Shown here: positions 1 through 64,000 of the stretch, one piece after another | How the letters are laid out: the number at the start of each line of letters is the position of its first letter | Position numbering within the stretch: the first letter of the stretch is position 1 | Origin: Candidatus Omnitrophota bacterium | GTDB taxonomy: Bacteria; Omnitrophota; Gorgyraeia; Gygaellales; Profunditerraquicolaceae | Assembly (NCBI GenBank): GCA_041661605.1 | Contig: JBAZUE010000004.1 | Location: 7,217-71,216, forward strand | Direction: 5' to 3' | DNA length: 64,000 bases | Notes under the pieces: model-generated | What the model was told of the DNA's origin: nothing | The model's database searches: none | The model's input: the letters and a program-made list of their open reading frames with translations, nothing else | Made by a program: the position numbers and the translations under genes

Positions 1-109
1 CACCCAGGCGCGGAGCGAGGCGCTTGCGTCGGGGTGTCTCCTCGCAAAGTCGGTCAACCGGGTTCGCGTGATCACGTGCACGTCCACTCCCGCGGCCGCG
101 ACGCGGGCC

Positions 110-132
110 GATGTTTCCAATTTGGAAACATC
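110..132. repeat. Perfect 11-nt inverted repeat GATGTTTCCAA-T-TTGGAAACATC
   Basis: Read directly. Lies about 105 nt beyond the stop of the Uma2-like gene; possible terminator stem or protein-binding site. Confidence 0.6.
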
Positions 133-236
133 CGCAGCTGTCGTCAAGGTGTTCGCTGACGAGCGTACGTGCGTGGTGGCCCTGAAGCGTCACCTTCTCA
201 TTGCGGGCGGTGGCGGATTCTTGCCGTGGCGCGCTC

Positions 237-812
237 CTACTCTCCGGACGACAGGCCGGCGAACAGCGCGGAGATGTCCACGTGTAGCACCGCATCCCCC
301 GCAGTGCGCCTCGCGGGCTGCCACACGAGCTCGTCTGAGTACACCACGTCGCTCGCGCCCGGGCGGGCCACGACAATTACGCGCCGCTCGGGGTCCACAA
401 TCCAGTACTCCAGCGCGTTCCCCGCCACGAAGAAGTCGCGCTTGCGCCGGTAATCACGGGTTCGGCTGGAGGGCGAGACGATCTCGACGACCAGCATCGG
501 TGGGCGGTCCGCGCCGTTCCAGCTCCTGCCGAGCGCGCCCACCGGCGCGGGCAGCACCACCAGGTCGGGCTCGAGCACGTCGTGGGCCGAATAGACGACG
601 TCGAAGGGCGCAAACGTGGCGGTACCTATGCCGTGCTGTTCGACGAAGTCGCCGACCAGGCGCAGCAGACGCCGCAGGATTTCCTGGTGTGCCCCGCTGC
701 ATCCGGGACTCACCAGCAGTTCCCCGTCGAGCAGTTCGCGACGGCACGGATCGTCGGGCAATGCGTCCCGCTCTTCGACGGTCCACCGATGGGCAGCGGC
801 TGGCATGGCCAC
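237..812 (-). CDS. Uma2-family (DUF820) PD-(D/E)xK endonuclease
   Basis: 191-aa ORF. LVVEIVSPSSRTRDYRRKRDFF...EYWIVDP matches the Uma2 signature as I recall it. Confidence 0.8.
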   Translation of the reverse strand: MAMPAAAHRWTVEERDALPDDPCRRELLDGELLVSPGCSGAHQEILRRLLRLVGDFVEQHGIGTATFAPFDVVYSAHDVLEPDLVVLPAPVGALGRSWNGADRPPMLVVEIVSPSSRTRDYRRKRDFFVAGNALEYWIVDPERRVIVVARPGASDVVYSDELVWQPARRTAGDAVLHVDISALFAGLSSGE

Positions 813-879
813 AGTCTACTCCTCCTCGGCCGAGTGATGCAACGGGGCATGGCCGAACGGTGTCGATATCCGAGGGTGC

Positions 880-1272
880 GTGCGTCACCGTAAGTCGGTC
901 CGCGTGACGAGTAAGGCCCTCAAGGCGCGGCCAGCCGCTGGCAAGACGCTCTCGGACCGGGCGTGGATTCGCACGCACGAGCCCGATCTGACGGACCCCG
1001 ACGCGCCTGACTTCTCCGGCCTCATGCACGCCGAGCTGAAGCGACTGCGCGGGCGGCCGGCGGGCTCGGGCCGCAAGGACGCGGTATCACTGCGTGTGGA
1101 CCGGGACGTGCTCGCCGGATTCCGAGCGACGGGTCGCGGCTGGCAGACGCGCATGAACGAGGCGCTGCGCGTCTGGCTCGAGACGGAGCAGAAGCGCGCG
1201 AAGCGACAGCGAGCGCGCGAGCCGAAGCCGGCGCAGCGGACGAGGCGAAAGAAGCCCGCGTCGACCGGCTAG
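880..1272 (+). CDS. BrnA-type (DUF4415-like) antitoxin, no adjacent BrnT
   Basis: 130 aa. DLTDPDAPDF...RGRPxGSGRKxAVSLRVDRDVLAGFRATGRGWQTRMNEALRVWL is the BrnA-type C-terminal pattern, followed by a basic tail. Confidence 0.65.
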   Translation: MRHRKSVRVTSKALKARPAAGKTLSDRAWIRTHEPDLTDPDAPDFSGLMHAELKRLRGRPAGSGRKDAVSLRVDRDVLAGFRATGRGWQTRMNEALRVWLETEQKRAKRQRAREPKPAQRTRRKKPASTG

Positions 1273-1557
1273 ACTCTGCTCAGCGGCGGCTGACGCCGCG
1301 ACCGCGCGCGCCGCTGATTCGCGCTGTTTCGGTGCGAGCTGCAGCGTGCCGATGACACACTCACGCGCGCTCGAGCGCAGCATGAGGGCGGACCGGCGCG
1401 CTTCGGCTCCGATTCAACGCGCACCTCGACCGCCTTCTTTCCGTGAAACAGACCCGGTACTTTGCGTTTGTCCGCAAACGCCCCGATCGCGTCGTCATTC
1501 TGGACGCGTGGATCCTGCGACCGTCCACAACGCGTTCTTCGACCGGAGTTTCGTCCC

Positions 1558-1755
1558 ATGAAGGTCCGCTATTTCGAGGAGACGGACACCCTGCACATCG
1601 AGTTCCGCGACGTGCCGGTGGCCGAAAGTCGCGATCTCGACGAAAACACGGTGGTTGACGTGGACGAGGGGGGGAGCATCTGCGCGATTACGGTGGAGCA
1701 TGCCTCCACCCGTGCGGGCGCGCCGCAGTTCAGCTTCGAGCAGGTCGCGGCGTAG
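1558..1755 (+). CDS. DUF2283 domain protein
   Basis: Internal ATG of track ORF 1462..1755. MKVRYFEETDTLHIEF...ICAITVEHAS is typical of DUF2283. Confidence 0.75.
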   Translation: MKVRYFEETDTLHIEFRDVPVAESRDLDENTVVDVDEGGSICAITVEHASTRAGAPQFSFEQVAA

Positions 1756-1808
1756 GGGGCCGCGCGTCGAGCCGCGGTCGCACTTGGGGTGGCCGCCCGC
1801 GCGCGACG

Positions 1809-1844
<36 letters not shown>

Positions 1845-1845
1845 G

Positions 1846-2085
1846 CTAGACGCCTGCGAGCACCCTGCCGTGCAGGAACTCCGGTGCCAGGCTGGCCCCG
1901 TTCGGCCACTCGAGCGCACCGCCCTCGACGCGAAATGCAGCGAAACGCTGCTCGTCGAGCAGGGGCTCGAAGACCTCGCCGCGCAGCTCGGCCTGCAGGT
2001 CCAGCGTTCCCGCCGCGCCATCCCGAAAGCGCAGCCAGACACTGTACCCACCGAGGTAACGGGCTTCGATCACGGAGTAGTGCAT
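1846..2085 (-). CDS. DUF2442 domain protein
   Basis: 79 aa from the internal ATG (2083-2085) of track ORF 1846..2382. MHYSVIEARYLGGYSVWLRFRDG... is DUF2442-like. Confidence 0.7.
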   Translation of the reverse strand: MHYSVIEARYLGGYSVWLRFRDGAAGTLDLQAELRGEVFEPLLDEQRFAAFRVEGGALEWPNGASLAPEFLHGRVLAGV

Positions 2086-2086
2086 G

Positions 2087-2344
2087 TCACTCCAACGGGG
2101 CGATTCGCGGAAGTCGTTTGCCCTCGCGGGCGAGACGCCAGCATCGAAGAAGTTCATCTTGGTGCAACGCCAGCCAAGACTGCACCAGCCGCATCGCCGT
2201 GGGCGGAAAGCGACCGTGTGCGACGCCGCTGATGATCTCGACGGTAATCTCGTCGTCCCCGCAGTGCGCATGCAAGTGGGGCGGCGCGTGCTTACGGTGG
2301 AACATGCGGATGACGATCCCGTAAAAGCGTGAAATCTCGGGCAT
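2087..2344 (-). CDS. DUF4160 domain protein
   Basis: 85 aa. MPEISRFYGIVIRMFHRKHAPPHLHA signature. One nt from the DUF2442 gene, the usual DUF4160-DUF2442 pairing. Confidence 0.8.
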   Translation of the reverse strand: MPEISRFYGIVIRMFHRKHAPPHLHAHCGDDEITVEIISGVAHGRFPPTAMRLVQSWLALHQDELLRCWRLAREGKRLPRIAPLE

Positions 2345-2617
2345 GCCGACACCGTAGTGCCGACACGCGGGATGCGTGTCACCGGATCATTGCAACAGAG
2401 CGCGCCAGAATGCGATGCGGCGGGCCGATGAAGACAGCACCGCCGTCACGCGCGAGCAACGCAAACCGCCGCGCGATTTCGATGCGAACGGAAATCGTTT
2501 GGTGACGCGCTCCGGAGTCGCCGTCCCCATCATGCGTCCATGCCCGTCTTTGCACACGGTGTCCGTGCCCTAGGTCCCCGGGAACATGCGCGCCTCTGCC
2601 AGCGGGAGGGGGGCTTG

Positions 2618-2655
2618 ATCGTTCCTTATTTGGGGTTTATCGTTCCCATTATGGG
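2618..2655 (+). promoter_or_regulatory. Direct repeat ATCGTTCCTTATTTGGGG / ATCGTTCCCATTATGGG overlapping the MNT-like gene start (candidate operator)
   Basis: Two similar 17-18-nt units read directly, immediately 5' of and overlapping the ATG at 2651. Confidence 0.35.
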
Positions 2656-3280
2656 TACGCCTAAACGCGAAGTTTCACCGAACGTCGGCGCGCCATCGGG
2701 TGTGGCCGACGCCCTCTTTTCCAAGACTCGACAGCGTGTGCTGGCGATCCTCTTCGGGAATGCAGAGGGCAGTCTGCACGCGAATGCCATAATCCGACTC
2801 GCCGACGCGGGCACGGGCGGTGTGCAACGTGAACTCGAAGCGCTCGAGCACTCCGGGCTCGTGCGCGCGAAGCGCGTGGGTAACCAGAAGCACTACCAGG
2901 CCAACCGCGATGCCCCGGTATTCGGCGCCCTTCGCGAGCTGGTGCTGAAGACGTCAGGACTGGCCGACCTGCTGCGCGCTGCGCTGACGCCGATGTCGGA
3001 GCGCATCCAGGGAGCGTTCGTCTTTGGCTCCGTCGCGGCGGGAGCGGATCATTCAGCGAGCGACATCGACCTGTTCGTCGTCAGCGACGACCTGGCGTAT
3101 GCGGAGCTGTTCGCTGCACTCGAGACGTGCGCGCAGCGGATGGGCCGGCCCGTCAATCCCACTCTATACACGAGCGACGAGTTCCGGCGGCGTGTTCGCA
3201 CGAAGAACGCTTTCGTGGCCCGCGTACTCAGGCAACCGAAGCTGTGGATCGTCGGAAACGCGCATGACTTTGGCGCTTGA
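2651..3280 (+). CDS. Winged-HTH plus nucleotidyltransferase-domain protein (MNT-type antitoxin candidate)
   Basis: Internal ATG of track ORF 2540..3280. ArsR-like wHTH (LHANAIIRLADAGTGGVQRELEALEHSGLV), then GSVAAGADHSASDIDLFVV nucleotidyltransferase motif. Confidence 0.7.
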   Translation: MGTPKREVSPNVGAPSGVADALFSKTRQRVLAILFGNAEGSLHANAIIRLADAGTGGVQRELEALEHSGLVRAKRVGNQKHYQANRDAPVFGALRELVLKTSGLADLLRAALTPMSERIQGAFVFGSVAAGADHSASDIDLFVVSDDLAYAELFAALETCAQRMGRPVNPTLYTSDEFRRRVRTKNAFVARVLRQPKLWIVGNAHDFGA

Positions 3281-3683
3281 GAAGCTCTGCGGCGCTGGTG
3301 GACCGCTCCACCGTGAGGCGCCCGACGCCGCCGAGGTCGCGGGGCTCGTGCGCTCAGGAATCGTGCGCCTCGCCGATTCGAAGCGAGTGTCAAACTCGCT
3401 GGAGAGCCGATTTGACCTGGGCTACAACGCCGCGCACGCGCTGTGCCTTGCCGCGCTCAGGCGAGCAGGCTTCCGGCCGACCAACCGCTGGGTGGTCTTC
3501 CAGTCCCTCCCGCATACGCTCGGACTGGGTGCAGATGTCTGGCGCGTGCTCGACAAGTGCCATAGGCTGCGGAATCTGAGCGAGTACGAGGGCGACCTTC
3601 AGCTCGACGACGGGATCGTCCAGGCGCTGCTCGTGGCCTGCGACGCGGTCGTCGCGGCGCTCGGACCCGCGGACGACGCGTGA
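3264..3683 (+). CDS. HEPN-like protein (toxin partner candidate of the MNT gene)
   Basis: Internal ATG of track ORF 3024..3683, with a 17-nt overlap onto the MNT gene. All-helical, with RLRNLSEYEG resembling the HEPN R-N-x3-Y motif. Confidence 0.5.
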   Translation: MTLALEKLCGAGGPLHREAPDAAEVAGLVRSGIVRLADSKRVSNSLESRFDLGYNAAHALCLAALRRAGFRPTNRWVVFQSLPHTLGLGADVWRVLDKCHRLRNLSEYEGDLQLDDGIVQALLVACDAVVAALGPADDA

Positions 3684-3763
3684 CTGGGCGCGGGCGAGCC
3701 CTCCCCGCAGGCGCAGTCGTCTCGCCGGACGGGGGCCGGCCCCGCGCCCGACGGAGAGCCGAC

Positions 3764-3873
3764 CTCGCGCGTGATGGGGGGTCCTGTTCGCGAATATAGG
3801 AGGGCCATAAACGGGGCGCGCAGCGCCCCGCTGGCCCGACAATTTCGCGAACAGGACCCCCCGTCGCGCGCGA
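3764..3873. repeat. Nested-hairpin element, A-type core in reverse orientation (copy A0)
   Basis: Arms GGGGGGTCCTGTTCGCGAA / TTCGCGAACAGGACCCCCC enclose TATAGGAGGGCC-ATAAAC-GGGGCGC-GCA-GCGCCCC-GCT-GGCCCGACAATT. This is the reverse complement of the core seen at 43-60 kb. Confidence 0.8.
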
Positions 3874-3879
3874 GCCGCG

Positions 3880-5685
3880 CTAAAACCAGGCGGGCTCGGC
3901 CTTAATGGTGGTGTCATCCAAGCGGCACAGCAGCGCGATGTCCGGCCCGATGCGCGGCAGCTCGAACGCGAACCAGTACCGCGCCGCCGCGAGCTTGCCC
4001 TGCAGGAAGTCCCGCTCCTCGTCCGTGGCCGCCGCGGGGAGCTTGGCCTGGGCGACGACGGCCATGCGCAACCACAGCCACGCCACGACCACGCGGTTCG
4101 CGACGTCCATGTACACATTGGCATTGGCCAGCGCGAGATTCGGATCCTTCGCCATCGCCATGCCGAGCACCTGCGTGCACTCGGCCCACTGCCCCAGGGC
4201 CGTCCCAAGCTGGCTCGCGTAGGGGGCGAGGGGCGTTTGGGCCGCCTGAGCCAACGTGGCGCGAATGCGGGCCATCAGCGCCTTGAACGATGCCCCGCCC
4301 TGCTGCACGACCTTGCGACCGAGCAGGTCGAGGGACTGGATGCCATTGGTTCCCTCGTGAATCTGGTTGAGCCGGTTGTCGCGGTAGAGCTGCTCGATGG
4401 GGTACTCGCGGGCGTAGCCGTAGCCGCCCATCACCTGCATGGCGTTGCTGATGGCGGTCTGGCAGCCGAGCGCGGGGAATGTCTTGGCGAGCGGAGTGAG
4501 GACGTCCAATAGGAGACTCGCGGCATGCCGCTCGTCTTCTGTGGGAGCGGTCTGTTCGTCGTCCACGAGGCGGCCGCATTCGAGGATGAGGGCGAGGGCG
4601 CCGTCCACGTTGGCGAGCGCTTCGAGGAGCATGCGACGGATGTCGGCGTGCTCGATGATGGGGACCGGCGGCGCGAGCGGATCCTTGGCGGCGGGCGGCC
4701 TGCCCTGCCGGCGCGTACGCGCATAGTCCACCGCGTGGTTGTACGCCGAGTGGCCCATCCCCGTGGCGGCGCGGCCGACGGCGATGCGCGCCTCGTTCAT
4801 CATCTTGAACATGTACGACAGCCCCTTGTGCGGCTCGCCGACGAGGTAGGCGACGCAAGGGTCTTTTTCGCCGAAGTTGAGGAGGGTGCTGCAGGTGCCG
4901 CGCCAGCCCATCTTATGGATCAATCCGCCTAGAGAGACTCCGTTGGAGAGAACGGCGGAGACGGCGGAAACGGCGGAGGACGGCAGTACTTTGGGGACGA
5001 TGAATAGGGAGATGCCCTTGGTGCCGGGGGGGGCGCCCTCAATTCGCGCCAGCACCAGGTGGACGATGTTCTCGGTGATTTCCTGGTCGCCGCCGGAGAT
5101 CCAGATCTTGGTTCCGGTGAGGTGATAGGTGCCGTCTGGCTGGGGCTTGGCGGTGGTGCGGAGGTCCGCAAGCGAGGATCCTGCGTCCGGCTCGGTGAGC
5201 GCCATGGTGCCGGCGAAGCGGCCGTCGAACATCGGCGGAAGCCAGGTGTCCTTCTGCTCCTGGCTGCCGAAGGCGGCGATGAGGTTGGCGGCGCCGACGG
5301 TGAGGAGCGGATAGCTGGCGGTGGCGGCGTTGGCTGAATCCAGCAGGGCGTAGGCGGCGATGGAGATCAGGTGCGGGAGCTGCATGCCGCCGATGTCGGC
5401 GTCCTGCGAGGCGGCCATGAGGCCTGCCTCGGCGGTGGCGTCGTAGGCCGGCTTGACGCCCGGGTTCAAAACGACCTTGCCGTTAACGACCGTGGGCTCG
5501 TCGGTGTCGTTGAGCTTCTGGTGGGTGGCGTAGAAGTCGGAGGCGATACCGCGTGCCGACTCCAGCACGGCGTCGAAGGCTTCGCGGGAGTAGTCGCTGA
5601 AGCGGGGACGGGTGCAGAGGCTTTCGGCGTCGAGGACGTCGTAGAGCTGGAAGGCGAGGGTGCGGGGGTTGATGAGGCTGGGCAT
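3880..5685 (-). CDS. Acyl-CoA dehydrogenase (long ~600-aa class)
   Basis: 601-aa ORF with ACAD-type N-terminal, middle and C-terminal regions (TEPDAGSS, YPIEQLYRDNRLNQIHEGTNGIQ). Confidence 0.9.
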   Translation of the reverse strand: MPSLINPRTLAFQLYDVLDAESLCTRPRFSDYSREAFDAVLESARGIASDFYATHQKLNDTDEPTVVNGKVVLNPGVKPAYDATAEAGLMAASQDADIGGMQLPHLISIAAYALLDSANAATASYPLLTVGAANLIAAFGSQEQKDTWLPPMFDGRFAGTMALTEPDAGSSLADLRTTAKPQPDGTYHLTGTKIWISGGDQEITENIVHLVLARIEGAPPGTKGISLFIVPKVLPSSAVSAVSAVLSNGVSLGGLIHKMGWRGTCSTLLNFGEKDPCVAYLVGEPHKGLSYMFKMMNEARIAVGRAATGMGHSAYNHAVDYARTRRQGRPPAAKDPLAPPVPIIEHADIRRMLLEALANVDGALALILECGRLVDDEQTAPTEDERHAASLLLDVLTPLAKTFPALGCQTAISNAMQVMGGYGYAREYPIEQLYRDNRLNQIHEGTNGIQSLDLLGRKVVQQGGASFKALMARIRATLAQAAQTPLAPYASQLGTALGQWAECTQVLGMAMAKDPNLALANANVYMDVANRVVVAWLWLRMAVVAQAKLPAAATDEERDFLQGKLAAARYWFAFELPRIGPDIALLCRLDDTTIKAEPAWF

Positions 5686-5789
5686 GTCGTTGGGCCGGCG
5701 AAGGATGCGGCAAAGATACGGCCCCTGTCGCGAGGCGTCAGGGGCCGTTGATTTCGAGTGGTTGGTGCTTAGTTTTATCCGTCTAGTAC

Positions 5790-5863
5790 GGGCGCGTAGC
5801 TCAGCTGGTTAGAGCGCTGCTTTCACACAGCAGAGGTCCGGGGTTCGAGTCCCTGCGCGCCCA
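5790..5863 (+). tRNA. tRNA-Val: tRNA-Val (anticodon CAC)
   Basis: Cloverleaf folded by hand: acceptor GGGCGCG/CGCGCCC, anticodon stem CTGCT/AGCAG, loop TTCACAC, T-loop TTCGAGT. CCA is not encoded. Confidence 0.9.
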
Positions 5864-5872
5864 TCAAGAAGA

Positions 5873-5901
5873 GGGGGTCCCTGATTGCAGGGACCCCCTT
5901 T
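5873..5901 (+). terminator. Rho-independent terminator after tRNA-Val
   Basis: GGGGGTCCCTG-ATTG-CAGGGACCCCC followed by TTT, between convergent tRNA and aminotransferase genes. Confidence 0.7.
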
Positions 5902-5916
5902 CGCATTGGGTGGCGT

Positions 5917-7047
5917 TCAGGCCGATCGATGGCAGGCGTGTACGATTTCGGCGACGCGCTGAATCTCCTCGTCGGTCATTCCGGTTCCACTGGGGAGACA
6001 GAGACCACGCGCAAAGAGGTCCTCCGCGACGGCGCCGCCGCGCACGCGCGCGCCCTTGAAGACCGGCTGCAGGTGCATCGGCTTCCAGACCGGGCGAGAT
6101 TCGATGTTCTGCGCTTCGAGCGCGAGGCGCACTGCTTCGCGGTCGTTGCCGAACTGACTCGGAGTGATCAGGACGATGGACAGCCAGCGTGTGCACTGTC
6201 CCCACGGGGCTTCGGGCATGAACTCCAATCCCCGAAGACCACCGAGCAGTTCCTGGTAACGAGCGAAGATCGCTCGCCGGCGGCGCACGCGCTCATCGAG
6301 AGTGGCAAGCTGCGCGCGTCCGAGCGCTGCCAACAGGTTGCTCATCCGGTAGTTGTAACCGATCTCCGAATGCTCGTAATGCGGAGCAGGATCACGCGCC
6401 TGCTGCGCGAGGAATCGCGCCCTCGCGATCAGCGCACCGTCGTCGGAGGCCAGCATGCCGCCTCCAGACGTCGTGATGATCTTGTTTCCATTGAACGAGA
6501 AGACGGCGGCACGACTTCCCTTTCCTGCGTGGCGCCCCTTGTAGCTCGTCCCGAGCGCCTCGGCCGTATCGCTGACCACCGGAATGCCGTGGTGCTCGCA
6601 AATAGCCAAGATTCGGTCGAGATCGGCGGCTTGACCGTAGAGGTCAGTGACGATCACCGCCTTCGGTTTCCTACCCTTCTTCGCAGCCGACTCAAGCTCT
6701 TCAGAAACGAGATCCGGATCAACGTTCCAAGAAACTCGCTCCGAATCGATGAAGACCGGTTGAGCGCCAACGAATGTCACGGGGCTCACGCCGCCCATGA
6801 ATGTGAGAGTAGGCACCAGGACCTCGTCGTCGCGCTGCACGCTGAGGATCTGCAGTGCGAGATGCAGCGCCGCCGTGCCACTGGAAAGAGCCGCCGCGTG
6901 CGTCATGCCGACCTTCTCGGCGAACTCGCGCTCGAAGGCATCGACGTGAGGGCCTAGCGGAGCGATCCAGTTGCTGGCGATGGCGTCCGCGACCAACTGT
7001 TGCTCGTCGCCGCCGATCCACGGAGGAGAGAGAAAAAGGCGGCTCAC
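5917..7047 (-). CDS. DegT/DnrJ/EryC1/StrS-family sugar aminotransferase (PglE-role candidate)
   Basis: 376 aa; typical N-terminus and PLP-lysine region (FSFNGNKIITTSGGG). Confidence 0.85.
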   Translation of the reverse strand: MSRLFLSPPWIGGDEQQLVADAIASNWIAPLGPHVDAFEREFAEKVGMTHAAALSSGTAALHLALQILSVQRDDEVLVPTLTFMGGVSPVTFVGAQPVFIDSERVSWNVDPDLVSEELESAAKKGRKPKAVIVTDLYGQAADLDRILAICEHHGIPVVSDTAEALGTSYKGRHAGKGSRAAVFSFNGNKIITTSGGGMLASDDGALIARARFLAQQARDPAPHYEHSEIGYNYRMSNLLAALGRAQLATLDERVRRRRAIFARYQELLGGLRGLEFMPEAPWGQCTRWLSIVLITPSQFGNDREAVRLALEAQNIESRPVWKPMHLQPVFKGARVRGGAVAEDLFARGLCLPSGTGMTDEEIQRVAEIVHACHRSA

Positions 7048-7439
7048 TTCGCTCTTACCTTAGCCGGTACGCCGTACACGACCGCACCGTCTGGTACGTC
7101 ATGCGTCACGAAACTAAATGCTCCCACGACCGCGTTCTCTCCAATCGTGACGCCCGGCATAATCACGCTGTGACTGCCTACCCGAGCGTTGCGCCTCACC
7201 AAGACAGGACCTTCTTTGTCGTCGATCGTTGATACGGAGTAAATCGAGCAGTGCGAGCCAATCTGCACTTCATCCTCAAGCGTGACGCCCCTCTGCGCCT
7301 GGATGTAGGTGAAGGCCCCGATGTCCGTCCGCTCGCCGAGGGTGAATCCAGCAACGTGCCGCACGATCCAACCGTACTTCGTGGGTGTTCCATCTGGAAC
7401 TTCTGGCTGCAACCAGTTGTCGAATCGTCTCTCGCTCAT
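7044..7439 (-). CDS. Hexapeptide-repeat (LbH) N-acetyltransferase (PglD-role candidate)
   Basis: 131 aa with left-handed beta-helix repeats (IGSHCSI, VGSHSVIMPGVTIGENAVVGAFSFV). 4-nt overlaps with both neighbours. Confidence 0.65.
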   Translation of the reverse strand: MSERRFDNWLQPEVPDGTPTKYGWIVRHVAGFTLGERTDIGAFTYIQAQRGVTLEDEVQIGSHCSIYSVSTIDDKEGPVLVRRNARVGSHSVIMPGVTIGENAVVGAFSFVTHDVPDGAVVYGVPAKVRAK

Positions 7440-8104
7440 GTAGAACTCCCAGGGCCCTCAAAGCGCCTCATTGTTGCGTGACCAGCCTGGCTGATTCCCG
7501 TACGGCTGACGACTCGAATGAAAGTCAAGAAGAGTATTCGTAGATCAAGCCAGAATGACTGATGATCTACGTACCAGACATCCAAATCAAGGCGCTGTTG
7601 CCATGTCGTCGCATTCCGGCCGTTAACCTGTGCCCAACCAGTCACGCCTGGGCGAACGCTGTGCCGGCGCGCTTGCTCTGCTGAGTACAGTGGCAAGTAC
7701 TCCATCAGCAACGGGCGCGGGCCCACTAGGCTCATCTCACCACGCAGAACGTTTATCAGTGCAGGCAACTCATCAAGACTACTCATCCTCAAGGCCCTGC
7801 CGACGCGTGTCAACCTTCTCTCGTCCGGCAGCATCGACCCATCAGGCGAGCGCTCAAGTGTCATCGATCGAAACTTGACAATCTGAAAGGGCCGACCACC
7901 GAGGCCAGGTCTCGTTTGGCGAAAGAGCACCGGCGAGCCAAGGTTGAAACGAACCACAACTGCGACCAGCAGAAGAAACGGGCCAGCAAGGACCAACGCG
8001 ATTGAAGCCAGAACTATATCCGCTACGCGCTTCAGCACTGTGCGACTTCGCGAAAGACTTGCTCGAAGCGCTCGGTTCCGATTGACAACGCGAGCTTGCT
8101 CCAA
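7436..8104 (-). CDS. Undecaprenyl-phosphate sugar phosphotransferase (PglC/WbaP C-terminal type initiating transferase)
   Basis: 222 aa. LKRVADIVLASIALVLAGPFLLLVAVVVRFNLGSPVLFRQTRPGLGGRPFQIVKFRSM signature. The 73-nt overlap with the upstream GT suggests a later true start. Confidence 0.85.
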   Translation of the reverse strand: MEQARVVNRNRALRASLSRSRTVLKRVADIVLASIALVLAGPFLLLVAVVVRFNLGSPVLFRQTRPGLGGRPFQIVKFRSMTLERSPDGSMLPDERRLTRVGRALRMSSLDELPALINVLRGEMSLVGPRPLLMEYLPLYSAEQARRHSVRPGVTGWAQVNGRNATTWQQRLDLDVWYVDHQSFWLDLRILFLTFIRVVSRTGISQAGHATMRRFEGPGSST

Positions 8105-9255
8105 TAGAACGCAATCGCGCGCTCGCCCATCGCATCGCGCTCGGAGCGGGACATCCGTCGTAGCGTCGAGACGGCCTCAGCCAGGGCCTGAGGATTGCCT
8201 GGTTCGCACGCGATACCTGCACCTGCCCCCTCAACAAGCTCCGCCGCTTCTCCCGATACCGCCATCAGTAGCGGCTTGCCACAAGCCAAATAGGCCTGCG
8301 TCTTCGACGGAATCGTGATTCTAAAGAGAGCATCGTTGCTCAGATTGACGAGAAGCGCGTCGCCAAGCGCGAGATACCTGCCAACATCCGTAACCGACTG
8401 CCTCGGGACGAAGAGGACGTTGCCGATGTGCTCCGATGACACTCGTCGCTTCAATCGCTCAGATTCAATCCCGCTCCCAACAAATACAAATCTCACGTTA
8501 GGCTCACGAGCGGCGAGTGACGCCGCCGCATCCAAGACGGTGTCGAGCTGCTGAGCCCTGCCCATATTGCCAGCGAACACAATAACGAATTTGCCAGCAA
8601 GTCCAAGGCTGTTCGCGAGAGATTGACTTGGCGATTCTGCAATCACCTGCGACTCATCACACCAATTATAGATGACGACCACCTTGTCCCGCGGCACGCT
8701 CCGCTCGACAAGTGCTTCTTGGAAACCGCGCGACAAGACCGTAATCCTCGCCGCTAGCGCATACACCACACGACACCAGAGGCCAACCAAGCTCAGAATG
8801 AACGCGTTCCTTACCATACCAGTCGATTCGAGTGTGTCGGGCCAGAGGTCCTGTATGTCGACAACGAATGGGATGCGGCGCAACATGCTGATGACAATCG
8901 CCGGCAGGCCCACGGTCGCGGGCGGGTGATATACATACATCACGTCCGCTCTTCGGACTAACGCTGCACCGAGAAGTGACGCGGACAGCGCAAAGCTCAG
9001 GTAGTTCGCAACCCGCTTCAACGCGGAGCCATCGTGGCTTGGGTACAATGGTACCCTGATTACGGAAATGCCCTCGATAGTCTCACGTTGATAGAACCGT
9101 ACCCGATATCCCGGATACAATCGACCTCCGGGATAATTCGGAAAGCCCGTCAATACCTCAACTGAGTGTCCGCGCCTCTGGAGCTCACGAGCGAATGGGA
9201 GGCCCTTGAAGAGAGGTTCCGGTTGGAACCACTGAGTAAGAAGGAGAATGCGCAT
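8032..9255 (-). CDS. GT4 glycosyltransferase, WbuB-like (L-FucNAc transferase type)
   Basis: 407 aa. MRILLLTQWFQPEP...FPNYPGG N-terminus typical of WbuB-like enzymes. Sits next to fnlABC. Confidence 0.75.
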   Translation of the reverse strand: MRILLLTQWFQPEPLFKGLPFARELQRRGHSVEVLTGFPNYPGGRLYPGYRVRFYQRETIEGISVIRVPLYPSHDGSALKRVANYLSFALSASLLGAALVRRADVMYVYHPPATVGLPAIVISMLRRIPFVVDIQDLWPDTLESTGMVRNAFILSLVGLWCRVVYALAARITVLSRGFQEALVERSVPRDKVVVIYNWCDESQVIAESPSQSLANSLGLAGKFVIVFAGNMGRAQQLDTVLDAAASLAAREPNVRFVFVGSGIESERLKRRVSSEHIGNVLFVPRQSVTDVGRYLALGDALLVNLSNDALFRITIPSKTQAYLACGKPLLMAVSGEAAELVEGAGAGIACEPGNPQALAEAVSTLRRMSRSERDAMGERAIAFYWSKLALSIGTERFEQVFREVAQC

Positions 9256-9269
9256 CGGACGTTCGGATT

Positions 9270-10400
9270 CTACGCTTTCCCCCAGACAGTCCGATTCACG
9301 TAGTCCACGTAACTGACGATGAGGCGGACCACCTTCGCGGACACATTCTCTTTGCTGTAATCCGCCACAATGCCAAGCGTCCGCTCAACACCTCTTCCCT
9401 GAGCATGGACAATCTCGAGCGCCTGGTCAACGCGCGCCAAGTCCAGACCCGTCATCATCACCGACGCTTCCTCCATCCCCTCTGGCCTCTCATGCGCCTC
9501 ACGAATATTGAGCGCCGGAAAGTTCAGGATAGAGGACTCTTCAGTGATGCTCCCGCTGTCCGATAGAACGGCACTCGCATGCATCTGCAGATGCACGTAG
9601 TCGAAGAACCCGAGCGGTTTCAGCAACTCCACTTCTTTCTCGAAGACAGATCCATCGGCCTCGATACGTCGGCGGGTCCGCGGGTGAGTCGACACGATAA
9701 TGCGCCTTCCGTATCTCGTCGCGAGTCCATTCAGCAGGCGAACCAGCCGCCGGAAGTTCTCTTCGGACTCAATATTCTCCTCACGGTGCGCGCTGACCAA
9801 GAAATAGTCCTCGTCACCGAGCTGCAGCACTGTGCGAATGTTGGACGCATCAATTTTGGCCCTGTAATAGTGCAGCACCTCGTACAACGGACTCCCAGTC
9901 TTGATTACCCGGTCCGGTGGCATTCCCTCACGCAGCAAATACTCGCGTGCAATGTCACTGTACGTCAGGTTGATGTCGCTAATATGGTCCACAATCTTGC
10001 GATTGATCTCCTCCGGCACTCTCTCGTCGAAGCACCGATTCCCCGCCTCCATGTGAAATACCGGGATCTTTCGCCTCTTTGCCGCGACCGCCGCCAAGCA
10101 GCTATTCGTGTCGCCCAAGACAAGAAATGCATCTGGCTTCTCCTTCGCCAGCACCGGATCCACCCTCGCGATCAGCATGCCGATCGTCTCCGCCGCCGTC
10201 GCGCCAGCTGCTTCTAGAAAATAGTCCGGTCGCCTGATATCGAGATCCTTGAAGAAGACCTCGTTCAACTCATAGTCGTAGTTCTGGCCCGTGTGAACGA
10301 TGACGTGATCCATGTGAGCATCGAGTGCTGCCATCACCCGCGACAGCCGGATGATCTCAGGTCGCGTACCGACCACCGTGACTACCTTGAGCTTCTTCAC
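9270..10400 (-). CDS. fnlC: UDP-N-acetylglucosamine 2-epimerase family (FnlC/Cap5G type)
   Basis: 376 aa. [12 protein letters not shown]...[15 protein letters not shown] signature; third gene of the CapE/F/G-like trio. Confidence 0.8.
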
Positions 10401-10401
10401 G

Positions 10402-11529
10402 CTAGACCTTTAGGAAATGGGTATCCGGCCGCAAAGGGTCGAACTGCTGACTCGACCAGAAGAGGACAATCATCTCGTCGTCACCCACATTCTCGATGTT
10501 GTGGGCGTACCCCGGTGGAATATCGACCACTTCTATTCTCTTATCAGACACTGGATACTCGATGATGTCACTCCGCAGCACGCTCCGAAACCGAATTACG
10601 GCACGCCCTCTCACAACACAGAACTTCTCAACCTTCATGTCGTGATAGTGGTTGCCACGCGTAATTCCAGCCTTCGTGCGCGACAGGAAGACCTGGCCGG
10701 CAGAAGCCGACTTGAGCAACTCGAACAGATCGCCTCGCTCGTCAGTCTTGACGTCAACAACGTACGAGAATTGGTCCTCGGGCAGAAAAGACAAGTAGGT
10801 AGAATGAAGGCGCGCAGTCAGTTCGTCTGACATATCTGGCAAGACGAGGGTGCGCCTCATCCGCTCGAACGACTGTATTCGGCCGGCAAGGTCCTGCAAC
10901 GTTATCCTGTAGACTTTCTTAACTCGACAGAATCCGGCATCTGGGCTCGGCTCCTCATCAATGAACCCGAGCATCTCATCAACCAGATCATCGATATAGA
11001 CCAGTTCAATAGATCGACCCGGTTCCGAGATCTCGATCGGGAGGGCCCGTGCAATGTTGTGGCAAAACGTGGCGACTACCGTGTTGTAGTTCGGGCGTGA
11101 CCATTTCCCAAAGATGCCGGGGAGCCGATAGATCTTTACATAAGCCCCGCAATCCCTCGCGTATGCCCGCAAGGCATCCTCAGCGGCTTTCTTGCTAACA
11201 CCATAGGGATTGTTGAAGTCGGCTTGGATGGATGACGGCATCAGCACCCTGGGCGCTGTAGACCGCGCGCGAAGCATTTCGACAAGGCGCTGCGTGAGCG
11301 CGGCGTTCCCTTCCGTAAACTCAGCGGGCTGCGTGGGTCGATTCACGCCAGCCAAGTGGAAGATGACATCCGCTCGCGCCACCTGTTCGGCAAGCAGTTC
11401 CTCCTCGTTGCTGAGATCGTAGCACTCAACCGTGAGATCTTGACGCCGGCTCAGCGCGACCTGCAGGTTCCTGCCCACAAATCCATCAGCGCCGGTCACG
11501 AGAACTACCTTCTCAGTACGCACCTTCAT
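10402..11529 (-). CDS. fnlB: CapF/FnlB-type reductase (SDR N-domain plus cupin C-domain)
   Basis: 375 aa. [12 protein letters not shown]ossmann motif and a C-terminal cupin-like region (RGNHYH...[10 protein letters not shown]). Confidence 0.75.
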
Positions 11530-12551
11530 CAGACCTCTACCTGCTCGCCCCTAAGTGCCCGCTGCACGCACTCGAGTTCCCTCAACAGCCCCATCATACG
11601 ATCGACGTCGAGAAGTTCGACATTGTGGGAGTTGTAATCGCGCTCAACGCTGACCCGCTTCTCACCTTCAGTGAAGAACTTGCCATAGTTCAGATCGCGA
11701 TTGTCCGCTGGAACACGGAAGTATCGTTCTTCGTCTACTGCGACAGCCATCTCCTCGCGCGTTAAGAGCGTCTCGTAGAGCTTCTCTCCATGGCGGGTGC
11801 CGATAATGTCCGCGTGATTCTCAACCGCCAGCAACCTCTTGAGCGCCTCTGCTAGAGTGCCAATGGTGCAGGCGGGCGCCTTCTGAACAAAGATGTCGCC
11901 CGCCTCGCCATGTTCGAAGGCGTAAAGCACAAGGTCGACCGCATCCTCAATCGTCATCATAAACCGCGTCATCTTTGGGTCAGTGATACTGACAGGGATC
12001 CCAGTCTGCAGATGTCTGAGGAAGAGAGGGATCACGGATCCGCGGCTTGCCATAACATTGCCGTACCGAGTGCAGCAGATAATGGTCTCCGGAGCGGCCA
12101 CCCGGGACTTCGCCACCGCGAGCTTCTCCATCAAAGCCTTGGAGATGCCCATTGCGTTAATCGGATAAACAGCTTTGTCGGTTGACAGCACGATTACCCG
12201 CTTCACTCGCGCTGCCATTGAAGCCGAAAGCACGTTTTCAGTGCCAAGGCAGTTTGTGCGAAGTGCCTCAACCGGGAAGAACTCACACGACGGCACCTGT
12301 TTCAATGCCGCTGCGTGAAACACGAAGTCTACGCCCCTCATGGCATCAAGAAGACCTGCTGGCTCTCTAACATCACCAATGTAGAACTTGAGCTTCTGGC
12401 TAGCATACTGCTTCCGCATATCATCTTGCTTCTTCTCGTCGCGGGAGAGAACCCGGATCTCCTCGATCTCTGTGTCTAGGAACCGTTTTACAACGGCATT
12501 GCCGAAGCTGCCGGTTCCTCCAGTTATCAGAAGCGTCTTGCCGTTAAACAT
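11529..12551 (-). CDS. fnlA: UDP-GlcNAc 4,6-dehydratase/5-epimerase (CapE/FnlA type)
   Basis: 340 aa. KTLLITGGTGSFGNAVVKRFL...IRVLSRDEKKQ...KFYIGDVR signature. Confidence 0.85.
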   Translation of the reverse strand: MFNGKTLLITGGTGSFGNAVVKRFLDTEIEEIRVLSRDEKKQDDMRKQYASQKLKFYIGDVREPAGLLDAMRGVDFVFHAAALKQVPSCEFFPVEALRTNCLGTENVLSASMAARVKRVIVLSTDKAVYPINAMGISKALMEKLAVAKSRVAAPETIICCTRYGNVMASRGSVIPLFLRHLQTGIPVSITDPKMTRFMMTIEDAVDLVLYAFEHGEAGDIFVQKAPACTIGTLAEALKRLLAVENHADIIGTRHGEKLYETLLTREEMAVAVDEERYFRVPADNRDLNYGKFFTEGEKRVSVERDYNSHNVELLDVDRMMGLLRELECVQRALRGEQVEV

Positions 12552-12849
12552 CTTGTCGCATCTCCATCGCGATGGGATTGGCTCTCAGCCCCGCACTGCT
12601 ACAAACCACGCAATCCATTCGACACTTCGTTCTAGCCGCGTACTCACGCTGTTCGTGAACGGCCATCCTCTTGCCAGTACGAACTACCATCATGCTGCGC
12701 GGCAGCTTTTCAGCGCTCTCGTACGACTTAGTTGGCAACTCGCCTGGAGAGCGGTCCATATCCAAGCACCCACCCAGCCGCATCGGCACGTTGACCCGCA
12801 GAACAAGCTCATATGCGCGCAAAACGAGCGGACGCCGGGTACTTCCGCA

Positions 12850-13857
12850 CTACCGTTCGTAATAGCTCCGGTACCATTCAATGAAGTTCCGCACACCGCA
12901 CTCCAATGAGGTTCTCGGCGCGTATCCAGTATCGCGGCGCAAATCATCTACGTCTGCCCAAGTTGACTGCACGTCGCCAGCTTGAATCGGCAGAAACTCC
13001 TTTCGCGCTTCTGTGCCAATCGCAGCCTCCATCGCTTCCACAAAGCGAAGGATGTTAGTCGGCTGGCTGGCCCCAATATTGTAGATCCGATAGGGCGCGG
13101 CACTCGAAGCTGGATCAGGTCGCAAAGCATCCCACTGACGATCTCGCTCAGCAGGGCGATCCAGAGCCAGCACGATTCCCTGAACAATGTCGTCTATGTA
13201 CGTGTAGTCCCGCTCCATCTCTCCGTAATTGAACACCTGAATGGGGCGACCGTCGAGGATCGCCTCAGCGAAGATCATAGGCGACATATCCGGTCGGCCC
13301 CAAGGTCCGTACACCGTGAAGAACCGCAGCCCTGTGACTGGCAACTGATAGAGATGCGCATAGCTGTGCGCCATCAATTCGTTGCTCTTCTTCGTGGCCG
13401 CATAGAGCGACAATGGGTGATCCACGTTTTCGTGCACAGAAAACGGCATCTTGACGTTTGCCCCATAAACGCTGCTGCTTGAGGCGAATACTAAGTGTCG
13501 CACCTGGCCGTGCCTGCATCCTTCGAGCACATGCAGAAACCCGACGAGATTCGAAGACACATACTCGTGCGGGTTTGTGACTGAGTAGCGCACACCTGCC
13601 TGTGCCGCCAAGTGAAGCACCATATCCGGCCGTGTCTTCTCGAAGACCGCTTCCGTCGCGACACGATCAGCCACATCCACGCGTTCGAAGGTGAACCTCT
13701 GCTGCTCTAAGAGTATGCGCAGCCGCGCTTCCTTTAGCTTAACGTCATAGTACGCGCTGAGATTGTCGATTCCATACACCTCGTCTCCACGTTGGAGCAG
13801 TCGCTTCGTCGCGTGGAACCCGATAAAGCCAGCAGCACCGGTAACAAGAACTCGCAT
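12850..13857 (-). CDS. NAD-dependent epimerase, UDP-glucuronate 4-epimerase-like
   Basis: 335 aa. MRVLVTGAAGFIGFH...GIDNLSAYYDVKLKEARL is typical of Cap1J/WbnF-type enzymes. Confidence 0.75.
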   Translation of the reverse strand: MRVLVTGAAGFIGFHATKRLLQRGDEVYGIDNLSAYYDVKLKEARLRILLEQQRFTFERVDVADRVATEAVFEKTRPDMVLHLAAQAGVRYSVTNPHEYVSSNLVGFLHVLEGCRHGQVRHLVFASSSSVYGANVKMPFSVHENVDHPLSLYAATKKSNELMAHSYAHLYQLPVTGLRFFTVYGPWGRPDMSPMIFAEAILDGRPIQVFNYGEMERDYTYIDDIVQGIVLALDRPAERDRQWDALRPDPASSAAPYRIYNIGASQPTNILRFVEAMEAAIGTEARKEFLPIQAGDVQSTWADVDDLRRDTGYAPRTSLECGVRNFIEWYRSYYER

Positions 13858-14059
13858 ATTACTTGGCGCGCCTCACCATGAGTAATGTCCGCCATCTCTC
13901 CGCGATACCCACCGACGCCGCTCGCCGCAATCCCGCACGGAAGTCGCGCGAGCGCTAACGCCAATCCGACTCGGCGACGTTTTCGGCACCGTCCTTCCGG
14001 CAGGCCCCCAACGCCAGCCACGCTGCAATGCACGCTCGGCGCCCGTCGCACTGAAGTCG

Positions 14060-15316
14060 CTACTTTATCTGCGTGATGCAGCCTAGTGTTTCGTATACTT
14101 TACGCATCCGCTCAGCGACGCGTTCGATGTCATGACGCACTCTAGCATGTTCGAAGGCCGCCGCGCCCATTCTTGACACCAGCACCCGCTCTTCATAGAA
14201 CCTCCGAATAGCATGGGCCAGTGCCATTGTGTCACCTTCTGGCACGACGAATCCAGTCAGCCCGTCCACTATCGCGTCGTCAGTACGGCGAGTCTTGAGA
14301 GCAACGATGCTCGGTCGGCCAAATGCTGCCGCTTCAAATACCGGCCTGCCAACAGCATCCAGACGTGACGGAAAGCAGAGCACATCGATAGAGCGATAGA
14401 TGCGTTCAGGGGACGACACATAGCCTTCGAACGTGACCTGAGAACTGATGCCGTACTCACGCACCTTCATGAGCACATCGGCTTTTACATCGTGCCGCAT
14501 GCCCAATTTCTTCAGCGCTCCAGCATAGAGGCCCCTGGTCTTTTGTTGGCTGTCGCCGAAGAAGTGAAATACTACATCACGCAGGCCAAAGTCCCCTATG
14601 CAGATATTCGCGGCCTCGACGAAGTCCTCGACGCCCTTGTTTCGTAGAAAATTCGCGACAATACCGATGCGAAGCACTCCGTCCCTTTCTCGCTCACAGG
14701 GCTGCTCGCGAGACGGCATCTCAGCACCATTGTGTATCACAAGTGACGGAACTGGCGCGATCGAACTCGCCACTGCGCTGTCGATTGCAATGATTTGGTC
14801 GACGTACCGCTGCGCACTCCAGAGCAACCACTTCCTGCGCAACGTCGACTTGGTGGACTGCATGGTTCTAATATGCAAAACGATGGGTCGTCCAATAACC
14901 AGCTTCGCCAACAACGCCGTCGGCAGCATCGACCAGTCGTTCACGTGGATGACATCGACCTGATTCCAAATTCGCCTCGCCCGAAAGAGCGCGAGAACCG
15001 TACCCGGCAGAAGCCCTAGCTCGCGCAACAACACCAACCACCGCACACCACGGTATGCGGATAGTAAGCTGTTGTCGAACTGGCTCACGCCTCGCACCGC
15101 GATAAATCGGTATCCATGTTGCACAAGGTGCTCAACAATGGGTCCACGCGGAACGATCAAGAATGGTACGACTGCAGTTCTCGCGAGGTGATCGACCAGC
15201 AGCAGCATACTTCTTGTCGCGCCGCCGTTTACCCCCACGTGCTGGATATAGAGTACGTTCAACGGGCGCGTTGATGTTGTATTGCTCATTTCATCTTGGC
15301 GACTAAGCGGTTGCAT
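14060..15316 (-). CDS. GT4-family glycosyltransferase
   Basis: 418 aa with a GT-B fold pattern and C-terminal E-x7-E-like region (FPSRLDAVGRPVFEAAAFGRP). Confidence 0.8.
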   Translation of the reverse strand: MQPLSRQDEMSNTTSTRPLNVLYIQHVGVNGGATRSMLLLVDHLARTAVVPFLIVPRGPIVEHLVQHGYRFIAVRGVSQFDNSLLSAYRGVRWLVLLRELGLLPGTVLALFRARRIWNQVDVIHVNDWSMLPTALLAKLVIGRPIVLHIRTMQSTKSTLRRKWLLWSAQRYVDQIIAIDSAVASSIAPVPSLVIHNGAEMPSREQPCERERDGVLRIGIVANFLRNKGVEDFVEAANICIGDFGLRDVVFHFFGDSQQKTRGLYAGALKKLGMRHDVKADVLMKVREYGISSQVTFEGYVSSPERIYRSIDVLCFPSRLDAVGRPVFEAAAFGRPSIVALKTRRTDDAIVDGLTGFVVPEGDTMALAHAIRRFYEERVLVSRMGAAAFEHARVRHDIERVAERMRKVYETLGCITQIK

Positions 15317-15500
15317 CTTAGGAGATCTTCACTTTCACTTCGCAAGAATCGACGACGTCCACAGATAATCAGACCTGCCGAGTAGCTCAATGACAGCCGT
15401 GACGCCGTCGGCTCCTGTGATTGGCGACGTATGCATAAGATCCAGTTCTACAGCCACGACGGCCGACAGACTTGGGTCCATCTCCCGCAACTTCGCCGGC

Positions 15501-16622
15501 TCACAGAGAACGCAGGAATAGCAGGAACGCGTTGTAGTTCACATTCGCATCGCACATCTCTTCCGCTCGCCGACGTGCTGCCACTCTCTTGGCCGAGTGA
15601 GCTGCTGAATCACACAGCTCCTGTTCGATTGCCCGCGCGATACTCGCTGCGCTGACATTCTTTGCCAGTACCTTTCCAACAGTATCGTCCACAAGCTCAC
15701 TCGTTCCGCCCGCGTCGGTGACCACACACGGTATGCCTGCCGAAAGCGCTTCCATGACAGACACCGGCACTCCCTCGGATTCCGAAACGTTGATGAAGAG
15801 ATCGGCGGTGCCCATTTCGTAAAATCGTCGCACCTCCTTGTTCGTCACTCTTCCAACCAAACGCGCCTCTCCGTTCTCAGGGAATGAAGCGACAATATCG
15901 CGCACGTCATTCCATTGAACGCCGTCGCCAAAATGCGTCCAGATGAAGGACTGCCTTAACATTGACAGCGCCTCAGCTAGCAGCGTCACACGCTTGATCG
16001 GTATCATGCTCGAACAACTCACGAGTCTCCAAGCGGCACCACTGGCCGAGGGTGCAACTCGTGCTGGTATGTTTACGCCAAGCCGGTGGACAACGAGCTT
16101 GTCACAAGCGAATCCGTGTGCAACCAAGTGCGACGAGCCAATCTCTGAGACCGGCACCACTCGATCGACGCGCCGAGCGACGTACGGGTCGTATGGACGC
16201 GACGGAGCCGTCGGTAGATCATAAAACAGGTCCCCGCCGTGGCAGCGAGTGACCACCCTGATGTCTGGACGATCGGTCATCTTATGATACAGGCACGCGA
16301 CTGTCGCTTCGCTTTTCCAATAGCTGTACACCACGCATGTGTCGGCGCGTTTCGACAATAGTGGCGCAATCCCGTCGGCGACTAAGGACGCTTTGATCGT
16401 CTCTCGCGCTACTTCAGAAAGGACCCTGAGTTGGGTTGAACCAGTCGGCACAAGAAAGCGTGCTTCGCGGACGAGGCGCGCAGCCACAAGCAGCACCCGT
16501 ATGCTACTCGCGATCGACCTCTTCTCTGGCCCAATTACCCTGCAGTTAGGCGGAACGGAGCACGCCGTTTCGCCGCTTACCGTTCGCCACCAGCGATGCG
16601 ACGAGTGCGCGCGCGATGGCAC
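15501..16622 (-). CDS. GT4-family glycosyltransferase (N-terminal homology continues upstream of the track start; no canonical start codon)
   Basis: The GT4 C-terminal region is present (VSESEGVPVSVMEALSAGIPCV). The same frame upstream reads KNILLLLTYQFPYGSGEDFVLPELERIAAGFDQVLIVPS up to the TAA of the preceding gene. See findings. Confidence 0.7.
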   Translation of the reverse strand: MPSRAHSSHRWWRTVSGETACSVPPNCRVIGPEKRSIASSIRVLLVAARLVREARFLVPTGSTQLRVLSEVARETIKASLVADGIAPLLSKRADTCVVYSYWKSEATVACLYHKMTDRPDIRVVTRCHGGDLFYDLPTAPSRPYDPYVARRVDRVVPVSEIGSSHLVAHGFACDKLVVHRLGVNIPARVAPSASGAAWRLVSCSSMIPIKRVTLLAEALSMLRQSFIWTHFGDGVQWNDVRDIVASFPENGEARLVGRVTNKEVRRFYEMGTADLFINVSESEGVPVSVMEALSAGIPCVVTDAGGTSELVDDTVGKVLAKNVSAASIARAIEQELCDSAAHSAKRVAARRRAEEMCDANVNYNAFLLFLRSL

Positions 16623-16754
16623 GATCAGTACTTGATCAAAGCCAGCCGCGATACGCTCTAGTTCTGGCAGAACAAAGTCTTCACCACTTCCGTAAGGGAA
16701 CTGGTATGTTAGGAGCAGCAGTATATTCTTCGATGTGATGCGCGTACCCCGTTG

Positions 16755-18014
16755 TTAGGCCCGCCGCACTTTCATAGCTGCTCGGTGCAACAACTCGCTA
16801 TAAAGACGCAGGTGCTCCTGTGCGACGAAATCAACTGTGAATCGCCGCTCAATTCGCCGTCGACCGTTCCTACCGTACTCGCGACGCCGACTAGCATCAT
16901 GCGCCATGCCAACGAGCTCCCGAGCTACGGCTTGCATGTCTCCTGTCGCGACGGTTCTACCTACGTCATCGCCGACGAGGGCTTTTGCACCCGATACTCG
17001 CGTCACAACCACCGGGAGAGCGGAGGCCATCGCCTCTAGCATGGTATTCGACAGACCTTCGTGCCAAGAGGTTGACACGTAGACGTCCGCCGCTGCCATC
17101 CACTCCTCCACATTCGGTTGATGTCCAGCGAACACCACACTATCTCCATGGCCGCTCTGAGCAGCACGACACGTCAGGGTCGCCTCCAATGGCCCCCTCC
17201 CGACAATGACTAAGCGCCACTCGGCGCCCAACTCGGTAACTGCCATAAGCCACGCGTCCAGCAATCCTCGCACGTTCTTCGCTTCCACAAGCCGGCCGAC
17301 AAATAACACGACCTTTGCCCCGCGAAGGCTGAAGGCCCGCTTCAACTGTTCCCGCTCATCGTCGGCGCGCGGCCTGAAGCGTGCAACGTCAACTCCGTTT
17401 CCAATTATCGCAATCTTCGTTGCATCGATTCCGACCCTCTCGGCCTCATCAGCAGTCTCTCGCGTCAGTGCAACAACAGCGTCCACTCGCCGATGGAGTG
17501 CCCCGCAAAGCGTCGGCCACGGCCCCCGCGCGATTGTGGCAGTGATTCCATCGTCTCCAGAGTTCGTCATCTTCAGTACAACCGGTCGCCGAAGCATTTT
17601 CGCGATGGCAACGCTCAGCGCCGCGTGAAGACCGTACTGATGAACGTGCCACACATCAAAGCGTCGCCCTTGAGATAACAGCAATACGGCAAGGCCTACG
17701 AGTGAGCTTGCCGTATGCAATCCCCGCCTGTAAATGCACCACCACCGGCGGACGCGCACGCCGTTCAGCTGTTCATTCAGCGCCCATCGCCTGTCTCGCC
17801 GCTCGGCGACGACTGCCACGGTGTGACCACGGGCACTCAGAGCATTAGCGAGTCGCTCACAGGCGCCTTCATAGCCGCCCACGATAGGCCGATACTGCGG
17901 CGAGATCATGAGGATATTCAAAGATCGCACACCTCTTGTATCGATGCGACCGGCATCGTAACTCAGCGAACGAGATAGTAGAGGCCGAATAGCACGCACG
18001 TAGACGCAATCCAC
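16755..18014 (-). CDS. GT4-family glycosyltransferase
   Basis: 419 aa. NILMISPQYRPIVGGYE N-terminus and STSWHEGLSNTMLEAMASALPVV motif. The true start is probably the GTG at 17930. Confidence 0.8.
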   Translation of the reverse strand: MDCVYVRAIRPLLSRSLSYDAGRIDTRGVRSLNILMISPQYRPIVGGYEGACERLANALSARGHTVAVVAERRDRRWALNEQLNGVRVRRWWCIYRRGLHTASSLVGLAVLLLSQGRRFDVWHVHQYGLHAALSVAIAKMLRRPVVLKMTNSGDDGITATIARGPWPTLCGALHRRVDAVVALTRETADEAERVGIDATKIAIIGNGVDVARFRPRADDEREQLKRAFSLRGAKVVLFVGRLVEAKNVRGLLDAWLMAVTELGAEWRLVIVGRGPLEATLTCRAAQSGHGDSVVFAGHQPNVEEWMAAADVYVSTSWHEGLSNTMLEAMASALPVVVTRVSGAKALVGDDVGRTVATGDMQAVARELVGMAHDASRRREYGRNGRRRIERRFTVDFVAQEHLRLYSELLHRAAMKVRRA

Positions 18015-19282
18015 ACCCGCAGACCCTTACGCCTCCAAGACGCAGACTTTGAGCTCCACCCCAATAAGGCTACCGCCGCTACCATTGGCATGTCAGGCAC
18101 ACGCCACCTCGTCGAATCACCGACGACCCATGACACTGCGATCGACGAAAGAACAAACAGACAAACTGCGCTCCATGGCGTCGCCAGCAGCCGAGATCGC
18201 CGCAGCTTCGCGAGCACTCCTCGCGTCGTCTCCGTCCCATCAGTTGGCGTCAACACGTGGCGGCAACCAACCAAGAAGAAGGGCGTGACAACGAAGATCC
18301 ACGGAAGTGCGAGTACTCCCCGCAGCCACAGGGAGCCGAGAGTTGACCAGCTACGCGGATTCAGTCCCGACACCTCAGAAAACAGATACAAGAGTGCGAA
18401 GAGCGTTCGGTTCATCTGAGTACCTTCGCCAACCTGCGCGGCACTCTCAAGCATCGCCGCCCCGACCACTCTTGACTCCGTGAAGATCCCGAGTGCGTTC
18501 ATCGTTTCGACGTTTGTAACGACGGGCAACGTCAAGAGAAGTAATACCATGGCAACGAACAACGGTGTAACCCGGCGTCCTCCAACACCTCGTGCCGCCA
18601 GCTTTGACGCAACTGAGCCCGTCAGTACTGCGCCATTCTGGATAACAAGCGGGGTCCGAAACAACAGCAGCGCCAAGGTCGACATTGCGACACCGATTGC
18701 TGGACGCAGCCTGCGTCCGTGCCACATCTCCATCACAAACAAGAGGAAGACTGACTGAAGGAGCGTAATCGCCATGTCCTTGAGCAAGAAGCACACATAG
18801 AACCACAGTGGGCTCAGTAACAGAATCACTCGCCCCATTCGGCGCGCGAACAGCCGCCCTTCGAGGATAAGCCCAATTCGATACCACGTGACGGACAGCA
18901 ATATCAGAAAGAAGAGGTTCAGCCACTTCAAGACTACCAGATCGTCGCCGGTGAGTAGGCTCAGCATGGACAGAAGCCATGGGTACCCTGGCTGGTCCAT
19001 CACTCCAACGAAACGTCTGATGTCAAGTGCCTCTGTCAAGTCAGCGGGCGGACTGTCGCTAATTAGGGGCCAGTAGTCATGATCATCAGCGCCACCATCC
19101 AGCGCTGTGTCAGTGAACGGTTGCCACACATTCACAGCGACTACAAGTGCGCCTAATAGCAGCCATGCCGCCAACACGGACCGCACCATATACCGTCGGT
19201 CTCCGGGAGCGGCTACACGGTACGCAATTGCGGCGCTCGCAGGAACGAACACTGCCAAGAATAGCAGCTTCGCAGTAATCAT
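17963..19282 (-). CDS. Polytopic membrane protein, Wzy-type polymerase candidate
   Basis: 439 aa with many hydrophobic segments; position between GTs and wzx. No diagnostic motif recognised. Confidence 0.5.
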   Translation of the reverse strand: MITAKLLFLAVFVPASAAIAYRVAAPGDRRYMVRSVLAAWLLLGALVVAVNVWQPFTDTALDGGADDHDYWPLISDSPPADLTEALDIRRFVGVMDQPGYPWLLSMLSLLTGDDLVVLKWLNLFFLILLSVTWYRIGLILEGRLFARRMGRVILLLSPLWFYVCFLLKDMAITLLQSVFLLFVMEMWHGRRLRPAIGVAMSTLALLLFRTPLVIQNGAVLTGSVASKLAARGVGGRRVTPLFVAMVLLLLTLPVVTNVETMNALGIFTESRVVGAAMLESAAQVGEGTQMNRTLFALLYLFSEVSGLNPRSWSTLGSLWLRGVLALPWIFVVTPFFLVGCRHVLTPTDGTETTRGVLAKLRRSRLLATPWSAVCLFVLSSIAVSWVVGDSTRWRVPDMPMVAAVALLGWSSKSASWRRKGLRVWIASTCVLFGLYYLVR

Positions 19283-19372
19283 TCAGCGCTCGTGCTCCCA
19301 GAATGTCGGACACTTGTCATCAGCACTTCACCGCACGCGGAGCGCTCGTACAAGGCGATATCGAGCACCAGT

Positions 19373-19968
19373 TCAGTCGCCGCATTGCGGCGACGGCATG
19401 AGCAAATTGCTCTTTGCGCTGCGCACCTGCAACGTGTTGCGGCGACGCCCCCTGCTCGCGATCTCACCTTCGATGGCGAGTTGCTTGGTTCGCACATCGC
19501 GATGTTTTGTAAACATGACATGGCTCCGCATTCTCGCGGCGTAGTCGTCGAACGAACAAATGAACCTAAGCGGATTACCGGCTGCAACGGTGTCGTCAGG
19601 GGCTGACTTTGTCACCACGGATGCAGCACCGATGACGCAATTCTTAGTAATCGATACCTCGGGGAGAATTGTCACGACATTGCCCATGGAGCTATTGTCG
19701 CCAACGACAATTCGGCCGACAATATCAATACGGGCATCCTCTCCACGCAGTGCCCAGACGCCGCCGTCATGGGTCACCAAGCGTACCCTATGTGCAACAT
19801 GCACATTACTATCAAGAACGGCTCTGTGCCCCATTCAGTTATTGCGACTCTGCATTCCTCACCAGTCTTTACGCCCAACGCTCTCGCATACCCGACGGGC
19901 CCGAGACGATACAGGCGCGCACGCTGATCTAGCCGTCGCAGCGTTTCTCGCATTAGCATCAGGATCAT
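19373..19968 (-). pseudogene. Hexapeptide-repeat O-acetyltransferase interrupted by a frameshift near 19810-19815
   Basis: The N-terminal part (MILMLMRETLRRL...LGVKTGEECRVAITEWGTEPFL, GGAGG 7 nt upstream of the ATG at 19968) is in one frame. The continuation (DSNVHVAHRVRLVTHDGGVWALR...) is in another. Confidence 0.6.
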
Positions 19969-20099
19969 CTGCGTACCTCCGTTCCTGTCTCGTTGCATTC
20001 CGTTCACGAATCTCACGCGGCGTTGACTTCGCGACCCATCGTCGTTCGATCCGCCAACTGCGAACGCTGCTGCGCCGTTCACAACTTTGCGAACAGTAG

Positions 20100-21584
20100 C
20101 TACCGGCGCTTCAGCCCGAATTGCATTACCGCGGTCTTTCGTTCCGTCTTCGACAGCACAACCGTCCAGGCGAGCACGCAAACGGCGAGCAACCCAAGCC
20201 ACAAGACGGCGATTGCGCTGGCCGAGTGCGTGTAGGCTAGCACCGAAGAGGTCAAGGACGTCGCAATGGTGACTCCGAAGACCAAGAGCACGGGGCGCAC
20301 TCTCGGCACAAGCGGAAAGACCCGTGTCGCAAGCCAAGTCGCGACCGAAGTCCTCGCCAGATGCGCCAGAAGGACTGCATGCGCCAGTCCAACGATCCCG
20401 AATAACTTCACCAGACTCGGACCTGCCACAAGTAACATGGCGAGGTAACTGCCCTGACTTATGAGCAGCAACAGCGACCGTTTTGAAAGACCGATGCCGA
20501 TGGCAGACACAGATTCCACTGATATCACTGCCATTCCCAGCGTCAGAGGCATTACCACCCCGACCGCTTCAACGTATTTCGGAGACGCGAACGTGATGAG
20601 CAACCATTCCGCGCTTATCCCGACGCCGAGTGCTACAACACAGAGCGTGACCGACCAGAACCGAAGCACGGCATCGTACGTGTCCCCCACGCCCTCCTGC
20701 CTGTGCAAGGCATATGAGAAGGGCCCCCATGCGGACTGAAACGCTGAAGCGGGAATGGACAGTAGCGCAGCAACCTTGAGTCCCGCCGCGTAAAGGCCCA
20801 ACGCATTTGGGCCTGCATTGCTCAACGCAATGCCACGTTCAATATTCGGCGCAAGAGCCGCGGCGACGCCGAGAATTCCGTAGGGCACGGCGAAGACAAG
20901 CATTTCTCGGCGATCGGCACCATCCGGCCACGTGAGGTGTGAGCGAACCAAGTACAGTCCGATAATCGAAAAGGTGCTGTTCACCACCAGGCCAACCATG
21001 ATGATTCCGCGAATGTCGGCGTCGAGAAACACCGTTGCAACCACTATTCCGGTCATCTGCGCGATGCCAATCCCGATCGACATCACAAAGACCGCCCCGC
21101 GACGAAAAGTCCATTTGAGCAGGTTGCCGACAAAATTCACAATCACAGCGAATGGTATCTGCAATACCGCCCATTGCAGGGCGTCAGCAAGATCCGGGCG
21201 CCCCATCATCTTTGCACTAATCCATGGGGCAGCAATCCAGATTGGCGGCAGAACGAGCAGCATCTGAAACAGCTTCATCACCAGAGCCTGCGATACGGCA
21301 TTTGCTCTACGAACAGGATCGTCCGAGTCATAGTAGAAGCGCACCATCGCCGAGTCCTGCCCAAATACCACCGCGACGCTTGCGAGGGTACCAAGGGTCA
21401 CCAGGAAATCGAGCGCACCGTATTCGGCTACACTGAAGTGACGCGCGAGCAACGGAAAGGTGATGATACCGAGCGCCTTTCCTACGGCCAGCATTCCGCC
21501 GTAGAAAAGTGCGTCTCTACTTAGGTGGCCTAACCGTCCGCGCAGGCTCGCGTCGATGAGCCGCCTCTCTTGATCACGTGCCAT
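20100..21584 (-). CDS. wzx: Wzx-type oligosaccharide flippase (polysaccharide biosynthesis protein, MOP superfamily)
   Basis: 494 aa, about 12 hydrophobic segments, N-terminus typical of PST-family flippases. Confidence 0.8.
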   Translation of the reverse strand: MARDQERRLIDASLRGRLGHLSRDALFYGGMLAVGKALGIITFPLLARHFSVAEYGALDFLVTLGTLASVAVVFGQDSAMVRFYYDSDDPVRRANAVSQALVMKLFQMLLVLPPIWIAAPWISAKMMGRPDLADALQWAVLQIPFAVIVNFVGNLLKWTFRRGAVFVMSIGIGIAQMTGIVVATVFLDADIRGIIMVGLVVNSTFSIIGLYLVRSHLTWPDGADRREMLVFAVPYGILGVAAALAPNIERGIALSNAGPNALGLYAAGLKVAALLSIPASAFQSAWGPFSYALHRQEGVGDTYDAVLRFWSVTLCVVALGVGISAEWLLITFASPKYVEAVGVVMPLTLGMAVISVESVSAIGIGLSKRSLLLLISQGSYLAMLLVAGPSLVKLFGIVGLAHAVLLAHLARTSVATWLATRVFPLVPRVRPVLLVFGVTIATSLTSSVLAYTHSASAIAVLWLGLLAVCVLAWTVVLSKTERKTAVMQFGLKRR

Positions 21585-21708
21585 CTAGTTCCACGTACCT
21601 CAGTTCCGGGAACACCAACAACGCTGGCCGGGCCATACAACGCCACGGCGTCAGCATGCTCGCTTGCAGTCGCAGAACGCCCTTGGTTGCGCACTGTCCT
21701 CACACGCA

Positions 21709-22026
21709 TCACGTATGGTAGTAGCGTACCATGGCGGAATCCTGTCCGAAGACCATCGCCTCAGTGACAATGGCACCAGTCGCCAAGAGAAAGGCCAACG
21801 CTCCGTACTCGCAGTTCGCGGAATGCCGGGCGAGCAGCGGAAGCGTGATGGTTCCCATCGCAGGACAGATCGCTTCCCCCCCATGCATCAGGGCATTCTT
21901 CCCGCGGTGCTTCAAGCGGTCCTCCAACCGCGCCACTGCAAGTTGACGCTTGCTATCGCTTGCCACGACACGCCTTCGGCGACGCCGAAGGCGCAGCTGG
22001 CCTGCGGCACCTGCGAGGAACGCCAC
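21709..22026 (-). pseudogene. Remnant of a wzx 5' end (divergent duplicate of the N-terminus of the adjacent flippase)
   Basis: LMHGGEAICPAMGTITLPLLARHSANCEYGALAFLLATGAIVTEAMVFGQDSAMVRYY aligns by eye with LFYGGMLAVGKALGIITFPLLARHFSVAEYGALDFLVTLGTLASVAVVFGQDSAMVRFYY of the 20100..21584 product. Confidence 0.7.
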
Positions 22027-22093
22027 GCTGGCCTGCGATGGGCTTCCCCGCAGCAGCGGACTGTAAACACATTTGCCGACGTGGCGCGCGCGC

Positions 22094-22330
22094 TCATTCG
22101 AACCGCGCGTTCACCCACGATGCAGGGTTGAGTCCTGTGACTTTCGTGAACAGATACTCCAACGGAAGCCGCGATCGGCTCACCTCGGCACTCGCGTAAA
22201 ACCCCTCGGCCAGTTCGACCATCTCATTGCTTCCGACGATCCGGCTGGCAGAGCGGATTCCGAGGACCATCATTGCATGGGCACTCGTGAGCATTGTCGC
22301 GCTAACCAAACGCGTCGTTGCTCGCGACAC
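22094..22330 (-). pseudogene. Fragment homologous to the middle of the Wzy-candidate gene 17963..19282
   Basis: MMVLGIRSASRIVGSNEMVE...LPLEYLFTKVTGLNPASW versus MNALGIFTESRVVGAAMLES...LFALLYLFSEVSGLNPRSW. Confidence 0.55.
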
Positions 22331-22392
22331 GGTCGCTCAATTGACTGAACGTACGGATCGGCGATCTTCAGGCGCCCACTCAAGAACCCGCA

Positions 22393-23145
22393 TCAAGAAG
22401 GCCGCCGCATCTTTAGCCTGAACAGGTTGCTGTGGAAGTACGCGAGGCTCCGGAGTCCAAATGGCCACTTGGGCAGCAGAGGGTGGTACATCCACTCTAT
22501 CTGCGGCTCAACATACCCCACCGACCGTAACAAGTCTCCCCACAACTCCGGAGTCTGGTGCTTGTGCCATTCGATCGTCGTGGCGAATGGATTCGTTAAT
22601 CCGATATCCGACCAGAAGGAACGACTTGAGCAATCAGCGATCACAACCACTCCACCAGGCGCGGTCAACGCAAAGAGGTGACGAAAGATGCCCAAGTAGG
22701 CCGCCCGTGCCCGGGGTGACCTACCCAATTCTATGCACATTGGCTCATCAAGATGGTTCACCGAGTGTCTCAGGACGACCACGTCGAAGCACTGACCTTC
22801 TGGCAGGTCCTGGACTGGCTTCTCGACGATTGAGATGACGTCCGCAGCGTCGGCGCGCTGAACAAGGCGCCGGAAATGTGCGAGAGGGCGTCCTGTCGCT
22901 CCATCGGCGGTCGGCTCCAACGCCACTACTGTCTTGGCTCCATGCAATGCTGCCCAGACGCTCGCAAGGCCGTTGCCTGCTCCAACCTCGAGGACAGATC
23001 GTCCGTCAAGATCGACATCCCGAAAAAACTGGCGCTCGAAGTACCTTGCCGTGCTAACCCCTCGTTTAAGCAGTCCAAGCTCACGGCCCAGCTCAATAAA
23101 GCGCTTGGTTCCCAAAGAGCGCACGTACTTTTGAGTCACGGTCAT
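22393..23145 (-). CDS. Class I SAM-dependent methyltransferase
   Basis: 250 aa with the VLEVGAGNGLAS motif I. Confidence 0.8.
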   Translation of the reverse strand: MTVTQKYVRSLGTKRFIELGRELGLLKRGVSTARYFERQFFRDVDLDGRSVLEVGAGNGLASVWAALHGAKTVVALEPTADGATGRPLAHFRRLVQRADAADVISIVEKPVQDLPEGQCFDVVVLRHSVNHLDEPMCIELGRSPRARAAYLGIFRHLFALTAPGGVVVIADCSSRSFWSDIGLTNPFATTIEWHKHQTPELWGDLLRSVGYVEPQIEWMYHPLLPKWPFGLRSLAYFHSNLFRLKMRRPS

Positions 23146-23360
23146 TCTTGCGGTCTCTTATAGTCTGGAGGTGGACCTGGCTTGCCCGATGTGTTGGCAG
23201 CATGCGGCTCGACAGGATTCGAGCGCGCCCGCACTCCCGAGGGTGTCACCGAACACCGAAATGCGGCCACTAAAGAACACTTGAAAAGCGGCCAGGCAAA
23301 TAGGCACAGAAGGGTGGTGTCATCGGCGCCTCGCGCGCAAGCGCGGGGCGTCGTGTGTGG

Positions 23361-24013
23361 TTAGTGGTCGGGCTCGGATTTCGTGCGCGTGCGGAGCCCA
23401 TAACTCTTGCCGACCATCTCGACGATCTCGGCTTGCGCGAGGAAGCGATCGAGGATCGCGGTCGCCACTGGCACATCACCGAGGAAGACGCCTCAGTCCT
23501 GCGTGAGTCGGTTCGTGGTGATCACGGTGGACGTGGTTTCGTGATGCCGCAGGATGAGTTCCAGCAGCTCCTCGCAGCCGTGGCGCCGAGCGTCTTCATG
23601 CCGAAGTCTTCGAGGTTGAGCAGGTCGACGCGTGTGAGCCGCTGCACCAGCTCGCGGCGGGTCCCCGTGGCATCGGCCTCGGCGAAGTCGGCGACGAGCT
23701 CGAAGGTACTGCGCACGAGCGCGCGGTGCCCCACCCTAATCGCCCCGACAGCGAGCGCGACCGCGCAGTCCGATCTGCCGACGGCGGGGGGGGGTGGGCC
23801 GATCAACAGCACGCCACGCTGCGTCTGCACGAAGCGTTCGCTAGCGAGCGTGGCGAGCTTCGTTTTCGGGAACTTCGGATTGTACGTCCAGTCGAAGGCG
23901 CTGAGACTATCTGGGCTGGTGATGCCGGCCTGCTTCAGCCGACTGGCGTCGAGCCGGACGGCACGGCGCACAAACGCGTACTCGACGAGGAGTTCCAGGA
24001 AGTCACACCGCAT
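23361..24013 (-). pseudogene. IS21-family IstB helper ATPase remnant (no IstA)
   Basis: IstB-like sequence with a degenerate P-loop (GPPPPAVGRS), a frameshift near 23575-23580 and an in-frame TGA at 23493-23495 (QD*GVFLGDVPVATAILDRFLAQAEIVEMVGKSYGLRTR...). Confidence 0.75.
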
Positions 24014-24020
24014 TCCAGGA

Positions 24021-25622
24021 TCAATGACGCTTTAGCAACGAGAGTTGATTTGCTCGCGCCACTTCACTGAACCCGGCCAACTCTCGCAACCCGTGCGCGT
24101 CTGGATTCGCGGCATCCAGAATAACGTGAGTCACACCATACTGCTTGACAGCCTCTCTGAACGGACCCGGACGCCAGTATGGAATCGCGCTGATCGCTTC
24201 GTCAATTCGATACCCAGCTACGATAGTGTCTGCTGACCACAAGCGCACGAAAGTCCACGGGTACTCCATTGCTCGTTTGACAATCTGATCGTTGTCTGAA
24301 GCTAGACACACCATCGCACCTCTACCCTCGCTGTCTCGTGCAATCCATCCGTATAGCTCCGCGAGACTCCCTCGAGCTCCTTCTGTTCTGGCACGCACTT
24401 TGTACCCTAGAAGCGCCTGCGTACCGCACAACACGACCGCGTAGATGACGACTCCGATCGCCGTGTCTTGCATCTCCCGTAACTCAAGCGCCTCGATGCC
24501 GGCGACCGCGACGAACGGTACAATCAGTTCCACGTATCGCTCCGGCTCACCGAGGAACCGAAGCGGGCGTACAGTTGTGAGCACAAAAACAAACGCACCT
24601 ACCATCACCACCTGGTCCATGAACGACGCGTGCCTTCCTGCGGCTACAGTCAGTGCAGAGAGCAATGCAATAGCGAACAACGGGTTCAGCAGGACGACGA
24701 CGACGACTGAGTTGTTATACGCATACAAAATGCCGCCGCTCCGACTGCTTCGCATGCGCATCCATATATCGTACACAAGATCGCGCCAGATACTGGGCCG
24801 CCGCTCGAATATGAACCTCGGGGCAAGGTAGAGTGCGTAGGAGCGCATAAACAGCAGCGTCCGCGTTACGTAGCTAACCGCATACCTTCGCTGCACCACC
24901 AAGAACATGCCAAGCCCTATGCCAGCGAACGCAAGCGGCCACGGATCTCGCCAAAGCAGCGCCCAAGTGATCGCGAATAGGACGAGTGCCTGAGTCGCAA
25001 ACGTATTGAACGCCCAGATCATGTATGCGACCAACACGATACCCACCGTATGAAGTGCGGACGTATCAGTAGGCGAAAACCCCGCATACAGGCCCCAGAA
25101 TATGGGGAATAACGCGACTCCCACTGGCCGGGCGCTGATGCCACTGTTCCTTGCATTGCTGATGTGGTAGTACTGCGGCGTAAAGACGATCGCCACAATG
25201 GCCAGTCCCCAGCCGACGGGCCGCGTTAGGCTAGAACTAAGGGGCAGTATGATCAGATACGTAGTGACAACGACCGCCGCGTTGGCAGCGCCGTTGATTG
25301 AGGCTGCAGCGATGCGCATTCGCTTCTCAGCAACGAATGACAGTAACCAGTGCAACGCCAGTGGGTACGCACTGCAGTAGGCGTCGTTTGCAATGCGAGG
25401 AATCCGCACAAACAGTCGATGACGATTCTCGCGGATCGCATTGATGAGGAACACGTGAACCGGGTGATCGCTGGTACTTCCGAGAAGCACCACTGTCTGG
25501 ATGACCGAGACAACGAATACGACCGTTGCAGCACAACACGCCAAGAGCGCTTCCGTACTCACAATCCGTCTCCTTGCCGCTCGTCGGCTTGACATCTTGA
25601 ATCCATTATGGCGCATGGACAT
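24021..25622 (-). CDS. Large polytopic membrane protein (second Wzy-type polymerase or GT-C candidate)
   Basis: 533 aa with many hydrophobic segments in the N-terminal 400 aa and a soluble C-terminal domain. No family recognised. Confidence 0.45.
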   Translation of the reverse strand: MSMRHNGFKMSSRRAARRRIVSTEALLACCAATVVFVVSVIQTVVLLGSTSDHPVHVFLINAIRENRHRLFVRIPRIANDAYCSAYPLALHWLLSFVAEKRMRIAAASINGAANAAVVVTTYLIILPLSSSLTRPVGWGLAIVAIVFTPQYYHISNARNSGISARPVGVALFPIFWGLYAGFSPTDTSALHTVGIVLVAYMIWAFNTFATQALVLFAITWALLWRDPWPLAFAGIGLGMFLVVQRRYAVSYVTRTLLFMRSYALYLAPRFIFERRPSIWRDLVYDIWMRMRSSRSGGILYAYNNSVVVVVLLNPLFAIALLSALTVAAGRHASFMDQVVMVGAFVFVLTTVRPLRFLGEPERYVELIVPFVAVAGIEALELREMQDTAIGVVIYAVVLCGTQALLGYKVRARTEGARGSLAELYGWIARDSEGRGAMVCLASDNDQIVKRAMEYPWTFVRLWSADTIVAGYRIDEAISAIPYWRPGPFREAVKQYGVTHVILDAANPDAHGLRELAGFSEVARANQLSLLKRH

Positions 25623-26078
25623 TCACAACAGGAAGACAACTTCCCGTTCGAACCTTCTGAGCACGCACCGCAGAGCCGTCGGTCTGTTGGCTTCCGGAGA
25701 GAAGACAGGACACCCTGCTCCCTCTTTCGCCGAGAAGCTGCGCGGTTCAGCTGAGAAGCAATCGCATACGCCGCAGACATCGCGTAGCCAGAGCGCGGCG
25801 CCTCACAAGTGAATCCGTATATCAACTCCATACGTTCAGCTGAAGCGGTCAAGAGTTAAAGTAGACATCCGGCGGACGGCTCCGCCTTCGTCGAGTCCGA
25901 ACTCAACGACGTCGCACCCGCCGCCTCAGTGGAGCCTCAGGCGGTAGCTCCGGCAATGACACACGGCTTACCGCCCAACGTGAGACGAAAGTCCCACGCA
26001 TGTGGTGAAATCGTGCGCGGCGACGCAGCAACGCTCGAGCTGATGGTCAGAAAGACACTCAGTGCGCCCGTGAGCGTA

Positions 26079-26852
26079 CTACCTGCCTTCGAGAGTTGCA
26101 TGCAGTTCGCGCGCGTCGGGGAAATTTACCAGCACGCCCATCCCTTTCTTCTGAAACACAACCATGCTGCCGAGCGCGACGGCGGAAGCTCGTCCGCAAT
26201 GCACTGCTTCGCCGATATGACCGATACTCCCGGCACCGCCGTGCGCAATGACGGGGACGCTAACAGCATCTGCGACGGAGCGAATGAGGCCTAGATCGAA
26301 GCCATTCCAAGACCCCTCACGATCGATCGACGTCAAGAGCAGTTCACCGGCCCCCCGTCGCTCCATCTCGACTGCCCATAACACTGGGTCACGATCGGTG
26401 TTGCGTCGCCCTGCTTCGATTCGGACGCTTGGCTTGCCGAACACATTGGTCTTTACGTCGACTGATGCAATCACGGCTTGACTCCCATAGGTCTGCGCAA
26501 TATCAGTGAGCAGTCGAGGCTGCACCAACGAAGCAGAGTTTACAGCCACTTTTTCAAAGCCGATATCGAACACCGACTTTGCATCATCAAGCGAGCGGAT
26601 GCCACCGCCGTAACCCAACGGCATGAAGCACTCGCTTGCGATGTCCGCGAGCAGCGGAAGATTTGGGCCGCGCCCCTCGGGTGTCGCGGTAATGTCCAGG
26701 AACAGCAGCTCGTCAACTTCAAGCTCATTGAAGATCCGCACCGTGTTACACGGGTCACCGACGTACGTGAACTTTCCAAACCGGGTAGTCTTCACCAAGC
26801 TTTCGCCGCGCAATAGCAGCACTGGGATGATCCGCGTGCGAAGACTGCTCAT
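26079..26852 (-). CDS. HisF-like cyclase subunit (WbuZ-type, acetamidino-sugar pathway)
   Basis: 257 aa. RIIPVLLLRGESLVKTTRF...GDPCNTVRIFNELEVDELLFLDI is HisF-like, located inside a polysaccharide locus next to a HisH-like gene. Confidence 0.85.
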   Translation of the reverse strand: MSSLRTRIIPVLLLRGESLVKTTRFGKFTYVGDPCNTVRIFNELEVDELLFLDITATPEGRGPNLPLLADIASECFMPLGYGGGIRSLDDAKSVFDIGFEKVAVNSASLVQPRLLTDIAQTYGSQAVIASVDVKTNVFGKPSVRIEAGRRNTDRDPVLWAVEMERRGAGELLLTSIDREGSWNGFDLGLIRSVADAVSVPVIAHGGAGSIGHIGEAVHCGRASAVALGSMVVFQKKGMGVLVNFPDARELHATLEGR

Positions 26853-27457
26853 AGTGCCGCGAAGTTCGCGAGAATCTGCATACCGAACCGGTGGCTCTTC
26901 TCCGGGTGGAACTGCACACCGAATACATTGTCGCGGGCGATCGCGGCGTCAAACTGCACCCCGTACTCACTGCGCATCAGCGAGTGCGCCGGCTCATCCA
27001 CCAGCACGTAATAGGAATGGACAAAATAGTAACGGGGTTCGAGCCCGACTCCCGCGGTGAGCGGACTCGGCAACCCAGGGTGTGCGATGTTCCATCCCAT
27101 GTGAGGCACCTTCAAGCGCCCATCTCGCGGAAAGCGCCTCGCTGTTCCAGCGATCCAGCCGAGTCCGCCAAGTTGCCCCTCCTCACTAGAGTTGGTGAGC
27201 AACTGCATTCCAAGGCAGACGCCAAGGATCGGAGTTCTCTCCTCAATTGCCTTCCGATCGAGTACTTCTCGGAGCCCCGGAACGCCGTTGATCCGCTGCA
27301 TGGCCGCGTCGAACGCGCCGACACCAGGCAGGATGAGCTTCGTGGCCGAACTGATAGCCGATGGATTCGACTCTACGACAGCTTTGACTCCTACTCGCCG
27401 CAACATGTTCACTAGCGAGCCAAGATTTCCCATGCCGTAATCGACAATCGTGGTCAT
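26849..27457 (-). CDS. HisH-like glutamine amidotransferase subunit (WbuY-type)
   Basis: 202 aa. IVDYGMGNLGSLVNML...LPGVGAF...GVCLGMQLL class I GATase motifs. Confidence 0.85.
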   Translation of the reverse strand: MTTIVDYGMGNLGSLVNMLRRVGVKAVVESNPSAISSATKLILPGVGAFDAAMQRINGVPGLREVLDRKAIEERTPILGVCLGMQLLTNSSEEGQLGGLGWIAGTARRFPRDGRLKVPHMGWNIAHPGLPSPLTAGVGLEPRYYFVHSYYVLVDEPAHSLMRSEYGVQFDAAIARDNVFGVQFHPEKSHRFGMQILANFAAL

Positions 27458-28740
27458 GAGGGCGTCTTTGCCGGAAAACAGTATTTTAGGTAGAAGCTCA
27501 TCGGAACAAGGTGTGCGCGCGCAAGCACGAAGAAGAGTGGGCGTAACCGCTCGAAACGGTGCTTGTAGGTACTGAAGTCAGTGAAGAATCTCGGTGGTCT
27601 CGCCATCACGTCCCAGAACTCCGCACTACTCATTTCAAACCGTTTCATCACGTAGCCGACCAACTCATCTTCGACGAACGGCGGCTCGGCATAAGCTTGG
27701 AACGCCTCCTCCCTCGTCATAAGTCCATTCCTCACCTGAGCTGACAGCGTATTGTTCCTTTGATCGAGCCCAAACTTTCTCGGCGTATAGAAACTATGAT
27801 GGAACGCGGACATCCTATTTTCCAGATGATGGCCGCCATAGTCCCTCCACCCACAGTTTGACTCTAGGAAGCGCCTAGCCTCAGCCTTTGAGTACGGCAA
27901 GTACCACAGGGGCCGAATCTTCCGGATGCGTTTGACCATCGACCAATAGAGAAACTTCCCGAACGACATGTTCGGGAACGTCCTCATTCGTCGACGCCCG
28001 AATCAGCGGTGCACCGATTTGATGTACCCGCCATCGATATACGCCTTGCCCATCGGGGCGACGCCTTCAGCGACAAACGAGTGCCCCTCAAACACATATT
28101 GAATGCCGTACTTGGAAGCAGCCCGAAACATCACTTCCGCCAGAGCAATGTCGGTTGGTCCGTCGATCTCCGGGACGCTTGCTAAGAAGAACGAACGGAA
28201 GATGTCTTCCGATTCCTTGTTATCACATACGTGGGTGTACAGATCAACGCCGAGCGCTGTCGTCACCCGACGAATGTTCTCTGTCGCAATCGAAGAATTG
28301 AAGGTGTTGTCGTAGTGAACAGCCAGGGGCCTGAGCCCAAAGCGCTTAGCTAGAAAGAGCATATACGACGAGTCTGTACCACCACTCACGCCAACCGCTA
28401 CATCATACTTCTTTCCCCTTCCCGCCTCTCGAATCCTGTCGACAATCCGGGCGAATTCTTGCTCGCCGGCCTTCTGCCCGGTTCCGTATCGCATTGCCAA
28501 CGCCTCAACCATTCGACAGTAGTTGCAGACACCCTCGTCGTCGAAGCTAATGTCCTGCAATGACGCATCGAAGATGCAACGCGTACAGATGCGAAGCCCA
28601 CTGCCGGGCAGGTCCCGTCCGCCGTACGCAACAGGCGTAGTGTCCTTCTCGCTGCCAGCCCCTGCGGTCAGCTTCTCCGACTCAGGCGTCCCTACACGCT
28701 CTTGAATGTCGGATTCGGAGCCACTTTCGCTGTTACCCAC
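27454..28740 (-). pseudogene. N-acetyl sugar amidotransferase (WbuX/WbpG-like PP-loop enzyme) split by an in-frame TGA at 28003-28005
   Basis: Track ORFs 28003..28740 (PP-loop SGGTDSS) and 27454..27987 are in the same frame: ...YIKSVHR-TGA-FGRRRMRTFPNMSF... As I recall, homologues are single ~380-aa proteins. Confidence 0.6.
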
Positions 28741-29269
28741 CCGATGCCCCCATCACTCTCGCTGGACATCCCGCTGCGATCGCGCTGTCAGCAACGTCAC
28801 GCGTGACTATCGCGCCGGCGCCAATGATGCAGCGGCGCCCGATACGCACGCCAGGCAAGATAATGGCACCAGCACCAATCCAGCTGTCGTCCCCGATTTC
28901 GACCGGCAATGTCCTTACGTGCCGGACCTGCACGACACGATCAGTGAGCAGTTCCGAGTTATTAGGAGACGACGCACAAATCACGAGTACGTTTGGAGAT
29001 ATCGCGACTCGCTCACCGATTGTCAGCAACGATTGATAGTCGTCTGACACAATGAACCCCGCATTGACCACGGCGCCGGCGCCAATCCGCACATTGCTAA
29101 GTCGAAGGATTGCCTTGCGGCATCGGTTGTCCGGATGGTGCGTCGCTACCCACCGTTGCAGCTTCAATGGCAACATCCGACACGTAGTCTCGAACGCACT
29201 CGCATCGAACGACTCGTAATCGAACATCAGCCGTGTCACTATCTCGCCGAACCGCGCTTCTGCATTCAT
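28733..29269 (-). CDS. Hexapeptide-repeat acetyltransferase
   Basis: 178 aa with LbH repeats (IGDDSWIGAGAIILPGVRIGRRCIIGAGAIV). Confidence 0.75.
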   Translation of the reverse strand: MNAEARFGEIVTRLMFDYESFDASAFETTCRMLPLKLQRWVATHHPDNRCRKAILRLSNVRIGAGAVVNAGFIVSDDYQSLLTIGERVAISPNVLVICASSPNNSELLTDRVVQVRHVRTLPVEIGDDSWIGAGAIILPGVRIGRRCIIGAGAIVTRDVADSAIAAGCPARVMGASGG

Positions 29270-30339
29270 TGGGAACGCCCAAGACTTGAGAAAGGCACCG
29301 TGTAGAAGAAGGGATACATCGCCAAGAGTTGCTCCGGCGACATCTGCTCAATCAACGCGCGATCTCGACGCAAACGGACGTGGTAGCGGTATTCCTGATC
29401 GCTGGTCCCCCATCGCGACTTGAACTGGTAGACCCCAACCTGACTCGTCCAAGTGCCGCCCCAGTTCCACAGTGACGATGCGCGTTCCGCCACCGCGTCG
29501 TGCATCGCCTGGAAGATCAAGGCACTGAGGGGCTGCTGGCTGCGATAAGCCTCATCGATTACTGGCGTGAAGTACTCGACGGTATCCTTGAAGTAGAATA
29601 CGAGCAGGGCAGATACAATTTCACCCTCGACTCTCGCGGTGTAGATGCGATAGTCGGTGTCAGGCTCAAACTCCTCATATATGGCCTCAAACGACTTCCA
29701 AGGCTTCGCGATACCGCCCATTGCCTTCATATTCTCTGCATGCAGTGTATGTAGACGCCGCAATGTCGAGAGTGAGCAATCGTGCCCTAGATCGAAACCG
29801 CTCTTGAGTCCTTTACGGACCATGTTTCTTGTTTTCGAATGGAAGCCGGCTAGGAGCCTCTCCTCGATGTCAGCATTACGTGCTCCGGCAGGCAACGGCG
29901 ACATTTGGCCGATGCGATAGTCTCGGTAGTCCGACTTCCAGCCATCGAGGCTGGCCCTCGCCGGATCAAGGGGCGACTCAATCAACGTTGCGCAGATCGC
30001 GTCAAGTTGCTCGCAGTATTCGCTGAACACCGCGAGCAACTCCTGTCGTACCTTGCTTGATGCCTCACTTCGCGCGATGATCGCGCCGTGACTCCCGTAG
30101 TATGGCAGACTATTCACGACCGGCCCGAGGGTACCATAGGCCACGAAGATCGGCAGCGCGGCGACCAAGTCGCCATCTTCGTACGCGATCAAATAGCGAT
30201 CCGACGCAGAACTGAGAAGCCTCCGGAGCATTCCTCGGTACCTCAAGGAATGCGTAAACATCGCTGCGGGTGCTGACGCTAAGAGCTGTGCGTATTCCGT
30301 CTCTTGGGCAGCCGACAGATCCAATATCTCAATCGCCAT
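29266..30339 (-). CDS. FemAB-like / GNAT-fold acyl or aminoacyl transferase
   Basis: About 357 aa from the internal ATG 30339 (MAIEILDL...), overlapping the stop of the upstream gene. Its size and FKSRWG-type C-terminal motif recall FemAB/BioF2-like GNAT proteins. Confidence 0.55.
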   Translation of the reverse strand: MAIEILDLSAAQETEYAQLLASAPAAMFTHSLRYRGMLRRLLSSASDRYLIAYEDGDLVAALPIFVAYGTLGPVVNSLPYYGSHGAIIARSEASSKVRQELLAVFSEYCEQLDAICATLIESPLDPARASLDGWKSDYRDYRIGQMSPLPAGARNADIEERLLAGFHSKTRNMVRKGLKSGFDLGHDCSLSTLRRLHTLHAENMKAMGGIAKPWKSFEAIYEEFEPDTDYRIYTARVEGEIVSALLVFYFKDTVEYFTPVIDEAYRSQQPLSALIFQAMHDAVAERASSLWNWGGTWTSQVGVYQFKSRWGTSDQEYRYHVRLRRDRALIEQMSPEQLLAMYPFFYTVPFSSLGRSQ

Positions 30340-31378
30340 CGTTCGCACAGTAGAGCGCGTCGGCGATCGCGGACGCTTCATCGTCGTTGAGCGATGGATA
30401 CATGGGCACTGATACAGTCCGTTCAAACAGCCGCACGGCCGTGCCGAATCCAGCATCTCCCATTCCGAGCAGTCGGTGCAGCAGCGCGTCGACGCCACGA
30501 CGCACGACGACACCTCGTGTACGAAAGTCTTTCGCAACCACATCGAAGGGCTTGGAAGTGCGCACAGTAAATCGAAACAGCATGTTCGATTGCCCGGTGG
30601 CGCCTACTTCAATCCCTTGGTTTCGCGCCACGGTAGCGAACTGCGCACGAAGCCGGTCTCGTCGTTCGATGAACTGCGAGTACCGCGCAAGCTGTGCGAC
30701 ACCAAGCGCGGCCTGAAGATCCGACAGCCTCGCGTCATGCCGCGGCACCGGCACTGCGCTTCCATCTGTCATATACCGCGCCCGTTCGGCAAGCTCGGCA
30801 TCACGACTTACCAACATGCCGCCTTCACCAGTTGTGAGACATTTCGTGGCATGAAATGAGAGAATGCCTAGATGCCCTATTGTCCCTGCCATCTCCCCGT
30901 TCACGCTCAGCCCGAACGCTTGACATGCGTCGTCGATCACAGGAACGCGCATTTGTTTCAGCAGCGCGACGTTGCAAGGATGGCCAAAGACATGAACAGC
31001 GACCATCGCACGCGTCTTCGCCGTAACGTGCGGCCCGACAGTCTGCGGAGTAATCACACCCGACTCGTCAACGTCGCACAGAACTGGAATAGCTCCGGCT
31101 GCCATCGTCGCCTCGAGTACACTTCGGCAGACGTACGTGGGGAGGATCACCTCGTGGCCTTGCTGGATCCCCAACACCTTGAAAGCCAAGGCAAGCGCCG
31201 CGGAACCGCTCGACTGAGCAATCGTGTGGACGCCACCAAGGTACCGCCCAACTTGGCGCTCGAATGTTTCGACCATCGCACCTTGAGCAACCAATCCTGA
31301 GACGAGTTGCGCCCTTACCGCCTGCGCGTCGTCTTCGCTGATCCAAGGCCGCGAGTGCGGGATTAGTCGTTCATGCAT
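30329..31378 (-). CDS. DegT/DnrJ/EryC1/StrS-family aminotransferase
   Basis: HSRPWISEDD start region and SFHATKCLTTGEGGM PLP-lysine motif. Start taken at MHERLIP. Confidence 0.85.
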   Translation of the reverse strand: MHERLIPHSRPWISEDDAQAVRAQLVSGLVAQGAMVETFERQVGRYLGGVHTIAQSSGSAALALAFKVLGIQQGHEVILPTYVCRSVLEATMAAGAIPVLCDVDESGVITPQTVGPHVTAKTRAMVAVHVFGHPCNVALLKQMRVPVIDDACQAFGLSVNGEMAGTIGHLGILSFHATKCLTTGEGGMLVSRDAELAERARYMTDGSAVPVPRHDARLSDLQAALGVAQLARYSQFIERRDRLRAQFATVARNQGIEVGATGQSNMLFRFTVRTSKPFDVVAKDFRTRGVVVRRGVDALLHRLLGMGDAGFGTAVRLFERTVSVPMYPSLNDDEASAIADALYCANDGD

Positions 31379-33252
31379 AAGACCTGCTGCAACCACACTT
31401 CGACGTTGAGCAGAGACCATACCAACAGTCGCCGGTTTTGCTTGCCACTGAGGTGTTCGTCAACAAGGGCAAGGACGACGTCCTTCGCTAGCACGTCGTA
31501 GATGCAAGCGTCTCCCGTGATAAGCAGGCGTTTTACGAACTCAATACTCTCGCCCTTAAACCAACTTGCATCGGGTGACGAGAAACCCTGCTTCTGCGCG
31601 TTTGTGATGTCCGCCGGGATGTAGCGAGTCATCATGTCGCGTAGGATTTGCTTTCCGTCATTGGTTCTTGCGAAAAACATGCCTCGCTTGTCTCCGGGAT
31701 CGTTTTCGTTGATCTTGAGCACGGCAGACAGATTATTGAGCTTCATTCCGACCGGGCACCGCATGGCGAAATCCACGAGGTCGTTGTCCATGAATGGGAC
31801 GCGACTTTCAAGCCCATGCGCCATGTTCAACTTGTCCTCGACGACAAACAGGCCGTGTAGGAACGTCTTCGCTTCGAAATACAGCGAGTGATTGATGTAG
31901 TCTTCTGGCCGGCCGAGTTCGTTGTCATGCGTGGCGAATACATCGCGAAAGATGTCCCGCGTCCACACGCCCTCCACGTCGCCCCACACGGGGGAGAAGA
32001 GGCGCTTCAAGTGCCGGTTGTCGACTAGGCGCTGCCAGTACAGGTAGTACTGGTCGACGTACGCCTCGAAGTTTCCGCTGTTTGCGCCTCGGTAGTAGCG
32101 CCACGGATAGCCGCCGAAGAGTTCGTCGCCCCCACTCCCTGCCAGCACGACCTTGACGAACTTGCTCGCCAGCTTCGCCGCATAGTAGTTCGGATAACTC
32201 TGCCCGACGCGAGGCTCCTCCAAATGGTACGCGAGCCGCGGCAGGCAGCGCTCCATGTCGCCGGCCTTGAGCACCATTTCGTAATGCTCGGTTTTGAACC
32301 GTGCCGACATCGCCTCGGCCTTCGTTCGTTCATCAAACGACAGCTCGATTCCGGAAGCGGAGCTCAGGTCGAACCCGCAGGTGAACGTCTTCAGGTACGG
32401 AAACGTCTGGGCCGCGATTGCGGTGATTGACCCGCTGTCCATCCCACCACTCAGATATGCCCCAAGCTCGACATCGCTCACCAACTGCCGATTGACTGCC
32501 TGACGGAAAAGACGATCCAGCTCTTCGACATACTCGGCCCGTGGCGCAGCCTGATCCGGTTCCCGAAACCGATAATCCCAGTACTGCACACGCGTCAACT
32601 CTCGCCCGGGCGTCTGCGCGTGCAACACGCCGTAGTGGCCTGCCGGCAAGAGGTGGACGCCCTGCAGCAGCGTCTGGTCCGTGAAGATGTTCTGAAACGT
32701 GAAGTACTCAAGCAGTGCCGGCTTGTTGAGCTTCCTCGAAAAGTCCGGCTGCGCGAGGATCGCCTTCTGCTCGGATCCAAACGCAAAGGTGTTCCCCTGA
32801 CTCGCGTAGTAAAGTGGCTTGATTCCGTAGCGGTCCCGCGCGAGGAGCAGCGTGCGCTCCTTTCGATCCCAGAGCGCCAAGGCGAACATTCCGTTAAACC
32901 GCAGCAGCGCATCTGGTCCCCAGGCTGCCAGCGCGTGCAGCACGACTTCGGAGTCTGCCTGGGACCGAAACCAGTACCCGAGCGCCTCAAGCTCCCGCCG
33001 CAGCTCGCGGAAGTTGTACACCTCGCCGTTGTAAGACAGGACGAACCGGTGGTCCCCTGAGAGCATCGGCTGATACCCCGCCGGCGAGAGGTCGATGATC
33101 GCCAGCCGCCGGTGTCCAATCCCCACGTTCGCTTCGATCCAGTGGCCTTCCCCATCCGGGCCGCGATGGGCAATCGCATCCGTCATGCGCTGCAGTACCA
33201 CCGGTGACACCGGCGCGCCATCCAGGTTGATCAGGCCGGTAATGCCACACAT
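31363..33252 (-). CDS. Asparagine synthase (glutamine-hydrolysing), AsnB-like amidotransferase
   Basis: 629 aa. MCGI N-terminal nucleophile and SGGMDSS PP-loop. Confidence 0.9.
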   Translation of the reverse strand: MCGITGLINLDGAPVSPVVLQRMTDAIAHRGPDGEGHWIEANVGIGHRRLAIIDLSPAGYQPMLSGDHRFVLSYNGEVYNFRELRRELEALGYWFRSQADSEVVLHALAAWGPDALLRFNGMFALALWDRKERTLLLARDRYGIKPLYYASQGNTFAFGSEQKAILAQPDFSRKLNKPALLEYFTFQNIFTDQTLLQGVHLLPAGHYGVLHAQTPGRELTRVQYWDYRFREPDQAAPRAEYVEELDRLFRQAVNRQLVSDVELGAYLSGGMDSGSITAIAAQTFPYLKTFTCGFDLSSASGIELSFDERTKAEAMSARFKTEHYEMVLKAGDMERCLPRLAYHLEEPRVGQSYPNYYAAKLASKFVKVVLAGSGGDELFGGYPWRYYRGANSGNFEAYVDQYYLYWQRLVDNRHLKRLFSPVWGDVEGVWTRDIFRDVFATHDNELGRPEDYINHSLYFEAKTFLHGLFVVEDKLNMAHGLESRVPFMDNDLVDFAMRCPVGMKLNNLSAVLKINENDPGDKRGMFFARTNDGKQILRDMMTRYIPADITNAQKQGFSSPDASWFKGESIEFVKRLLITGDACIYDVLAKDVVLALVDEHLSGKQNRRLLVWSLLNVEVWLQQVLCMND

Positions 33253-34418
33253 CAGCCGAGTCCGCGACGCACATGGTCGATGACGTAATCCTGTTCGGCC
33301 ATCGACATTCCGTGAAAGAGCGGCAGCGAAATGCTGCAGTGGTTCGCGGCGTACGCCTGCGGAAATGCTTCAGGCTTCAGCGAGTACTTTTCCCGATAGT
33401 ACGTCAGCATATGCACCGCGTGCGTCGCTGGACGAGTCGAAATGCCCGCTTGCTGAAGGAGATCCATCCACGCGTTGCGCCGTTCGTTGACGCGCGGGAT
33501 CGTGTCGCGAGAAAGCGGTTCCGGCCGGAAGAGGCACGGGTATGACTGGTATCCGTGGCCGTAGCCATCGGGCCTCGCTGGCGTGCGCAGCCAATCCAGG
33601 TTGGCAAACGCCTCGTCATAGCGCGCGGCGAGCCGCCGCCGCTCCGTGATGATCGCTGAGGCACGTTCCATCTGCGCGCTACCGAGCGCGGCCTGCAGAT
33701 CAGTCATGCGCTGGTTGTAGCCCGCGTCAACGTGATCGGCCAGTAAGTACGGCCGGGCCCCGAGATGCCGCTGGAGATCCGTCATCACCGCCCCGTGGTC
33801 ACGGAGCCTTCGCACGTGCTCCGCGAACGTGTCCGACGCGGCAGTGATCATCCCACCCTCACCAGTCGTAATGGCCTTCCGCGGGTGAAAACTGAAGCAG
33901 CCCGCCGTCCCGAGCGTACCCACGTGCCGTCCGTGATATGTGGCGCCGAACCCGCACGCGGCGTCTTCTACCACGGCGAGCCCGTGGCGCGAGGCGACGG
34001 CGTTGATCGGGTCCATGTCCGCCGACAGCCCAAACAGGTGCACCGGCACGATCGCCTTGGTGCGCGGTGTGATAAGCGATTCAACCTGCTCGACATCAAT
34101 GTTGAACGTCGCGAGGTCAACGTCACAAAACACCACCCGCCCACCCAGATGCTCGACGACGTTTGCGGTCGCGATCCATGTGAAGGCCGGCACTATCACC
34201 TCGTCACCGGGCCGCACGCCGAGCGCGGCGAGTGACAAATGGAGCGCGCTCGTGCACGAGGTGACGGCGACCGAATGCTTGGCACCCGTGAACGCCGACC
34301 AGCGCTCCTCAAACTCTCGGACCTTCGGCCCCTGCACCAGCCAACCGCTGCGCAGAGGCTCGAGGACGCTCTGGATCTCTGCCTCGGTCAGCGCAGTCCG
34401 CGCGATGGGGATCTTCAC
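33252..34418 (-). CDS. DegT/DnrJ/EryC1/StrS-family aminotransferase
   Basis: 388 aa with the SFHPRKAITTGEGGM motif. Confidence 0.85.
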   Translation of the reverse strand: MKIPIARTALTEAEIQSVLEPLRSGWLVQGPKVREFEERWSAFTGAKHSVAVTSCTSALHLSLAALGVRPGDEVIVPAFTWIATANVVEHLGGRVVFCDVDLATFNIDVEQVESLITPRTKAIVPVHLFGLSADMDPINAVASRHGLAVVEDAACGFGATYHGRHVGTLGTAGCFSFHPRKAITTGEGGMITAASDTFAEHVRRLRDHGAVMTDLQRHLGARPYLLADHVDAGYNQRMTDLQAALGSAQMERASAIITERRRLAARYDEAFANLDWLRTPARPDGYGHGYQSYPCLFRPEPLSRDTIPRVNERRNAWMDLLQQAGISTRPATHAVHMLTYYREKYSLKPEAFPQAYAANHCSISLPLFHGMSMAEQDYVIDHVRRGLG

Positions 34419-35383
34419 GATTGACTGGCCCTCCAGTCGATCAGGCGCTGAAGGCCGGTGACCAGGTCGTAGCGATGCGTGAATCCCAGGTCCCGCGCCG
34501 CCTTTTCTGGCGATCCGATACGGTTCTGTACAAGCCGGCGCGCATCATCGGCGCTATACGGTTTATAGGTGACATTGAGGCTTGAGTTGCGCATCGACAG
34601 GATCAGGTCGCAGAGATCGCGGATTGAAGTCTGCACGCCGGTTCCCACGTTGTAGAACTCGTCATTCACCTCGGATTGGAGCGCCAGGACATTGCAGCGC
34701 CCGACGTCCTCGACGGAGATGAAATCGTACGCCTGCGTTCCGTCGCCATTCACGGTCGGCGCCTCGTTCGCGTCGATCTTGTTTAGCATGATCGGGATGA
34801 CGCCGGTATATGCCGCCGTCTGGTCTTGATGAGGGCCATACACGTTCATGTATCGCAGCCCGATGTAGCTGAGCTCGTATCGGTCGTGGAAGGCACGACA
34901 CATGGCCTCGCCGGCGATCTTCGTCGCCCCGTAGAAGTTGCGGTTGTTAAACGGATGCGCTTCCGTCATCGGCACTTCCACCGCATCGCCATAAACGGAC
35001 GCAGACGACGAGTAAACGAGCCGCTTAACACCGTTGCGGACACACGCTTCCAGCACGTTGAACGTGCCCTCGATGTTCACGTGGAAGGCGGTGCGGGGAA
35101 AATCACGACAGTGCAGGAGCCACATCGCCGCGAGATGCACCACGCCATCCACACCCTTCATCGCGTCGTCGAGGACATCCACGTCACGAATATCTCCGCC
35201 GGTTGGGTGGATTCGGCAACGCCGGTCGGCGAGGCTCGCGCCGAGATTGCTGAGCTTGCCGCGCGCGAAGTTGTCGTAGATCACAACCTCGCCGACGTCG
35301 GTCTTGAGGAGCTCTGAAACCACGAAACTACCAATGAACCCGGCACCGCCGATGACAAGAACCTTGCTTCCTTCAAGTTTCAT
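34415..35383 (-). CDS. NAD-dependent sugar epimerase/dehydratase (extended SDR)
   Basis: Start at MKLEGSKVLVIGGAGFIGSF; YxxxK present (YGATKIAGE). Confidence 0.85.
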   Translation of the reverse strand: MKLEGSKVLVIGGAGFIGSFVVSELLKTDVGEVVIYDNFARGKLSNLGASLADRRCRIHPTGGDIRDVDVLDDAMKGVDGVVHLAAMWLLHCRDFPRTAFHVNIEGTFNVLEACVRNGVKRLVYSSSASVYGDAVEVPMTEAHPFNNRNFYGATKIAGEAMCRAFHDRYELSYIGLRYMNVYGPHQDQTAAYTGVIPIMLNKIDANEAPTVNGDGTQAYDFISVEDVGRCNVLALQSEVNDEFYNVGTGVQTSIRDLCDLILSMRNSSLNVTYKPYSADDARRLVQNRIGSPEKAARDLGFTHRYDLVTGLQRLIDWRASQS

Positions 35384-35663
35384 TTGAACTCCCGGTTTAC
35401 ATTTGCCGCTTGGCACTGAATATGTTCGCTGCAAGCTCCTCCCTCTCCGGCGCCTAAGCTCCGCGCTGGAGGATCATTCCCGAGATCGAGTTACCACTTC
35501 TTCCGTGACGCCCCCCAGAAGCTCGGGGATGTCTGGCCGTGCCCTGGTTCTGCGCGGAACAAGATTACGCAGATCATTCGGAATCAGGGCACTCGAGTGC
35601 ACGGTCAGCCTGAGATGCGCCGGGTTCGGTGGACACCATCCCTACGTTCATTGGGTAGATGAG

Positions 35664-35870
35664 ATGTCAACTGCGAGCACGACGGACGCGAGCATCCTGG
35701 AGCGGCTGGACCTGATCGTGAAGTCGGCGATGAGGGCGGAGCAGGACAACACGCTCCGTGAGTGGCTGCACACGCTGGTTCCGGACTTCGAGCACGAGGA
35801 CGCCCGCACCAACCCGAGGGTCCGGCGCAGCAATCCCTCATCTGCGATGGCGAAACTTCGGGTGGTCTAG
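35664..35870 (+). pseudogene. Remnant of the 3' end of a CapD/PglF-like gene
   Basis: ILERLDLIVKSAMRAEQDNTLREWLHTLVPDFEHEDARTNPRVRRSNP aligns with the last ~55 aa of the 41106..43004 product (VMARLDLFVRTAMTAEDQENKLRELLHTLVPDFAHEDARTDPRVRRSDP). Confidence 0.6.
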
Positions 35871-35884
35871 GGGCTCCGGTTCTA

Positions 35885-37024
35885 TCACACGGCGCCGCCT
35901 CGCCGTAGTCGATAATGGCGCCACCAGATCATTCCAAGCCCGGCGCAGACGCCAAGAAAGATTGCCGACAGCAGGTCCCGCGACCGCCGTGGGCTTGTGC
36001 GCGAATTTGGCACCACAACCTGTTCCAGAACCGTGAACACGGGCGTGTCCTGGTTCTGCTTGATGCGCGACTGCTCTCGTTCGCTACTGAACTGTCGATA
36101 CAGCTCAAATGCCAGGTTGTACTCGCTCTGCAGCCGCTGTGCCTCGATCTGCGCCGTAGCGCTCAGCGTCCCCCGGTTGCGGTCGGTGAAAGTCGCCAGT
36201 TGTCGCTGGGCTTGCTCGAAGCGCTCGCGGGCCCGCTTCTGCTCGTCCTCCACGAAGCGCCGCTGCTCTCCAGCCTTACGCGACTCGAAGTCAATAATGC
36301 GTTCCATCAGCCGCCCGGAGGCCGCCTTCACCAGGTCGGCGGCGGCGTACGCATCAGGCATCGTACCTTGAATGGTGATGATCGCCGTCTTGCGGTTGAT
36401 GTCCACCGTCAAGCGCTCATCGAGGCTGCGAATAATCGCGAGGTACTTCGGATCGTAGTGCGCGAGCGGTGGCCTTCCGCCCGTCGAGTCAGGAATGACC
36501 ATCGGCTTCGGCGTCGGCCGGAGGGCGGACAAGATTAGCGACGGCAGGCCGATCGTATACTGGCGCACGAACCCGACAAGGGAACCGGCACTAACATCGC
36601 GAAAGTACCTGACCGTCGAGATGGGTTCCCGTACCGTGCTGAACCGGATCGGCGTCTCCGCTACGGCGATCTTGAAATCCAGTGTCTTCGCGACTTCCGG
36701 GTACAAGTCAGCCGTGATCGTCGGATCAGAAGCTCCCGCCGGCAGCCGGATGCCGGCAAGGCCGGCGAGGCCAGACAGCCCTGACGTGCTGCTGCCAGAG
36801 GAGCGATACGGCAGGATCTTCGTGCTAGCCGTGTACTCCGATGTGCTGCCGAAGGCCAACAGCAAGCCCAGCGGCACCGTCACCGCAAGGCTTCGCCACA
36901 CGTAGATCCTCTCCTTCCACGCCAACAGTGCGAAGTCACGCGACTTATCGATCAACTCCGTGAGCGAGATCTCATCGTCGTCGTCATCAGCGGGCCGACT
37001 ATTCGGCGTGGGAGTCATCGTCAT
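35885..37024 (-). CDS. Wzz/GumC-like polysaccharide co-polymerase (chain-length determinant), no kinase domain
   Basis: 379 aa. N-terminal and C-terminal TM segments flank a coiled-coil periplasmic region; Wzz-type N-terminus. Confidence 0.7.
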   Translation of the reverse strand: MTMTPTPNSRPADDDDDEISLTELIDKSRDFALLAWKERIYVWRSLAVTVPLGLLLAFGSTSEYTASTKILPYRSSGSSTSGLSGLAGLAGIRLPAGASDPTITADLYPEVAKTLDFKIAVAETPIRFSTVREPISTVRYFRDVSAGSLVGFVRQYTIGLPSLILSALRPTPKPMVIPDSTGGRPPLAHYDPKYLAIIRSLDERLTVDINRKTAIITIQGTMPDAYAAADLVKAASGRLMERIIDFESRKAGEQRRFVEDEQKRARERFEQAQRQLATFTDRNRGTLSATAQIEAQRLQSEYNLAFELYRQFSSEREQSRIKQNQDTPVFTVLEQVVVPNSRTSPRRSRDLLSAIFLGVCAGLGMIWWRHYRLRRGGAV

Positions 37025-37028
37025 CGGC

Positions 37029-39788
37029 CTAGAGTTGCTTGCTAAGCACGATCAGCGACAGCACCGTCGTCATCACCTGGAACGTGCGTGTGTAGATCGC
37101 GTCGTAGTCGATCTTCTTCTTCTGCTCCGGCGGCACCTCGAACTTGTAACGCAAGCTGATGGTGCTTCCCGGATACACAGTCGGGAAATCCTTGAAGAAC
37201 AGGAAGCTTCGCTCCGTGCCGGTCACCTTTCCGTTCGGTTCCGTGACCGTCACGCTCCACCGGTCCGCCTTCTGGGCAAAGCCACCGGCGAACTCGTGGA
37301 TGTACCAGCTGGCAGACCGGTCGCCCTCGTAGCTGAAGCTCGTCGTCCCGCCCTCGGTGACGCCACCGTTCACGACGCCGCTCGTCGCCAGCTCCCCGAG
37401 GCGCGTGGCGCGCAGGCGGATAGCCACAAGATTCGAGCGCCGCGGAATTGAAATGACGTCTCCCTCGAGCAGGATCGGATCGAGACTCAGGTTGTGCTTG
37501 TGACGCAACGCATCCTTCAGGTCGATCCCCACCGGCCCCACGCCCCCCGCCGAGCGCACGAGCGTCGCGTACGCGGGATCGGCCAGCTCCGTGATTCCGC
37601 CGGCCTCGCCGATGACGTCACTGAGGTGCACTAGGTGATTCGACAGCGCATAGACGCCCGGGTACATCACCTGTCCATTCAACTGCACTGTCCGCGAGAC
37701 ATCGAACAGCGGGATCTCCCGCACCACCACCTGGTCGAACGGCTGCAACCGGAAACCTGCCGGCGCCGACACCACGCGATACGCGCTGTCGAGTTGCACC
37801 GCGATACGATCGAACGTCGCGCCCTTCGTCGGACTCACGTTGAGGCGGAATACATCCACACGACTCAGCGACGCGGCGCGCGTGAAACCCCCGCCCATGA
37901 TGACGAGGTCGGTAATGGTGACCGCCGAGTTGAACTCGGCGCGCACCGGGTTCTTCACGGCGCCGCCAAGTGAAAGCTCGCCGACCTCCGTGTACGTGCG
38001 GCGGTCGTAGACCATGAGCTTGTCGCCCGCGCCAAGCGGGAAGGTGAGGTCCTGCCGCACGTTCACGCGCAGGTAATCCACCTTCTTCGGGTTGAACAGA
38101 TCGGTGCGAATCACGAACGCGACGTCGGCCGCTGTCGGCTGCAGGCCGCCAGCCAGCGCAATCACGTCGCGCAGCGGAATGCGGTCGCCGTAGGCAAGCG
38201 TGCGCGTCACCGGGTTGCGCACGCTCCCCTCCACCGCCAGCGTCGCGACATCGGCGTACCGCTCCTTGTCGAAGACAAGCAACCGGTCCTTGGGTTCCAG
38301 CTTCACCTTCGCCTTGGCGCGCACCGAATCGTCCCACGCCAGGGGAATGACCTTCAAGCTGCCGTCCAGCTGCACGCGCTCAATAAACAGCAAGTCGGTC
38401 TTCGCTTGCGGCTTCAGCTGCGCCTTCGCCAGCACGTCCTGCACGCTTGGGCTGCGCCCCAGGTCGTAACGTCCCTCATAGAAGACGCTCCCCGACACGT
38501 CCACGAACTGCTCCAGCGGCCGGCCGATCGCGCGCACGCGCGCCACGTCGCCGTCACGCAACGCCACCCGCACCGCCCCGCTCAGCACGTCGCGCAGGCG
38601 CCATTCCCTCAGCACCACCGAGTCTCCCTCTACGCGTTGCACCTGCACGTAGTCGGGGTTGGTGTTGAAGTTGATCCCCCCGGCAAAACGGATGAGGTCG
38701 GCGAGGTCTTCCTGCTCCACCAGCTCGTAACGCATGGGGCGCTTCACGACCCCTTCGATGGCGACCACCGTGCGCGCCAGCGGCACGAACAGTACGTCGT
38801 TGTGCTGCAGGTCGAAGTCGAAAAGCAACCGCGGGTCGTTCATGAAGGCATACACATCCATCCGGCGACGACTATTGCCGCGAATCACCTGGATGTCGCG
38901 CACCGAACCAATCTTCGTGGGGCCGCCAGCCGCGGCCAGTGCGTTGAACGCCGTGTTGAGCGCCGAGAGCGAGAACGAGCCATTGATCTTCGATTCACCG
39001 AAGATGTTCACCGTCACCGTGCGCGCCGTCTGGATGGTCAGCGCGAACTGATCTGAGTTGAAGCGATAGTACGCCGACAGGCGTGACTGCAGCAGCGCCC
39101 GCGCCTGCAGCAGCGAGAGCCCCTGCATCAAGATCTTCGGCACGCCGTCGGGCTGCACGAATCCGTCGCCGGTCACCTGCAGCAGCAGGTCAACCTGCGA
39201 GGTCCCGAAGATGCTCACACGAATCTGGTCGCCGCCGCCAAGGATGTAGGTATCGGGCGCACGCGCACCGTCGGTAGTGCGGAAGACGTCGAGCGTCTTA
39301 TTGGTGAAGATGCTGTGCCCGTAGATATCCGATGGCTCGCTGCTTTGCGCTGCCACCTTCTCCTTCGCGTCGGCCACCGCCTCGGCCACCGTGGTGGTCG
39401 GGTTGGCGGCATCACTCCCCGCGATTGGGGCAGCGGGTGCGGCCGCCGCACCCGGCACCGTCGTGACGCTGGCCGTCACGGCCGCCTTCTTCTGCGCCAC
39501 CAGCCGGTCGAGCACCGCAACGATGCGATCCTTGTACGCCGGCAGCTCAGCAATGGGGATCGCCTCGATGACGATCCCCTCCTTTACCAGCGCCGCGCGC
39601 GCCTCCTGCTCGGTCAGGCCGCGCTTGGTCAGTTCGGCGCGGATCAAGTCCTGCTGGGCCGTACTCAGGGCGGGTGCGTCCTGCCCGGGCATGCGTGCGG
39701 GAGTGAACGCGGTCGCCCCGGCACTCATCAACAGGGCAATCAGGAGCCGGCGAGCCGACGGGTAAGCGAGAGACTTGATCATTTTCAT
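37029..39788 (-). CDS. Large polysaccharide export protein (Wza-like, multiple SLBB-type repeats)
   Basis: 919 aa with a signal peptide and repeated DxLxV/GxVxxPG export/SLBB-like modules. Located next to the Wzz-like gene. Confidence 0.7.
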   Translation of the reverse strand: MKMIKSLAYPSARRLLIALLMSAGATAFTPARMPGQDAPALSTAQQDLIRAELTKRGLTEQEARAALVKEGIVIEAIPIAELPAYKDRIVAVLDRLVAQKKAAVTASVTTVPGAAAAPAAPIAGSDAANPTTTVAEAVADAKEKVAAQSSEPSDIYGHSIFTNKTLDVFRTTDGARAPDTYILGGGDQIRVSIFGTSQVDLLLQVTGDGFVQPDGVPKILMQGLSLLQARALLQSRLSAYYRFNSDQFALTIQTARTVTVNIFGESKINGSFSLSALNTAFNALAAAGGPTKIGSVRDIQVIRGNSRRRMDVYAFMNDPRLLFDFDLQHNDVLFVPLARTVVAIEGVVKRPMRYELVEQEDLADLIRFAGGINFNTNPDYVQVQRVEGDSVVLREWRLRDVLSGAVRVALRDGDVARVRAIGRPLEQFVDVSGSVFYEGRYDLGRSPSVQDVLAKAQLKPQAKTDLLFIERVQLDGSLKVIPLAWDDSVRAKAKVKLEPKDRLLVFDKERYADVATLAVEGSVRNPVTRTLAYGDRIPLRDVIALAGGLQPTAADVAFVIRTDLFNPKKVDYLRVNVRQDLTFPLGAGDKLMVYDRRTYTEVGELSLGGAVKNPVRAEFNSAVTITDLVIMGGGFTRAASLSRVDVFRLNVSPTKGATFDRIAVQLDSAYRVVSAPAGFRLQPFDQVVVREIPLFDVSRTVQLNGQVMYPGVYALSNHLVHLSDVIGEAGGITELADPAYATLVRSAGGVGPVGIDLKDALRHKHNLSLDPILLEGDVISIPRRSNLVAIRLRATRLGELATSGVVNGGVTEGGTTSFSYEGDRSASWYIHEFAGGFAQKADRWSVTVTEPNGKVTGTERSFLFFKDFPTVYPGSTISLRYKFEVPPEQKKKIDYDAIYTRTFQVMTTVLSLIVLSKQL

Positions 39789-39843
39789 CCAAAAAAGGTA
39801 ACGCCTGCATGCCGCTCTCGCGGCCCCCGGGCGAGCCGTACCG

Positions 39844-40383
39844 TCAGACCGCTCTGACTGTGGCCGCGCCGATCGTAAACGCTACACCGCGACCAATGGT
39901 GGGAACCCACACTATCAGCTTGCGGCCGCTGCGAATCTCGCGCACCACCCCGCGGTATCCTACCAACGGCCCCTCCTGCACCACCACTTCGTCACCCACC
40001 ATCAGCGGCTCCATCTCGGCGACCGGTTCCGGCTCAAGGTGGGGGGCCTCGATCATCCGGCGCAGAGACGTCACATACCCGTCATCGAGCCGCGCCGGCA
40101 CCCCGCCTTCCTTCACCAGCGTCAGCACCCCCGGCGTGCGCAGCAGCGCGCTCCAGTTTTCGCCCGTGGGACGCGTAAAACAGTATCCGGAGAAGAGCGG
40201 GAGCACCACCTCTTTCCAGCGGTCGCTCCACCGCCGCCGGCTCGTATACGTCGGCAGCCACACGTCGTGCCCCGCCGCCCCAAACCGCGCCGCGACTTTC
40301 TTCTCGGCGCGCGCCTCCGTCCAGACCACAAACCAGGGGTCAGCCAGCACTTCATTAGTAATGGAGTTGGCAATCTGGATCAT
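39844..40383 (-). CDS. NusG-paralogue transcription antiterminator (UpxY/RfaH-like), first gene of the minus-strand operon
   Basis: 179 aa. NGN-like N-domain (WFVVWTEARAEKKVAARF) and KOW motif (GDEVVVQEGPLVGYRGVV). Confidence 0.8.
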   Translation of the reverse strand: MIQIANSITNEVLADPWFVVWTEARAEKKVAARFGAAGHDVWLPTYTSRRRWSDRWKEVVLPLFSGYCFTRPTGENWSALLRTPGVLTLVKEGGVPARLDDGYVTSLRRMIEAPHLEPEPVAEMEPLMVGDEVVVQEGPLVGYRGVVREIRSGRKLIVWVPTIGRGVAFTIGAATVRAV

Positions 40384-40460
40384 GGGAACCCGAGTGCACG
40401 GTCAGTCACATTGCGTGATTGACCGTGAGAGTTGTCGTGACACTATTGCCCAGCGATTCA

Positions 40461-40811
40461 CTACCGCTCTACGGCTACGTCCTCGCTCTCCGCCTGCAGC
40501 CGCTCAATCTCCAGCCGCAGCGCGTCGTATTCTTCCATCTTTCGTGCCAAGAAGTGCTTCGTCAGTTCCGCCTTCGCCGCCACCCCTTCGGGCGTCAGCA
40601 GGTAGGCGTAGCCACGCTTGTTGGCACTGCTCTTGAAGTTCTGGATCTTCACGAACCCCTTGGCCAGCAATGCCCGCAACACGTAGTTGGCCTTGCCCAG
40701 GCTCATCCCCAGCTCACTCGCCATCTCGCGCTGCGTGCGGCTGGGGCTCTCATCGAGAAGCCGCAGTACACTCAGCTGTGAGGGGTCGGTCGTGGGCGGG
40801 TGTAGCGTCAT
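40461..40811 (-). CDS. MarR-family EPS-associated transcriptional regulator
   Basis: 116 aa. QREMASELGMSLGKANYVLRALLAKGFVKIQNF...KRGYAYLLTPEG matches the EPS-associated MarR signature, with a C-terminal coiled coil. Confidence 0.8.
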   Translation of the reverse strand: MTLHPPTTDPSQLSVLRLLDESPSRTQREMASELGMSLGKANYVLRALLAKGFVKIQNFKSSANKRGYAYLLTPEGVAAKAELTKHFLARKMEEYDALRLEIERLQAESEDVAVER

Positions 40812-40830
40812 TTCACTCGTTCCCGTGGTT

Positions 40831-40845
40831 GTTCAACGCTTGAAC
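40831..40845. promoter_or_regulatory. Palindrome GTTCAA-CGC-TTGAAC, candidate MarR operator
   Basis: Read directly, 20 nt upstream of the MarR-like start, in the divergent region shared with the capD-like gene. Confidence 0.4.
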
Positions 40846-41105
40846 ATTCGATCTGGTCCGTCGTGTGTCAAGTAGGCCGTTTGCATTAACCAACCGGACA
40901 GCTTCAGCCGCCCGCCCCCGCACATTACGATTCCCTTCTTGCTGTCGGAGGCATCTCCGACGAATTTGGCTATCTCGCCGAGAATTAGGCGAGCGCGTCA
41001 ACGGACTGTCAGCGGCCGGCCATGGACGGGCCACGTCGGGTTCTGACACACCTTTGACGGCGGCGGCATAGGTAGTTGGCACCGATCCTGTCTCGAGCTC
41101 CTTTA

Positions 41106-43004
41106 ATGCGCAATCGCCACTTCGTACTCCTCGACATAGCCCTCCTCGCGCCACTCCCGTTCCTGGTGGTAGCGCTGCGCTTCGAGTCGCTCGCCTGGTC
41201 CGCCGAGACTACGCGCGCCGTTCTGGTCTATGCCCTGCTGGCGTTGCCCATCCGCCTGGCCGTCGCCTGGTCCGTCGGCCTCTACCGCGCCCTCTGGAAG
41301 CACGCCTCGCTCGCCGAACTGGAGCGCATCTTCTTCGCCGGCGCTGTCTCCGGCCTGATCACGTTCCTGGTTGGCGCGGTGCTGATTCGGGCCACCGGCC
41401 TCTCCGCCGTGCGCATGCCGTACTCGTCGCTTCTGTGGGACGCCCTGCTCGCCGCGAACCTGATGGCCCTGCCACGCATTGCCGTTCGCGCCCTGAATCG
41501 AACGACACGTCGCACGGGGCGCCCCGCCAAGCGCGCCCTCATCGCCGGCGCCGGCGAGGTGGGCCAGAGCATCCTCCGCGCCCTCCGCACCCATGGCGCG
41601 CACTTCCAGTTCGAGGTCGTCGGCTTCGTGGACGACGACCCCACCAAGAAGGGCATGACCTTGGGTGGCATTTCCGTCCTCGGCTCCCTCGGTGACATTG
41701 CCCGCGTCGTCCGCGAACAGTCGGTGGACGAACTCATCATCGCCATCCCGTCTCCCCGCGGCTCCCTCGTCCGCCGGCTCGTGGCCAGCGCCACCGAGGC
41801 CGGCGCCAAGGTGCAGATCGTCCCGGGCATTCGCGACCTTGTGTCGGGGCGCGTGCGCGTGGAGCAGTTGCGACAGGTACAAATCGAAGATCTCCTGCGC
41901 CGCGACCCCATCGTTACCGACCTCGCCCAGGTGCGCCTGCACGCCGCCAACAAGGTGGTGCTCGTCACCGGCGCGGGCGGCTCGATTGGCTCCGAACTCT
42001 GCCGTCAGATTGCCGCGCTCGACCCGTCGCGACTGGTGCTGCTCGACCATAGCGAGAACCAGGTCTTCGAGATCAGCGGCGAGATGCGCCGTCTGTTCCC
42101 CAAGCTCGCCATGTCGTCGGTCATTGCCGACATCCGAGACGCCCAGCGCATTCACGCCGTCTTCGAGCGCTTCCAGCCGTACGCTGTCTTCCACGCCGCC
42201 GCGCACAAGCACGTGCCGCTCATGGAAGACAACATCGTCGAGGCCGTCACCAACAACATCCTCGGCACGCAGAACGTGGTGGACGCCGCCATTGACGCCG
42301 ACACGCAGCAGCTGGTCTTCATCTCCACCGACAAGGCCGTGCGCCCCACCAGCATCATGGGGGCCACCAAGCGTGTTGCCGAACACATCGTGCAGCAGGC
42401 CGCCAAGGCCGAGCGCCGCAACTTCGTCTCCGTGCGGTTTGGCAACGTGCTGGGCTCGCGTGGCTCGGTCATCCCCACCTTCCTCAATCAGATCAAGAAC
42501 GGCGGCCCCGTTACCGTCACGCACCCCGAGATGCGCCGCTACTTCATGACCATCCCCGAGGCCGTGCAGTTGGTGCTGCAGGCCGGGGCGCTGGGCAAGG
42601 GCGGCGAGCTGTTCGTGCTCGACATGGGCGAGTCGGTCAAGATCGTGGATCTCGCCCGCGACCTCATCCGCCTCTCCGGGCTCGAAGAAGGGGTGGACGT
42701 GGATATCGAGTACACCGGTGTCCGCCCCGGCGAGAAGCTCTACGAGGAAGTCCTGTTCGGCGACGAGGCCATTCGCACCACGTCGCACCCCAAGGTGCTC
42801 TGCACCGACCTCAAGGAGCCCGACGCGGACGTCATGGCGCGGCTGGACCTCTTCGTCAGGACGGCGATGACGGCCGAGGACCAGGAGAACAAGCTGCGCG
42901 AGCTGCTGCACACGCTGGTGCCGGACTTTGCGCACGAGGACGCGAGGACGGATCCGCGGGTGCGCCGCAGTGATCCGGCGGCAGCGTCCGTGCGGGTCGT
43001 CTAG
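41106..43004 (+). CDS. Membrane-bound polysaccharide biosynthesis protein CapD/WbpM/PglF type (UDP-GlcNAc 4,6-dehydratase), copy 1
   Basis: Start taken at MRNRHFVLLD by analogy with copy 2. Four N-terminal TM segments, two Rossmann regions (VTGAGGSIGSEL) and FISTDKAVRPT. Confidence 0.9.
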   Translation: MRNRHFVLLDIALLAPLPFLVVALRFESLAWSAETTRAVLVYALLALPIRLAVAWSVGLYRALWKHASLAELERIFFAGAVSGLITFLVGAVLIRATGLSAVRMPYSSLLWDALLAANLMALPRIAVRALNRTTRRTGRPAKRALIAGAGEVGQSILRALRTHGAHFQFEVVGFVDDDPTKKGMTLGGISVLGSLGDIARVVREQSVDELIIAIPSPRGSLVRRLVASATEAGAKVQIVPGIRDLVSGRVRVEQLRQVQIEDLLRRDPIVTDLAQVRLHAANKVVLVTGAGGSIGSELCRQIAALDPSRLVLLDHSENQVFEISGEMRRLFPKLAMSSVIADIRDAQRIHAVFERFQPYAVFHAAAHKHVPLMEDNIVEAVTNNILGTQNVVDAAIDADTQQLVFISTDKAVRPTSIMGATKRVAEHIVQQAAKAERRNFVSVRFGNVLGSRGSVIPTFLNQIKNGGPVTVTHPEMRRYFMTIPEAVQLVLQAGALGKGGELFVLDMGESVKIVDLARDLIRLSGLEEGVDVDIEYTGVRPGEKLYEEVLFGDEAIRTTSHPKVLCTDLKEPDADVMARLDLFVRTAMTAEDQENKLRELLHTLVPDFAHEDARTDPRVRRSDPAAASVRVV

Positions 43005-43018
43005 GCTTTAGGCCGCCC

Positions 43019-43195
43019 GGCGGGGAAGCGCGCAACTCCGGGGTGTGCTGCTCGCCGCGCGGGGAAGCGCGCAACTCCGGGGGTGTGCTTCGGCGCAATT
43101 CTCGCGACTTCGAGAGCGCGCGCCTAAAGGCGCGCGCTCCGTTTATGTCGCTCCAGTATGCGCCTGTGCACACCCCCGGAGCTGCGCGCTTCGCG
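43019..43195. repeat. Mosaic repeat: 2 tandem a-units plus A-type nested hairpin (copy A1)
   Basis: GCGGGGAAGCGCGCAACTCCGGGGGTGTGC twice (43019, 43057), then core GCGCAATTCTCGCGAC...GTCGCTCCAGTATGCGC, then the exact inverted arm GCACACCCCCGGAGCTGCGCGCTTC. Confidence 0.9.
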
Positions 43196-43273
43196 GGCGC
43201 GAATGCACCGGCGCGCCCGCGCAGTTCGTCCCCTCCCCCACGGCGGCAGGCCCGCGGCGCGTGCTTTCGGGAA

Positions 43274-43296
43274 GCGCCGCAACGGAATGGTGACGC
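43274..43296 (+). repeat. Motif C copy (GCGCCGCAACGGAATGGTGACGC)
   Basis: One of six related copies (43274, 44536, 46899, 48851, 50042, 51257), each lying between a composite repeat and a plus-strand gene. Confidence 0.6.
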
Positions 43297-43528
43297 AGTC
43301 AGGTTGGATCGGCGCTACCGTGTCTTGGCAGTCGCCTCTCCCACGAACCTCGTTCTCCATGCACCCTCGTGTGCCCCACTCGTCATCTTGCCCGGCGGCT
43401 GTTTCTCCCGGCGGTTGCCACGGAGGCAACGCACTGGTATTCTTCACCCACGGTTGGGAGAGCGGTCGTATGACCGTTCGTCGCCTGCAAGGGCGCCCAG
43501 CCGTTTTTCGTTGCCTGGTGCCGACGAA

Positions 43529-44317
43529 GTGAACCTCTTATACGTCGATGAATCGGGCGACACCGGCAAGACCGGAACAGATCACTTGGTTCTCGGGGCG
43601 GCTGCGTTGTTCGAAGGTAAATGGCGCTATCTACGCGTGGCGCTCGCGAAGCTCCTTAAGAAGTATTTTCCTGATGAGGCCAGACGTCCGCCGGAGATTC
43701 ACTGCTCGCACTTGCGGTCCGGAAAGGGACCGTTTGCGGCGCTCTCAATCAGTGAACGCTTTGGATTCTTCGCGGAGCTCTGTGCGCTCCTCAACGACTT
43801 TCGCGACTCGGAAATCACTTTGTTCGCGGTCGTATACCACAAGCAGGCATGGTTCGCGAGAAACCCGGGAGCCACGGGTGACGCCCTGTATTCGGCCGCC
43901 TTCGCTGATCTGGTGTCGCGGTTCGACTTGTTCTTGAAGCGTCGCTATCGCGAAGGATTCCCGTCAAAGGGTCTCATCATCGCCGACCCGCGAAACTCCA
44001 CCCTGAGTCGCGCGCTCCGAAAGTGCGTTCTCCAGTTTCATGACACGGGCACGCCGTGGGCAACGATGGAAAACGTCATAGAGTCGGTGCTGTTTCTCGA
44101 ATCACACGAATCACCAGGGCTTCAACTGGCGGATCTCTGTTCCTACGCCGTGTGGCGGACCATTGCGGCCGGTGACGACGCGCTGGCGCGGAAATTGAAG
44201 TACTGCTTCGACCGCGAACCGATGACGTCGACGGGCGCTGCTGGGAAGTGGCACGGCATGAAATACGTCGGGAGCGACCCCATCGTGCGCGAGCGGGTGA
44301 CGACGGTCTGGACCTGA
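43529..44317 (+). CDS. DUF3800 domain protein
   Basis: GTG start in frame with track ORF 43043..44317. VNLLYVDESGD and LQLADLCSY match the DUF3800 conserved motifs as I recall them. Confidence 0.7.
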   Translation: MNLLYVDESGDTGKTGTDHLVLGAAALFEGKWRYLRVALAKLLKKYFPDEARRPPEIHCSHLRSGKGPFAALSISERFGFFAELCALLNDFRDSEITLFAVVYHKQAWFARNPGATGDALYSAAFADLVSRFDLFLKRRYREGFPSKGLIIADPRNSTLSRALRKCVLQFHDTGTPWATMENVIESVLFLESHESPGLQLADLCSYAVWRTIAAGDDALARKLKYCFDREPMTSTGAAGKWHGMKYVGSDPIVRERVTTVWT

Positions 44318-44359
44318 GGTCCCAGTCTCCGAGCGCCCTCCGTTCTCCTTCCCCCAAGC

Positions 44360-44515
44360 GGCAGGCCCGCATCTCCGTCCGCGCAGGCGGCCGCAGGACC
44401 CATAGACGGCGCGCGCAGCGCGCTCGTAGGGTCCGAGAGCCTGCGCGGTCGGAGATGCGGGCCTGACGCGCCCCCGCCTGCGCGGTCGGAGATGCGGGCC
44501 TGACGCGCCCCCCCG
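44360..44515. repeat. B-type nested hairpin with duplicated right arm (copy B1)
   Basis: GGCAGGCCCGCATCTCCGTCCGCGCAGGC, core GGCCGCAGGACCCATAGACGGCGCGCGCAGCGCGCTCGTAGGGTCCGAGA, then GCCTGCGCGGTCGGAGATGCGGGCCTGAC twice. Confidence 0.9.
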
Positions 44516-44614
44516 TCAGCGGGCTTTCGGTGACAGGCGCAAGCGAATGATGGTCATGCTCCGCCATCGGGGCACCTTGCCCATTCGGTTTCCCCGTGCC
44601 AATGTCGGTATCCC

Positions 44615-46510
44615 ATGCGCAATAGGCACCTGCTCCTCCTCGACCTCGTCCTCCTGGCGCCGCTACCGTTTCTGGTGGTGGCGCTCCGCATGGAGTCGTT
44701 CCAGTGGGGGGCCGACCTCGCCCAGGCAGTTGCCGTCTATGCCGCGCTCGCCCTCCCCATTCGCATCGGCGCGGTGCACCTGAGCGGCATTTACCGCTTC
44801 CTCTGGAAGCACGCGTCGCTGGTTGAGCTGGGGCGCCTCGTCTTCGCCTGCGCCATCGCCGCGGTTCTCACATTCATCACCGGTGCCGTCCTCATCCGCG
44901 GCCTCGGGCTCGCGCCCGTTCGCCTGCCATTCTCGTCGCTGCTCCTCGACGCGCTGTTGGCCTCGGTCGCCCTGGCCGTGCCGCGCATCGCGGTGCGCTT
45001 TGCCGCGCGCAGCCCCGTGGCCAATCGCCGCGGCCAGCACCGCGCGCTCATCGTCGGCGCCGGACACCTGGGCCAGAGCATCCTGCGCGAGCTCGCGCAA
45101 TCGCCGGACACCGCACTGGGCATCCTCCCCGTTGCGTTCGTGGACGATGATTTCCGAAAGCACGGCCAGATGCTCGGCGGCCTTCCCGTGGTCGGCGACT
45201 TGTCCGACCTCGGCCATGCCATTGGCACCTGGCAGGCCACCGAGGTCATCATCGCCGTGCCGGGGGCCAAGGGGGCCTTCATTAGAAAGGTCGTGGACGC
45301 CGCCGCCCCGCATGGCATCACGCCGCGCATCGTCCCCGGTGTGCGCGACATCATTGACGGCCGCATCAACCTGCTCGCCTTGCGCAAGGTGGCCATTGAA
45401 GACCTGTTGCGCCGCGATCCAGTGGTCACCGACCTGGCCGCTGTCGCCGAACTCGTGCGCGGCAAGGTGGTGATGGTCACCGGCGCCGGCGGCTCCATTG
45501 GCAGCGAACTCTGCCGCCAGATCGCCCCGCTCGCGCCAGCCAAGCTGGTGATCCTGGACCACAGCGAGAACCAGGTCTTTGAGATTCACAACGAACTGCT
45601 CAGGCATTTCCCGCAGGTTCGTTATGAGGCGGTCATTGCCGACATCCGGCAGGCGCGTCGCCTGAGCCAGGTGTTCGACCGTCACTGCCCCGACACCATC
45701 TTCCACGCCGCGGCGCACAAGCACGTGCCGCTCATGGAAGAGAACGTCATGGAAGCCATCACCAACAACATCCTCGGCACCGGCAACCTGGTGAATGCGG
45801 CCGCCGCCAGCAGCGTGCAGACATTCGTGTTCATTTCCACCGACAAGGCCGTGCGCCCCACCTCGGTGATGGGATGCACCAAGCGTGTGGCCGAGCAGGT
45901 GGTGCGCGCCGCTGCATACCGCACCGGCCGCAACTTTCTGTCGGTGCGCTTTGGCAACGTGCTCGGGTCGCGCGGCTCGGTGATCCCCACGTTCATCAAG
46001 CAGATCGAGGAGGGCGGCCCTGTGACCGTCACCCACCCCGAGATGAAGCGCTACTTCATGACCATCCCCGAGGCCGTGCAACTGGTGCTGCAGGCCGGGG
46101 CGCTGGGCCGCAGCGGCGAGCTGTTTGCGCTCGACATGGGCGAACCCGTGAAGATCGTGGACCTCGCCCGCGACCTCATTCGCCTGTCGGGGCTGGAAGA
46201 GGGCGTGGACGTGGACATCGCGTTTAGTGGTGTGCGCCCCGGCGAGAAGCTGTACGAAGAGGTCTTCTTCGGGCACGAGGCCGTGGAGCCCACCGCGCAC
46301 CCCAAGGTGTTGCGGTCGCCGGGAGATCCGGTGGACGAGAACACGGCCGAGCTGATTGAGGCGCTCATTCAGGACGCGCTGAGTGACCCGGATAACTGGG
46401 GCGCGTTGCGGCTGCAACTGCGCGCGCTGGTGCCGGACTTTCAGGCGCCGCCGCCGCCGCCGCCGATTGAGCGTGCGTCGGATCCTTCGAGGCGGCTCAA
46501 GCTGGCTTAG
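44615..46510 (+). CDS. CapD/WbpM/PglF-type polysaccharide biosynthesis protein, copy 2 (paralogue)
   Basis: 631 aa, colinear with copy 1 over the whole length (MRNRHLLLLD..., VTGAGGSIGSEL, FISTDKAVRPT). Confidence 0.9.
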   Translation: MRNRHLLLLDLVLLAPLPFLVVALRMESFQWGADLAQAVAVYAALALPIRIGAVHLSGIYRFLWKHASLVELGRLVFACAIAAVLTFITGAVLIRGLGLAPVRLPFSSLLLDALLASVALAVPRIAVRFAARSPVANRRGQHRALIVGAGHLGQSILRELAQSPDTALGILPVAFVDDDFRKHGQMLGGLPVVGDLSDLGHAIGTWQATEVIIAVPGAKGAFIRKVVDAAAPHGITPRIVPGVRDIIDGRINLLALRKVAIEDLLRRDPVVTDLAAVAELVRGKVVMVTGAGGSIGSELCRQIAPLAPAKLVILDHSENQVFEIHNELLRHFPQVRYEAVIADIRQARRLSQVFDRHCPDTIFHAAAHKHVPLMEENVMEAITNNILGTGNLVNAAAASSVQTFVFISTDKAVRPTSVMGCTKRVAEQVVRAAAYRTGRNFLSVRFGNVLGSRGSVIPTFIKQIEEGGPVTVTHPEMKRYFMTIPEAVQLVLQAGALGRSGELFALDMGEPVKIVDLARDLIRLSGLEEGVDVDIAFSGVRPGEKLYEEVFFGHEAVEPTAHPKVLRSPGDPVDENTAELIEALIQDALSDPDNWGALRLQLRALVPDFQAPPPPPPIERASDPSRRLKLA

Positions 46511-46525
46511 TTCGGAGTTCGCCCC

Positions 46526-46660
46526 GCAGGGAAGCGCGCAGCTCCGGGGGTGTGCTTCGGCGCAATTCTCGGGTCTTCGAGAGCGCGCGCCTGACGGCGC
46601 GCGCTCCGTTTGTGACCCTCCAGTATGCGCCTGCGCACACCCCCGGAGCTGCGCGCTTCG
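46526..46660. repeat. a-unit plus A-type nested hairpin (copy A2)
   Basis: Same architecture as A1; the inner helix is changed to GGGTC/GACCC. Confidence 0.9.
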
Positions 46661-46711
46661 TGTGCGTTGGGGCATCGTCGCGCCCGCCGTCGTTGGCCCC
46701 TCCCCTCGAGC

Positions 46712-46863
46712 GGCAGGCCCGTATCTCCGTCCGCGGCAGGCGGCCGCAGGACCCATAGACGGCGCGCGCAGCGCGCTCGTAGGGTCCGAGAGCCTGCGCG
46801 GTCGGAGATGCGGGCCTGCCGCGCCCCCTCCTGCGCGGTCGGAGATGCGGGACTGCCGCGCCT
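46712..46863. repeat. B-type nested hairpin, right arm x2 (copy B2)
   Basis: Read directly; same core as B1. Confidence 0.9.
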
Positions 46864-46974
46864 CGAGCAGAGCTGCGCGCCGGCGATGAACCGGTGTCTG
46901 GCGGGACAATACGGTGACGCACGCGTGGGCTCTCGCGGTCATCATGCGCGATGCACGCAGACTGCCGGTGATCG

Positions 46975-47316
46975 ATGCGCCTTCCAGGTGCGGAGCGCGC
47001 GTATGTGGACCCCGCAAAAGTGCGGGACTACCTCCTGTCGCCGGTCCACCCCCAGGGCCGGTTCAAGGCCGACTTCTTTCGAGGACTCGGCTACACTCGC
47101 GCGAGGTGGCCGCGTCTTCAGCAGGATTTCAAGGATGGGGCGACTTCTGATGGAGCAACCCCAGCCGCGCTGACGGTCTTCGGGCAGTTTTTCGAATTGC
47201 GTGTTATGCTTCGAGGACCGAGTGGTCGCGCGGCGCTCCTCGTAACCATCTGGATCATTCGGAGGGAGGAAGATTTCCCTCGATTCGTCACAGCGTACCC
47301 CGGAGCACCGAGATGA
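46975..47316 (+). CDS. DUF6883 domain protein
   Basis: 113 aa. VDPAKVRDYLLSPVHPQGRFKADFFRGLGY...FPRFVTAYP matches the DUF6883 pattern as I recall it. Confidence 0.6.
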   Translation: MRLPGAERAYVDPAKVRDYLLSPVHPQGRFKADFFRGLGYTRARWPRLQQDFKDGATSDGATPAALTVFGQFFELRVMLRGPSGRAALLVTIWIIRREEDFPRFVTAYPGAPR

Positions 47317-47534
47317 CGTTCCGAGAACTCGATACCGTGGTGCTCATCCGCGATTTGCCGGAGCACGGTCTGCGTCGCGGTGATGTGGGCACGATCGTGC
47401 ATTTGCACGCACACGACGCGTTCGAGGTTGAGTTCATGAGCGCGTCCGGTCGGACACACGCCGTACTAGCGCTTACCGCCGCCGATGTGCGCGCCGCGGA
47501 AGACCGGGACCTCGTGGCGGTGCGGAGCCTGTAG
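47313..47534 (+). CDS. DUF4926 domain protein
   Basis: 73 aa. LDTVVLIRDLPEHGLRRGDVGTIVHLH...FEVEF is typical DUF4926. 4-nt overlap with the DUF6883 gene, a recurrent pair. Confidence 0.7.
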   Translation: MTFRELDTVVLIRDLPEHGLRRGDVGTIVHLHAHDAFEVEFMSASGRTHAVLALTAADVRAAEDRDLVAVRSL

Positions 47535-47536
47535 CG

Positions 47537-47816
47537 CGCGGGGAAGCTCGCAGTTCCGGGGGTGTGCTGCTCGCGCCGCGGGGAAGCACGCAACTCCGGG
47601 GGTGTGCTTCGTGTGCGTTGGGGCATCGTCGCGCCCGCCGTCGTTGGCCCCTCCCCTCAAGCGGCAGGCCCGCATCTCCGTCCGCGCAGGCGGCCGCAGG
47701 ACCCATAGACGGCGCGCGCAGCGCGCTCGTAGGGGTCCGAGAGCCTGCGCGAACGGAGATGCGGGCCTGCCGCGCCCCCTCCTGCGCGGTCGGAGATGCG
47801 GGACTGCCGCGCCCCC
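47537..47816. repeat. Composite repeat: 2 a-units (no A hairpin), linker, B-type hairpin with right arm x2 (copy B3)
   Basis: Read directly. Colinear with 46526-46863 except for the absence of 46560-46660. Confidence 0.9.
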
Positions 47817-47820
47817 GTCG

Positions 47821-48204
47821 TCAGCGGGCCCGGCGCCTCGCGTCGTAGGGCGCCGCCGGCTTCTCCCGGACCATGGACAAAAGGAGCGCCGGGCGCTTCT
47901 CCGTCAACTGGAGCAGGCGCAGCGCCGCGCCGTCGGGCTGCCGCTTCCCCTGCTCCCACGACCGCACCGTCTCGGCGCTCACGTTCAGCGCCTGGGCAAA
48001 CACGGACTGCGACAGCTTGAGGCGTGACCGAAGCTTGCTCACGCGCAGGCACGAATACTCGGGCGCTGCGGCAACCGTGCTGTCGCGTGCCGTGCGCGCG
48101 ACGCGGCGCACGCGCACGCGGCTCCCCGTCCTGCCCTGTTCGAGGTCACGGAGTTGCTCGAACGCCTCCACAACTTCGTCGCCCAGCTTTCTCGGCTTGG
48201 TCAT
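47821..48204 (-). CDS. XRE-family HTH antitoxin (HigA-2-like)
   Basis: 127 aa. RSRLKLSQSVFAQALNVSAETVRSWEQGKRQPDGAALRLLQL HTH; downstream of the toxin gene. Confidence 0.75.
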   Translation of the reverse strand: MTKPRKLGDEVVEAFEQLRDLEQGRTGSRVRVRRVARTARDSTVAAAPEYSCLRVSKLRSRLKLSQSVFAQALNVSAETVRSWEQGKRQPDGAALRLLQLTEKRPALLLSMVREKPAAPYDARRRAR

Positions 48205-48207
48205 TGA

Positions 48208-48513
48208 CTACCTCAGGTCGGAGACGATCTGGCGAATGCGCTTCCGCTGTTCATTCGTGAGATCCGCTTGCACGTTCTTGGTGTACGCGGTCAGTACGTA
48301 CACACGACCGCGTGCGAGTCTCAGGAAGTACAGGAACCGCGCCCCAGCGCGCTTGCCACGCCCCGGTATCGCCACGCGAACCTTGCGTGCGCCACCCAAA
48401 CCAGGAACCACGCTGCCCACGTCCGGCTTGGCGATCACCAGCGCTTCAAATGCCCGCTCGACCTCGGCGGGAATCAGTGAGCGCGCCAGCCGCTCGTACG
48501 GAGCGAGGTACAC
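48208..48513 (-). CDS. RelE/ParE-superfamily toxin (HigB-2-like)
   Basis: 101 aa (GTG start). GLGGARKVRVAIPGRGKRAGARFLYF...VYVLTAYTKNVQADLT pattern. Confidence 0.7.
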   Translation of the reverse strand: MYLAPYERLARSLIPAEVERAFEALVIAKPDVGSVVPGLGGARKVRVAIPGRGKRAGARFLYFLRLARGRVYVLTAYTKNVQADLTNEQRKRIRQIVSDLR

Positions 48514-48589
48514 GAACTCGAGGAACTGGGTGCCGAGGTGACGCGGTATGAGCTAGTATAGTACCTAGTACCAGTGTAAGCAAGCACGA

Positions 48590-48874
48590 CCGGGAAGCGC
48601 GCAGCGCCGTTCGCGCCACGCGGGGAAGCGCGCAGCTCCGGGGGTGTGCTTCGCTCGCCTTCTCCTCCCCCAAGCGGCAGGCCCGCATCTCCGTCCGCGC
48701 AGGCGGCCGCAGGACCCATAGACGGCGCGCGCAGCGCGCTCGTAGGGTCCGAGAGCCTGCGCGGTCGGAGATGCGGGCCTGCCGCGCCCCTCCTAGGCCG
48801 TCGAGCATTCGCGGGAGCGGTTACCCGACGCGGTGTGCGGGCCTTCGAGGGGCGGCGCAATGGAAAGGTGACGC
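48590..48874. repeat. Composite repeat: 2 a-units, B-type hairpin (copy B4), conserved tail ending in motif C
   Basis: Read directly. The tail 48796-48874 is about 75 nt colinear with 49990-50065. Confidence 0.9.
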
Positions 48875-48945
48875 TCGAGGCGCCCTCGCATAGTACGCTG
48901 GGGCGACGAGACCGTCTCTTGCGCCCTCTTCGCAATACTGCTAAG

Positions 48946-49392
48946 ATGCCAGAATCAGCACTCGTTCTCCGTCGGAAACCGCTCGTCTTCGTTGCATCGT
49001 CCCGAAGGGACCTCCAACGGATGCCGGAGGGCGTGCAGGACTCCTTCGGATTCAAGCTCGACCGCGCGCAGATCGGCAGGCATCCGGTGGGGGCGCGCCC
49101 GTTCGGGGAGGGACTGCCTGCGGCCATCCTGAAACTGACCGCTGACGACGGCGGAGAAACCTACCGCGCCGCGTACGTCGTCGAGTTCGCTGGTGTCGTC
49201 TATGTGCTCGACGTTTTTCAGAAGAAGTCGAAGGCTGGTACGAAGACTCCAAAGACCGACAAGGCGCGCGTGAGACAGCGCTACCAGTGGGCCAGACAGC
49301 ATTACGAAACGAATCGGCAGCGTTATCTCGAGGACGCCGAGGCAGCGGCTCTCGTTCCGAGCGCGTCCAAACGCAGGAGAGACGATCAATGA
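48946..49392 (+). CDS. Gp49-like (DUF891) RelE/HigB-type toxin
   Basis: Internal ATG of track ORF 48646..49392. PLVFVASSRRDLQRMPEGVQDSFGFKLDRAQIG...YRAAYVVEFAGVVYVLDVFQKKSK pattern. Confidence 0.75.
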   Translation: MPESALVLRRKPLVFVASSRRDLQRMPEGVQDSFGFKLDRAQIGRHPVGARPFGEGLPAAILKLTADDGGETYRAAYVVEFAGVVYVLDVFQKKSKAGTKTPKTDKARVRQRYQWARQHYETNRQRYLEDAEAAALVPSASKRRRDDQ

Positions 49393-49787
49393 GTGGCAGA
49401 CGACGCACGCCCTCCCGCATGGCCGCGGCGCCAGGTAACGCGCCGAGCGAGGTCCTGTTCGAAGAGGGGAGCGGTAACGTGTTCGCGGACCTCGGTTTCG
49501 CTGACGCGGCTGAGCACCAGGCCAAGGCCGACCTCTGCCATGTGATCATCAACATCGTCGAGGATCACGGTTGGACGCAGAAAAAGGCGGCCGACGCGCT
49601 CGGCATCGCGGAGTCCGACATGTCGGACCTGATGAACGGCAAGCTGCGTCGCTTCAGCCGCGAGCGTCTAGAGCGCTATCTCTACGCGCTCGGCATGGAA
49701 ATTCGCATTCAGGTTTATCCACGCCCCGCGGGCAGGCGGCCTGCTGGAGTCTCAGTGCAGGTGTTCGAGGGCAAACCCGCGAGGTAA
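49389..49787 (+). CDS. XRE-family HTH antitoxin
   Basis: ATGA overlap with the toxin gene. GWTQKKAADALGIAESDMSDLMNGKLRRFSRERLERYL HTH. Confidence 0.75.
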   Translation: MSGRRRTPSRMAAAPGNAPSEVLFEEGSGNVFADLGFADAAEHQAKADLCHVIINIVEDHGWTQKKAADALGIAESDMSDLMNGKLRRFSRERLERYLYALGMEIRIQVYPRPAGRRPAGVSVQVFEGKPAR

Positions 49788-50065
49788 GGCACTGCGCAGC
49801 TCCGTTCGCGCCACGCGGGGAAGCGCGCAGCTCCGTTCGCGCAGGCGGCCGCAGGACCCATAGACGGCGCGCGCAGCGCGCTCGTAGGGTCCGAGAGCCT
49901 GCGCGGTCGGAGGTGCGGGACTGCCGCGCCCCCTAGCCTGTCCGAGAGCCTGCGCGGTCGGAGGTGCGGGCCTGACGCGCCCCTCCTCGGGCCGTCGAGC
50001 ATTCGCGGGGGCGGTTGCCCGACGTGGCGCGAGCTTTTGGGGGTGGCGCAATGGAATGGTGACGC
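49788..50065. repeat. Composite repeat: 2 a-units fused directly to the B-type core (copy B5), right arm x2, tail with motif C
   Basis: Read directly; starts at the nucleotide after the TAA stop. Confidence 0.9.
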
Positions 50066-50189
50066 GATCTCGGCGGCGTGGTCTATCGTATCGTACCCAC
50101 CAAGAGCGGACGATAGATGCCGCCGTGAACGCACGAATTCATGGAACTCACCGACCAGTCGGTGGTTGCCCTGCAGGAGTCATTCGACT

Positions 50190-50207
50190 ATGGTACAATT
50201 GTACCAT
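50190..50207. promoter_or_regulatory. Perfect 18-nt palindrome ATGGTACAATTGTACCAT, candidate TA operator
   Basis: Read directly, 18 nt upstream of the vapC-like ATG. Confidence 0.5.
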
Positions 50208-50224
50208 TAGCATCGGACACTCCC

Positions 50225-50617
50225 ATGATCGTCGTCGATACGTCTGTCGTGCTCGCGGTGCTCCTGATCGAGCCCGAACGGACGACAATCCTCAAGCGCA
50301 CGCGCGGCAAGCGCATACTCGCGGCCCCGAGCCTAGGGTGGGAAGTCGGCAATGCACTGGTGGCCTTGGTACGCCGGCGGCGGGCCGATTACCCAGCCGT
50401 TGAGCGGGCATGGCGGTCGTTCGGACGCATTCACCTCGCGTACGCGAACTGCGACATCTCGGCGGCGCTGCGGCTCGCAACGGAGGCGAGTCTGTACGCC
50501 TACGATGCCTACGTCATCGAGACAGCGCGAGCGGCGGGCGCCCCGCTGCTGACGCTGGACAAAAAGCAGCAGGCCGTGGCCGCCGAGCGTGGTGTGGAAA
50601 TTCTGGAGATCACCTGA
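50225..50617 (+). CDS. PIN-domain toxin (VapC-like)
   Basis: MIVVDTSVVLAVL start. Acidic PIN residues include D5 in MIVVD and D96 in AYDAYVIETA. Confidence 0.8.
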   Translation: MIVVDTSVVLAVLLIEPERTTILKRTRGKRILAAPSLGWEVGNALVALVRRRRADYPAVERAWRSFGRIHLAYANCDISAALRLATEASLYAYDAYVIETARAAGAPLLTLDKKQQAVAAERGVEILEIT

Positions 50618-50883
50618 TGCGCGAATACACGTTCTCCCGGGCTCGGCAACAGCTCGCCAGTCTCCTGGATCTCGCGCGCCAGGAAGGCGGTGTGCTCATC
50701 CGGCGACGCGATGGTCAGGTGTTCGAAGTCAAGCCCGCCAGGCGCACCGGCGGCTCGCCGCTCGACGTGCCAGGAGTCGATCTCGAACTCGCGACCGGCG
50801 AGATGATGGCGGCACTGGCCGAGTCACGCGCGTCTGGTGCCCGGTTCGTGCGGGAACGTCCGGCCAGGAAGCGACGGAAGTAG
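50617..50883 (+). CDS. Phd/YefM-type antitoxin, encoded downstream of the PIN gene
   Basis: MREYTFSRARQQLASLLDLARQEGGVLIRRRDGQVFEV; TGATG stop-start overlap with the PIN gene. Confidence 0.65.
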   Translation: MREYTFSRARQQLASLLDLARQEGGVLIRRRDGQVFEVKPARRTGGSPLDVPGVDLELATGEMMAALAESRASGARFVRERPARKRRK

Positions 50884-50890
50884 TACGCTG

Positions 50891-51281
50891 CGCCGCGGGG
50901 AAGCGCGCAACTCCGTTCGCGCCACGCGGGGAAGCGCGCAGCTCCGTTCGCGCCGCGCTGGGAAGCGCGCAGCTCCGGGGGTGCGAATGCATCGCTGCGC
51001 CCGCCGTTCTCCTCCCCCAAGCGGCAGGCCCGCATCTCCGTCCGCGCCGGCGGCCGCAGGACCCATAGACGGCGCGCGCAGCGCGCTCGTAGGGTCCGAG
51101 AGCCTGCGCGGTCGGAGATGCGGGCCTGCCGCGCCCCCTCCTGCGCGGTCGGAGATGCGGGACTGCCGCGCCCCCTCCTGCGAGGATGGAGATGCGGGAC
51201 TGACGCGCCCCCCGATGCGGCGGAGAGGCTGACCCGCAGCGGCGCGTGCGTTTGGCGGCGGGCGCAATGGAATGGTGCCGC
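50891..51281. repeat. Composite repeat: 3 a-units, B-type hairpin with right arm x3 (copy B6), motif C
   Basis: Read directly. a-units at 50891, 50925 and 50956; right arms at 51102, 51140 and 51177. Confidence 0.9.
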
Positions 51282-51351
51282 GTTTTCGGCGGCGCGGGTT
51301 ATCAAGGTGCTCCTGCTCGAAGCAGCTTCCCGCGAGCGCCGGAGAAACGTC

Positions 51352-51600
51352 ATGAATGCACTTGCCGCATGGCTCAGATCCACCCAGACTTCCGACATGG
51401 CAGACGATCGAGACATCCGGCCAGAAGCTCATCGGCTCGTAGAGGGACTTCCCGCCGGCGCCGGCTGGGACGATCTCATGTACGAGATCTACGTCCGGCA
51501 GGCCATTGAGGCGGGACTGGCCGACGGAGACGCCGGGCGAACCGTGGATCACGAAACGGCCATGTCGCGCATCCGCGCACGGATTCGGCGCGCGTCCTGA
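51352..51600 (+). CDS. Putative antitoxin partner of the ParE-like toxin
   Basis: Internal ATG (alternative 51397). WDDLMYEIYVRQAIEAGLADGDAGRTVDHETAMSRI is a motif I associate with small antitoxins upstream of ParE/RelE genes. 1-nt overlap with the toxin start. Confidence 0.55.
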   Translation: MNALAAWLRSTQTSDMADDRDIRPEAHRLVEGLPAGAGWDDLMYEIYVRQAIEAGLADGDAGRTVDHETAMSRIRARIRRAS

Positions 51601-51890
51601 TGTTGCCGCTCCGTTGGTCGGAGCAGGCACTCGAGCATATGGGTGGCATCGCGGAGTACCTGAGCTTGTCATCCCCGCTGTACGCCGAGAGCGCGATCCA
51701 GCGTATCGAAGCCCGAGTGCAGCAGCTGCAACTCCACCCGGAACTCGGCAAGCCGGCACGCGAATCTAGTGATCCTTCAGTTCGTGAGCTGGTGGACGCA
51801 CCGTACCGGGTCTTTTATCGCGCGCGCGCCGACTGCATTGAGGTGATTGCTGTGGTGCATGGTCGAAATCAGGTTCCGACTTCGCTCTAG
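51600..51890 (+). CDS. RelE/ParE-family toxin
   Basis: 96 aa. LRWSEQALEHMGGIAEYL...YRVFYRARADCIEVIAVVHGR pattern. Confidence 0.8.
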   Translation: MLPLRWSEQALEHMGGIAEYLSLSSPLYAESAIQRIEARVQQLQLHPELGKPARESSDPSVRELVDAPYRVFYRARADCIEVIAVVHGRNQVPTSL

Positions 51891-51980
51891 ATGCGTTCGC
51901 GGGTGCGCTTGAGATCTACGGTGACGTCGCGGCGGTACGAACGGCCTGATCTTGCCGCTCCAGGGGTCTGCTCGTCGCCT

Positions 51981-52228
51981 GGCGGGGAAGCGCGCAGCTC
52001 CGGGGGTGTGCTGCTCGCGCCGCGGGGAAGCGCGCAGCTCCGGGGGTGTGCTTCGCGTGCGAGCGGACTGCAGTTCGCCTCCCCCCAAGCGGCAGGCCCG
52101 CATCTCCGTCCGCGCAGGCGGCCGCAGGACCCATAGACGGCGCGCGCAGCGCGCTCGTAGGGTCCGAGAGCCTGCGCGGTCGGAGATGCGGGCCTGCCGC
52201 GCCCCCCTGGGCTCTGGGGGACTGCCGA
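51981..52228. repeat. Composite repeat: 2 a-units, linker, B-type hairpin (copy B7)
   Basis: Read directly; ends 2 nt before the hflX stop codon. Confidence 0.9.
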
Positions 52229-52229
52229 G

Positions 52230-53516
52230 CTACGAGAGGCCGAGCCGCGCCAGCAAATCGCTTCCGGCGCGTACTCGCACGACCAGCTCACCCGTCTCGT
52301 CGTCCATGTGCTGGCCGAGCACCTCGGCGCCGCGGTGCAACTCGGAGAGCCGCTTGCCGTCGCCCGGACTCATCCGCACCTCGCGCACCGGGCGGCTCGC
52401 ACGCCGCGCATCGAGCAGCGCGGCGCGCAGCGGCTCCAGCCCGCCCGGGCGTACCGCGCTCACGAACGTGCTCCCCGGCAGCAGGTTGTCCATCCGCTCG
52501 CGCAGCGCCTGCTCCTCGCCCGGCGTCAGCCGGTCAATCTTGTTGAACACATGCAGTACGGGTGTGTCATGCACGCCGAGATCCGCGAGCACGTCGTCAA
52601 CAACGAGCCGCTGCTCCTCCCATGTGGGGTGGCTCGCGTCAATCACGTGCAGCAGCAGGTCGGCCTCGCGCGTCTCCTCGAGCGTCGCCCGGAAACTCGC
52701 CACGAGATCGTGCGGCAGTTTGCGAATAAAACCGACAGTGTCCGTGAGCAGCACGTCCGCGCCCTTCCCTCCCCCGAGATTCACTTCGCGCGTGAGGGGA
52801 TCGAGCGTCGCAAACAGACGGTCTTCCACGAAGATGTCGTCCGCGGAACTCATGCCCCTCAGGATCGAACTCTTGCCGGCATTGGTGTAGCCCACCAACG
52901 CCGCGCGGAACTGCGAGCGCCGCTGCTTGCGCTGCACTTCGCGGCTCTTGGTCACTTCCGTCAGCCGCTCCTTCAGCAGGCGAATCCTGTGCCCCACGAG
53001 CCGGCGATCGGTCTCGAGCTGCGTTTCACCGGGGCCGCGCACGCCGATGCCGCCGCGGAACTTCTCGAGGTGACTCCACAACTTCGTCAGCCGCGGCAGT
53101 GAATACTCGAGCTGGGCCAGCTCCACCTGCATCTTGGCCTCGGCGCTGCGCGCACGGATGGCGAAGATGTCGAGGATCAGTTCTGCGCGGTCAATGACGC
53201 GCTTCGTGAGGGCGGCTTCGAGATTCTTCCCCTGCGCCGGCGTCAGCTCGTCGTCGAAGATCACGACCGACGCGTCCTTGTCGGCGATCAGCGTCTTCAG
53301 CTCTTCGAGCTTGCCGCTACCGATGTAGGTGGCACTGTCGGGGCGGTCAAGTTGCTGCGTGAGTTCGCCCACCACCTCGGCGCCAGCGGTGTCGGCGAGG
53401 CGGCCGAGTTCTTCGAGGTGCTCCTGCACGAGGAGCTTGCCGGTGCCGCGCTTGAGGGGCGCGCCCACCAAGATGGCGCGTTCCTGGGGCGGGCTGAGAT
53501 CAATGATTTCTTTCAC
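52230..53516 (-). CDS. hflX: GTPase HflX
   Basis: 428 aa. HflX N-domain (DRAELILDIFAIRARSAEAKMQVELAQLEYSLPRL) plus G-domain motifs (GYTNAGKSS, DTVGF, NKID). Confidence 0.95.
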   Translation of the reverse strand: MKEIIDLSPPQERAILVGAPLKRGTGKLLVQEHLEELGRLADTAGAEVVGELTQQLDRPDSATYIGSGKLEELKTLIADKDASVVIFDDELTPAQGKNLEAALTKRVIDRAELILDIFAIRARSAEAKMQVELAQLEYSLPRLTKLWSHLEKFRGGIGVRGPGETQLETDRRLVGHRIRLLKERLTEVTKSREVQRKQRRSQFRAALVGYTNAGKSSILRGMSSADDIFVEDRLFATLDPLTREVNLGGGKGADVLLTDTVGFIRKLPHDLVASFRATLEETREADLLLHVIDASHPTWEEQRLVVDDVLADLGVHDTPVLHVFNKIDRLTPGEEQALRERMDNLLPGSTFVSAVRPGGLEPLRAALLDARRASRPVREVRMSPGDGKRLSELHRGAEVLGQHMDDETGELVVRVRAGSDLLARLGLS

Positions 53517-53546
53517 ACATCAAATCTAGTTCGGGTGGCAGAGTCA

Positions 53547-53773
53547 GCGCACGGCAGGGGTCGGATCGCGCAAGCTCTCGGACCCTACGGGCTGGCATCG
53601 CAGGCGCGCGCGACAGGGGTTCGTTCGCGCAGGCTCTCGGACCCTACGGGCTGGCATCGATCGCGCGCACGGCAGGGGTTCGCCCGCGCAGGCTCTCGGA
53701 CCCTACGAGCGCGCTGCGCGCGCCGTCTATGGGTCCTGCGGCCGCCTGCGCGGGCGAACCCCTGCCGTGCGCG
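53547..53773. repeat. B-type element in flipped orientation: ~57-nt unit x3, only the last with a complete core and inverted arm (copy B8)
   Basis: GCGCACGGCAGGGGT...CGCGCAGGCTCTCGGACCCTACG repeated at 53547, 53600 and 53658. The third continues AGCGCGCTGCGCGCGCCGTCTATGGGTCCTGCGGCCGCCTGCGCGGGCGAACCCCTGCCGTGCGCGCG. Confidence 0.9.
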
Positions 53774-53998
53774 CGTCCTTTCGATAGATCGAGTGGCCGG
53801 TTGCGCCAGCCCGACCCGTGCTGCGCGCTGACGGCATTCCCGCAGGCGCCTTGGCTGCGCTCGGCGCCATCGGCTCCGCGCGCCCCGGGAACGCTGGGAG
53901 CGAATGCGAAGTGCGGGGATTCGATGCGCACCGCGACCAACCGGTGACGCTGCTAGCCACGGGGGCCATTAGCCTCGCACTCGGATGCCAACCGAGTA

Positions 53999-54027
53999 TT
54001 GACACGATGTATCTTATACGATACAGT
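53999..54027 (+). promoter_or_regulatory. Candidate sigma70-type promoter TTGACA-17-TACAGT with embedded GTATC-N6-GATAC inverted repeat
   Basis: Read directly upstream of, and overlapping, the first ATG of the killer-protein ORF. Confidence 0.4.
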
Positions 54028-54345
54028 AGTGGGGCCTGCGCAGAAGTCCGCGTGACCGCTGCGTTCCTGGCCTGGATGGAGCGACTACGTGACGCGCGCG
54101 CTCGAGCGAGCATCGTGGCCCGCATTGACCGACGGTCTGACGGGAATCCCGGTGACTGTCGGTCCGTCGGGGATGGAGTCTTCGAGATGCGAGTTCATGT
54201 GGGTGCCGGCTATCGCGTCTACTTCTCCTGGGTGGGCGCTCGCATCGCGGTGTTGCTCGTCGGCGGGGATACGCAGAGCCAACCTGAGGATATCATTCGT
54301 GCAAAAGCTCTCGCGCGAAGCAGCGCTGTTGATCGCCAAGAGTAA
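54007..54345 (+). CDS. Addiction-module killer protein (RelE/ParE superfamily)
   Basis: FLAWMERLRDARARASIVARIDRRSDGNPGDCRSVGDGVFEMRVHVGAGYRVYF...GGDTQSQPEDIIRAK pattern. The start may instead be the GTG at 54052. Confidence 0.75.
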   Translation: MYLIRYSSGACAEVRVTAAFLAWMERLRDARARASIVARIDRRSDGNPGDCRSVGDGVFEMRVHVGAGYRVYFSWVGARIAVLLVGGDTQSQPEDIIRAKALARSSAVDRQE

Positions 54346-54694
54346 GATCAAGCTTATTCCGTGGGACGTCGCAGACCACCTGAGGACGCCCTACGAAATG
54401 GCGCTCTACCTCGAGGCGACGTTCGAGGAGTTCGGCCATGACGGCCGAGCGGTGCTACGGGCCCTGGGCGGCATCGCGCGCGCCCAAGGCATGACCTCCG
54501 TCGCGCGGCGGTCAGGGCTGGGGCGTGAGAGCCTCTACAAGGCGCTCTCTGGCGAGGGAAACCCGAGCTTCGACACCGTGCTCCGCGTCATGGACGCCCT
54601 CGGCCTGCGCCTCACCGCGTTGGTAAAGGAGCCCGCGCCCGCCCCGCGCACCCGCACCGCGCGCAAACGCCCGACGCGGAAGCGCGGCACTTAG
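54329..54694 (+). CDS. Addiction-module antidote protein (HigA-family HTH)
   Basis: PWDVADHLRTPYEMALYLEATFEE...GMTSVARRSGLGRESLYKALSGEGNPSFDTVLRVMDALGLRL. No ATG available; TTG 54329 or GTG 54296. Confidence 0.75.
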   Translation: MIAKSKIKLIPWDVADHLRTPYEMALYLEATFEEFGHDGRAVLRALGGIARAQGMTSVARRSGLGRESLYKALSGEGNPSFDTVLRVMDALGLRLTALVKEPAPAPRTRTARKRPTRKRGT

Positions 54695-54700
54695 CTCTCT

Positions 54701-54812
54701 GCGCGCACGGCAGGGGTTCGCTCGCGCAGGCGGCCGCAGGACCCATAGACGGCGCGCGCAGCGCGCTCGTAGGGTCCGAGAGCCTGCGCGGGCGAACTCC
54801 TGCCGCGCGCGC
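54701..54812. repeat. B-type nested hairpin (copy B9) with the alternative arm GCGCGCACGGCAGGGGTTCGCTCGCGCAGGC
   Basis: Read directly, between convergent genes. Confidence 0.9.
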
Positions 54813-54827
54813 TGCAATCGTAAAGAA

Positions 54828-55307
54828 CTAGCGTCCGAGCGAGCTGTACGTCCCCTTGCTCCGATACGGCCGCGTCATCGACCCAAACGGCGTGGCGAGC
54901 GTAAAGTCGCCCTCCACCGTGTACTCCACGCTCCCGCGCTGCAACAGGATGTTGGCCGCCTGCTGCACCTCGCGGAACGTGAAATTCACCGGCAGCGTCA
55001 CCTGCGTCAGGCTCTTGTTGTCGAGCGTCACCAGCTTCGTCACGTCGCCCGTGAACACCTTCAGCGATTCCGCATAGACGGTGTACGTCACCTTGCTCAC
55101 GTCGATGCGATAGTCATTGAGGTTCTGCACGTCGAGGATCACATCCAGGCTGCCGCCCTGCAGGCCGACACCCTTCACCATGACGTCCTTGAGTTCGACG
55201 ATGGGGTTCTGGAACGACGATCGGGCCAGACGGGAGCAGCCGGCCGCGCCGAGTGCGAGCACAGCCGCGGCAGCGGCGAAAGCGAAACGTCGTGAAGTCG
55301 GTGTCAT
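54828..55307 (-). CDS. LEA type 2 / WHy-domain lipoprotein
   Basis: 159 aa with lipobox LGAAGC. ELKDVMVKGVGLQGGSLDVILDVQNLNDYRIDVSKVTYTVYA is typical of LEA_2. Confidence 0.7.
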   Translation of the reverse strand: MTPTSRRFAFAAAAAVLALGAAGCSRLARSSFQNPIVELKDVMVKGVGLQGGSLDVILDVQNLNDYRIDVSKVTYTVYAESLKVFTGDVTKLVTLDNKSLTQVTLPVNFTFREVQQAANILLQRGSVEYTVEGDFTLATPFGSMTRPYRSKGTYSSLGR

Positions 55308-55363
55308 CGGCGTGGGATTGGTGACGGGAACTCGGAACTCGAATTGTATTCTACACCCGAATC

Positions 55364-55404
55364 TTGACTGGGTGGCCCATGGCAGCTATCTTTGGTATAT
55401 ACCA
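55364..55404 (+). promoter_or_regulatory. Candidate promoter TTGACT-17-TATCTT followed by palindrome TGGTATATACCA
   Basis: Read directly upstream of vapB. Confidence 0.45.
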
Positions 55405-55420
55405 TTCAGCGAGCGATTCG

Positions 55421-55702
55421 GTGAAGAAGGCCAAGCTCTTTATGAACGGCCGCAGTCAAGCGGTGCGGCTTCCCAAGGAGTTCAGGATGCCTGGGAAGGA
55501 GGTAAGCATTGAGCGGCGGGGGGACGAAGTCATCCTTCGACCGGTGACAGCGGACTCCTCAGATATGTCGCACATCAAGACGCTCGGGGATCTCGCGAAG
55601 CACTTTCGTGAGCACGGTGGTGTCTCCGAGGACTTCGAACGCGCCATTCGCGACGCGCGGAAGCGCGACCGCGACTGGCCCGAGCGGATTCCGGAATGGT
55701 AG
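55421..55702 (+). CDS. vapB: AbrB/SpoVT-type antitoxin VapB
   Basis: GTG start. [41 protein letters not shown] is the classic VapB N-terminus. Confidence 0.8.
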
Positions 55703-56103
55703 CGGGAGCGAGTGTCTGCCTCGACACCGACCTCTGCGTCGACTACTTGCGTCGCCGCGCGGCTGCCGGGCCGTTGGCTTTCGCCCAGCTTCCGGTATCC
55801 GACGCCTGGATTTCGGCCGTGACGCTGGCCGAGCTGCGGTTTGGCGCCCAGCGCTCGGTGCATCGCGCACGTGAGAATGCGAAACTGGCTGAGCTGCTGG
55901 CCGTCGTGGGCGTCCGCGCATTTGATGCCCGAGCAGCAGAGGCGTCCGCCACGGTGCGCACTCACCTCGAGGCCACCGGACAGCGCATCGGACCCCTGGA
56001 CTCGCTGATCGGCGCCCACGCGCTCGCCGAAGGTGCCGTGCTCATGACGCGCAACGTTCGCGAATTCTCGCACATTCCCGGCCTCGCGATCGCCGAGGCG
56101 TGA
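55696..56103 (+). CDS. vapC: PIN-domain toxin VapC
   Basis: 135 aa. [11 protein letters not shown]...[11 protein letters not shown]...[27 protein letters not shown]. Confidence 0.85.
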
Positions 56104-56113
56104 GCCCCCGCCC

Positions 56114-57523
56114 CTACTCGTCTGTTGTCTCTCTGTTTTCTCTCTGTTGTTTCTCTGTTGTTTCTCTGATTCTCGCCCACCACTCCAGTCTCTTGGATAT
56201 CTCTTTTTCAAACCCGAACTCCGTGGGTTTGTAAAATGTCCGGCTCGCCAACTCATCAGGCAGATAGTCCTGTGGCGTGTATCCCTCGGGCACTGAATGC
56301 GCGTACGAGTACCCTGCCCCGTAGCCGAGTTCTTTCATGAGCTTGGTGGGCGCATTGCGAATGGGCAGCGGCACCTGCGCCGCCGGCGTCTCGCGCGCCG
56401 CTTCCAGCGCCGCTCCCCACGCCGCATACACGCGATTGCTCTTGGGCGCAGTCGCCAGGTACACGGCCGCCTCGGCGAGCGCGAGTTCCCCCTCGGGCGA
56501 GCCGAGGAAGTGGTAGGCGTCGCGCGCGGCGATGGCGATCTGCAGCGCGCGCGGATCGGCGAGCCCCACGTCCTCGCTGGCAAAGCGCACCGTGCGTCGC
56601 GCGATGTACATCGGGTCCTCGCCGCCCTCGATCATGCGGGCGAGCCAGTAGAGCGCGCCTTGTGGGTCGCTGCCGCGAAGCGCCTTGTGGTAGGCGCTGA
56701 TTGTGTTGTAGTGGCCCTCTCCCGACTTGTCGTATTGGGCGAAGCGGCGTTGGAGTGCGTCGAGGATGATGGGAGATTGGAGAAGGGAGATGGGCGCACC
56801 TGCGGAATCGCCCATCTCCCCTCTCCCACCTCCCATCTGCATCAATACTGCCGCCTCGAGCACAGTAAGCGCCCGCCTCGCGTCCCCATCTGACTCTCTC
56901 GCCAGAATCTCCAGCGCGTCGTCGTCAATCGTCACGTTCAGCGCACCCAGTCCGCGGTCGGAGTCGGTGAGGGCGCGGGTGACGAGGCCCTTGATGTCGT
57001 CGGGGCTGAGCGGCTGGAGCACGAAGACGCGCAGGCGGCTCAGGAGCGCGCCGTTCAGTTCAAACGACGGGTTCTCGGTGGTGGCGCCGATGAGCGTGAG
57101 CAGGCCGCTCTCGGCGTGCGGCAGCAGGTAATCCTGCTGGCCCTTGTTGAAACGGTGGATCTCGTCGACAAAGAGGATCGTGCGGCGGCCCGCATCGCGC
57201 AGCTTGTGCGCCGCGTCGACGATTTCGCGCAGGCGCGGCACGCCTTCGCTGACGGCGCTGAACGGGACGAACTCGCCGTGCAGGTAGATCGCGGCCAGTC
57301 GCGCCAACGTCGTCTTGCCGGTGCCGGGAGGGCCCCAGAAGAGGATTGAGCCCGTCTGGCCGCCTTCGAGGGCGACGCGCAGGGGCTTGCCGGGGGCGAG
57401 CAGGTGCTGCTGGCCGGCGACTTCGTCGAGTGTGCGCGGGCGCATGCGCGCGGCCAGCGGCGCAGGGCCGGCTGCGGCGGCGAACATCGAAGGCTGGCTT
57501 GTTGCAGGACGCTTGGAGGCCAC
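56114..57523 (-). CDS. rarA: Replication-associated recombination protein A (RarA/MgsA AAA+ ATPase)
   Basis: 469 aa. [23 protein letters not shown] and the MgsA C-terminal domain. An unusual [17 protein letters not shown] tail is encoded by the 11-nt repeat. Confidence 0.9.
56121..56175. repeat. 11-nt tandem repeat (TCTGTTGTTTC-like) x5, AT-rich, inside the 3' end of rarA
   Basis: Units tctgttgtctc, tctgttttctc, tctgttgtttc, tctgttgtttc, tctgattctcg, read directly. Confidence 0.85.
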
Positions 57524-57546
57524 GCTTCAATTTAGCGCGCTTGCGG

Positions 57547-57756
57547 CAGAGCGGCGCAGGTCAGGGGGGCCTTGCTACAGAGCGGCGCAGGTCAGGGGGG
57601 CCTTGCTACAGAGCGGCGCAGGTCAGGGGGGCCTTGCTACAGAGCGGCGCAGGTCAGGGGGGCCGGTCCCGCGCAATTCTCGCGTGAACGGGCGCGCTGC
57701 GCGCGCCGTCTATGCGCTCCAGTATTCGCGGGACCGGCCCCCCTGACCTGCGCCGC
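57547..57756. repeat. 31-nt unit x4 (CAGAGCGGCGCAGGTCAGGGGGGCCTTGCTA) leading into an A-type nested hairpin (copy A3)
   Basis: Units at 57547, 57578, 57609 and 57640. The fourth diverges into the arm GGCGCAGGTCAGGGGGGCCGGTCCCGCG, mirrored exactly at 57727-57754. Confidence 0.9.
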
Positions 57757-57954
57757 GCATCTGTTTGGGCCGCGCTTGTGCCCGCGGCGCGCATCTGCCC
57801 GGGCCGCACATCTGCCCGCGTCGCACCGCCGCCCGCGCCGTTGCGCCGGTCGGGCGAAAGACCGCGATGCGGCGAGCGGCGTTTCGATGATGGTGGCTCG
57901 CACGCGCGGCGCCATGCTGCAGCACGCAATGCGCCTCTTTCTCTTCCTGCTACT

Positions 57955-57970
57955 CCGTAGTATACTACGG
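57955..57970. promoter_or_regulatory. Perfect 16-nt palindrome CCGTAGTATACTACGG containing a TATACT -10-like hexamer
   Basis: Read directly upstream of the truncated toxin/antitoxin pair. Confidence 0.45.
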
Positions 57971-58006
57971 TGTAGCATATTATGACTCGCGCGCCGGGAA
58001 GCTGCA

Positions 58007-58168
58007 GTGAACCCGGCGTTCGTGGAATCGACCAGCCACGCGGAAGTCATCTACCTGCTCAGTGTGTACCGCAAGTCGGAACAGAGCGCCCTGTCCGCCG
58101 ACGACAAGCGGTTCCTGCGGCAACTCGTGGCAATTCTGAAGAGAGCGCCGAACCATGCGTCGAGATAG
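58007..58168 (+). pseudogene. Truncated HigB-2-like toxin (C-terminal ~50 aa only)
   Basis: VNPAFVESTSHAEVIYLLSVYRKSEQSALSADDKRFLRQLVAIL corresponds only to the C-terminal third of toxins such as 48208..48513. A stop lies in frame just upstream. Confidence 0.5.
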
Positions 58169-58475
58169 GTTCGCGGAATTGGTGCAGTCCCTGCGCGAAG
58201 CCATCGATCATTCGCAGGGGCTTCGCAGCCTGCGCACGACTGTGCTTCCAGCTCCACCCCGGCAGATGACCGCTGCGGACGTGCGGCGTCTGCGGCGGGG
58301 ACTCCGCGCGTCGCAGGCCGTCTTTGCCAGCTTCCTGAACGTCAGCCCCCGCCTGGTCCAGGCGTGGGAGGGAGCACGCCGCACGCCGGATGGCCCCGCC
58401 CTGAGGCTGATGGAGCTCGGACTGTCGCATCCCGCTGCGGTCTTTCCTGGCCTCGTTTCGGCGCGGAAGCGGTAG
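58155..58475 (+). CDS. XRE-family HTH antitoxin (HigA-2-like)
   Basis: 106 aa. RRLRRGLRASQAVFASFLNVSPRLVQAWEGARRTPDGPALRLMEL; paralogous to 47821..48204. Confidence 0.7.
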   Translation: MRRDRFAELVQSLREAIDHSQGLRSLRTTVLPAPPRQMTAADVRRLRRGLRASQAVFASFLNVSPRLVQAWEGARRTPDGPALRLMELGLSHPAAVFPGLVSARKR

Positions 58476-58526
58476 GCTTGCCGGAGCGGCGCGCCTGACC
58501 GCGCCGCGCTTCTGAGCGCGCCGAGC

Positions 58527-58940
58527 CTACCGCTTCCGCGCGCGCGGCTTCACGCAGTTCGTGCGCAGGAACGCAGCGAAGTCCGGTTCCTTCATCGCGC
58601 CCGGGGCCACCTCGAGCATCGTGAGCACCGCATCCGCTTCACTGGCGCCGAACTTGGCGCCGTTCGTCTCGAGGAAGGTGATGGCGCAGACGAATGCGAT
58701 GCGCTTGTTCCCGTCAATGAACGGATGGTTGCGCGCGAGGCCGGCGCCGAGTGCCGCCGCCAGGTCAAACAAGTCAGCCGATTCGTCGTACGCCCAGCGC
58801 TGCGGAGCGCGCGCGATGGCGCTCTCGAGCAGTCCGGCGTCTCGAAGGCCAGCCGATCCACCCGACTGCCGTGCGATCATCTCGTGAATGGCCTCGACCG
58901 TCCGTCGGTCGAGCCAGCGCGGTTCGTGACGCGCGGTCAT
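58527..58940 (-). CDS. doc: Fic/Doc-family toxin (death-on-curing)
   Basis: 137 aa with the HPFIDGNKR Fic motif. Confidence 0.9.
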   Translation of the reverse strand: MTARHEPRWLDRRTVEAIHEMIARQSGGSAGLRDAGLLESAIARAPQRWAYDESADLFDLAAALGAGLARNHPFIDGNKRIAFVCAITFLETNGAKFGASEADAVLTMLEVAPGAMKEPDFAAFLRTNCVKPRARKR

Positions 58941-59170
58941 TACTTGGCGAGCTCGGCCAGCGTGTTGCGATAGCGGCGCATGACACTGGCGGCCGCGTCA
59001 AGCGAACGCTCGAACTCCGGGTCTGCCACGCGCACCTCGATGCCGTCGGTGCGCTCGACGAGATACACCGCGTCGCCCTCGCGCACTTGTAGCCGGTCGA
59101 GCATCGCCTTGGGGATGGTGACACCACACGAGTTGCCGATGGCGCGGATCTTGGTCTTCTTCATGCGCAT
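58940..59170 (-). CDS. AbrB/MazE-fold antitoxin partnered with Doc
   Basis: 76 aa. KIRAIGNSCGVTIPKAMLDRLQVREGDAVYLVERTDG SpoVT/AbrB motif; 1-nt overlap with doc. Confidence 0.8.
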   Translation of the reverse strand: MRMKKTKIRAIGNSCGVTIPKAMLDRLQVREGDAVYLVERTDGIEVRVADPEFERSLDAAASVMRRYRNTLAELAK

Positions 59171-59183
59171 CCTCCGTTATCAC

Positions 59184-59199
59184 GAATGTTATAACATTC
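59184..59199. promoter_or_regulatory. Perfect 16-nt palindrome GAATGTTATAACATTC, candidate operator of the antitoxin-doc operon
   Basis: Read directly, 14 nt upstream of the antitoxin start. Confidence 0.5.
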
Positions 59200-59241
59200 A
59201 CGCTCACTGCGCAAACTTCGCTGCGCGTGGCCGCTTGGGGA

Positions 59242-59800
59242 CTGTGCGGGTGGACGCTGTGCGGGTGGACGCTGTGTGGGGACCCGCCCGCGCTCAATTC
59301 TCGGGCCTGACTGGCGCGCTGCGCGCGCCGTCTATTGGGCCCTCCAGTATTCGCGCAGGCGGGTCCCCACGCATCGTCCACGGCCGGCTTCGCGCTGGCG
59401 TCTCCACGCAGCGGCCACGGCTGGGTTCGCGCTGGCGTCTCCGCGCTACGGCCACGGCCGCATTCGCGCGGATGGCTGCCATGCTTCGATCACGCGCGGA
59501 CTCGCGCCAGCGAGTCGCCGCGCCGCGTCCGCACCCCAAGACGGCCGTGGCCGCAGAGCGAGAACCCGTCACAGCGAATACTGGAGGGCCCAATAGAGGC
59601 GCGCGAAGCGCGCCAGTCAGGCCCGAGAATTGAGCGAAGACGGGTTCTCGCTCTGCGGCCACGCGCACAAAACCCGCCAGTCAGGCCCGAGAATTGAGCG
59701 AAGACGGGTTGCCGCTTTGCGGCCACGCGCACAAAACCCGCCAGTCAGGCCCGAGAATTGAGCGAAGACGGGTTGCCGCTTTGCGGCCACGCGCACGAAA
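59242..59800. repeat. Complex repeat block with two A-type cores in opposite orientation (A4 at 59278-59368, A5 at 59543-59666). Also contains a 15-nt x2, a ~37-nt x2-3 and a 64-nt x3 tandem repeat
   Basis: Read directly. The 64-nt period is set by CCAGTCAGG at 59613, 59677 and 59741. Confidence 0.9.
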
Positions 59801-59805
59801 CGCGC

Positions 59806-60519
59806 TTAGTGGGGCAGGAGGAGAGTCAACAGCGAGTACGCCGCGCACCCCGCGAAGAAGAACGCGTTGTGATGCCATCCCCGCTTCCCCTGGAACTCAG
59901 GAATGAGATTCGAGGCACCGACGTAGAGCGTCACGCCTGCGGAAAGCGCGAGTCCGTGCGTCGCCAACGTGCCCCACAGCCCCGGCGCGAGCGCGCCCAG
60001 CACCGTGGCCACGCCGAGCGCGGTGGCGGCCAGCATCGCGGCGCGCCGCGTGCCGCCCGCGGCGAGGAAGAGTGACGAGATCGCGAACCCTTCCGGCAGC
60101 TTGTGCAGGACGATCGCCACGAAGACCAACAGACCCAGATGCTGATCAACTGCAAACGACGTCGCGATGGCGACACCATCGACAAACGTGTGCAGCGTGA
60201 GTCCGATCAGTGCCGACACACCCACCGAGTGCTCCACCTGGTGCGTTTCGGCGCCGAAATGGAAATGGCGCACGAACACGTGCTGCGTGAGGTGCACCAG
60301 CACAAAACCGAGCAGGATCACCCAACTCGCTTGCGCGCCGCCGGTGGTGATGGCCTCGGGGACGAGATCGCCGAGCGAAACCGCGATGAGGAATCCCGCC
60401 GAAAACGCCAGCACGAACTCGAGCGAGCGCGCGCTCCACTCGCGGCGGCTCAGCACGGCGGCCGCGCCGGCCACGTTGGCCAGCGCCGCCACAATCGTCA
60501 GGAGGATGGTCAGGGACAC
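59806..60519 (-). CDS. ZIP-family divalent metal transporter
   Basis: 237 aa with 8 hydrophobic segments and the HKLPEGFAI motif. Confidence 0.85.
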   Translation of the reverse strand: MSLTILLTIVAALANVAGAAAVLSRREWSARSLEFVLAFSAGFLIAVSLGDLVPEAITTGGAQASWVILLGFVLVHLTQHVFVRHFHFGAETHQVEHSVGVSALIGLTLHTFVDGVAIATSFAVDQHLGLLVFVAIVLHKLPEGFAISSLFLAAGGTRRAAMLAATALGVATVLGALAPGLWGTLATHGLALSAGVTLYVGASNLIPEFQGKRGWHHNAFFFAGCAAYSLLTLLLPH

Positions 60520-60522
60520 GCT

Positions 60523-61053
60523 TTACAGTAACCTGAGCGTCAAGCGCTCCGCCGTCTTTTCCACCGCCGCCACCATCTCGGGCGCCCCGGTGAACTCGTC
60601 GCGCCCCACCGTCCACCCGCGCGGCGGCACCTCGTCCACCTGCTCCAGCCCCTCCCCAACCAGCAGGTAGATCCACCGGTCCGTGCGGCTGTAGATCCAT
60701 AGGTCGAGCATCGGGCTCAGCACGAGCTGGTCTTCCGCCGTGTATACGGCCAGTTCCACGCCGCCGCTCTGTACCAATGCCACCTTCAGCCGCCCAATGG
60801 ACTCGCGCACCTCGGGAAGACTCAGCCCCTCGCCCACGTACCGCCGCTTGCTGCGCAAGCAGTCAATGGCGCAGTCCACCACCGGCGGCAGATGCTCGGT
60901 GAGTTCGTGCATCAGCACCACGCTGCGTTCCATCCCCGCCCCGACGCGCACGGCGTACAGGCCGTCGCGCATCTCGATGGAGAAGACGGCCTCACCCGAG
61001 CGGAATCGCTCGGCGACGCGTGTGGCGGGCGTGCGGTGGCGGAAGAGACTCAC
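60523..61053 (-). CDS. Hypothetical protein
   Basis: 176-aa ORF tightly packed between the nucleotidyltransferase (4-nt overlap) and the ZIP gene. No family recognised. Confidence 0.4.
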   Translation of the reverse strand: MSLFRHRTPATRVAERFRSGEAVFSIEMRDGLYAVRVGAGMERSVVLMHELTEHLPPVVDCAIDCLRSKRRYVGEGLSLPEVRESIGRLKVALVQSGGVELAVYTAEDQLVLSPMLDLWIYSRTDRWIYLLVGEGLEQVDEVPPRGWTVGRDEFTGAPEMVAAVEKTAERLTLRLL

Positions 61054-62477
61054 TGCTGGCTACTCGTCTTCTGCGCAGCGCCTTCGCCGCCGATTTCACG
61101 CTCCGCACGCGCAATTCGCAGCAACGCGTCGCGCGTGTTGAGCGCAGGATTCTCGATGACCGCCTCGAGCAGACGCTTGAGCGTCGTACCGAGCTGAGGG
61201 CCCTTGGGAATGCCGGCCGAGGCGAGGTCTTCGCCGTCCACCTGGAGGTCGCCGATCTCGATCGCGTCCCGGTAGGCGATTCGCAGCAGGCGCCGGTAGA
61301 CGCTGGCTGACATCTTTGCGCTGGGCGCCGACTTGCGCGAGCCGTTCGGTGCGCGGGGCGCCGACTTGCGCGAGCCCTCCTCTAGCGAGGAGGGCTCGCC
61401 GTCGGCGCCCTCACCATTGGTGTGGGCGACTTCCTGCGCCCGCCGCGCATGGTAGAGGGCAGCGGTCAGGCGCCACCAGCTTGCTGACGCGGTACGCCCC
61501 ACCGCGGCCGCCCACCGGCGCAACTCGGCGTCGGATGGCCCGCCATCACGCAGCATCGCGGCGTCCACGGCGTCGCCCAGGCGCGCGCGCGCCTCGGCGA
61601 GTCGGCTCACCCACGCGACATCGTGGTTCGAGAAGCGCAGGTCCTTCAGCGTGCCTTCGGCGGCGCGTTTGTCATCGCCGAAGAAGAGCATCGCGAGGCG
61701 CAGCAGCTTGCGCTCGCCGGCGCGCTTTCCCTTGGGCAGCGACAGATGGTCGAGCGCGGCAAAACGTTCGGCGGGCGCGTCGTGCAGCGGCCCGACAAGC
61801 ACGCGCAATGCGCCGGCGTCGCGCCAATTCGCGAAGGCGGCGCTCGGGCGCGTCACCTGCTCCATCGTCTTCTCGATCTCCTGCTTCACGCGCTCGGCGC
61901 TGAGGCGCGTGAGGTGCGGGGCCGAGTTGCAGATGGCCTTCCAGGTGGACGGGTCGATGGTGAAGTCGAAGCGCGCGGCGAAGCGCAGGGCGCGGAGCGC
62001 GCGCAGGCGATCCTCCTTCATGCGCTGTTCGGCGTCGCCGACGCAGCGCACGAGTTTGGCGCGCAAGTCCTTGCGTCCGAAGAAGGGGTCGAGGAGTTCG
62101 CCCGTGTGCGGATTGTAGGCGATGGCGTTGATGGTGAAGTCGCGACGTGCGAGATCCTCCTCGAGCGAGGCACCGAACTGCACCTCGGCGTGGCGACCGT
62201 CTGTCTTCACGTCGTGCCGAAACGTGGTGACTTCATGAAGACGCCCGTTGGCGTCGAGCACGCCCACCGTGCCGAAGGCGATGCCGACGGGGACGGTGCG
62301 CTTGAAGGTGCGCATCACCTCGGGGGGCGTGGCGCTGGTGGCGAGATCCCAGTCGAGGTGGGCGTGGCCCAGCAAGGCATCGCGTACGGCTCCGCCCACG
62401 CACCAAGCTTCGAAACCGGCGCGCCTGAGGCGGGCGGCGATTTCGAGGACTTCGGGGGGTGGATGGAGGCGCGACAT
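61050..62477 (-). CDS. CCA-adding tRNA nucleotidyltransferase / poly(A) polymerase family protein
   Basis: 475 aa. CVGGAVRDALLG...DWDLAT...RDFTINAIAY head-domain motifs. Confidence 0.85.
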   Translation of the reverse strand: MSRLHPPPEVLEIAARLRRAGFEAWCVGGAVRDALLGHAHLDWDLATSATPPEVMRTFKRTVPVGIAFGTVGVLDANGRLHEVTTFRHDVKTDGRHAEVQFGASLEEDLARRDFTINAIAYNPHTGELLDPFFGRKDLRAKLVRCVGDAEQRMKEDRLRALRALRFAARFDFTIDPSTWKAICNSAPHLTRLSAERVKQEIEKTMEQVTRPSAAFANWRDAGALRVLVGPLHDAPAERFAALDHLSLPKGKRAGERKLLRLAMLFFGDDKRAAEGTLKDLRFSNHDVAWVSRLAEARARLGDAVDAAMLRDGGPSDAELRRWAAAVGRTASASWWRLTAALYHARRAQEVAHTNGEGADGEPSSLEEGSRKSAPRAPNGSRKSAPSAKMSASVYRRLLRIAYRDAIEIGDLQVDGEDLASAGIPKGPQLGTTLKRLLEAVIENPALNTRDALLRIARAEREIGGEGAAQKTSSQQ

Positions 62478-62485
62478 GTTTCTCT

Positions 62486-62557
62486 GGGAGGGGGAGGGGT
62501 GCAGGGGCTTGGTGAAGAGGGAGGAGTGGAGGGAGGGGTGAGGGGGGACGAGGGGGA
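62486..62557 (+). other. G-tract-rich segment (at least eight runs of GGG or longer in ~72 nt)
   Basis: GGGAGGGGGAGGGGTGCAGGGG...GGAGGGAGGGGTGAGGGGGGACGAGGGGG, read directly just upstream of the nucleotidyltransferase start on the opposite strand. Confidence 0.8.
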
Positions 62558-62579
62558 AACTACCTATTTCGGGGTGCGG

Positions 62580-62858
62580 ATGGGGGATGGATTGGTGCCA
62601 AATGCGGAGAAACGGTGCCGGTGCGCACGCGCGGTGTCATCAGATTGGCTTTTCATCACCTGCCGTCGGTTTCCGACCACACTCTCCCTGAGACTTTCCG
62701 CGCCTCGCAAACGCTCCTGGGCAAACATCAGCCAGATTCGCACTCTGGCCGCCGAACGCATCGGCCGGCGCATCGGCCGAGTCGGCGCAGAAGAGATGGC
62801 GCATGTCGTGGAGCGGTTAATGGAGATTGTGGAGCAGGGTCCGACTAATCACGCTTGA
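62580..62858 (+). pseudogene. MazF/PemK-like toxin, short and probably degraded, no antitoxin gene
   Basis: The C-terminal ANISQIRTLAAERIGRRIGRVGAEEMAHVVERLMEIV matches the MazF C-terminus. The N-terminal half is short and poorly conserved. Confidence 0.45.
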
Positions 62859-62888
62859 CGTTATTAACGCGCTGCGTTACTATCTTCG

Positions 62889-63167
62889 ATGATTGTCTCG
62901 TTCCGTGACCGTGACACCGAGGCGCTGGCTCGTGGACTCCCCGTGGCGCGGTTCGTCGGCATCGCGGCAGTCGCGCGAAGGAAGCTCCGTCAGTTGGAGA
63001 TCGCCAGTGCGCTGTCGGACCTTCTCGTGCCGCCGGGCAACCGTCTCGAGCCGCTGCGCGGTGATCGTGCTGGCCAGCACAGCATTCGCGTGAACGACAA
63101 GTACCGCGTCTGCTTCCGGTGGACGGCGGCTGGTGCGGCGGATGTTGAGATCGTGGATTATCACTGA
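62889..63167 (+). CDS. higB: HigB toxin (plasmid-maintenance killer protein family)
   Basis: 92 aa. IVSFRDRDTEAL...LEPLRGDRAGQHSIRVNDKYRVCFRW pattern. Confidence 0.85.
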   Translation: MIVSFRDRDTEALARGLPVARFVGIAAVARRKLRQLEIASALSDLLVPPGNRLEPLRGDRAGQHSIRVNDKYRVCFRWTAAGAADVEIVDYH

Positions 63168-63182
63168 GGACGCCACAAGACC

Positions 63183-63482
63183 ATGCGACGACTCAAGCCG
63201 GTGACCCCGGGGGAACTGCTGGAACACGAGTTCCTCGTCCCGCTCAGTCTCACGAAGTACCGCGTCGCGAAGGAAATCGGCGTGCCCGCGCAGCGTATCG
63301 GCGAGATCGTTGCGGGGCGGCGCTCAATCACCGCCGACACGGACCTCAGACTGTGCCGGTTTTTCGGCCTGTCGAAGGGCTACTGGCTACGCGCGCAAGC
63401 CGCATTTGATACCGAGGTCGCGGAACGGGAACTCGCGACGACCTTGAAGCGCATCAAGCCCTGGATCGGAAGCGCCGCCTGA
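63183..63482 (+). CDS. higA: HigA antitoxin (XRE HTH, VapI-like)
   Basis: 99 aa. PGELLEHEFLVPLSLTKYRVAKEIGVPAQRIGEIVAGRRSITADTDLRLCRFFG. Confidence 0.85.
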   Translation: MRRLKPVTPGELLEHEFLVPLSLTKYRVAKEIGVPAQRIGEIVAGRRSITADTDLRLCRFFGLSKGYWLRAQAAFDTEVAERELATTLKRIKPWIGSAA

Positions 63483-63485
63483 CTG

Positions 63486-64000
63486 CTAGTCGCCCGCGAG
63501 GCCCACGACCTTCTCGGCAATCTCCTCACCAATCGCCAGGCAGGCCGTCGCCGCCGGGCTCGGCGCGTTGAGCACGTGCAACGCACCCGGGCGTTCGAGG
63601 AAGTCGAAGTCGTCCACGAACGAGCCGTCGGGCTTCATCGCCTGAGCGCGCACGCCGACCGGACCGGGGAGCAAGTCGTCACCCGTCACTTCGGGCACGA
63701 GCCGCTGCAGTGACTGCACGAAGACGGTCTTGCTCAGCGAGCGTCGCAGCTCGTACACCGTCATCCCCGCGTACTTCGCCATGAAACGCCAGAGGCCGGG
63801 AAACGAGAGCGCCGACGCGGCGTCCTCCACGCGAAAGGCCCAGCGCTTGTAGCCCTCGCGGTCGAGTGCGAGCACGGCATTGGGGCCGCACTCCACCCCG
63901 CCCCGCGCGAGGCGTGTGAAGTGCACGCCGAGGAACGGGAAGGCCGGGTCGGGGACAGGATAGATGAGTCCCTTCACCAGATGCTGGCGCTCGGCGGTGA
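63486..64000 (-). CDS. lhgO: L-2-hydroxyglutarate oxidase-like FAD oxidoreductase, C-terminal part (gene continues beyond the window)
   Basis: GLIYPVPDPAFPFLGVHFTR...GALHVLNAPSPAATACLAIGEEI matches the LhgO C-terminus. The ORF is open at the window edge. Confidence 0.75.
   Translation of the reverse strand, partial: TAERQHLVKGLIYPVPDPAFPFLGVHFTRLARGGVECGPNAVLALDREGYKRWAFRVEDAASALSFPGLWRFMAKYAGMTVYELRRSLSKTVFVQSLQRLVPEVTGDDLLPGPVGVRAQAMKPDGSFVDDFDFLERPGALHVLNAPSPAATACLAIGEEIAEKVVGLAGD

Follow-up and report, generated by a model that had tools for sequence, protein, structure and literature searches.

What separates the gene units that lie between capD and hflX in this 64,000-nt stretch of Gemmatimonas DNA (the window, in what follows), and does their arrangement represent an integron-like cassette platform? 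From the stop codon of capD copy 1 (43004) to hflX, seven gene units are all separated by one ordered mosaic, in which a-units are followed by an A hairpin, a C-rich linker, a B hairpin with one to three right arms and motif C. This toxin-antitoxin array looks like one framed by a REP/BIME-like repeat family, an integron being unlikely. With somewhat better than even confidence, the delimiters can be regarded as copies of a lineage-specific mosaic intergenic repeat of a Gemmatimonas clade, of the BIME/REPIN/Correia type, whose direct copies act as substrates for recombination.

The array is anchored on the left by capD copy 1 (41076-43004, plus strand; Pfam Polysacc_synt_2, E 4e-119) and on the right by the conserved hflX (52230-53516, minus strand), supported by Pfam and by 80 related loci. 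The identities that a previous sequence-only reading had given to the seven units were supported by Pfam: DUF3800 (43529-44317; E 2e-16), capD copy 2 (44615-46510; Pfam CapD, 70-85% identical to copy 1 in DNA), DUF6883-DUF4926 (46975-47534), a HigBA-like RelE(PF06296)/HTH unit (47821-48513) that is inverted on the minus strand, Gp49-XRE with HTH_37 (48955-49787), VapC(PIN)-Phd (50141-50883) and an antitoxin candidate with ParE (51352-51890), all on the plus strand except the inverted unit. The 82-aa antitoxin candidate has no Pfam match and was assigned by its position ahead of ParE and its start-codon context. Among the flanking genes, Pfam recognized HflX, the HI1420 antidote, LEA_2, MazE-PIN, RarA/MgsA and Doc-MazE; in the module at 53818-54694 (plus strand) the antidote is accompanied by a Gp49-like "killer" whose Pfam score is weak (E 7.5e-4, under Pfam's threshold).

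Regarding the repeats themselves, the a-unit GGGAAGCGCGCAGCTCCG was matched 15 times vs 0.34 expected from shuffles and the B arm 17 times vs 0 expected, while a 22-nt core is present in 11 exact copies between 44.4 and 59.3 kb. The tandem repetition described earlier was confirmed, with periods of 31, 37, 40, and 51 nt. The hairpins are one superfamily of nested palindromes of 110-133 nt with a common core, ATAGACGGCGCGCGCAGCGCGC. The A hairpin, whose outer arm is the a-unit, is of the T3 kind and the B hairpin of the T12 kind, and both types of outer arm enclose the conserved GC-hairpin core. Single-strand DNA folds of the hairpins range from -51 to -70 kcal/mol (z -10 to -11.6). Across 27 distinct T12 copies 95% of the cells pair, vs 28-48% in slid controls, and 22 of the 31 outer-stem pairs have changed on both sides; compensated changes also separate the T3 copy that follows the window's acyl-CoA dehydrogenase gene from its orthologue in L131. 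The 117-nt B hairpin is near-perfect, with a single stem mismatch that is genome-specific, occurs in most copies and is not conserved across genomes. Type-1 copies of this hairpin are ~97% (96.9%) identical within the genome and 94.4% identical between genomes, vs 80-86% for hflX DNA. Although the genes of the genomes compared diverge by 15-20%, the 50-nt core does not vary among them, even at unpaired bases. This invariance suggests sequence-specific recognition by a protein, for which plain homologous recombination does not account. Each module of the mosaic is optional, and tandem copies of one arm are found at 44.4, 46.8, 47.7, 49.9, 51.1, 53.5, 57.5, and 59.6 kb as well as in L091 and L004.

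All eight junctions (J0 to J7, plus strand) share the mosaic, but the proposal that each carries the same ordered modules stood only in part. J0 (43005-43528) contains two a-units (43019-43098), an A hairpin (43062-43194), the C-rich linker and motif C (43259-43296) and lacks a B hairpin, of which only the first 13 nt remain as a stub; its A hairpin is a T3-type element in minus orientation (-63.4 kcal/mol, z -11.5), and the DUF3800-VI RNA (43451-43503) also lies within this junction. J1 (44318-44614) has no a-unit and consists of the linker and a B hairpin with a left arm (44357-44387), core (44389-44439) and two 37-nt right arms (44439-44512). J2 (46511-46974) includes one a-unit, an A hairpin (46529-46661), linker X (46655-46708), a B hairpin with two right arms (46709-46866) and a C-like motif ahead of DUF6883, and J3 (47535-47820) two 40-nt a-units, linker X (98% identical to that of J2) and a B hairpin with two right arms, without motif C. 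In J4 (48514-48954), a-units of 31 and 40 nt and the linker precede a B hairpin with one right arm (48673-48792; -62 kcal/mol, z -10.7), spacer S and motif C (48837-48874). J5 (49788-50140) departs from the proposed order in that its a-units run straight into the core, with neither linker nor B left arm; two right arms (51-nt period), spacer S and motif C (50028-50065) are present. Three a-units (50894-50983), the linker, a B hairpin with three right arms (51020-51213) and an extended motif C (51244-51281) form J6 (50884-51351), and J7 (51891-52229) is composed of a-units (51954-52061), linker and a B hairpin (52088-52206) that abuts the hflX stop, a B/hflX junction likewise found in L002 and L117.

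The a-units do start 0-15 nt past the stops at 43004, 46510, 47534, 49787, and 50883, as reported previously, and the inverted cassette indeed lacks an inverted repeat, the B hairpins on both of its sides remaining in plus orientation. The restriction of motif C to junctions that precede plus-strand units holds within the window, but in L117 the motif precedes an inverted HigBA unit. The similarity of adjacent junctions did not significantly exceed that of distant pairs (p 0.06-0.18), which gives no support to a simple history of one junction duplication per insertion.

Further members of the superfamily occur in the window. A type-2 hairpin (53547-53790, minus strand; -69.8 kcal/mol) has the same core with a different set of covarying arms, and its arm units of 59 nt stand in a tandem of three; a second one (54699-54815, plus strand), also with the shared core, is inverted relative to it. 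A T3-type hairpin located upstream of rarA (57540-57760, minus strand) carries four tandem 31-nt copies of one arm, and the gap between Doc-MazE and ZIP (59242-59805) contains two T3-type hairpins (59291-59354, minus; 59574-59636, plus) and tandem arm units of 15, 37, and 64 nt. The sole family member outside 43-60 kb is a solitary T3-type hairpin with the shared core and fold, directly past the acyl-CoA dehydrogenase stop (3764-3874, plus strand); the first 3.9 kb of the window contain many toxin-antitoxin genes and just this one hairpin.

An assembly artefact, or a chance likeness of GC-rich intergenic DNA, could be considered in a genome with 67% GC, as repeats often break or mis-join assemblies. 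This explanation was rejected and its probability is negligible: 11-17 repeat copies were observed where shuffles give 0-0.34, such composites also occur in relatives, and independent contigs from short-read metagenomes, 99.4-100% identical to the window, show the same arrangement.

The comparison with related loci indicates how the region varies. In four relatives (L003, L005, L006, and L068) a tRNA and the acyl-CoA dehydrogenase gene lie directly beside hflX, evidencing that the 46 kb between these in the window are an insertion. The DNA that holds all 15 window elements is missing from L003, including the whole killer-antidote block (53517-54827), and neither L003 nor L068 contains the flanking toxin-antitoxin/hairpin blocks; L005 retains a Doc-MazE-like module and, in L006, a single T12 hairpin follows the acyl-CoA dehydrogenase gene. 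Relative to the only empty site that could be aligned, that of L003, the insert is bordered by AATCTAG...GAACTAG and, since it comprises two hairpins plus a toxin-antitoxin module, the flanking duplication is unassignable to one element. The HigBA (RelE/HTH) unit adjoins hflX in L117, while in L002 the ParE, VapC, and Gp49 units are found across hflX in reversed order and unchanged orientation, together with a YefM-YoeB unit in the same repeat framework. The neighbours of the DUF6883-DUF4926 module differ in L002, L126/L138, and L115. These data show a variable region, with cassettes that differ in presence and order among relatives and their orientation to the repeats unchanged. Whether breakpoints fall in the repeats was asked earlier, and this holds for at least one presence/absence difference, a 3.5-kb indel (DUF3800 plus capD2) relative to L126, which is bounded by 200-nt direct repeats (43052-43254 and 46519-46721) and ends in the capD-end/a/A/linker repeat. 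With cassettes that vary and are re-ordered and one indel that ends inside the repeats, "recombination scaffold" is a fair description.

Conversely, a dedicated cassette delimiter or required landing pad is not supported, given toxin-antitoxin modules that lie beside hflX without long palindromes in L007 and L004 and the first 3.9 kb of the window, mostly free of such hairpins. Copies also adjoin housekeeping genes elsewhere: in L128 the gap that separates ftsK from a UPF0102 gene holds a full a-A-linker-B(x3)-C composite, and single hairpins of the family adjoin genes for a LytTR regulator, a deoxynucleoside kinase, an Fe-S protein and a dipeptidase. In a core-only search of metagenomes 26 of the 42 elements fell in this same neighbourhood, a census that is biased, as it is based on ~1.2 Mb of related sequence, much of it from the neighbourhood.

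Could the array be an integron-like platform without intI, in which a site-specific recombinase encoded elsewhere reads the folded hairpin and/or motif C and both inserts and excises cassettes at one constant position, after motif C and ahead of the first a-unit? The array resembles sedentary chromosomal integrons and CALINs, which are integrase-free attC arrays, in that the ~1-kb cassettes are mainly toxin-antitoxin modules with strain-variable content and retained orientation, and the structured repeats are homogeneous inside one array, uniformly oriented even around the inverted cassette, and extend from 0-15 nt past a stop to just before the unique sequence of the next unit. Moreover, the homology specific to the Gp49-XRE cassette begins directly after motif C, and the invariant core hints at protein recognition. 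Nevertheless, we consider this explanation improbable. No tyrosine recombinase was detected below E 0.27 in the window and 149 related loci by tblastn with IntI1 and XerD as queries, and what borders the array is capD on one side and hflX on the other, with no attI/intI end. CALINs lack intI by definition and the missing integrase alone is therefore not decisive. RYYYAAC is absent from the eight junctions, GTTRRRY occurs in a single copy (J0) and no junction holds a pair, so the earlier statement that intI and core sites are absent was corroborated in the sequences searched. The attC sites are imperfect hairpins of 57-141 nt with extrahelical bases; a hairpin of 117 nt is present here, but it is near-perfect and without such bases, a partial likeness. 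The repeats also do not travel with the cassette, contrary to what a downstream attC would do: what comes after Gp49-XRE is a-units and B in the window, but a short T3 hairpin in L002 and a fragment of capD in L007. In L126 some cassettes abut with no junction between them, the end point of shared junction sequence is not fixed (in J5 and J6 it extends ~30 nt past motif C), and copies, the complete composite among them, are also found at housekeeping loci.

A role of the repeats as insulators between operons would be plausible. The stronger proposal, that they are selected regulatory insulators in which hairpins terminate or stabilise upstream transcripts and motif C plus TAnnnT restart transcription, so as to isolate each autoregulated toxin-antitoxin operon, with spread due to usefulness rather than mobility, is possible but doubtful. 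The position directly after stop codons, the covarying arms and a sequence conservation above that of neighbouring genes agree with it, and so does a TAnnnT hexamer 16-20 nt past GGTGACGC in 10 of 11 genuine copies, L117 being the exception; in L128 a housekeeping gene begins with its ATG after the series GTGACA, 17 nt, TATTAG and 9 nt. In the A hairpin the inner stem (43114-43139, plus strand), followed by CGTTTATGT, scores as terminator-like, but it is the only stem that qualifies as an intrinsic terminator, which takes a GC-rich stem plus a T/U tract; no T tract follows in B, and shuffles yield no fewer terminator-like sites (8 found vs 10.6 expected). In addition, sigma-70-like promoters and operators are already present in the modules, 50-70 nt past motif C, hairpins are located upstream of genes and between divergent genes too, close relatives carry the same modules without hairpins, and termination needs no invariant unpaired bases. 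A further reading, of low likelihood, makes the composite the recognition site of a putative unlinked recombinase or HUH-type enzyme that moves whole toxin-antitoxin operons from junction to junction; if true, this would represent a cassette platform in Gemmatimonadota analogous to the integron and mechanistically unrelated to it. In an alternative form of this reading, the composite would be a mobile insulator, made of terminator plus promoter, by which genes are captured.

In the favoured interpretation, that of a mosaic intergenic repeat, the composite would have multiplied as one unit, usually at sites directly after stop codons. As no RAYT/Y1 transposase or IS was found in ~1.2 Mb of related sequence, copying as a unit rests on the distribution of the copies. 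The comparison of junctions suggests that the outer arm expands readily in tandem and that hairpins are lost by deletion between short repeats. The surroundings of hflX are a hot spot in which self-contained toxin-antitoxin operons gather in many lineages, and local amplification of the composite in this lineage would have left each module framed by same-orientation copies of ~120-330 nt. Recombination between these direct repeats would most simply be RecA-dependent, by unequal exchange or by Campbell-type excision and re-insertion, and either route would delete, duplicate and re-order modules with their orientation retained. The hairpins probably block read-through, and motif C, followed by TAnnnT 16-20 nt downstream at the promoter-like end of the composite, probably provides an outward promoter.

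Several known systems resemble this family. BIME/REP/REPIN elements, which occur in Enterobacteria and Pseudomonas and are moved by RAYT Y1 transposases, also combine palindromes and conserved linkers in an ordered mosaic with optional modules and tandem amplification, and share with the present repeats compensated stem changes, the position after genes and persistence across related genomes. The differences are the lack of a detected RAYT in the sequence searched, the concentration of copies in one neighbourhood and the host phylum, Gemmatimonadota. REPs measure 30-40 nt and have a conserved 5' GTAG, whereas the hairpins described here are nested and three times that length, and a GTAG placed 3' of the core stem varies among copies (GTAG, GCAG, GAGG, AAGG). 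BIMEs have been described as tandem, mosaic elements (Ton-Hoang et al., PMC3333891). MITEs, Correia elements among them, combine terminal inverted repeats with a target-site duplication; the arms found here are inverted repeats, and the duplication seen relative to L003 is the ambiguous one described above. Correia/NIME elements of Neisseria are dispersed inverted-repeat elements of 100-400 nt, with possible outward promoters or terminators, bounded by dRS3 repeats and forming mosaic arrays beside variable gene cassettes. The present family resembles them as mosaic intergenic elements but has no sequence relation to them, showed no TA target duplication and no dRS3-like 20-mers, and its arrays frame toxin-antitoxin operons instead of silent cassettes. 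In the E. coli folA-apaH region, a hypervariable gap that separates housekeeping genes and commonly contains REPs, the ccdO157 toxin-antitoxin module is found in some cases and missing in others (PMC3184786), a situation similar to that around hflX, except that a single module and short REPs are involved there and no array with an ordered composite repeat.

No account of long nested palindromic mosaic repeats of this kind was found in the literature on Gemmatimonadota, in which they would represent an undescribed family. The locus would also be a clear case in nature of an integron-like array formed by intergenic repeats together with toxin-antitoxin operons, without integron machinery. The regular tandem duplication of one hairpin arm, together with a core more conserved than neighbouring housekeeping genes, points to a specific protein partner. 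At a practical level, short-read assemblies of the clade break at these repeats.

Pfam searches confirmed the seven gene units that the sequence-only reading had placed between the stop codons of capD copy 1 (43004) and hflX (52230): DUF3800, a second CapD, DUF6883-DUF4926, a RelE(PF06296)/HTH pair on the minus strand, Gp49-HTH_37, PIN-Phd and, finally, an 82-aa antitoxin candidate without a Pfam match followed by ParE. The order of modules at the junctions (a-units, A hairpin, C-rich linker, B hairpin, motif C) is generally as it had been described, with deviations at J0, where B is reduced to a 13-nt stub, J1, which lacks the a-unit, and J5, where neither the linker nor the left arm of B is present. 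The capD copies (41076-43004 and 44615-46510) are diverged (70-85% DNA identity) and enclose the DUF3800 unit. Rfam RF02915 matched at 43451-43503 (+) with 42.5 bits (threshold 35); this DUF3800-VI RNA motif lies downstream of motif C and precedes the DUF3800 start codon (GTG at 43529) by 25 nt.

The repeats are far in excess of expectation (15 matches vs 0.34 expected for the a-unit, 17 vs 0 for the B arm); the 22-nt core occurs in 11 exact copies within 44.4-59.3 kb, and tandem periods of 31, 37, 40, 51, 59 and 64 nt were found. The arrangement is not an assembly artefact, since it recurs in metagenome contigs that match the window at 99.4-100% identity and that all break off at the repeats. 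Five short contigs from sample Ga0172379 (L088, L098, L132, L143 and L147), with this identity to 44.3-54.8 kb, have both ends within a B hairpin; short-read assemblies of this organism are thus broken up by the repeats. With regard to the host, the window has a GC content of ~67%, its HflX is 90-93% identical to that of three Gemmatimonas MAGs and all 80 related loci belong to Gemmatimonadota, pointing firmly to a Gemmatimonas-like genome as the source; an exact-protein look-up returned no record for HflX.

In four relatives (L003, L005, L006 and L068) hflX is directly followed by the tRNA and the acyl-CoA dehydrogenase gene found at 3.9-5.9 kb of the window, evidencing that the 46 kb between tRNA and hflX (5864-52229) is variable DNA; besides the capD genes and the cassette array, it holds a polysaccharide cluster of lower GC. 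The polysaccharide genes, at 7-32 kb, have a GC content of 55-60% vs 67%. No integrase was found beside the tRNA (5790-5863), the first gene being a DegT aminotransferase. In L003, the nearest relative judged by HflX, the toxin-antitoxin/hairpin blocks that separate hflX, the LEA_2 gene, rarA and the ZIP gene are missing too, the intergenic gaps there measuring 19-100 nt, and all 15 hairpin elements of the window sit in DNA that is not present in L003. hflX and rarA have a common short upstream motif on the coding strand, CTAGATTTGATGT-GTG and CTAAATTGAAGC-GTG (53517-53530 and 57524-57540), which is conserved in relatives, and the inserted blocks start immediately beyond it. At the window edge, a toxin-antitoxin-rich stretch (1-3900) encodes Uma2 (237-812, minus), BrnA (880-1272), DUF2283 (1462-1755), DUF4160 (2087-2344, minus) and a nucleotidyltransferase (2540-3280); L003 lacks most of it (1289-3866). 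This stretch carries a motif C copy at 188 (minus) and a single hairpin, at its edge (3764-3874).

The hairpins are all nested palindromes built on the core ATAGACGGCGCGCGCAGCGCGC and belong to a single superfamily. The B type (T12) has 31-nt outer arms enclosing GGCCGCA, a GGACCC stem, the core hairpin closed by GGGTCC and then GAGA. At 53.7 and 54.7 kb, as in L001 and L117, the 50-nt centre is the same and the arms around it are of a second type. In the T3 kind (3.8, 57.7, 59.3 and 59.6 kb) the core is flanked by CGCGAATAyyGGAG...GAGAATTkCGCG. The A hairpin belongs to this T3 kind, lies in minus orientation and has the a-unit as its outer left arm; based on the comparison of J2 with J3, solitary a-units would be remnants left after deletion of the loop and right arm between CTTCG microhomologies. 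As a rule one outer arm is duplicated in tandem (37 nt x2-3 in B, 59 nt x3, 31 nt x4, 64 nt x3), in L091 and L004 as well. In an alignment across several genomes, the 27 distinct T12 copies show pairing in 95% of cells, vs 28-48% when the partner column is slid, and both sides have changed in 22 of the 31 pairs of the outer stem. As single-stranded DNA the elements are predicted to fold at -51 to -70 kcal/mol (z of about -10 to -11.6). No Rfam family matched the hairpins at gathering or E<=1 thresholds, the only matches being tRNA and DUF3800-VI. Type-1 B copies are 96.9% identical within a genome and 94.4% between genomes, where hflX DNA reaches only 80-86%, and the 50-nt centre is invariant, unpaired bases included, which suggests that a protein recognizes the element or that it has spread recently. 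Of 42 elements recovered from metagenomes through the core alone, 26 lie in the hflX neighbourhood, which indicates local amplification, from a biased sample; neighbouring junctions are not significantly more similar than distant ones.

Motif C behaves as the last junction module and in its extended form reads GGCGCGTGCkTTyGG-N6-8-GCGCAATGGAATGGTGACGC. Of 11 genuine copies read, 10 (all except the one in L117) have a TAnnnT hexamer 16-20 nt further on. In L128 the sequence is GTGACA-17 nt-TATTAG-9 nt-ATG. Its proposed restriction to junctions whose next unit is on the plus strand is contradicted by L117, where it precedes an inverted unit. Motif C is best read as a promoter-like outward end, although a sigma-70 promoter would have a shorter spacing and the toxin-antitoxin units are served by promoters of their own, located further downstream. 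A sigma-70 and terminator scan showed no enrichment and did not detect motif C.

Synteny with relatives bears out a variable array, as the cassettes differ in presence and order. L126/L138 have capD, a-A-linker-B, DUF6883-DUF4926, linker plus C without B, a 190-aa gene, VapC-Phd, the A right arm plus C, an antitoxin-like ORF (no Pfam match) with ParE, and B; L117 has B, an inverted HigBA, a-A-linker-B and hflX; and L002 has hflX, B-A, DUF6883-DUF4926, B-A, YefM-YoeB and B, with its Gp49-XRE, VapC-Phd and ParE units on the other side of hflX in reversed order and the same orientation. The 3.5-kb difference from L126 corresponds to DUF3800 plus the second capD and ends within direct repeats (43052-43254 and 46519-46721, 85% identical) made of the capD 3' end, a, A and linker. 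Recombination between direct repeats would yield altered order with kept orientation and repeat-bounded indels, as seen. In L007 the Gp49-XRE module is followed by a second copy (~170 nt, at 7700-7850 of L007) of the 3' end of capD, suggesting that recombination within capD may also bring in cassettes.

Whether the repeats constitute a dedicated cassette system was weighed against this background. The array is like integrons in geometry but lacks integron hallmarks: no tyrosine recombinase or Y1 transposase was detectable in the window or 149 related loci and no junction contains an RYYYAAC/GTTRRRY pair, in agreement with the earlier claim that intI and core sites are absent. Moreover, the downstream flank of Gp49-XRE is a+B in the window, a short T3 hairpin in L002 and, in L007, the duplicated capD fragment; what these loci have in common runs from motif C to the stop codon and no further, and the hairpins do not travel with the cassettes. 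The integron reading was rejected because integrase genes were not detected in the loci searched and core sites and cassette-repeat linkage are lacking. Toxin-antitoxin modules surround hflX without any long palindrome in L004 and L007, the toxin-antitoxin-rich stretch at 1-3.9 kb of the window has only its single edge hairpin, and the family also occurs at housekeeping loci, namely after the acyl-CoA dehydrogenase gene and beside a LytTR regulator, a deoxynucleoside kinase, an Fe-S protein and a dipeptidase. In L128 the composite occurs in full, as a-A-linker-B(x3)-C, in the gap separating ftsK from a UPF0102 gene, indicating that the ordered composite is itself a repeated unit. On these grounds a dedicated cassette system is not borne out. 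An unlinked recombinase acting on the hairpins is an unlikely alternative. A test for small genes next to elements gave a weak and confounded difference (median 159 aa vs 188 aa).

The 31-40 nt tandem units had prompted a CRISPR or type III antitoxin reading, which was dropped, since these units proved to be arms of hairpins and the genes beside them are type II modules. A phage origin was rejected, the core and motif C being absent from IMG/VR. Target-site duplications could not be recognized at solitary elements, whose flanks are not alignable, and a literature search on Gemmatimonas repeats or integrons found nothing relevant. Altogether, the family is most likely a BIME/REPIN/Correia-like mosaic palindromic element, new for Gemmatimonadota, which would have undergone amplification in the toxin-antitoxin hot spot next to hflX, its direct copies serving as putative substrates through which modules are deleted, duplicated and re-inserted; a further role as terminator and promoter is probable.

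Among the 85 proteins encoded next to elements, four are Uma2/DUF820 PD-(D/E)xK nucleases, whose genes recur among the small genes adjoining hairpins, and UPF0102/YraN-like nuclease genes recur twice. Perfect palindromes resembling toxin-antitoxin operators precede VapC-Phd (TGGTACAATTGTACCA, 50193-50208), Doc-MazE (ACGAATGTTATAACATTCGT, 59183-59203) and an edge-of-window module (GTTTCCAAATTGGAAAC, ~60-100). Short tandem arrays lie beside or near T3 hairpins at 56121-56168 (11 nt x4.4), 57750-57840 (17 nt x5), 59242-59280 (15 nt x2.6) and 59349-59469 (37 nt x3.2), and the orthologous place in L001 is taken by another array, GCCAGCCTCwCGSCGC x7.

Follow-up and report, generated by a model that had tools for sequence, protein, structure and literature searches.

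An apparently undescribed family of 100–145-bp palindromic repeats in Gemmatimonadaceae

Introduction

REPINs are inverted doublets of REP sequences, and their variable spacer always retains a hairpin (PMC3337134). The repeat family described here resembles REP and REPIN sequences in being extragenic, high-copy, imperfectly palindromic and lineage-specific, and its units are largely vertically inherited, at orthologous sites and at gene 3′ ends. As in REPINs, units occur in inverted doublets and the variable part still keeps a hairpin (PMC3337134). However, REPs measure about 25–35 bp, while each unit here is much longer and a nested hairpin in itself; REPINs have conserved ends, while these units have a conserved apex and a variable base; and the family has neither a consistent 5′ GTAG/CGTC tag nor a RAYT gene in the 269 kb searched. 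Like BIMEs and the NIME/dRS3 repeats of Neisseria, the family forms mosaic clusters of a few modules in fixed relative orientation with linkers, contains variable numbers of tandem partial copies, and marks rearrangement hot spots. It has no sequence kinship with them; the pieces of its mosaics are arms and cores that all derive from a single hairpin family, and its repeats separate toxin-antitoxin modules.

The units may also share with integron attC sites a conserved structure, a variable stem and an unpaired centre. Sedentary chromosomal integron arrays have in common with the present arrays the spacing of about 1 kb, the small ORFs, many of them toxin-antitoxin genes, the mostly single orientation and a cassette content that varies between relatives. 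Unlike attC, the present units have no AAC/GTT core sites and are conserved at the apex, not the base; unlike integron arrays, they have no intI or attI nearby and also lie beside housekeeping genes, and the modules carry a promoter-like leader of their own. ERIC, Correia (NEMIS), BOX/RUP and Nezha elements are likewise intergenic repeats of 100–150 bp that form long hairpins. They are transcribed together with adjacent genes, and the hairpins of Correia and ERIC undergo processing in mRNA. Their stems show little covariation, and they possess conserved terminal inverted repeats as well as target duplications; the present family has neither such repeats nor such duplications, and its stems diverge freely.

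Census and Distribution

A covariance model (CM) trained on 25 A-type copies was run over the window, the whole 64-kb stretch of DNA analysed here. The model found exactly 15 elements, six A-type and nine B-type, which were the copies listed in the earlier note; since a single model finds both types, A and B belong to one family, as that note had stated. The core GCGCGC-TGC-GCGCGC-CGTCTAT occurred 12 times in the window at no more than 3 mismatches (chance expectation 0.01); the copies at 43.1, 46.6 and 59.6 kb had a more divergent core and were recognised in the sequence.

The family, including a short C-type, was present in at least nine Gemmatimonadetes genomes and in lake metagenomes, with 15 copies in the window and a total of about 90 in 269 kb of Gemmatimonadetes DNA. 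In 541 kb from other bacteria only two weak matches were found, and the viral contigs searched gave no match. Among the sampled sequences, the family was limited to Gemmatimonadetes. All curated copies were intergenic. At the Rfam gathering threshold no repeat unit matched, and only a tRNA and a DUF3800-VI RNA passed; a search by E-value gave only sub-threshold matches to miRNA-like hairpins. No named family in Rfam or the literature corresponded to the nested-hairpin repeat, and the earlier note had recognised none either. This palindromic repeat family of Gemmatimonadaceae is apparently undescribed so far.

Structure of the Units

Each unit was 100–145 bp long and consisted of a long hairpin with a conserved asymmetric apical core. 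The basal stem of 20–30 bp was free in sequence between copies, while its arms remained complementary; the outer arms shared only a weak end motif, GCGCAGC. A helix (CGCGAA/TTCGCG) and an asymmetric internal loop (ATTCTCG vs TCCAGTA in A-type, TCTCG vs CTGCGGCC in B-type units) were conserved, and a further helix of 5 bp, P2, co-varied. A second loop and the GCGCGC-TGC-GCGCGC apical hairpin were found in A and B units only. This hairpin was flanked in B units by CTAC-GA (5′) and CGTC (3′), and in A units by YGCGA/CGTYTAT without GTAG; a 5′ GTAG beside the hairpin, sought on either strand, was not common to all unit types. A search for conserved terminal inverted repeats across the units gave none, and no target-site duplications were seen flanking them. 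Folded as single strands, seven copies gave −40 to −64 kcal/mol (z −6.8 to −11.6). The outer-stem, P2 and central-hairpin variants quoted in the earlier note were all present in the sequence; its account of P2 and the arms needed correction at 57.7 kb, where P2 has only about 3 bp, and at 49.86 kb, where the right arm is a hybrid.

The A-type unit at 3754..3883 (minus strand; CM 107 bits; fold −44.4 kcal/mol, z −9.5) immediately followed the stop codon of an acyl-CoA dehydrogenase gene (3880–5685, minus strand; Pfam) and carried a minority loop allele (ATTGTCG/TCCTATA) and the central hairpin GGGGCGC/GCGCCCC. Behind the capD paralogues were two A-type units that had X arms and a lengthened central hairpin. 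The one at 43057..43200 (plus; CM 84.6 bits; −61.4 kcal/mol, z −11.5; hairpin GAGCGCGCGCC/GGCGCGCGCTC) was 53 nt 3′ of paralogue 1 and had an extra X left arm on its 5′ side (43022..43048, plus; sequence). The other, at 46524..46667 (plus; CM, sequence), was 14 nt 3′ of paralogue 2 and formed the left half of a convergent A/B doublet. Its right partner was the B(Y) unit 46697–46834, which with one extra 5′ arm (46830–46857) spanned 46697..46857 (minus; CM).

The other B(Y) units, all on the minus strand, were located at 44345..44504 (unit 44345–44481 and one extra 5′ arm, 44477–44504; CM, sequence), 47648..47808 (unit 47648–47785 and one extra 5′ arm; CM), 48661..48797 (CM; −61.3 kcal/mol, z −8.5), 51008..51204 (unit 51008–51144 and two extra 5′ arms; CM) and 52087..52200 (CM), the last adjoining the hflX 3′ end. 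The 49.86 kb copy at 49817..49976 (minus; CM, sequence) comprised a B unit (49826–49917), whose right arm was an X/Y hybrid, and one extra 5′ arm (49949–49976). Solo X arms were recognised in the sequence at four plus-strand sites: two arms at 47540..47607, one partial and one full at 48591..48649, three at 50897..50986 and two at 51984..52051. At 47540..47607, the A core and right arm were gone between two TTCG repeats, and the related sequences L192 and L024 had a full A unit at the orthologous site. In the related sequence L201, the junction equivalent to 50897..50986 held a single complete A unit and lacked a B unit.

At 53547..53785 (plus; CM), two tandem left halves (Z arm plus left core, 59-nt period) preceded a complete B(Z) unit (53653–53785; −63.8 kcal/mol, z −9.4) within the divergent spacer that separates hflX from a Gp49/HI1420 toxin-antitoxin pair; a further B(Z) unit was at 54690..54822 (minus; CM). 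At 57540..57766 (plus; CM), three tandem left arms (31-nt period) preceded a complete A unit (57635–57766; −60.9 kcal/mol, z −11.6), the positional orthologue of which in the related sequence L036 carried the other loop allele. The A unit at 59257..59390 (plus; CM) was the left half of a convergent A/A doublet. The right half, A unit 59538–59670, had two tandem left halves on its 5′ side (59663–59805, 64-nt period), and the whole element (59538..59805, minus; CM) lay directly after a ZIP transporter gene.

Neighbouring unit pairs were convergent in 22 of 22 cases; every unit of a doublet formed a complete hairpin by itself, and the arms usually differed between the two. Extra 5′ arms or half copies were found at nine units, always on the 5′ side. 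The window held 10 solo or extra X arms, seven extra Y arms and, in tandem, additional copies of the left arm or left half at 53.5 kb (two), 57.5 kb (three) and 59.7 kb (two). Solo arms and core deletions occur within the family. The solo and extra arms, the convergent doublets, the polar tandem arms, the co-varying loops and the delimitation of toxin-antitoxin modules go beyond the first description.

Pairing Statistics

Stem cells were paired in 94.1% of cases, against 69.6% in shuffled copies and 31–56% with the partners slid. Changes on both sides were found in 23 of the 30 stem pairs, and none of 500 shuffles attained the observed values. The basal stem was 91–94% Watson-Crick paired despite sequence differences between copies. 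For the outer helix, 71 distinct copies gave 1393 cells: 1263 Watson-Crick, 27 G·T (1.9%), 41 C·A (2.9%) and 62 other mismatches, so that neither strand was favoured. Between positional orthologues upstream of ctaA, 9 of 20 pairs had changed on both sides and none on one side only. Because G·T was as rare as C·A and one-sided intermediates were absent, these data point to pairing held at the DNA level and not at the RNA level. The arms had diverged almost to saturation and yet were 91% paired, and the core was conserved in at least nine species-level genomes. Arm-to-arm templated correction, rather than pair-by-pair selection, is possibly behind the complementarity of the arms. Two “unpaired” loop positions co-varied perfectly among 45 copies (36 C/CAG, 5 G/CTA, 4 C/GAG, no mixed combination).

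The B copies of the window were near-identical, recent copies, and all B(Y) copies had one private A·A/T·T mismatch; covariation within the window therefore rests on the A copies, and the strong covariation evidence is from other genomes. The stem covariation reported in the earlier note was far beyond chance, with this restriction to A copies inside the window. Its statement that the pattern is not just recent copy-paste needs a qualification: recent copy-paste is what the window B copies are. Where it had proposed selection on a folded RNA or single-stranded DNA, the mismatch counts and the positional orthologues did not favour RNA, and the pairing appears to be kept in DNA.

Gene Context and Rearrangement

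Units adjoined gene 3′ ends, with hairpin bases starting 0–50 nt after stop codons. Of the A/C units located no more than 100 nt from a gene end, automatic gene calls placed about 18 in sense and about three in antisense orientation; B units showed no orientation bias. Divergent promoter spacers contained about 10 of the 85 motif-located units, including those at 48.7, 53.7 and 57.7 kb in the window. Housekeeping neighbours were capD, hflX, rarA, the ZIP transporter gene, ctaA and recA neighbours. In 43–60 kb, 8 terminator-like sites (GC-rich hairpin plus U-tract) were found, with 10.6 expected; the sole unit flagged as terminator-like was that with the apical hairpin 43114–43139 and its CGTTTAT tail.

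Pfam analysis showed about nine toxin-antitoxin modules in 43–59 kb, each with a unit on either side and the units spaced at about 1 kb. At 46858..52086 (plus; Pfam, synteny), units separated five small modules: DUF6883+DUF4926, HTH+RelE (minus strand), HigB/Gp49+HTH_37, PIN+Phd, and an antitoxin of no assigned family with ParE. Such modules were likewise bounded by units in other genomes and in metagenome contigs breaking at B copies.

The capD–hflX spacer was 45 nt in a syntenic MAG and 5.7 kb with five modules in the window; at the position of 54690..54822, this MAG had four B units around three extra cassettes. Module order was permuted in L192 with orientation kept, junction states differed in L201, and the unit type at one junction varied between genomes. 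The 59.3/59.6 kb doublet was inverted as a block in L036, and units were gained and lost in the ctaA/recX spacer. Between related genomes, gains, losses, permutations and inversions affected both the units and the modules that they flank, and module presence, order and junctions differed exactly at the elements. In several genomes, many A copies sat at identical intergenic positions, an argument for low mobility; some A copies were part of a segmental duplication containing the capD paralogues. Contig L209 joined 51172 to 46672 through a B copy; this join may have been created in assembly, as the repeat in common, at about 180 nt, is longer than the assembler k-mer (k141 in the contig name implies k = 141).

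Search for a Partner Protein

A RAYT/IS200-like tnpA, which the earlier note had suggested looking for, was not found in 269 kb of Gemmatimonadetes DNA by tblastn with E. coli TnpA-REP (verified against PDB 4ER8) and IS200 TnpA (Pfam-verified) as queries (best E = 0.097). A Pfam scan of the genes in 43–61 kb, 10 larger ORFs at 3.9–40 kb and the ORFs of related loci revealed no integrase or recombinase domain. No AAC...GTT pair, as in the attC core sites R″ (RYYYAAC) and R′ (GTTRRRY), bounded the hairpin base of any A, B or C unit. The units did have a conserved 7×7 internal loop and a bulge, but these are arranged and placed differently from the R/L boxes of attC.

Discussion

Three other explanations were weighed. 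The units could be structured RNA elements of 3′ UTRs that act in sense, with doublets serving transcripts from both sides, for instance as U-tract-poor terminators, barriers to 3′-exonucleases, RNase III sites or protein-binding hairpins. Their position just past stop codons, the sense excess of A/C units, the weak terminator likeness at 43114–43139 and the asymmetric loops, which are typical of protein-binding RNA, all agree with this, and from whichever side a convergent doublet is approached, the unit reached first lies in sense orientation. However, this arrangement automatically produces much of the sense bias, B units have no such bias, terminator-like sites stay at chance level, and units also occupy divergent promoter spacers, where no transcript ends. 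With neither wobble tolerance nor one-sided intermediates in the stems, an RNA role as the main explanation was considered rather unlikely.

It is doubtful, and less probable again, that the units are folded single-strand recombination sites, similar to attC or the attP hairpin of CTX phage, through which a putative recombinase captures and shuffles small modules, mostly toxin-antitoxin pairs. The modules bounded by units, their presence, absence and reordering with orientation kept, the attC-like variable stem and unpaired central region, and the L209 join, which is what an excised circle would give, are as expected for such a system; yet the join may be artefactual, core sites and a recombinase were absent from the units and genes scanned, housekeeping genes are flanked by the same units, and one junction carries different unit types in different genomes. 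Homologous recombination between palindromic repeats would account for both indels and inversions, with no need of a specialised enzyme. Functionless, decaying remnants of miniature inverted-repeat transposons or segmental duplications, with covariation by shared descent, would account for the near-identical B(Y) copies with their private mismatch and for the A copies in the capD duplication. This explanation is very improbable and is already largely refuted by the cross-genome conservation, in which the core persists while the arms approach saturation and stay paired. Also against it, the loops keep their asymmetry and their co-variation, neither target duplications nor conserved terminal inverted repeats are present, and decay would not be expected to give strict convergent doublets.

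The best explanation, to which we assign a probability of about 0.5, is a new REP/REPIN/BIME-like family of non-coding, nested-palindrome intergenic repeats with a putative partner protein. The repeats would, with the same even chance, be the functional counterpart of REP, REPIN and BIME elements, and the comparison with REP/BIME made in the earlier note was the right one. In favour of this reading are the lineage-restricted census, the hairpins with their DNA-type pairing, the invariably convergent doublets, the conserved asymmetric loops, the mosaic of extra and solo arms, and the rearrangements at the units. Several observations count against it: the failure to find RAYT/IS200 in 269 kb or a recombinase in the Pfam-scanned genes, the architecture reversed relative to REPINs, the inconsistent GTAG/CGTC tag, the lack of target-site duplications, the low mobility argued by A copies at shared sites, and the mostly sense orientation of single A/C units after stop codons, which fits an RNA role.

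In the REP-like reading, units would be extruded into hairpins or cruciforms when the DNA is single-stranded or supercoiled, and their asymmetric loops may be the recognition site for a trans-acting protein. The candidate partner, encoded at another place in the genome, is a RAYT-like single-strand transposase/nuclease or some other enzyme that binds hairpins. Complementarity of the arms may be kept through intrastrand templated repair (quasipalindrome correction), selection, or both, and new copies probably arise as inverted doublets and by local duplication. Co-transcribed units would also yield stable 3′ hairpins, and recombination may be concentrated at the palindromes, so that the small operons beside them are shuffled.

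Copies and Anatomy of the Repeat Units

Scanning of the window with the 22-nt core GCGCGC-TGC-GCGCGC-CGTCTAT at up to 3 mismatches produced 12 matches against 0.01 expected, and three more divergent copies at 43.1, 46.6, and 59.6 kb were evident by eye. A covariance model constructed from 25 A-type copies returned exactly 15 elements in the window (6 A, 9 B), and the only other matches with E < 0.01 were reverse-strand echoes; this was precisely the set listed in the earlier note. Direct-repeat analysis recovered the same families, together with tandem partial copies. Single-strand folding of seven copies gave −40 to −64 kcal/mol, with z from −6.8 to −11.6 relative to dinucleotide shuffles. 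The repeat family is real and robustly non-random.

Read 5' to 3' on its own strand, the A-type unit consisted of the left arm of the basal stem (usually G-rich), CGCGAA, ATTCTCG, the inner helix P2 (5 bp), 4–6 nt, the apical hairpin GCGCGC TGC GCGCGC, CGTYTAT, P2', CTCCAGTA, TTCGCG, and the right arm. The B-type unit had the same apical hairpin and CGTCTAT, with GGACCC/GGGTCC as P2, TCTCG and CTGCGGCC as loops, and arms of two main kinds, designated Y and Z. The C-type unit, found only in related genomes, was without the apical hairpin and read CGCGAA-ATTCTCG-GGCC-CTTTG-GGCC-CTCGAGTA-TTCGCG. GCGCAGC/GCTGCGC was a frequent reading of the outermost few basal pairs, and the 12–16 bp between it and CGCGAA varied freely among copies.

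Doublets and Additional Arms

Neighboring units separated by 4–148 nt were convergent in 22 of 22 pairs, with a plus-strand unit followed by a minus-strand unit; none of the 22 was tandem or divergent. The rule held in A/A, C/C, and A/B pairs, and about half of the ~90 units stood in such doublets.

At nine units, extra arms or left halves (up to the foot of the apical hairpin) were repeated in tandem with periods of 31–64 nt on the 5' side in unit orientation. These comprised an extra X arm at 43.0 kb, extra Y arms at five B copies, extra Z half-units at 53.5 kb, and further extra copies at 57.5 and 59.7 kb. Solo left arms were remnants from which the core and the right arm had been lost; at 47.54–47.61 kb, for example, the loss lay between two TTCG repeats, and a complete unit stood at this place in another genome. 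Three tandem 37-nt repeats at 59363–59473, between the members of the A/A doublet and 3' of the 59.3 kb unit, are of doubtful relation to the arms and did not conform to the 5'-side rule of the extra arm copies.

Covariation of the Paired Arms

The consensus structure of the 25 A-type copies was 94.1% paired, against 69.6% when the 3' partners were shuffled and 31–56% when they were slid by 1–3 columns. Two-sided changes were present at 23 of its 30 pairs (173 cells), and the observed values of pairing and covariation were reached by none of 500 shuffles. In the main basal helix, each of the 16 pairs showed three or four Watson-Crick pair types.

In 71 distinct copies, the basal helix held 1263 Watson-Crick cells, 27 G.T, 41 C.A, and 62 other mismatches; wobble was therefore no better tolerated than other mismatches on either strand, which is not usually the case for a helix selected in RNA. 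The ctaA-recX-recA neighborhood was common to six MAGs. Comparison of the units upstream of ctaA in loci L002 and L039 revealed two-sided differences at 9 of 20 basal pairs, 8 of them still Watson-Crick, and one-sided differences at none of the 20. From the mismatch spectrum and the positional orthologues, we infer that the two arms change together at the level of DNA. Selection for a hairpin or cruciform formed by the DNA could account for this, and so could quasipalindrome correction templated within one strand, a mutational process that is well established in bacteria. Selection on a folded RNA or ssDNA had been proposed earlier; the covariation behind that proposal was borne out, the mismatch spectrum spoke against its RNA level, and the data point to pairing in DNA.

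Conserved Asymmetric Loops

The asymmetric loops were retained in all copies and genomes while the arms diverged, which indicates purifying selection on the loops. When the fifth base of the left loop was tallied against the right loop in 45 distinct A/C copies, C on the left accompanied CAG on the right in 36 copies and GAG in 4 copies (C-type), G on the left accompanied CTA in 5 copies, and mixed combinations occurred in none. The 57.7 kb copy in the window had the C/CAG allele; at the orthologous position of the syntenic MAG (L006 and L036), the allele was G/CTA. These two copies had a rare P2 variant in common and nearly the same arms, so the three loop changes arose in place and not via a swapped-in copy. 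The co-varying positions formed no Watson-Crick pairs in either allele; our reading is that a single ligand contacts them jointly or that they interact in a non-canonical way. Should there be a partner enzyme, its specificity determinants would be predicted by the two alleles.

Genomic Setting

The units were intergenic. A/C units usually started 0–50 nt from a stop codon in the sense orientation of that gene, and among those within 100 nt of a gene end, ~18 were sense and 3 antisense according to automatic gene calls. Much of this bias was due to the convergent-doublet rule. The B units had no orientation bias. Divergent spacers held ~10 of the 85 motif-located units.

At 43–59 kb, the units separated a DUF3800 gene, two capD paralogues, hflX, rarA, an LEA_2 lipoprotein gene, and about nine toxin-antitoxin or addiction modules. 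These modules were DUF6883/DUF4926, RelE/HTH, HigB/HTH_37, PIN/Phd, ParE with an unassigned partner, Gp49/HI1420, MazE/PIN, a truncated HigB-like/HTH pair, and Doc/MazE. The same families predominated among the ORFs adjoining units in other genomes. A further putative HigB/HigA-like pair, recognized from its translation, lay outside the repeat-rich stretch at 62889–63482 (+).

The DUF3800 gene (43532–44317) formed a module bounded by one A and one B unit, and directly upstream of it the Rfam DUF3800-VI RNA motif was matched at 43451–43503 (+) with 42.5 bits (gathering score 35). The capD/WbpM-like paralogues at 41076–43004 and 44615–46510 had 297 nt in common near their 3' ends (84% identity). 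An X-armed A unit came after each of them, and the segmental duplication therefore took in the element; the syntenic MAG had one capD copy only.

The 20-nt motif GCGCAATGGAATGGTGACGC was located at 43277–43296, 48855–48874, 50046–50065, 51262–51281, and 187–206 (−). Module ORFs began 60–110 nt downstream of it, a −10-like box followed after 16–19 nt, and the motif was retained upstream of the HigB module in locus L192. A role as part of a recombination site was dropped. Because one copy (187–206) stands outside any array and a −10-like box follows, the motif probably serves unrelated toxin-antitoxin operons as a common promoter −35/UP region or regulator site.

The segment 6000–32000 contained no repeat units and had a G+C content of ~56% vs 65–69% elsewhere. 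It was a polysaccharide biosynthesis and export cluster (DegT aminotransferase, sugar transferase, GT4 glycosyltransferases, UDP-GlcNAc 2-epimerase, and flippase) and may have been acquired horizontally; a Wza-like exporter (37029–39788) lay just outside it, and a tRNA gene was found at 5790–5863 (+). Within the rarA/mgsA CDS, an inverted repeat at 56763–56840, able to form a hairpin and with only sub-threshold miRNA-like Rfam matches, may be a palindromic insertion inside the gene. The repetitive C-terminal tail of the rarA product was encoded by a short, CT-rich tandem repeat (56120–56170, TCTCTGTTG-like units) at the gene's 3' end.

Rearrangements at the Units

Comparison with the syntenic MAG showed that the capD-hflX spacer was 45 nt without a unit in that genome vs 5.7 kb in the window, where it held one A unit, six B units, and five modules. 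The syntenic MAG had an additional AbiEi module after hflX, and three additional B-bounded modules vs the single B unit at 54.75 kb in the window; the window had an additional module at 58.0–58.5 kb. The doublet at 59.3/59.6 kb was inverted as a block in the syntenic MAG. Module order was D, hflX, E, P, H, G in L192 vs D, R, H, P, E, hflX, G in the window; L192 kept the orientation of every module and had C-type instead of B-type units at some junctions. The PIN/Phd-ParE junction consisted of one complete A unit in locus L201, and in the window of three solo X arms and a B unit whose left arm was present in three copies, of which one was paired and two were extra. In four genomes, the ctaA/recX spacer was empty, or held a plain hairpin, one A unit, or two C units.

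These comparisons identify the units as places where sequence is gained, lost, inverted, and permuted; a dedicated enzyme and ordinary homologous recombination are both compatible with this. Since a palindrome contains each orientation, recombination between two similar ones can proceed as it does between direct repeats or as it does between inverted repeats.

Contig L209 (ENA k141_375839, 4390 nt) had 100%/99.3% identity to window 46672–51172, with 51172 joined to 46672 via a B copy. It was circularly permuted, started and ended in the 48.7 kb B copy, and had the appearance of a four-module circle. Its origin could lie in excision as a circle, in tandem duplication, or just as well in misassembly caused by the repeat; since the joining repeat exceeds the assembly k-mer, it was not counted as evidence.

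Distribution and Novelty

The core-pattern scan of species-representative genomes yielded 91 stretches. Those with full elements came exclusively from Gemmatimonadetes, Gemmatimonadaceae, or Gemmatimonas MAGs (at least nine genomes), and the rest were chance matches in coding DNA. The covariance model detected ~60 units in 18 Gemmatimonadetes loci (~125 kb) and just two weak matches (29.6 and 26.2 bits) in the other 73 loci (541 kb).

A B-specific 28-mer matched 17 metagenome contigs, of which several had B copies at both ends, 1–1.2 kb apart, and four were 100% identical to parts of the window. Short contigs with 100% identity to window segments (L193, L197, L204, and L208; JGI metagenome 3300014208, Ga0172379) ended exactly in B units, and the repeats therefore break short-read assemblies of this organism. 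A lookup of the exact HflX sequence of the window returned no record, and its DUF4926 protein was located on short metagenome contigs alone. The 28-mer had no match in viral contigs; a loose A pattern produced 100 matches there by chance, none with the family flanks.

The Rfam search, at gathering thresholds and at E ≤ 1, returned no matching family, with only generic miRNA-hairpin matches far below threshold. Literature searches on REP, RAYT, palindromic repeats, integrons, and attC in Gemmatimonas or Gemmatimonadetes found no relevant description. In the earlier note, likewise, the sequence had not been recognized as any named family. The repeat family is apparently undescribed; it is a new family of a known element type, not a new category.

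Nature of the Repeat Family

Transposase or recombinase domains were absent among the Pfam-scanned window genes and the scanned ORFs of related loci, and tblastn with verified RAYT (REP transposase) and IS200 queries found no match in 269 kb. A recurrent 347-aa ORF near the units was recA, a case of conserved synteny instead of a partner gene, and the UPF0102 gene beside it was likewise syntenic. Identity as a MITE was rejected (no TIRs or TSDs), as was a CRISPR-like array, the units being 130-nt palindromes ~1 kb apart with ORFs in between; canonical terminators were not enriched.

The best-supported reading is a new lineage-specific REP/REPIN/BIME-like palindromic repeat family acting primarily as DNA hairpins. 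Like REPINs, the units are extragenic, high-copy, lineage-specific imperfect palindromes that occur in inverted doublets, persist at orthologous sites, and contain a sequence-variable segment that always keeps its hairpin, as does the REPIN spacer (PMC3337134). Unlike REPINs, they have a different size and a nested design, their conserved part is apical, a GTAG tag is not consistent, and the 269 kb searched contained no RAYT. They are thus best filed as working like REPIN/BIME elements, not as a demonstrated member of a RAYT system.

The units could instead be RNA hairpins of 3'-UTRs, as the position and orientation of A/C units and the terminator-like apical hairpin would suggest; this alternative is kept alive, but the mismatch spectrum and the location of some units in divergent spacers count against it. 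REPs act at both the DNA and the RNA level, and both may apply here by analogy. It is rather unlikely that the units are folded ssDNA recombination sites of a non-integron cassette system. A putative enzyme would recognize the asymmetric loops in their two co-varying alleles and cut within or beside the core. Small modules, for the most part toxin-antitoxin pairs but hflX as well, would be excised, inserted, and reordered by it, which would yield solo arms, polar arm duplications, and circular intermediates like the L209 junction. Such an attC-like role agrees with the module turnover, but identity as attC sites proper was rejected, since the units have no attC core sites and no integrase was found among the genes scanned.

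Gemmatimonadota is a widespread, little-studied phylum, for which Rfam and literature searches gave no comparable repeat family. The covariance model is of practical use in Gemmatimonadetes MAGs, both for annotation of the elements and for flagging of assembly breakpoints. The units combine a strongly conserved asymmetric apical core, stems that diverge freely but stay paired without wobble intermediates, an invariable arrangement in convergent doublets, and two co-varying "unpaired" loop positions. This combination makes them a clean natural system for two questions: what maintains palindromes in bacterial DNA, selection or templated correction of one arm by the other, and what protein recognizes them. 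The toxin-antitoxin islands that change content and order at the units suggest shuffling of small operons without integron machinery.
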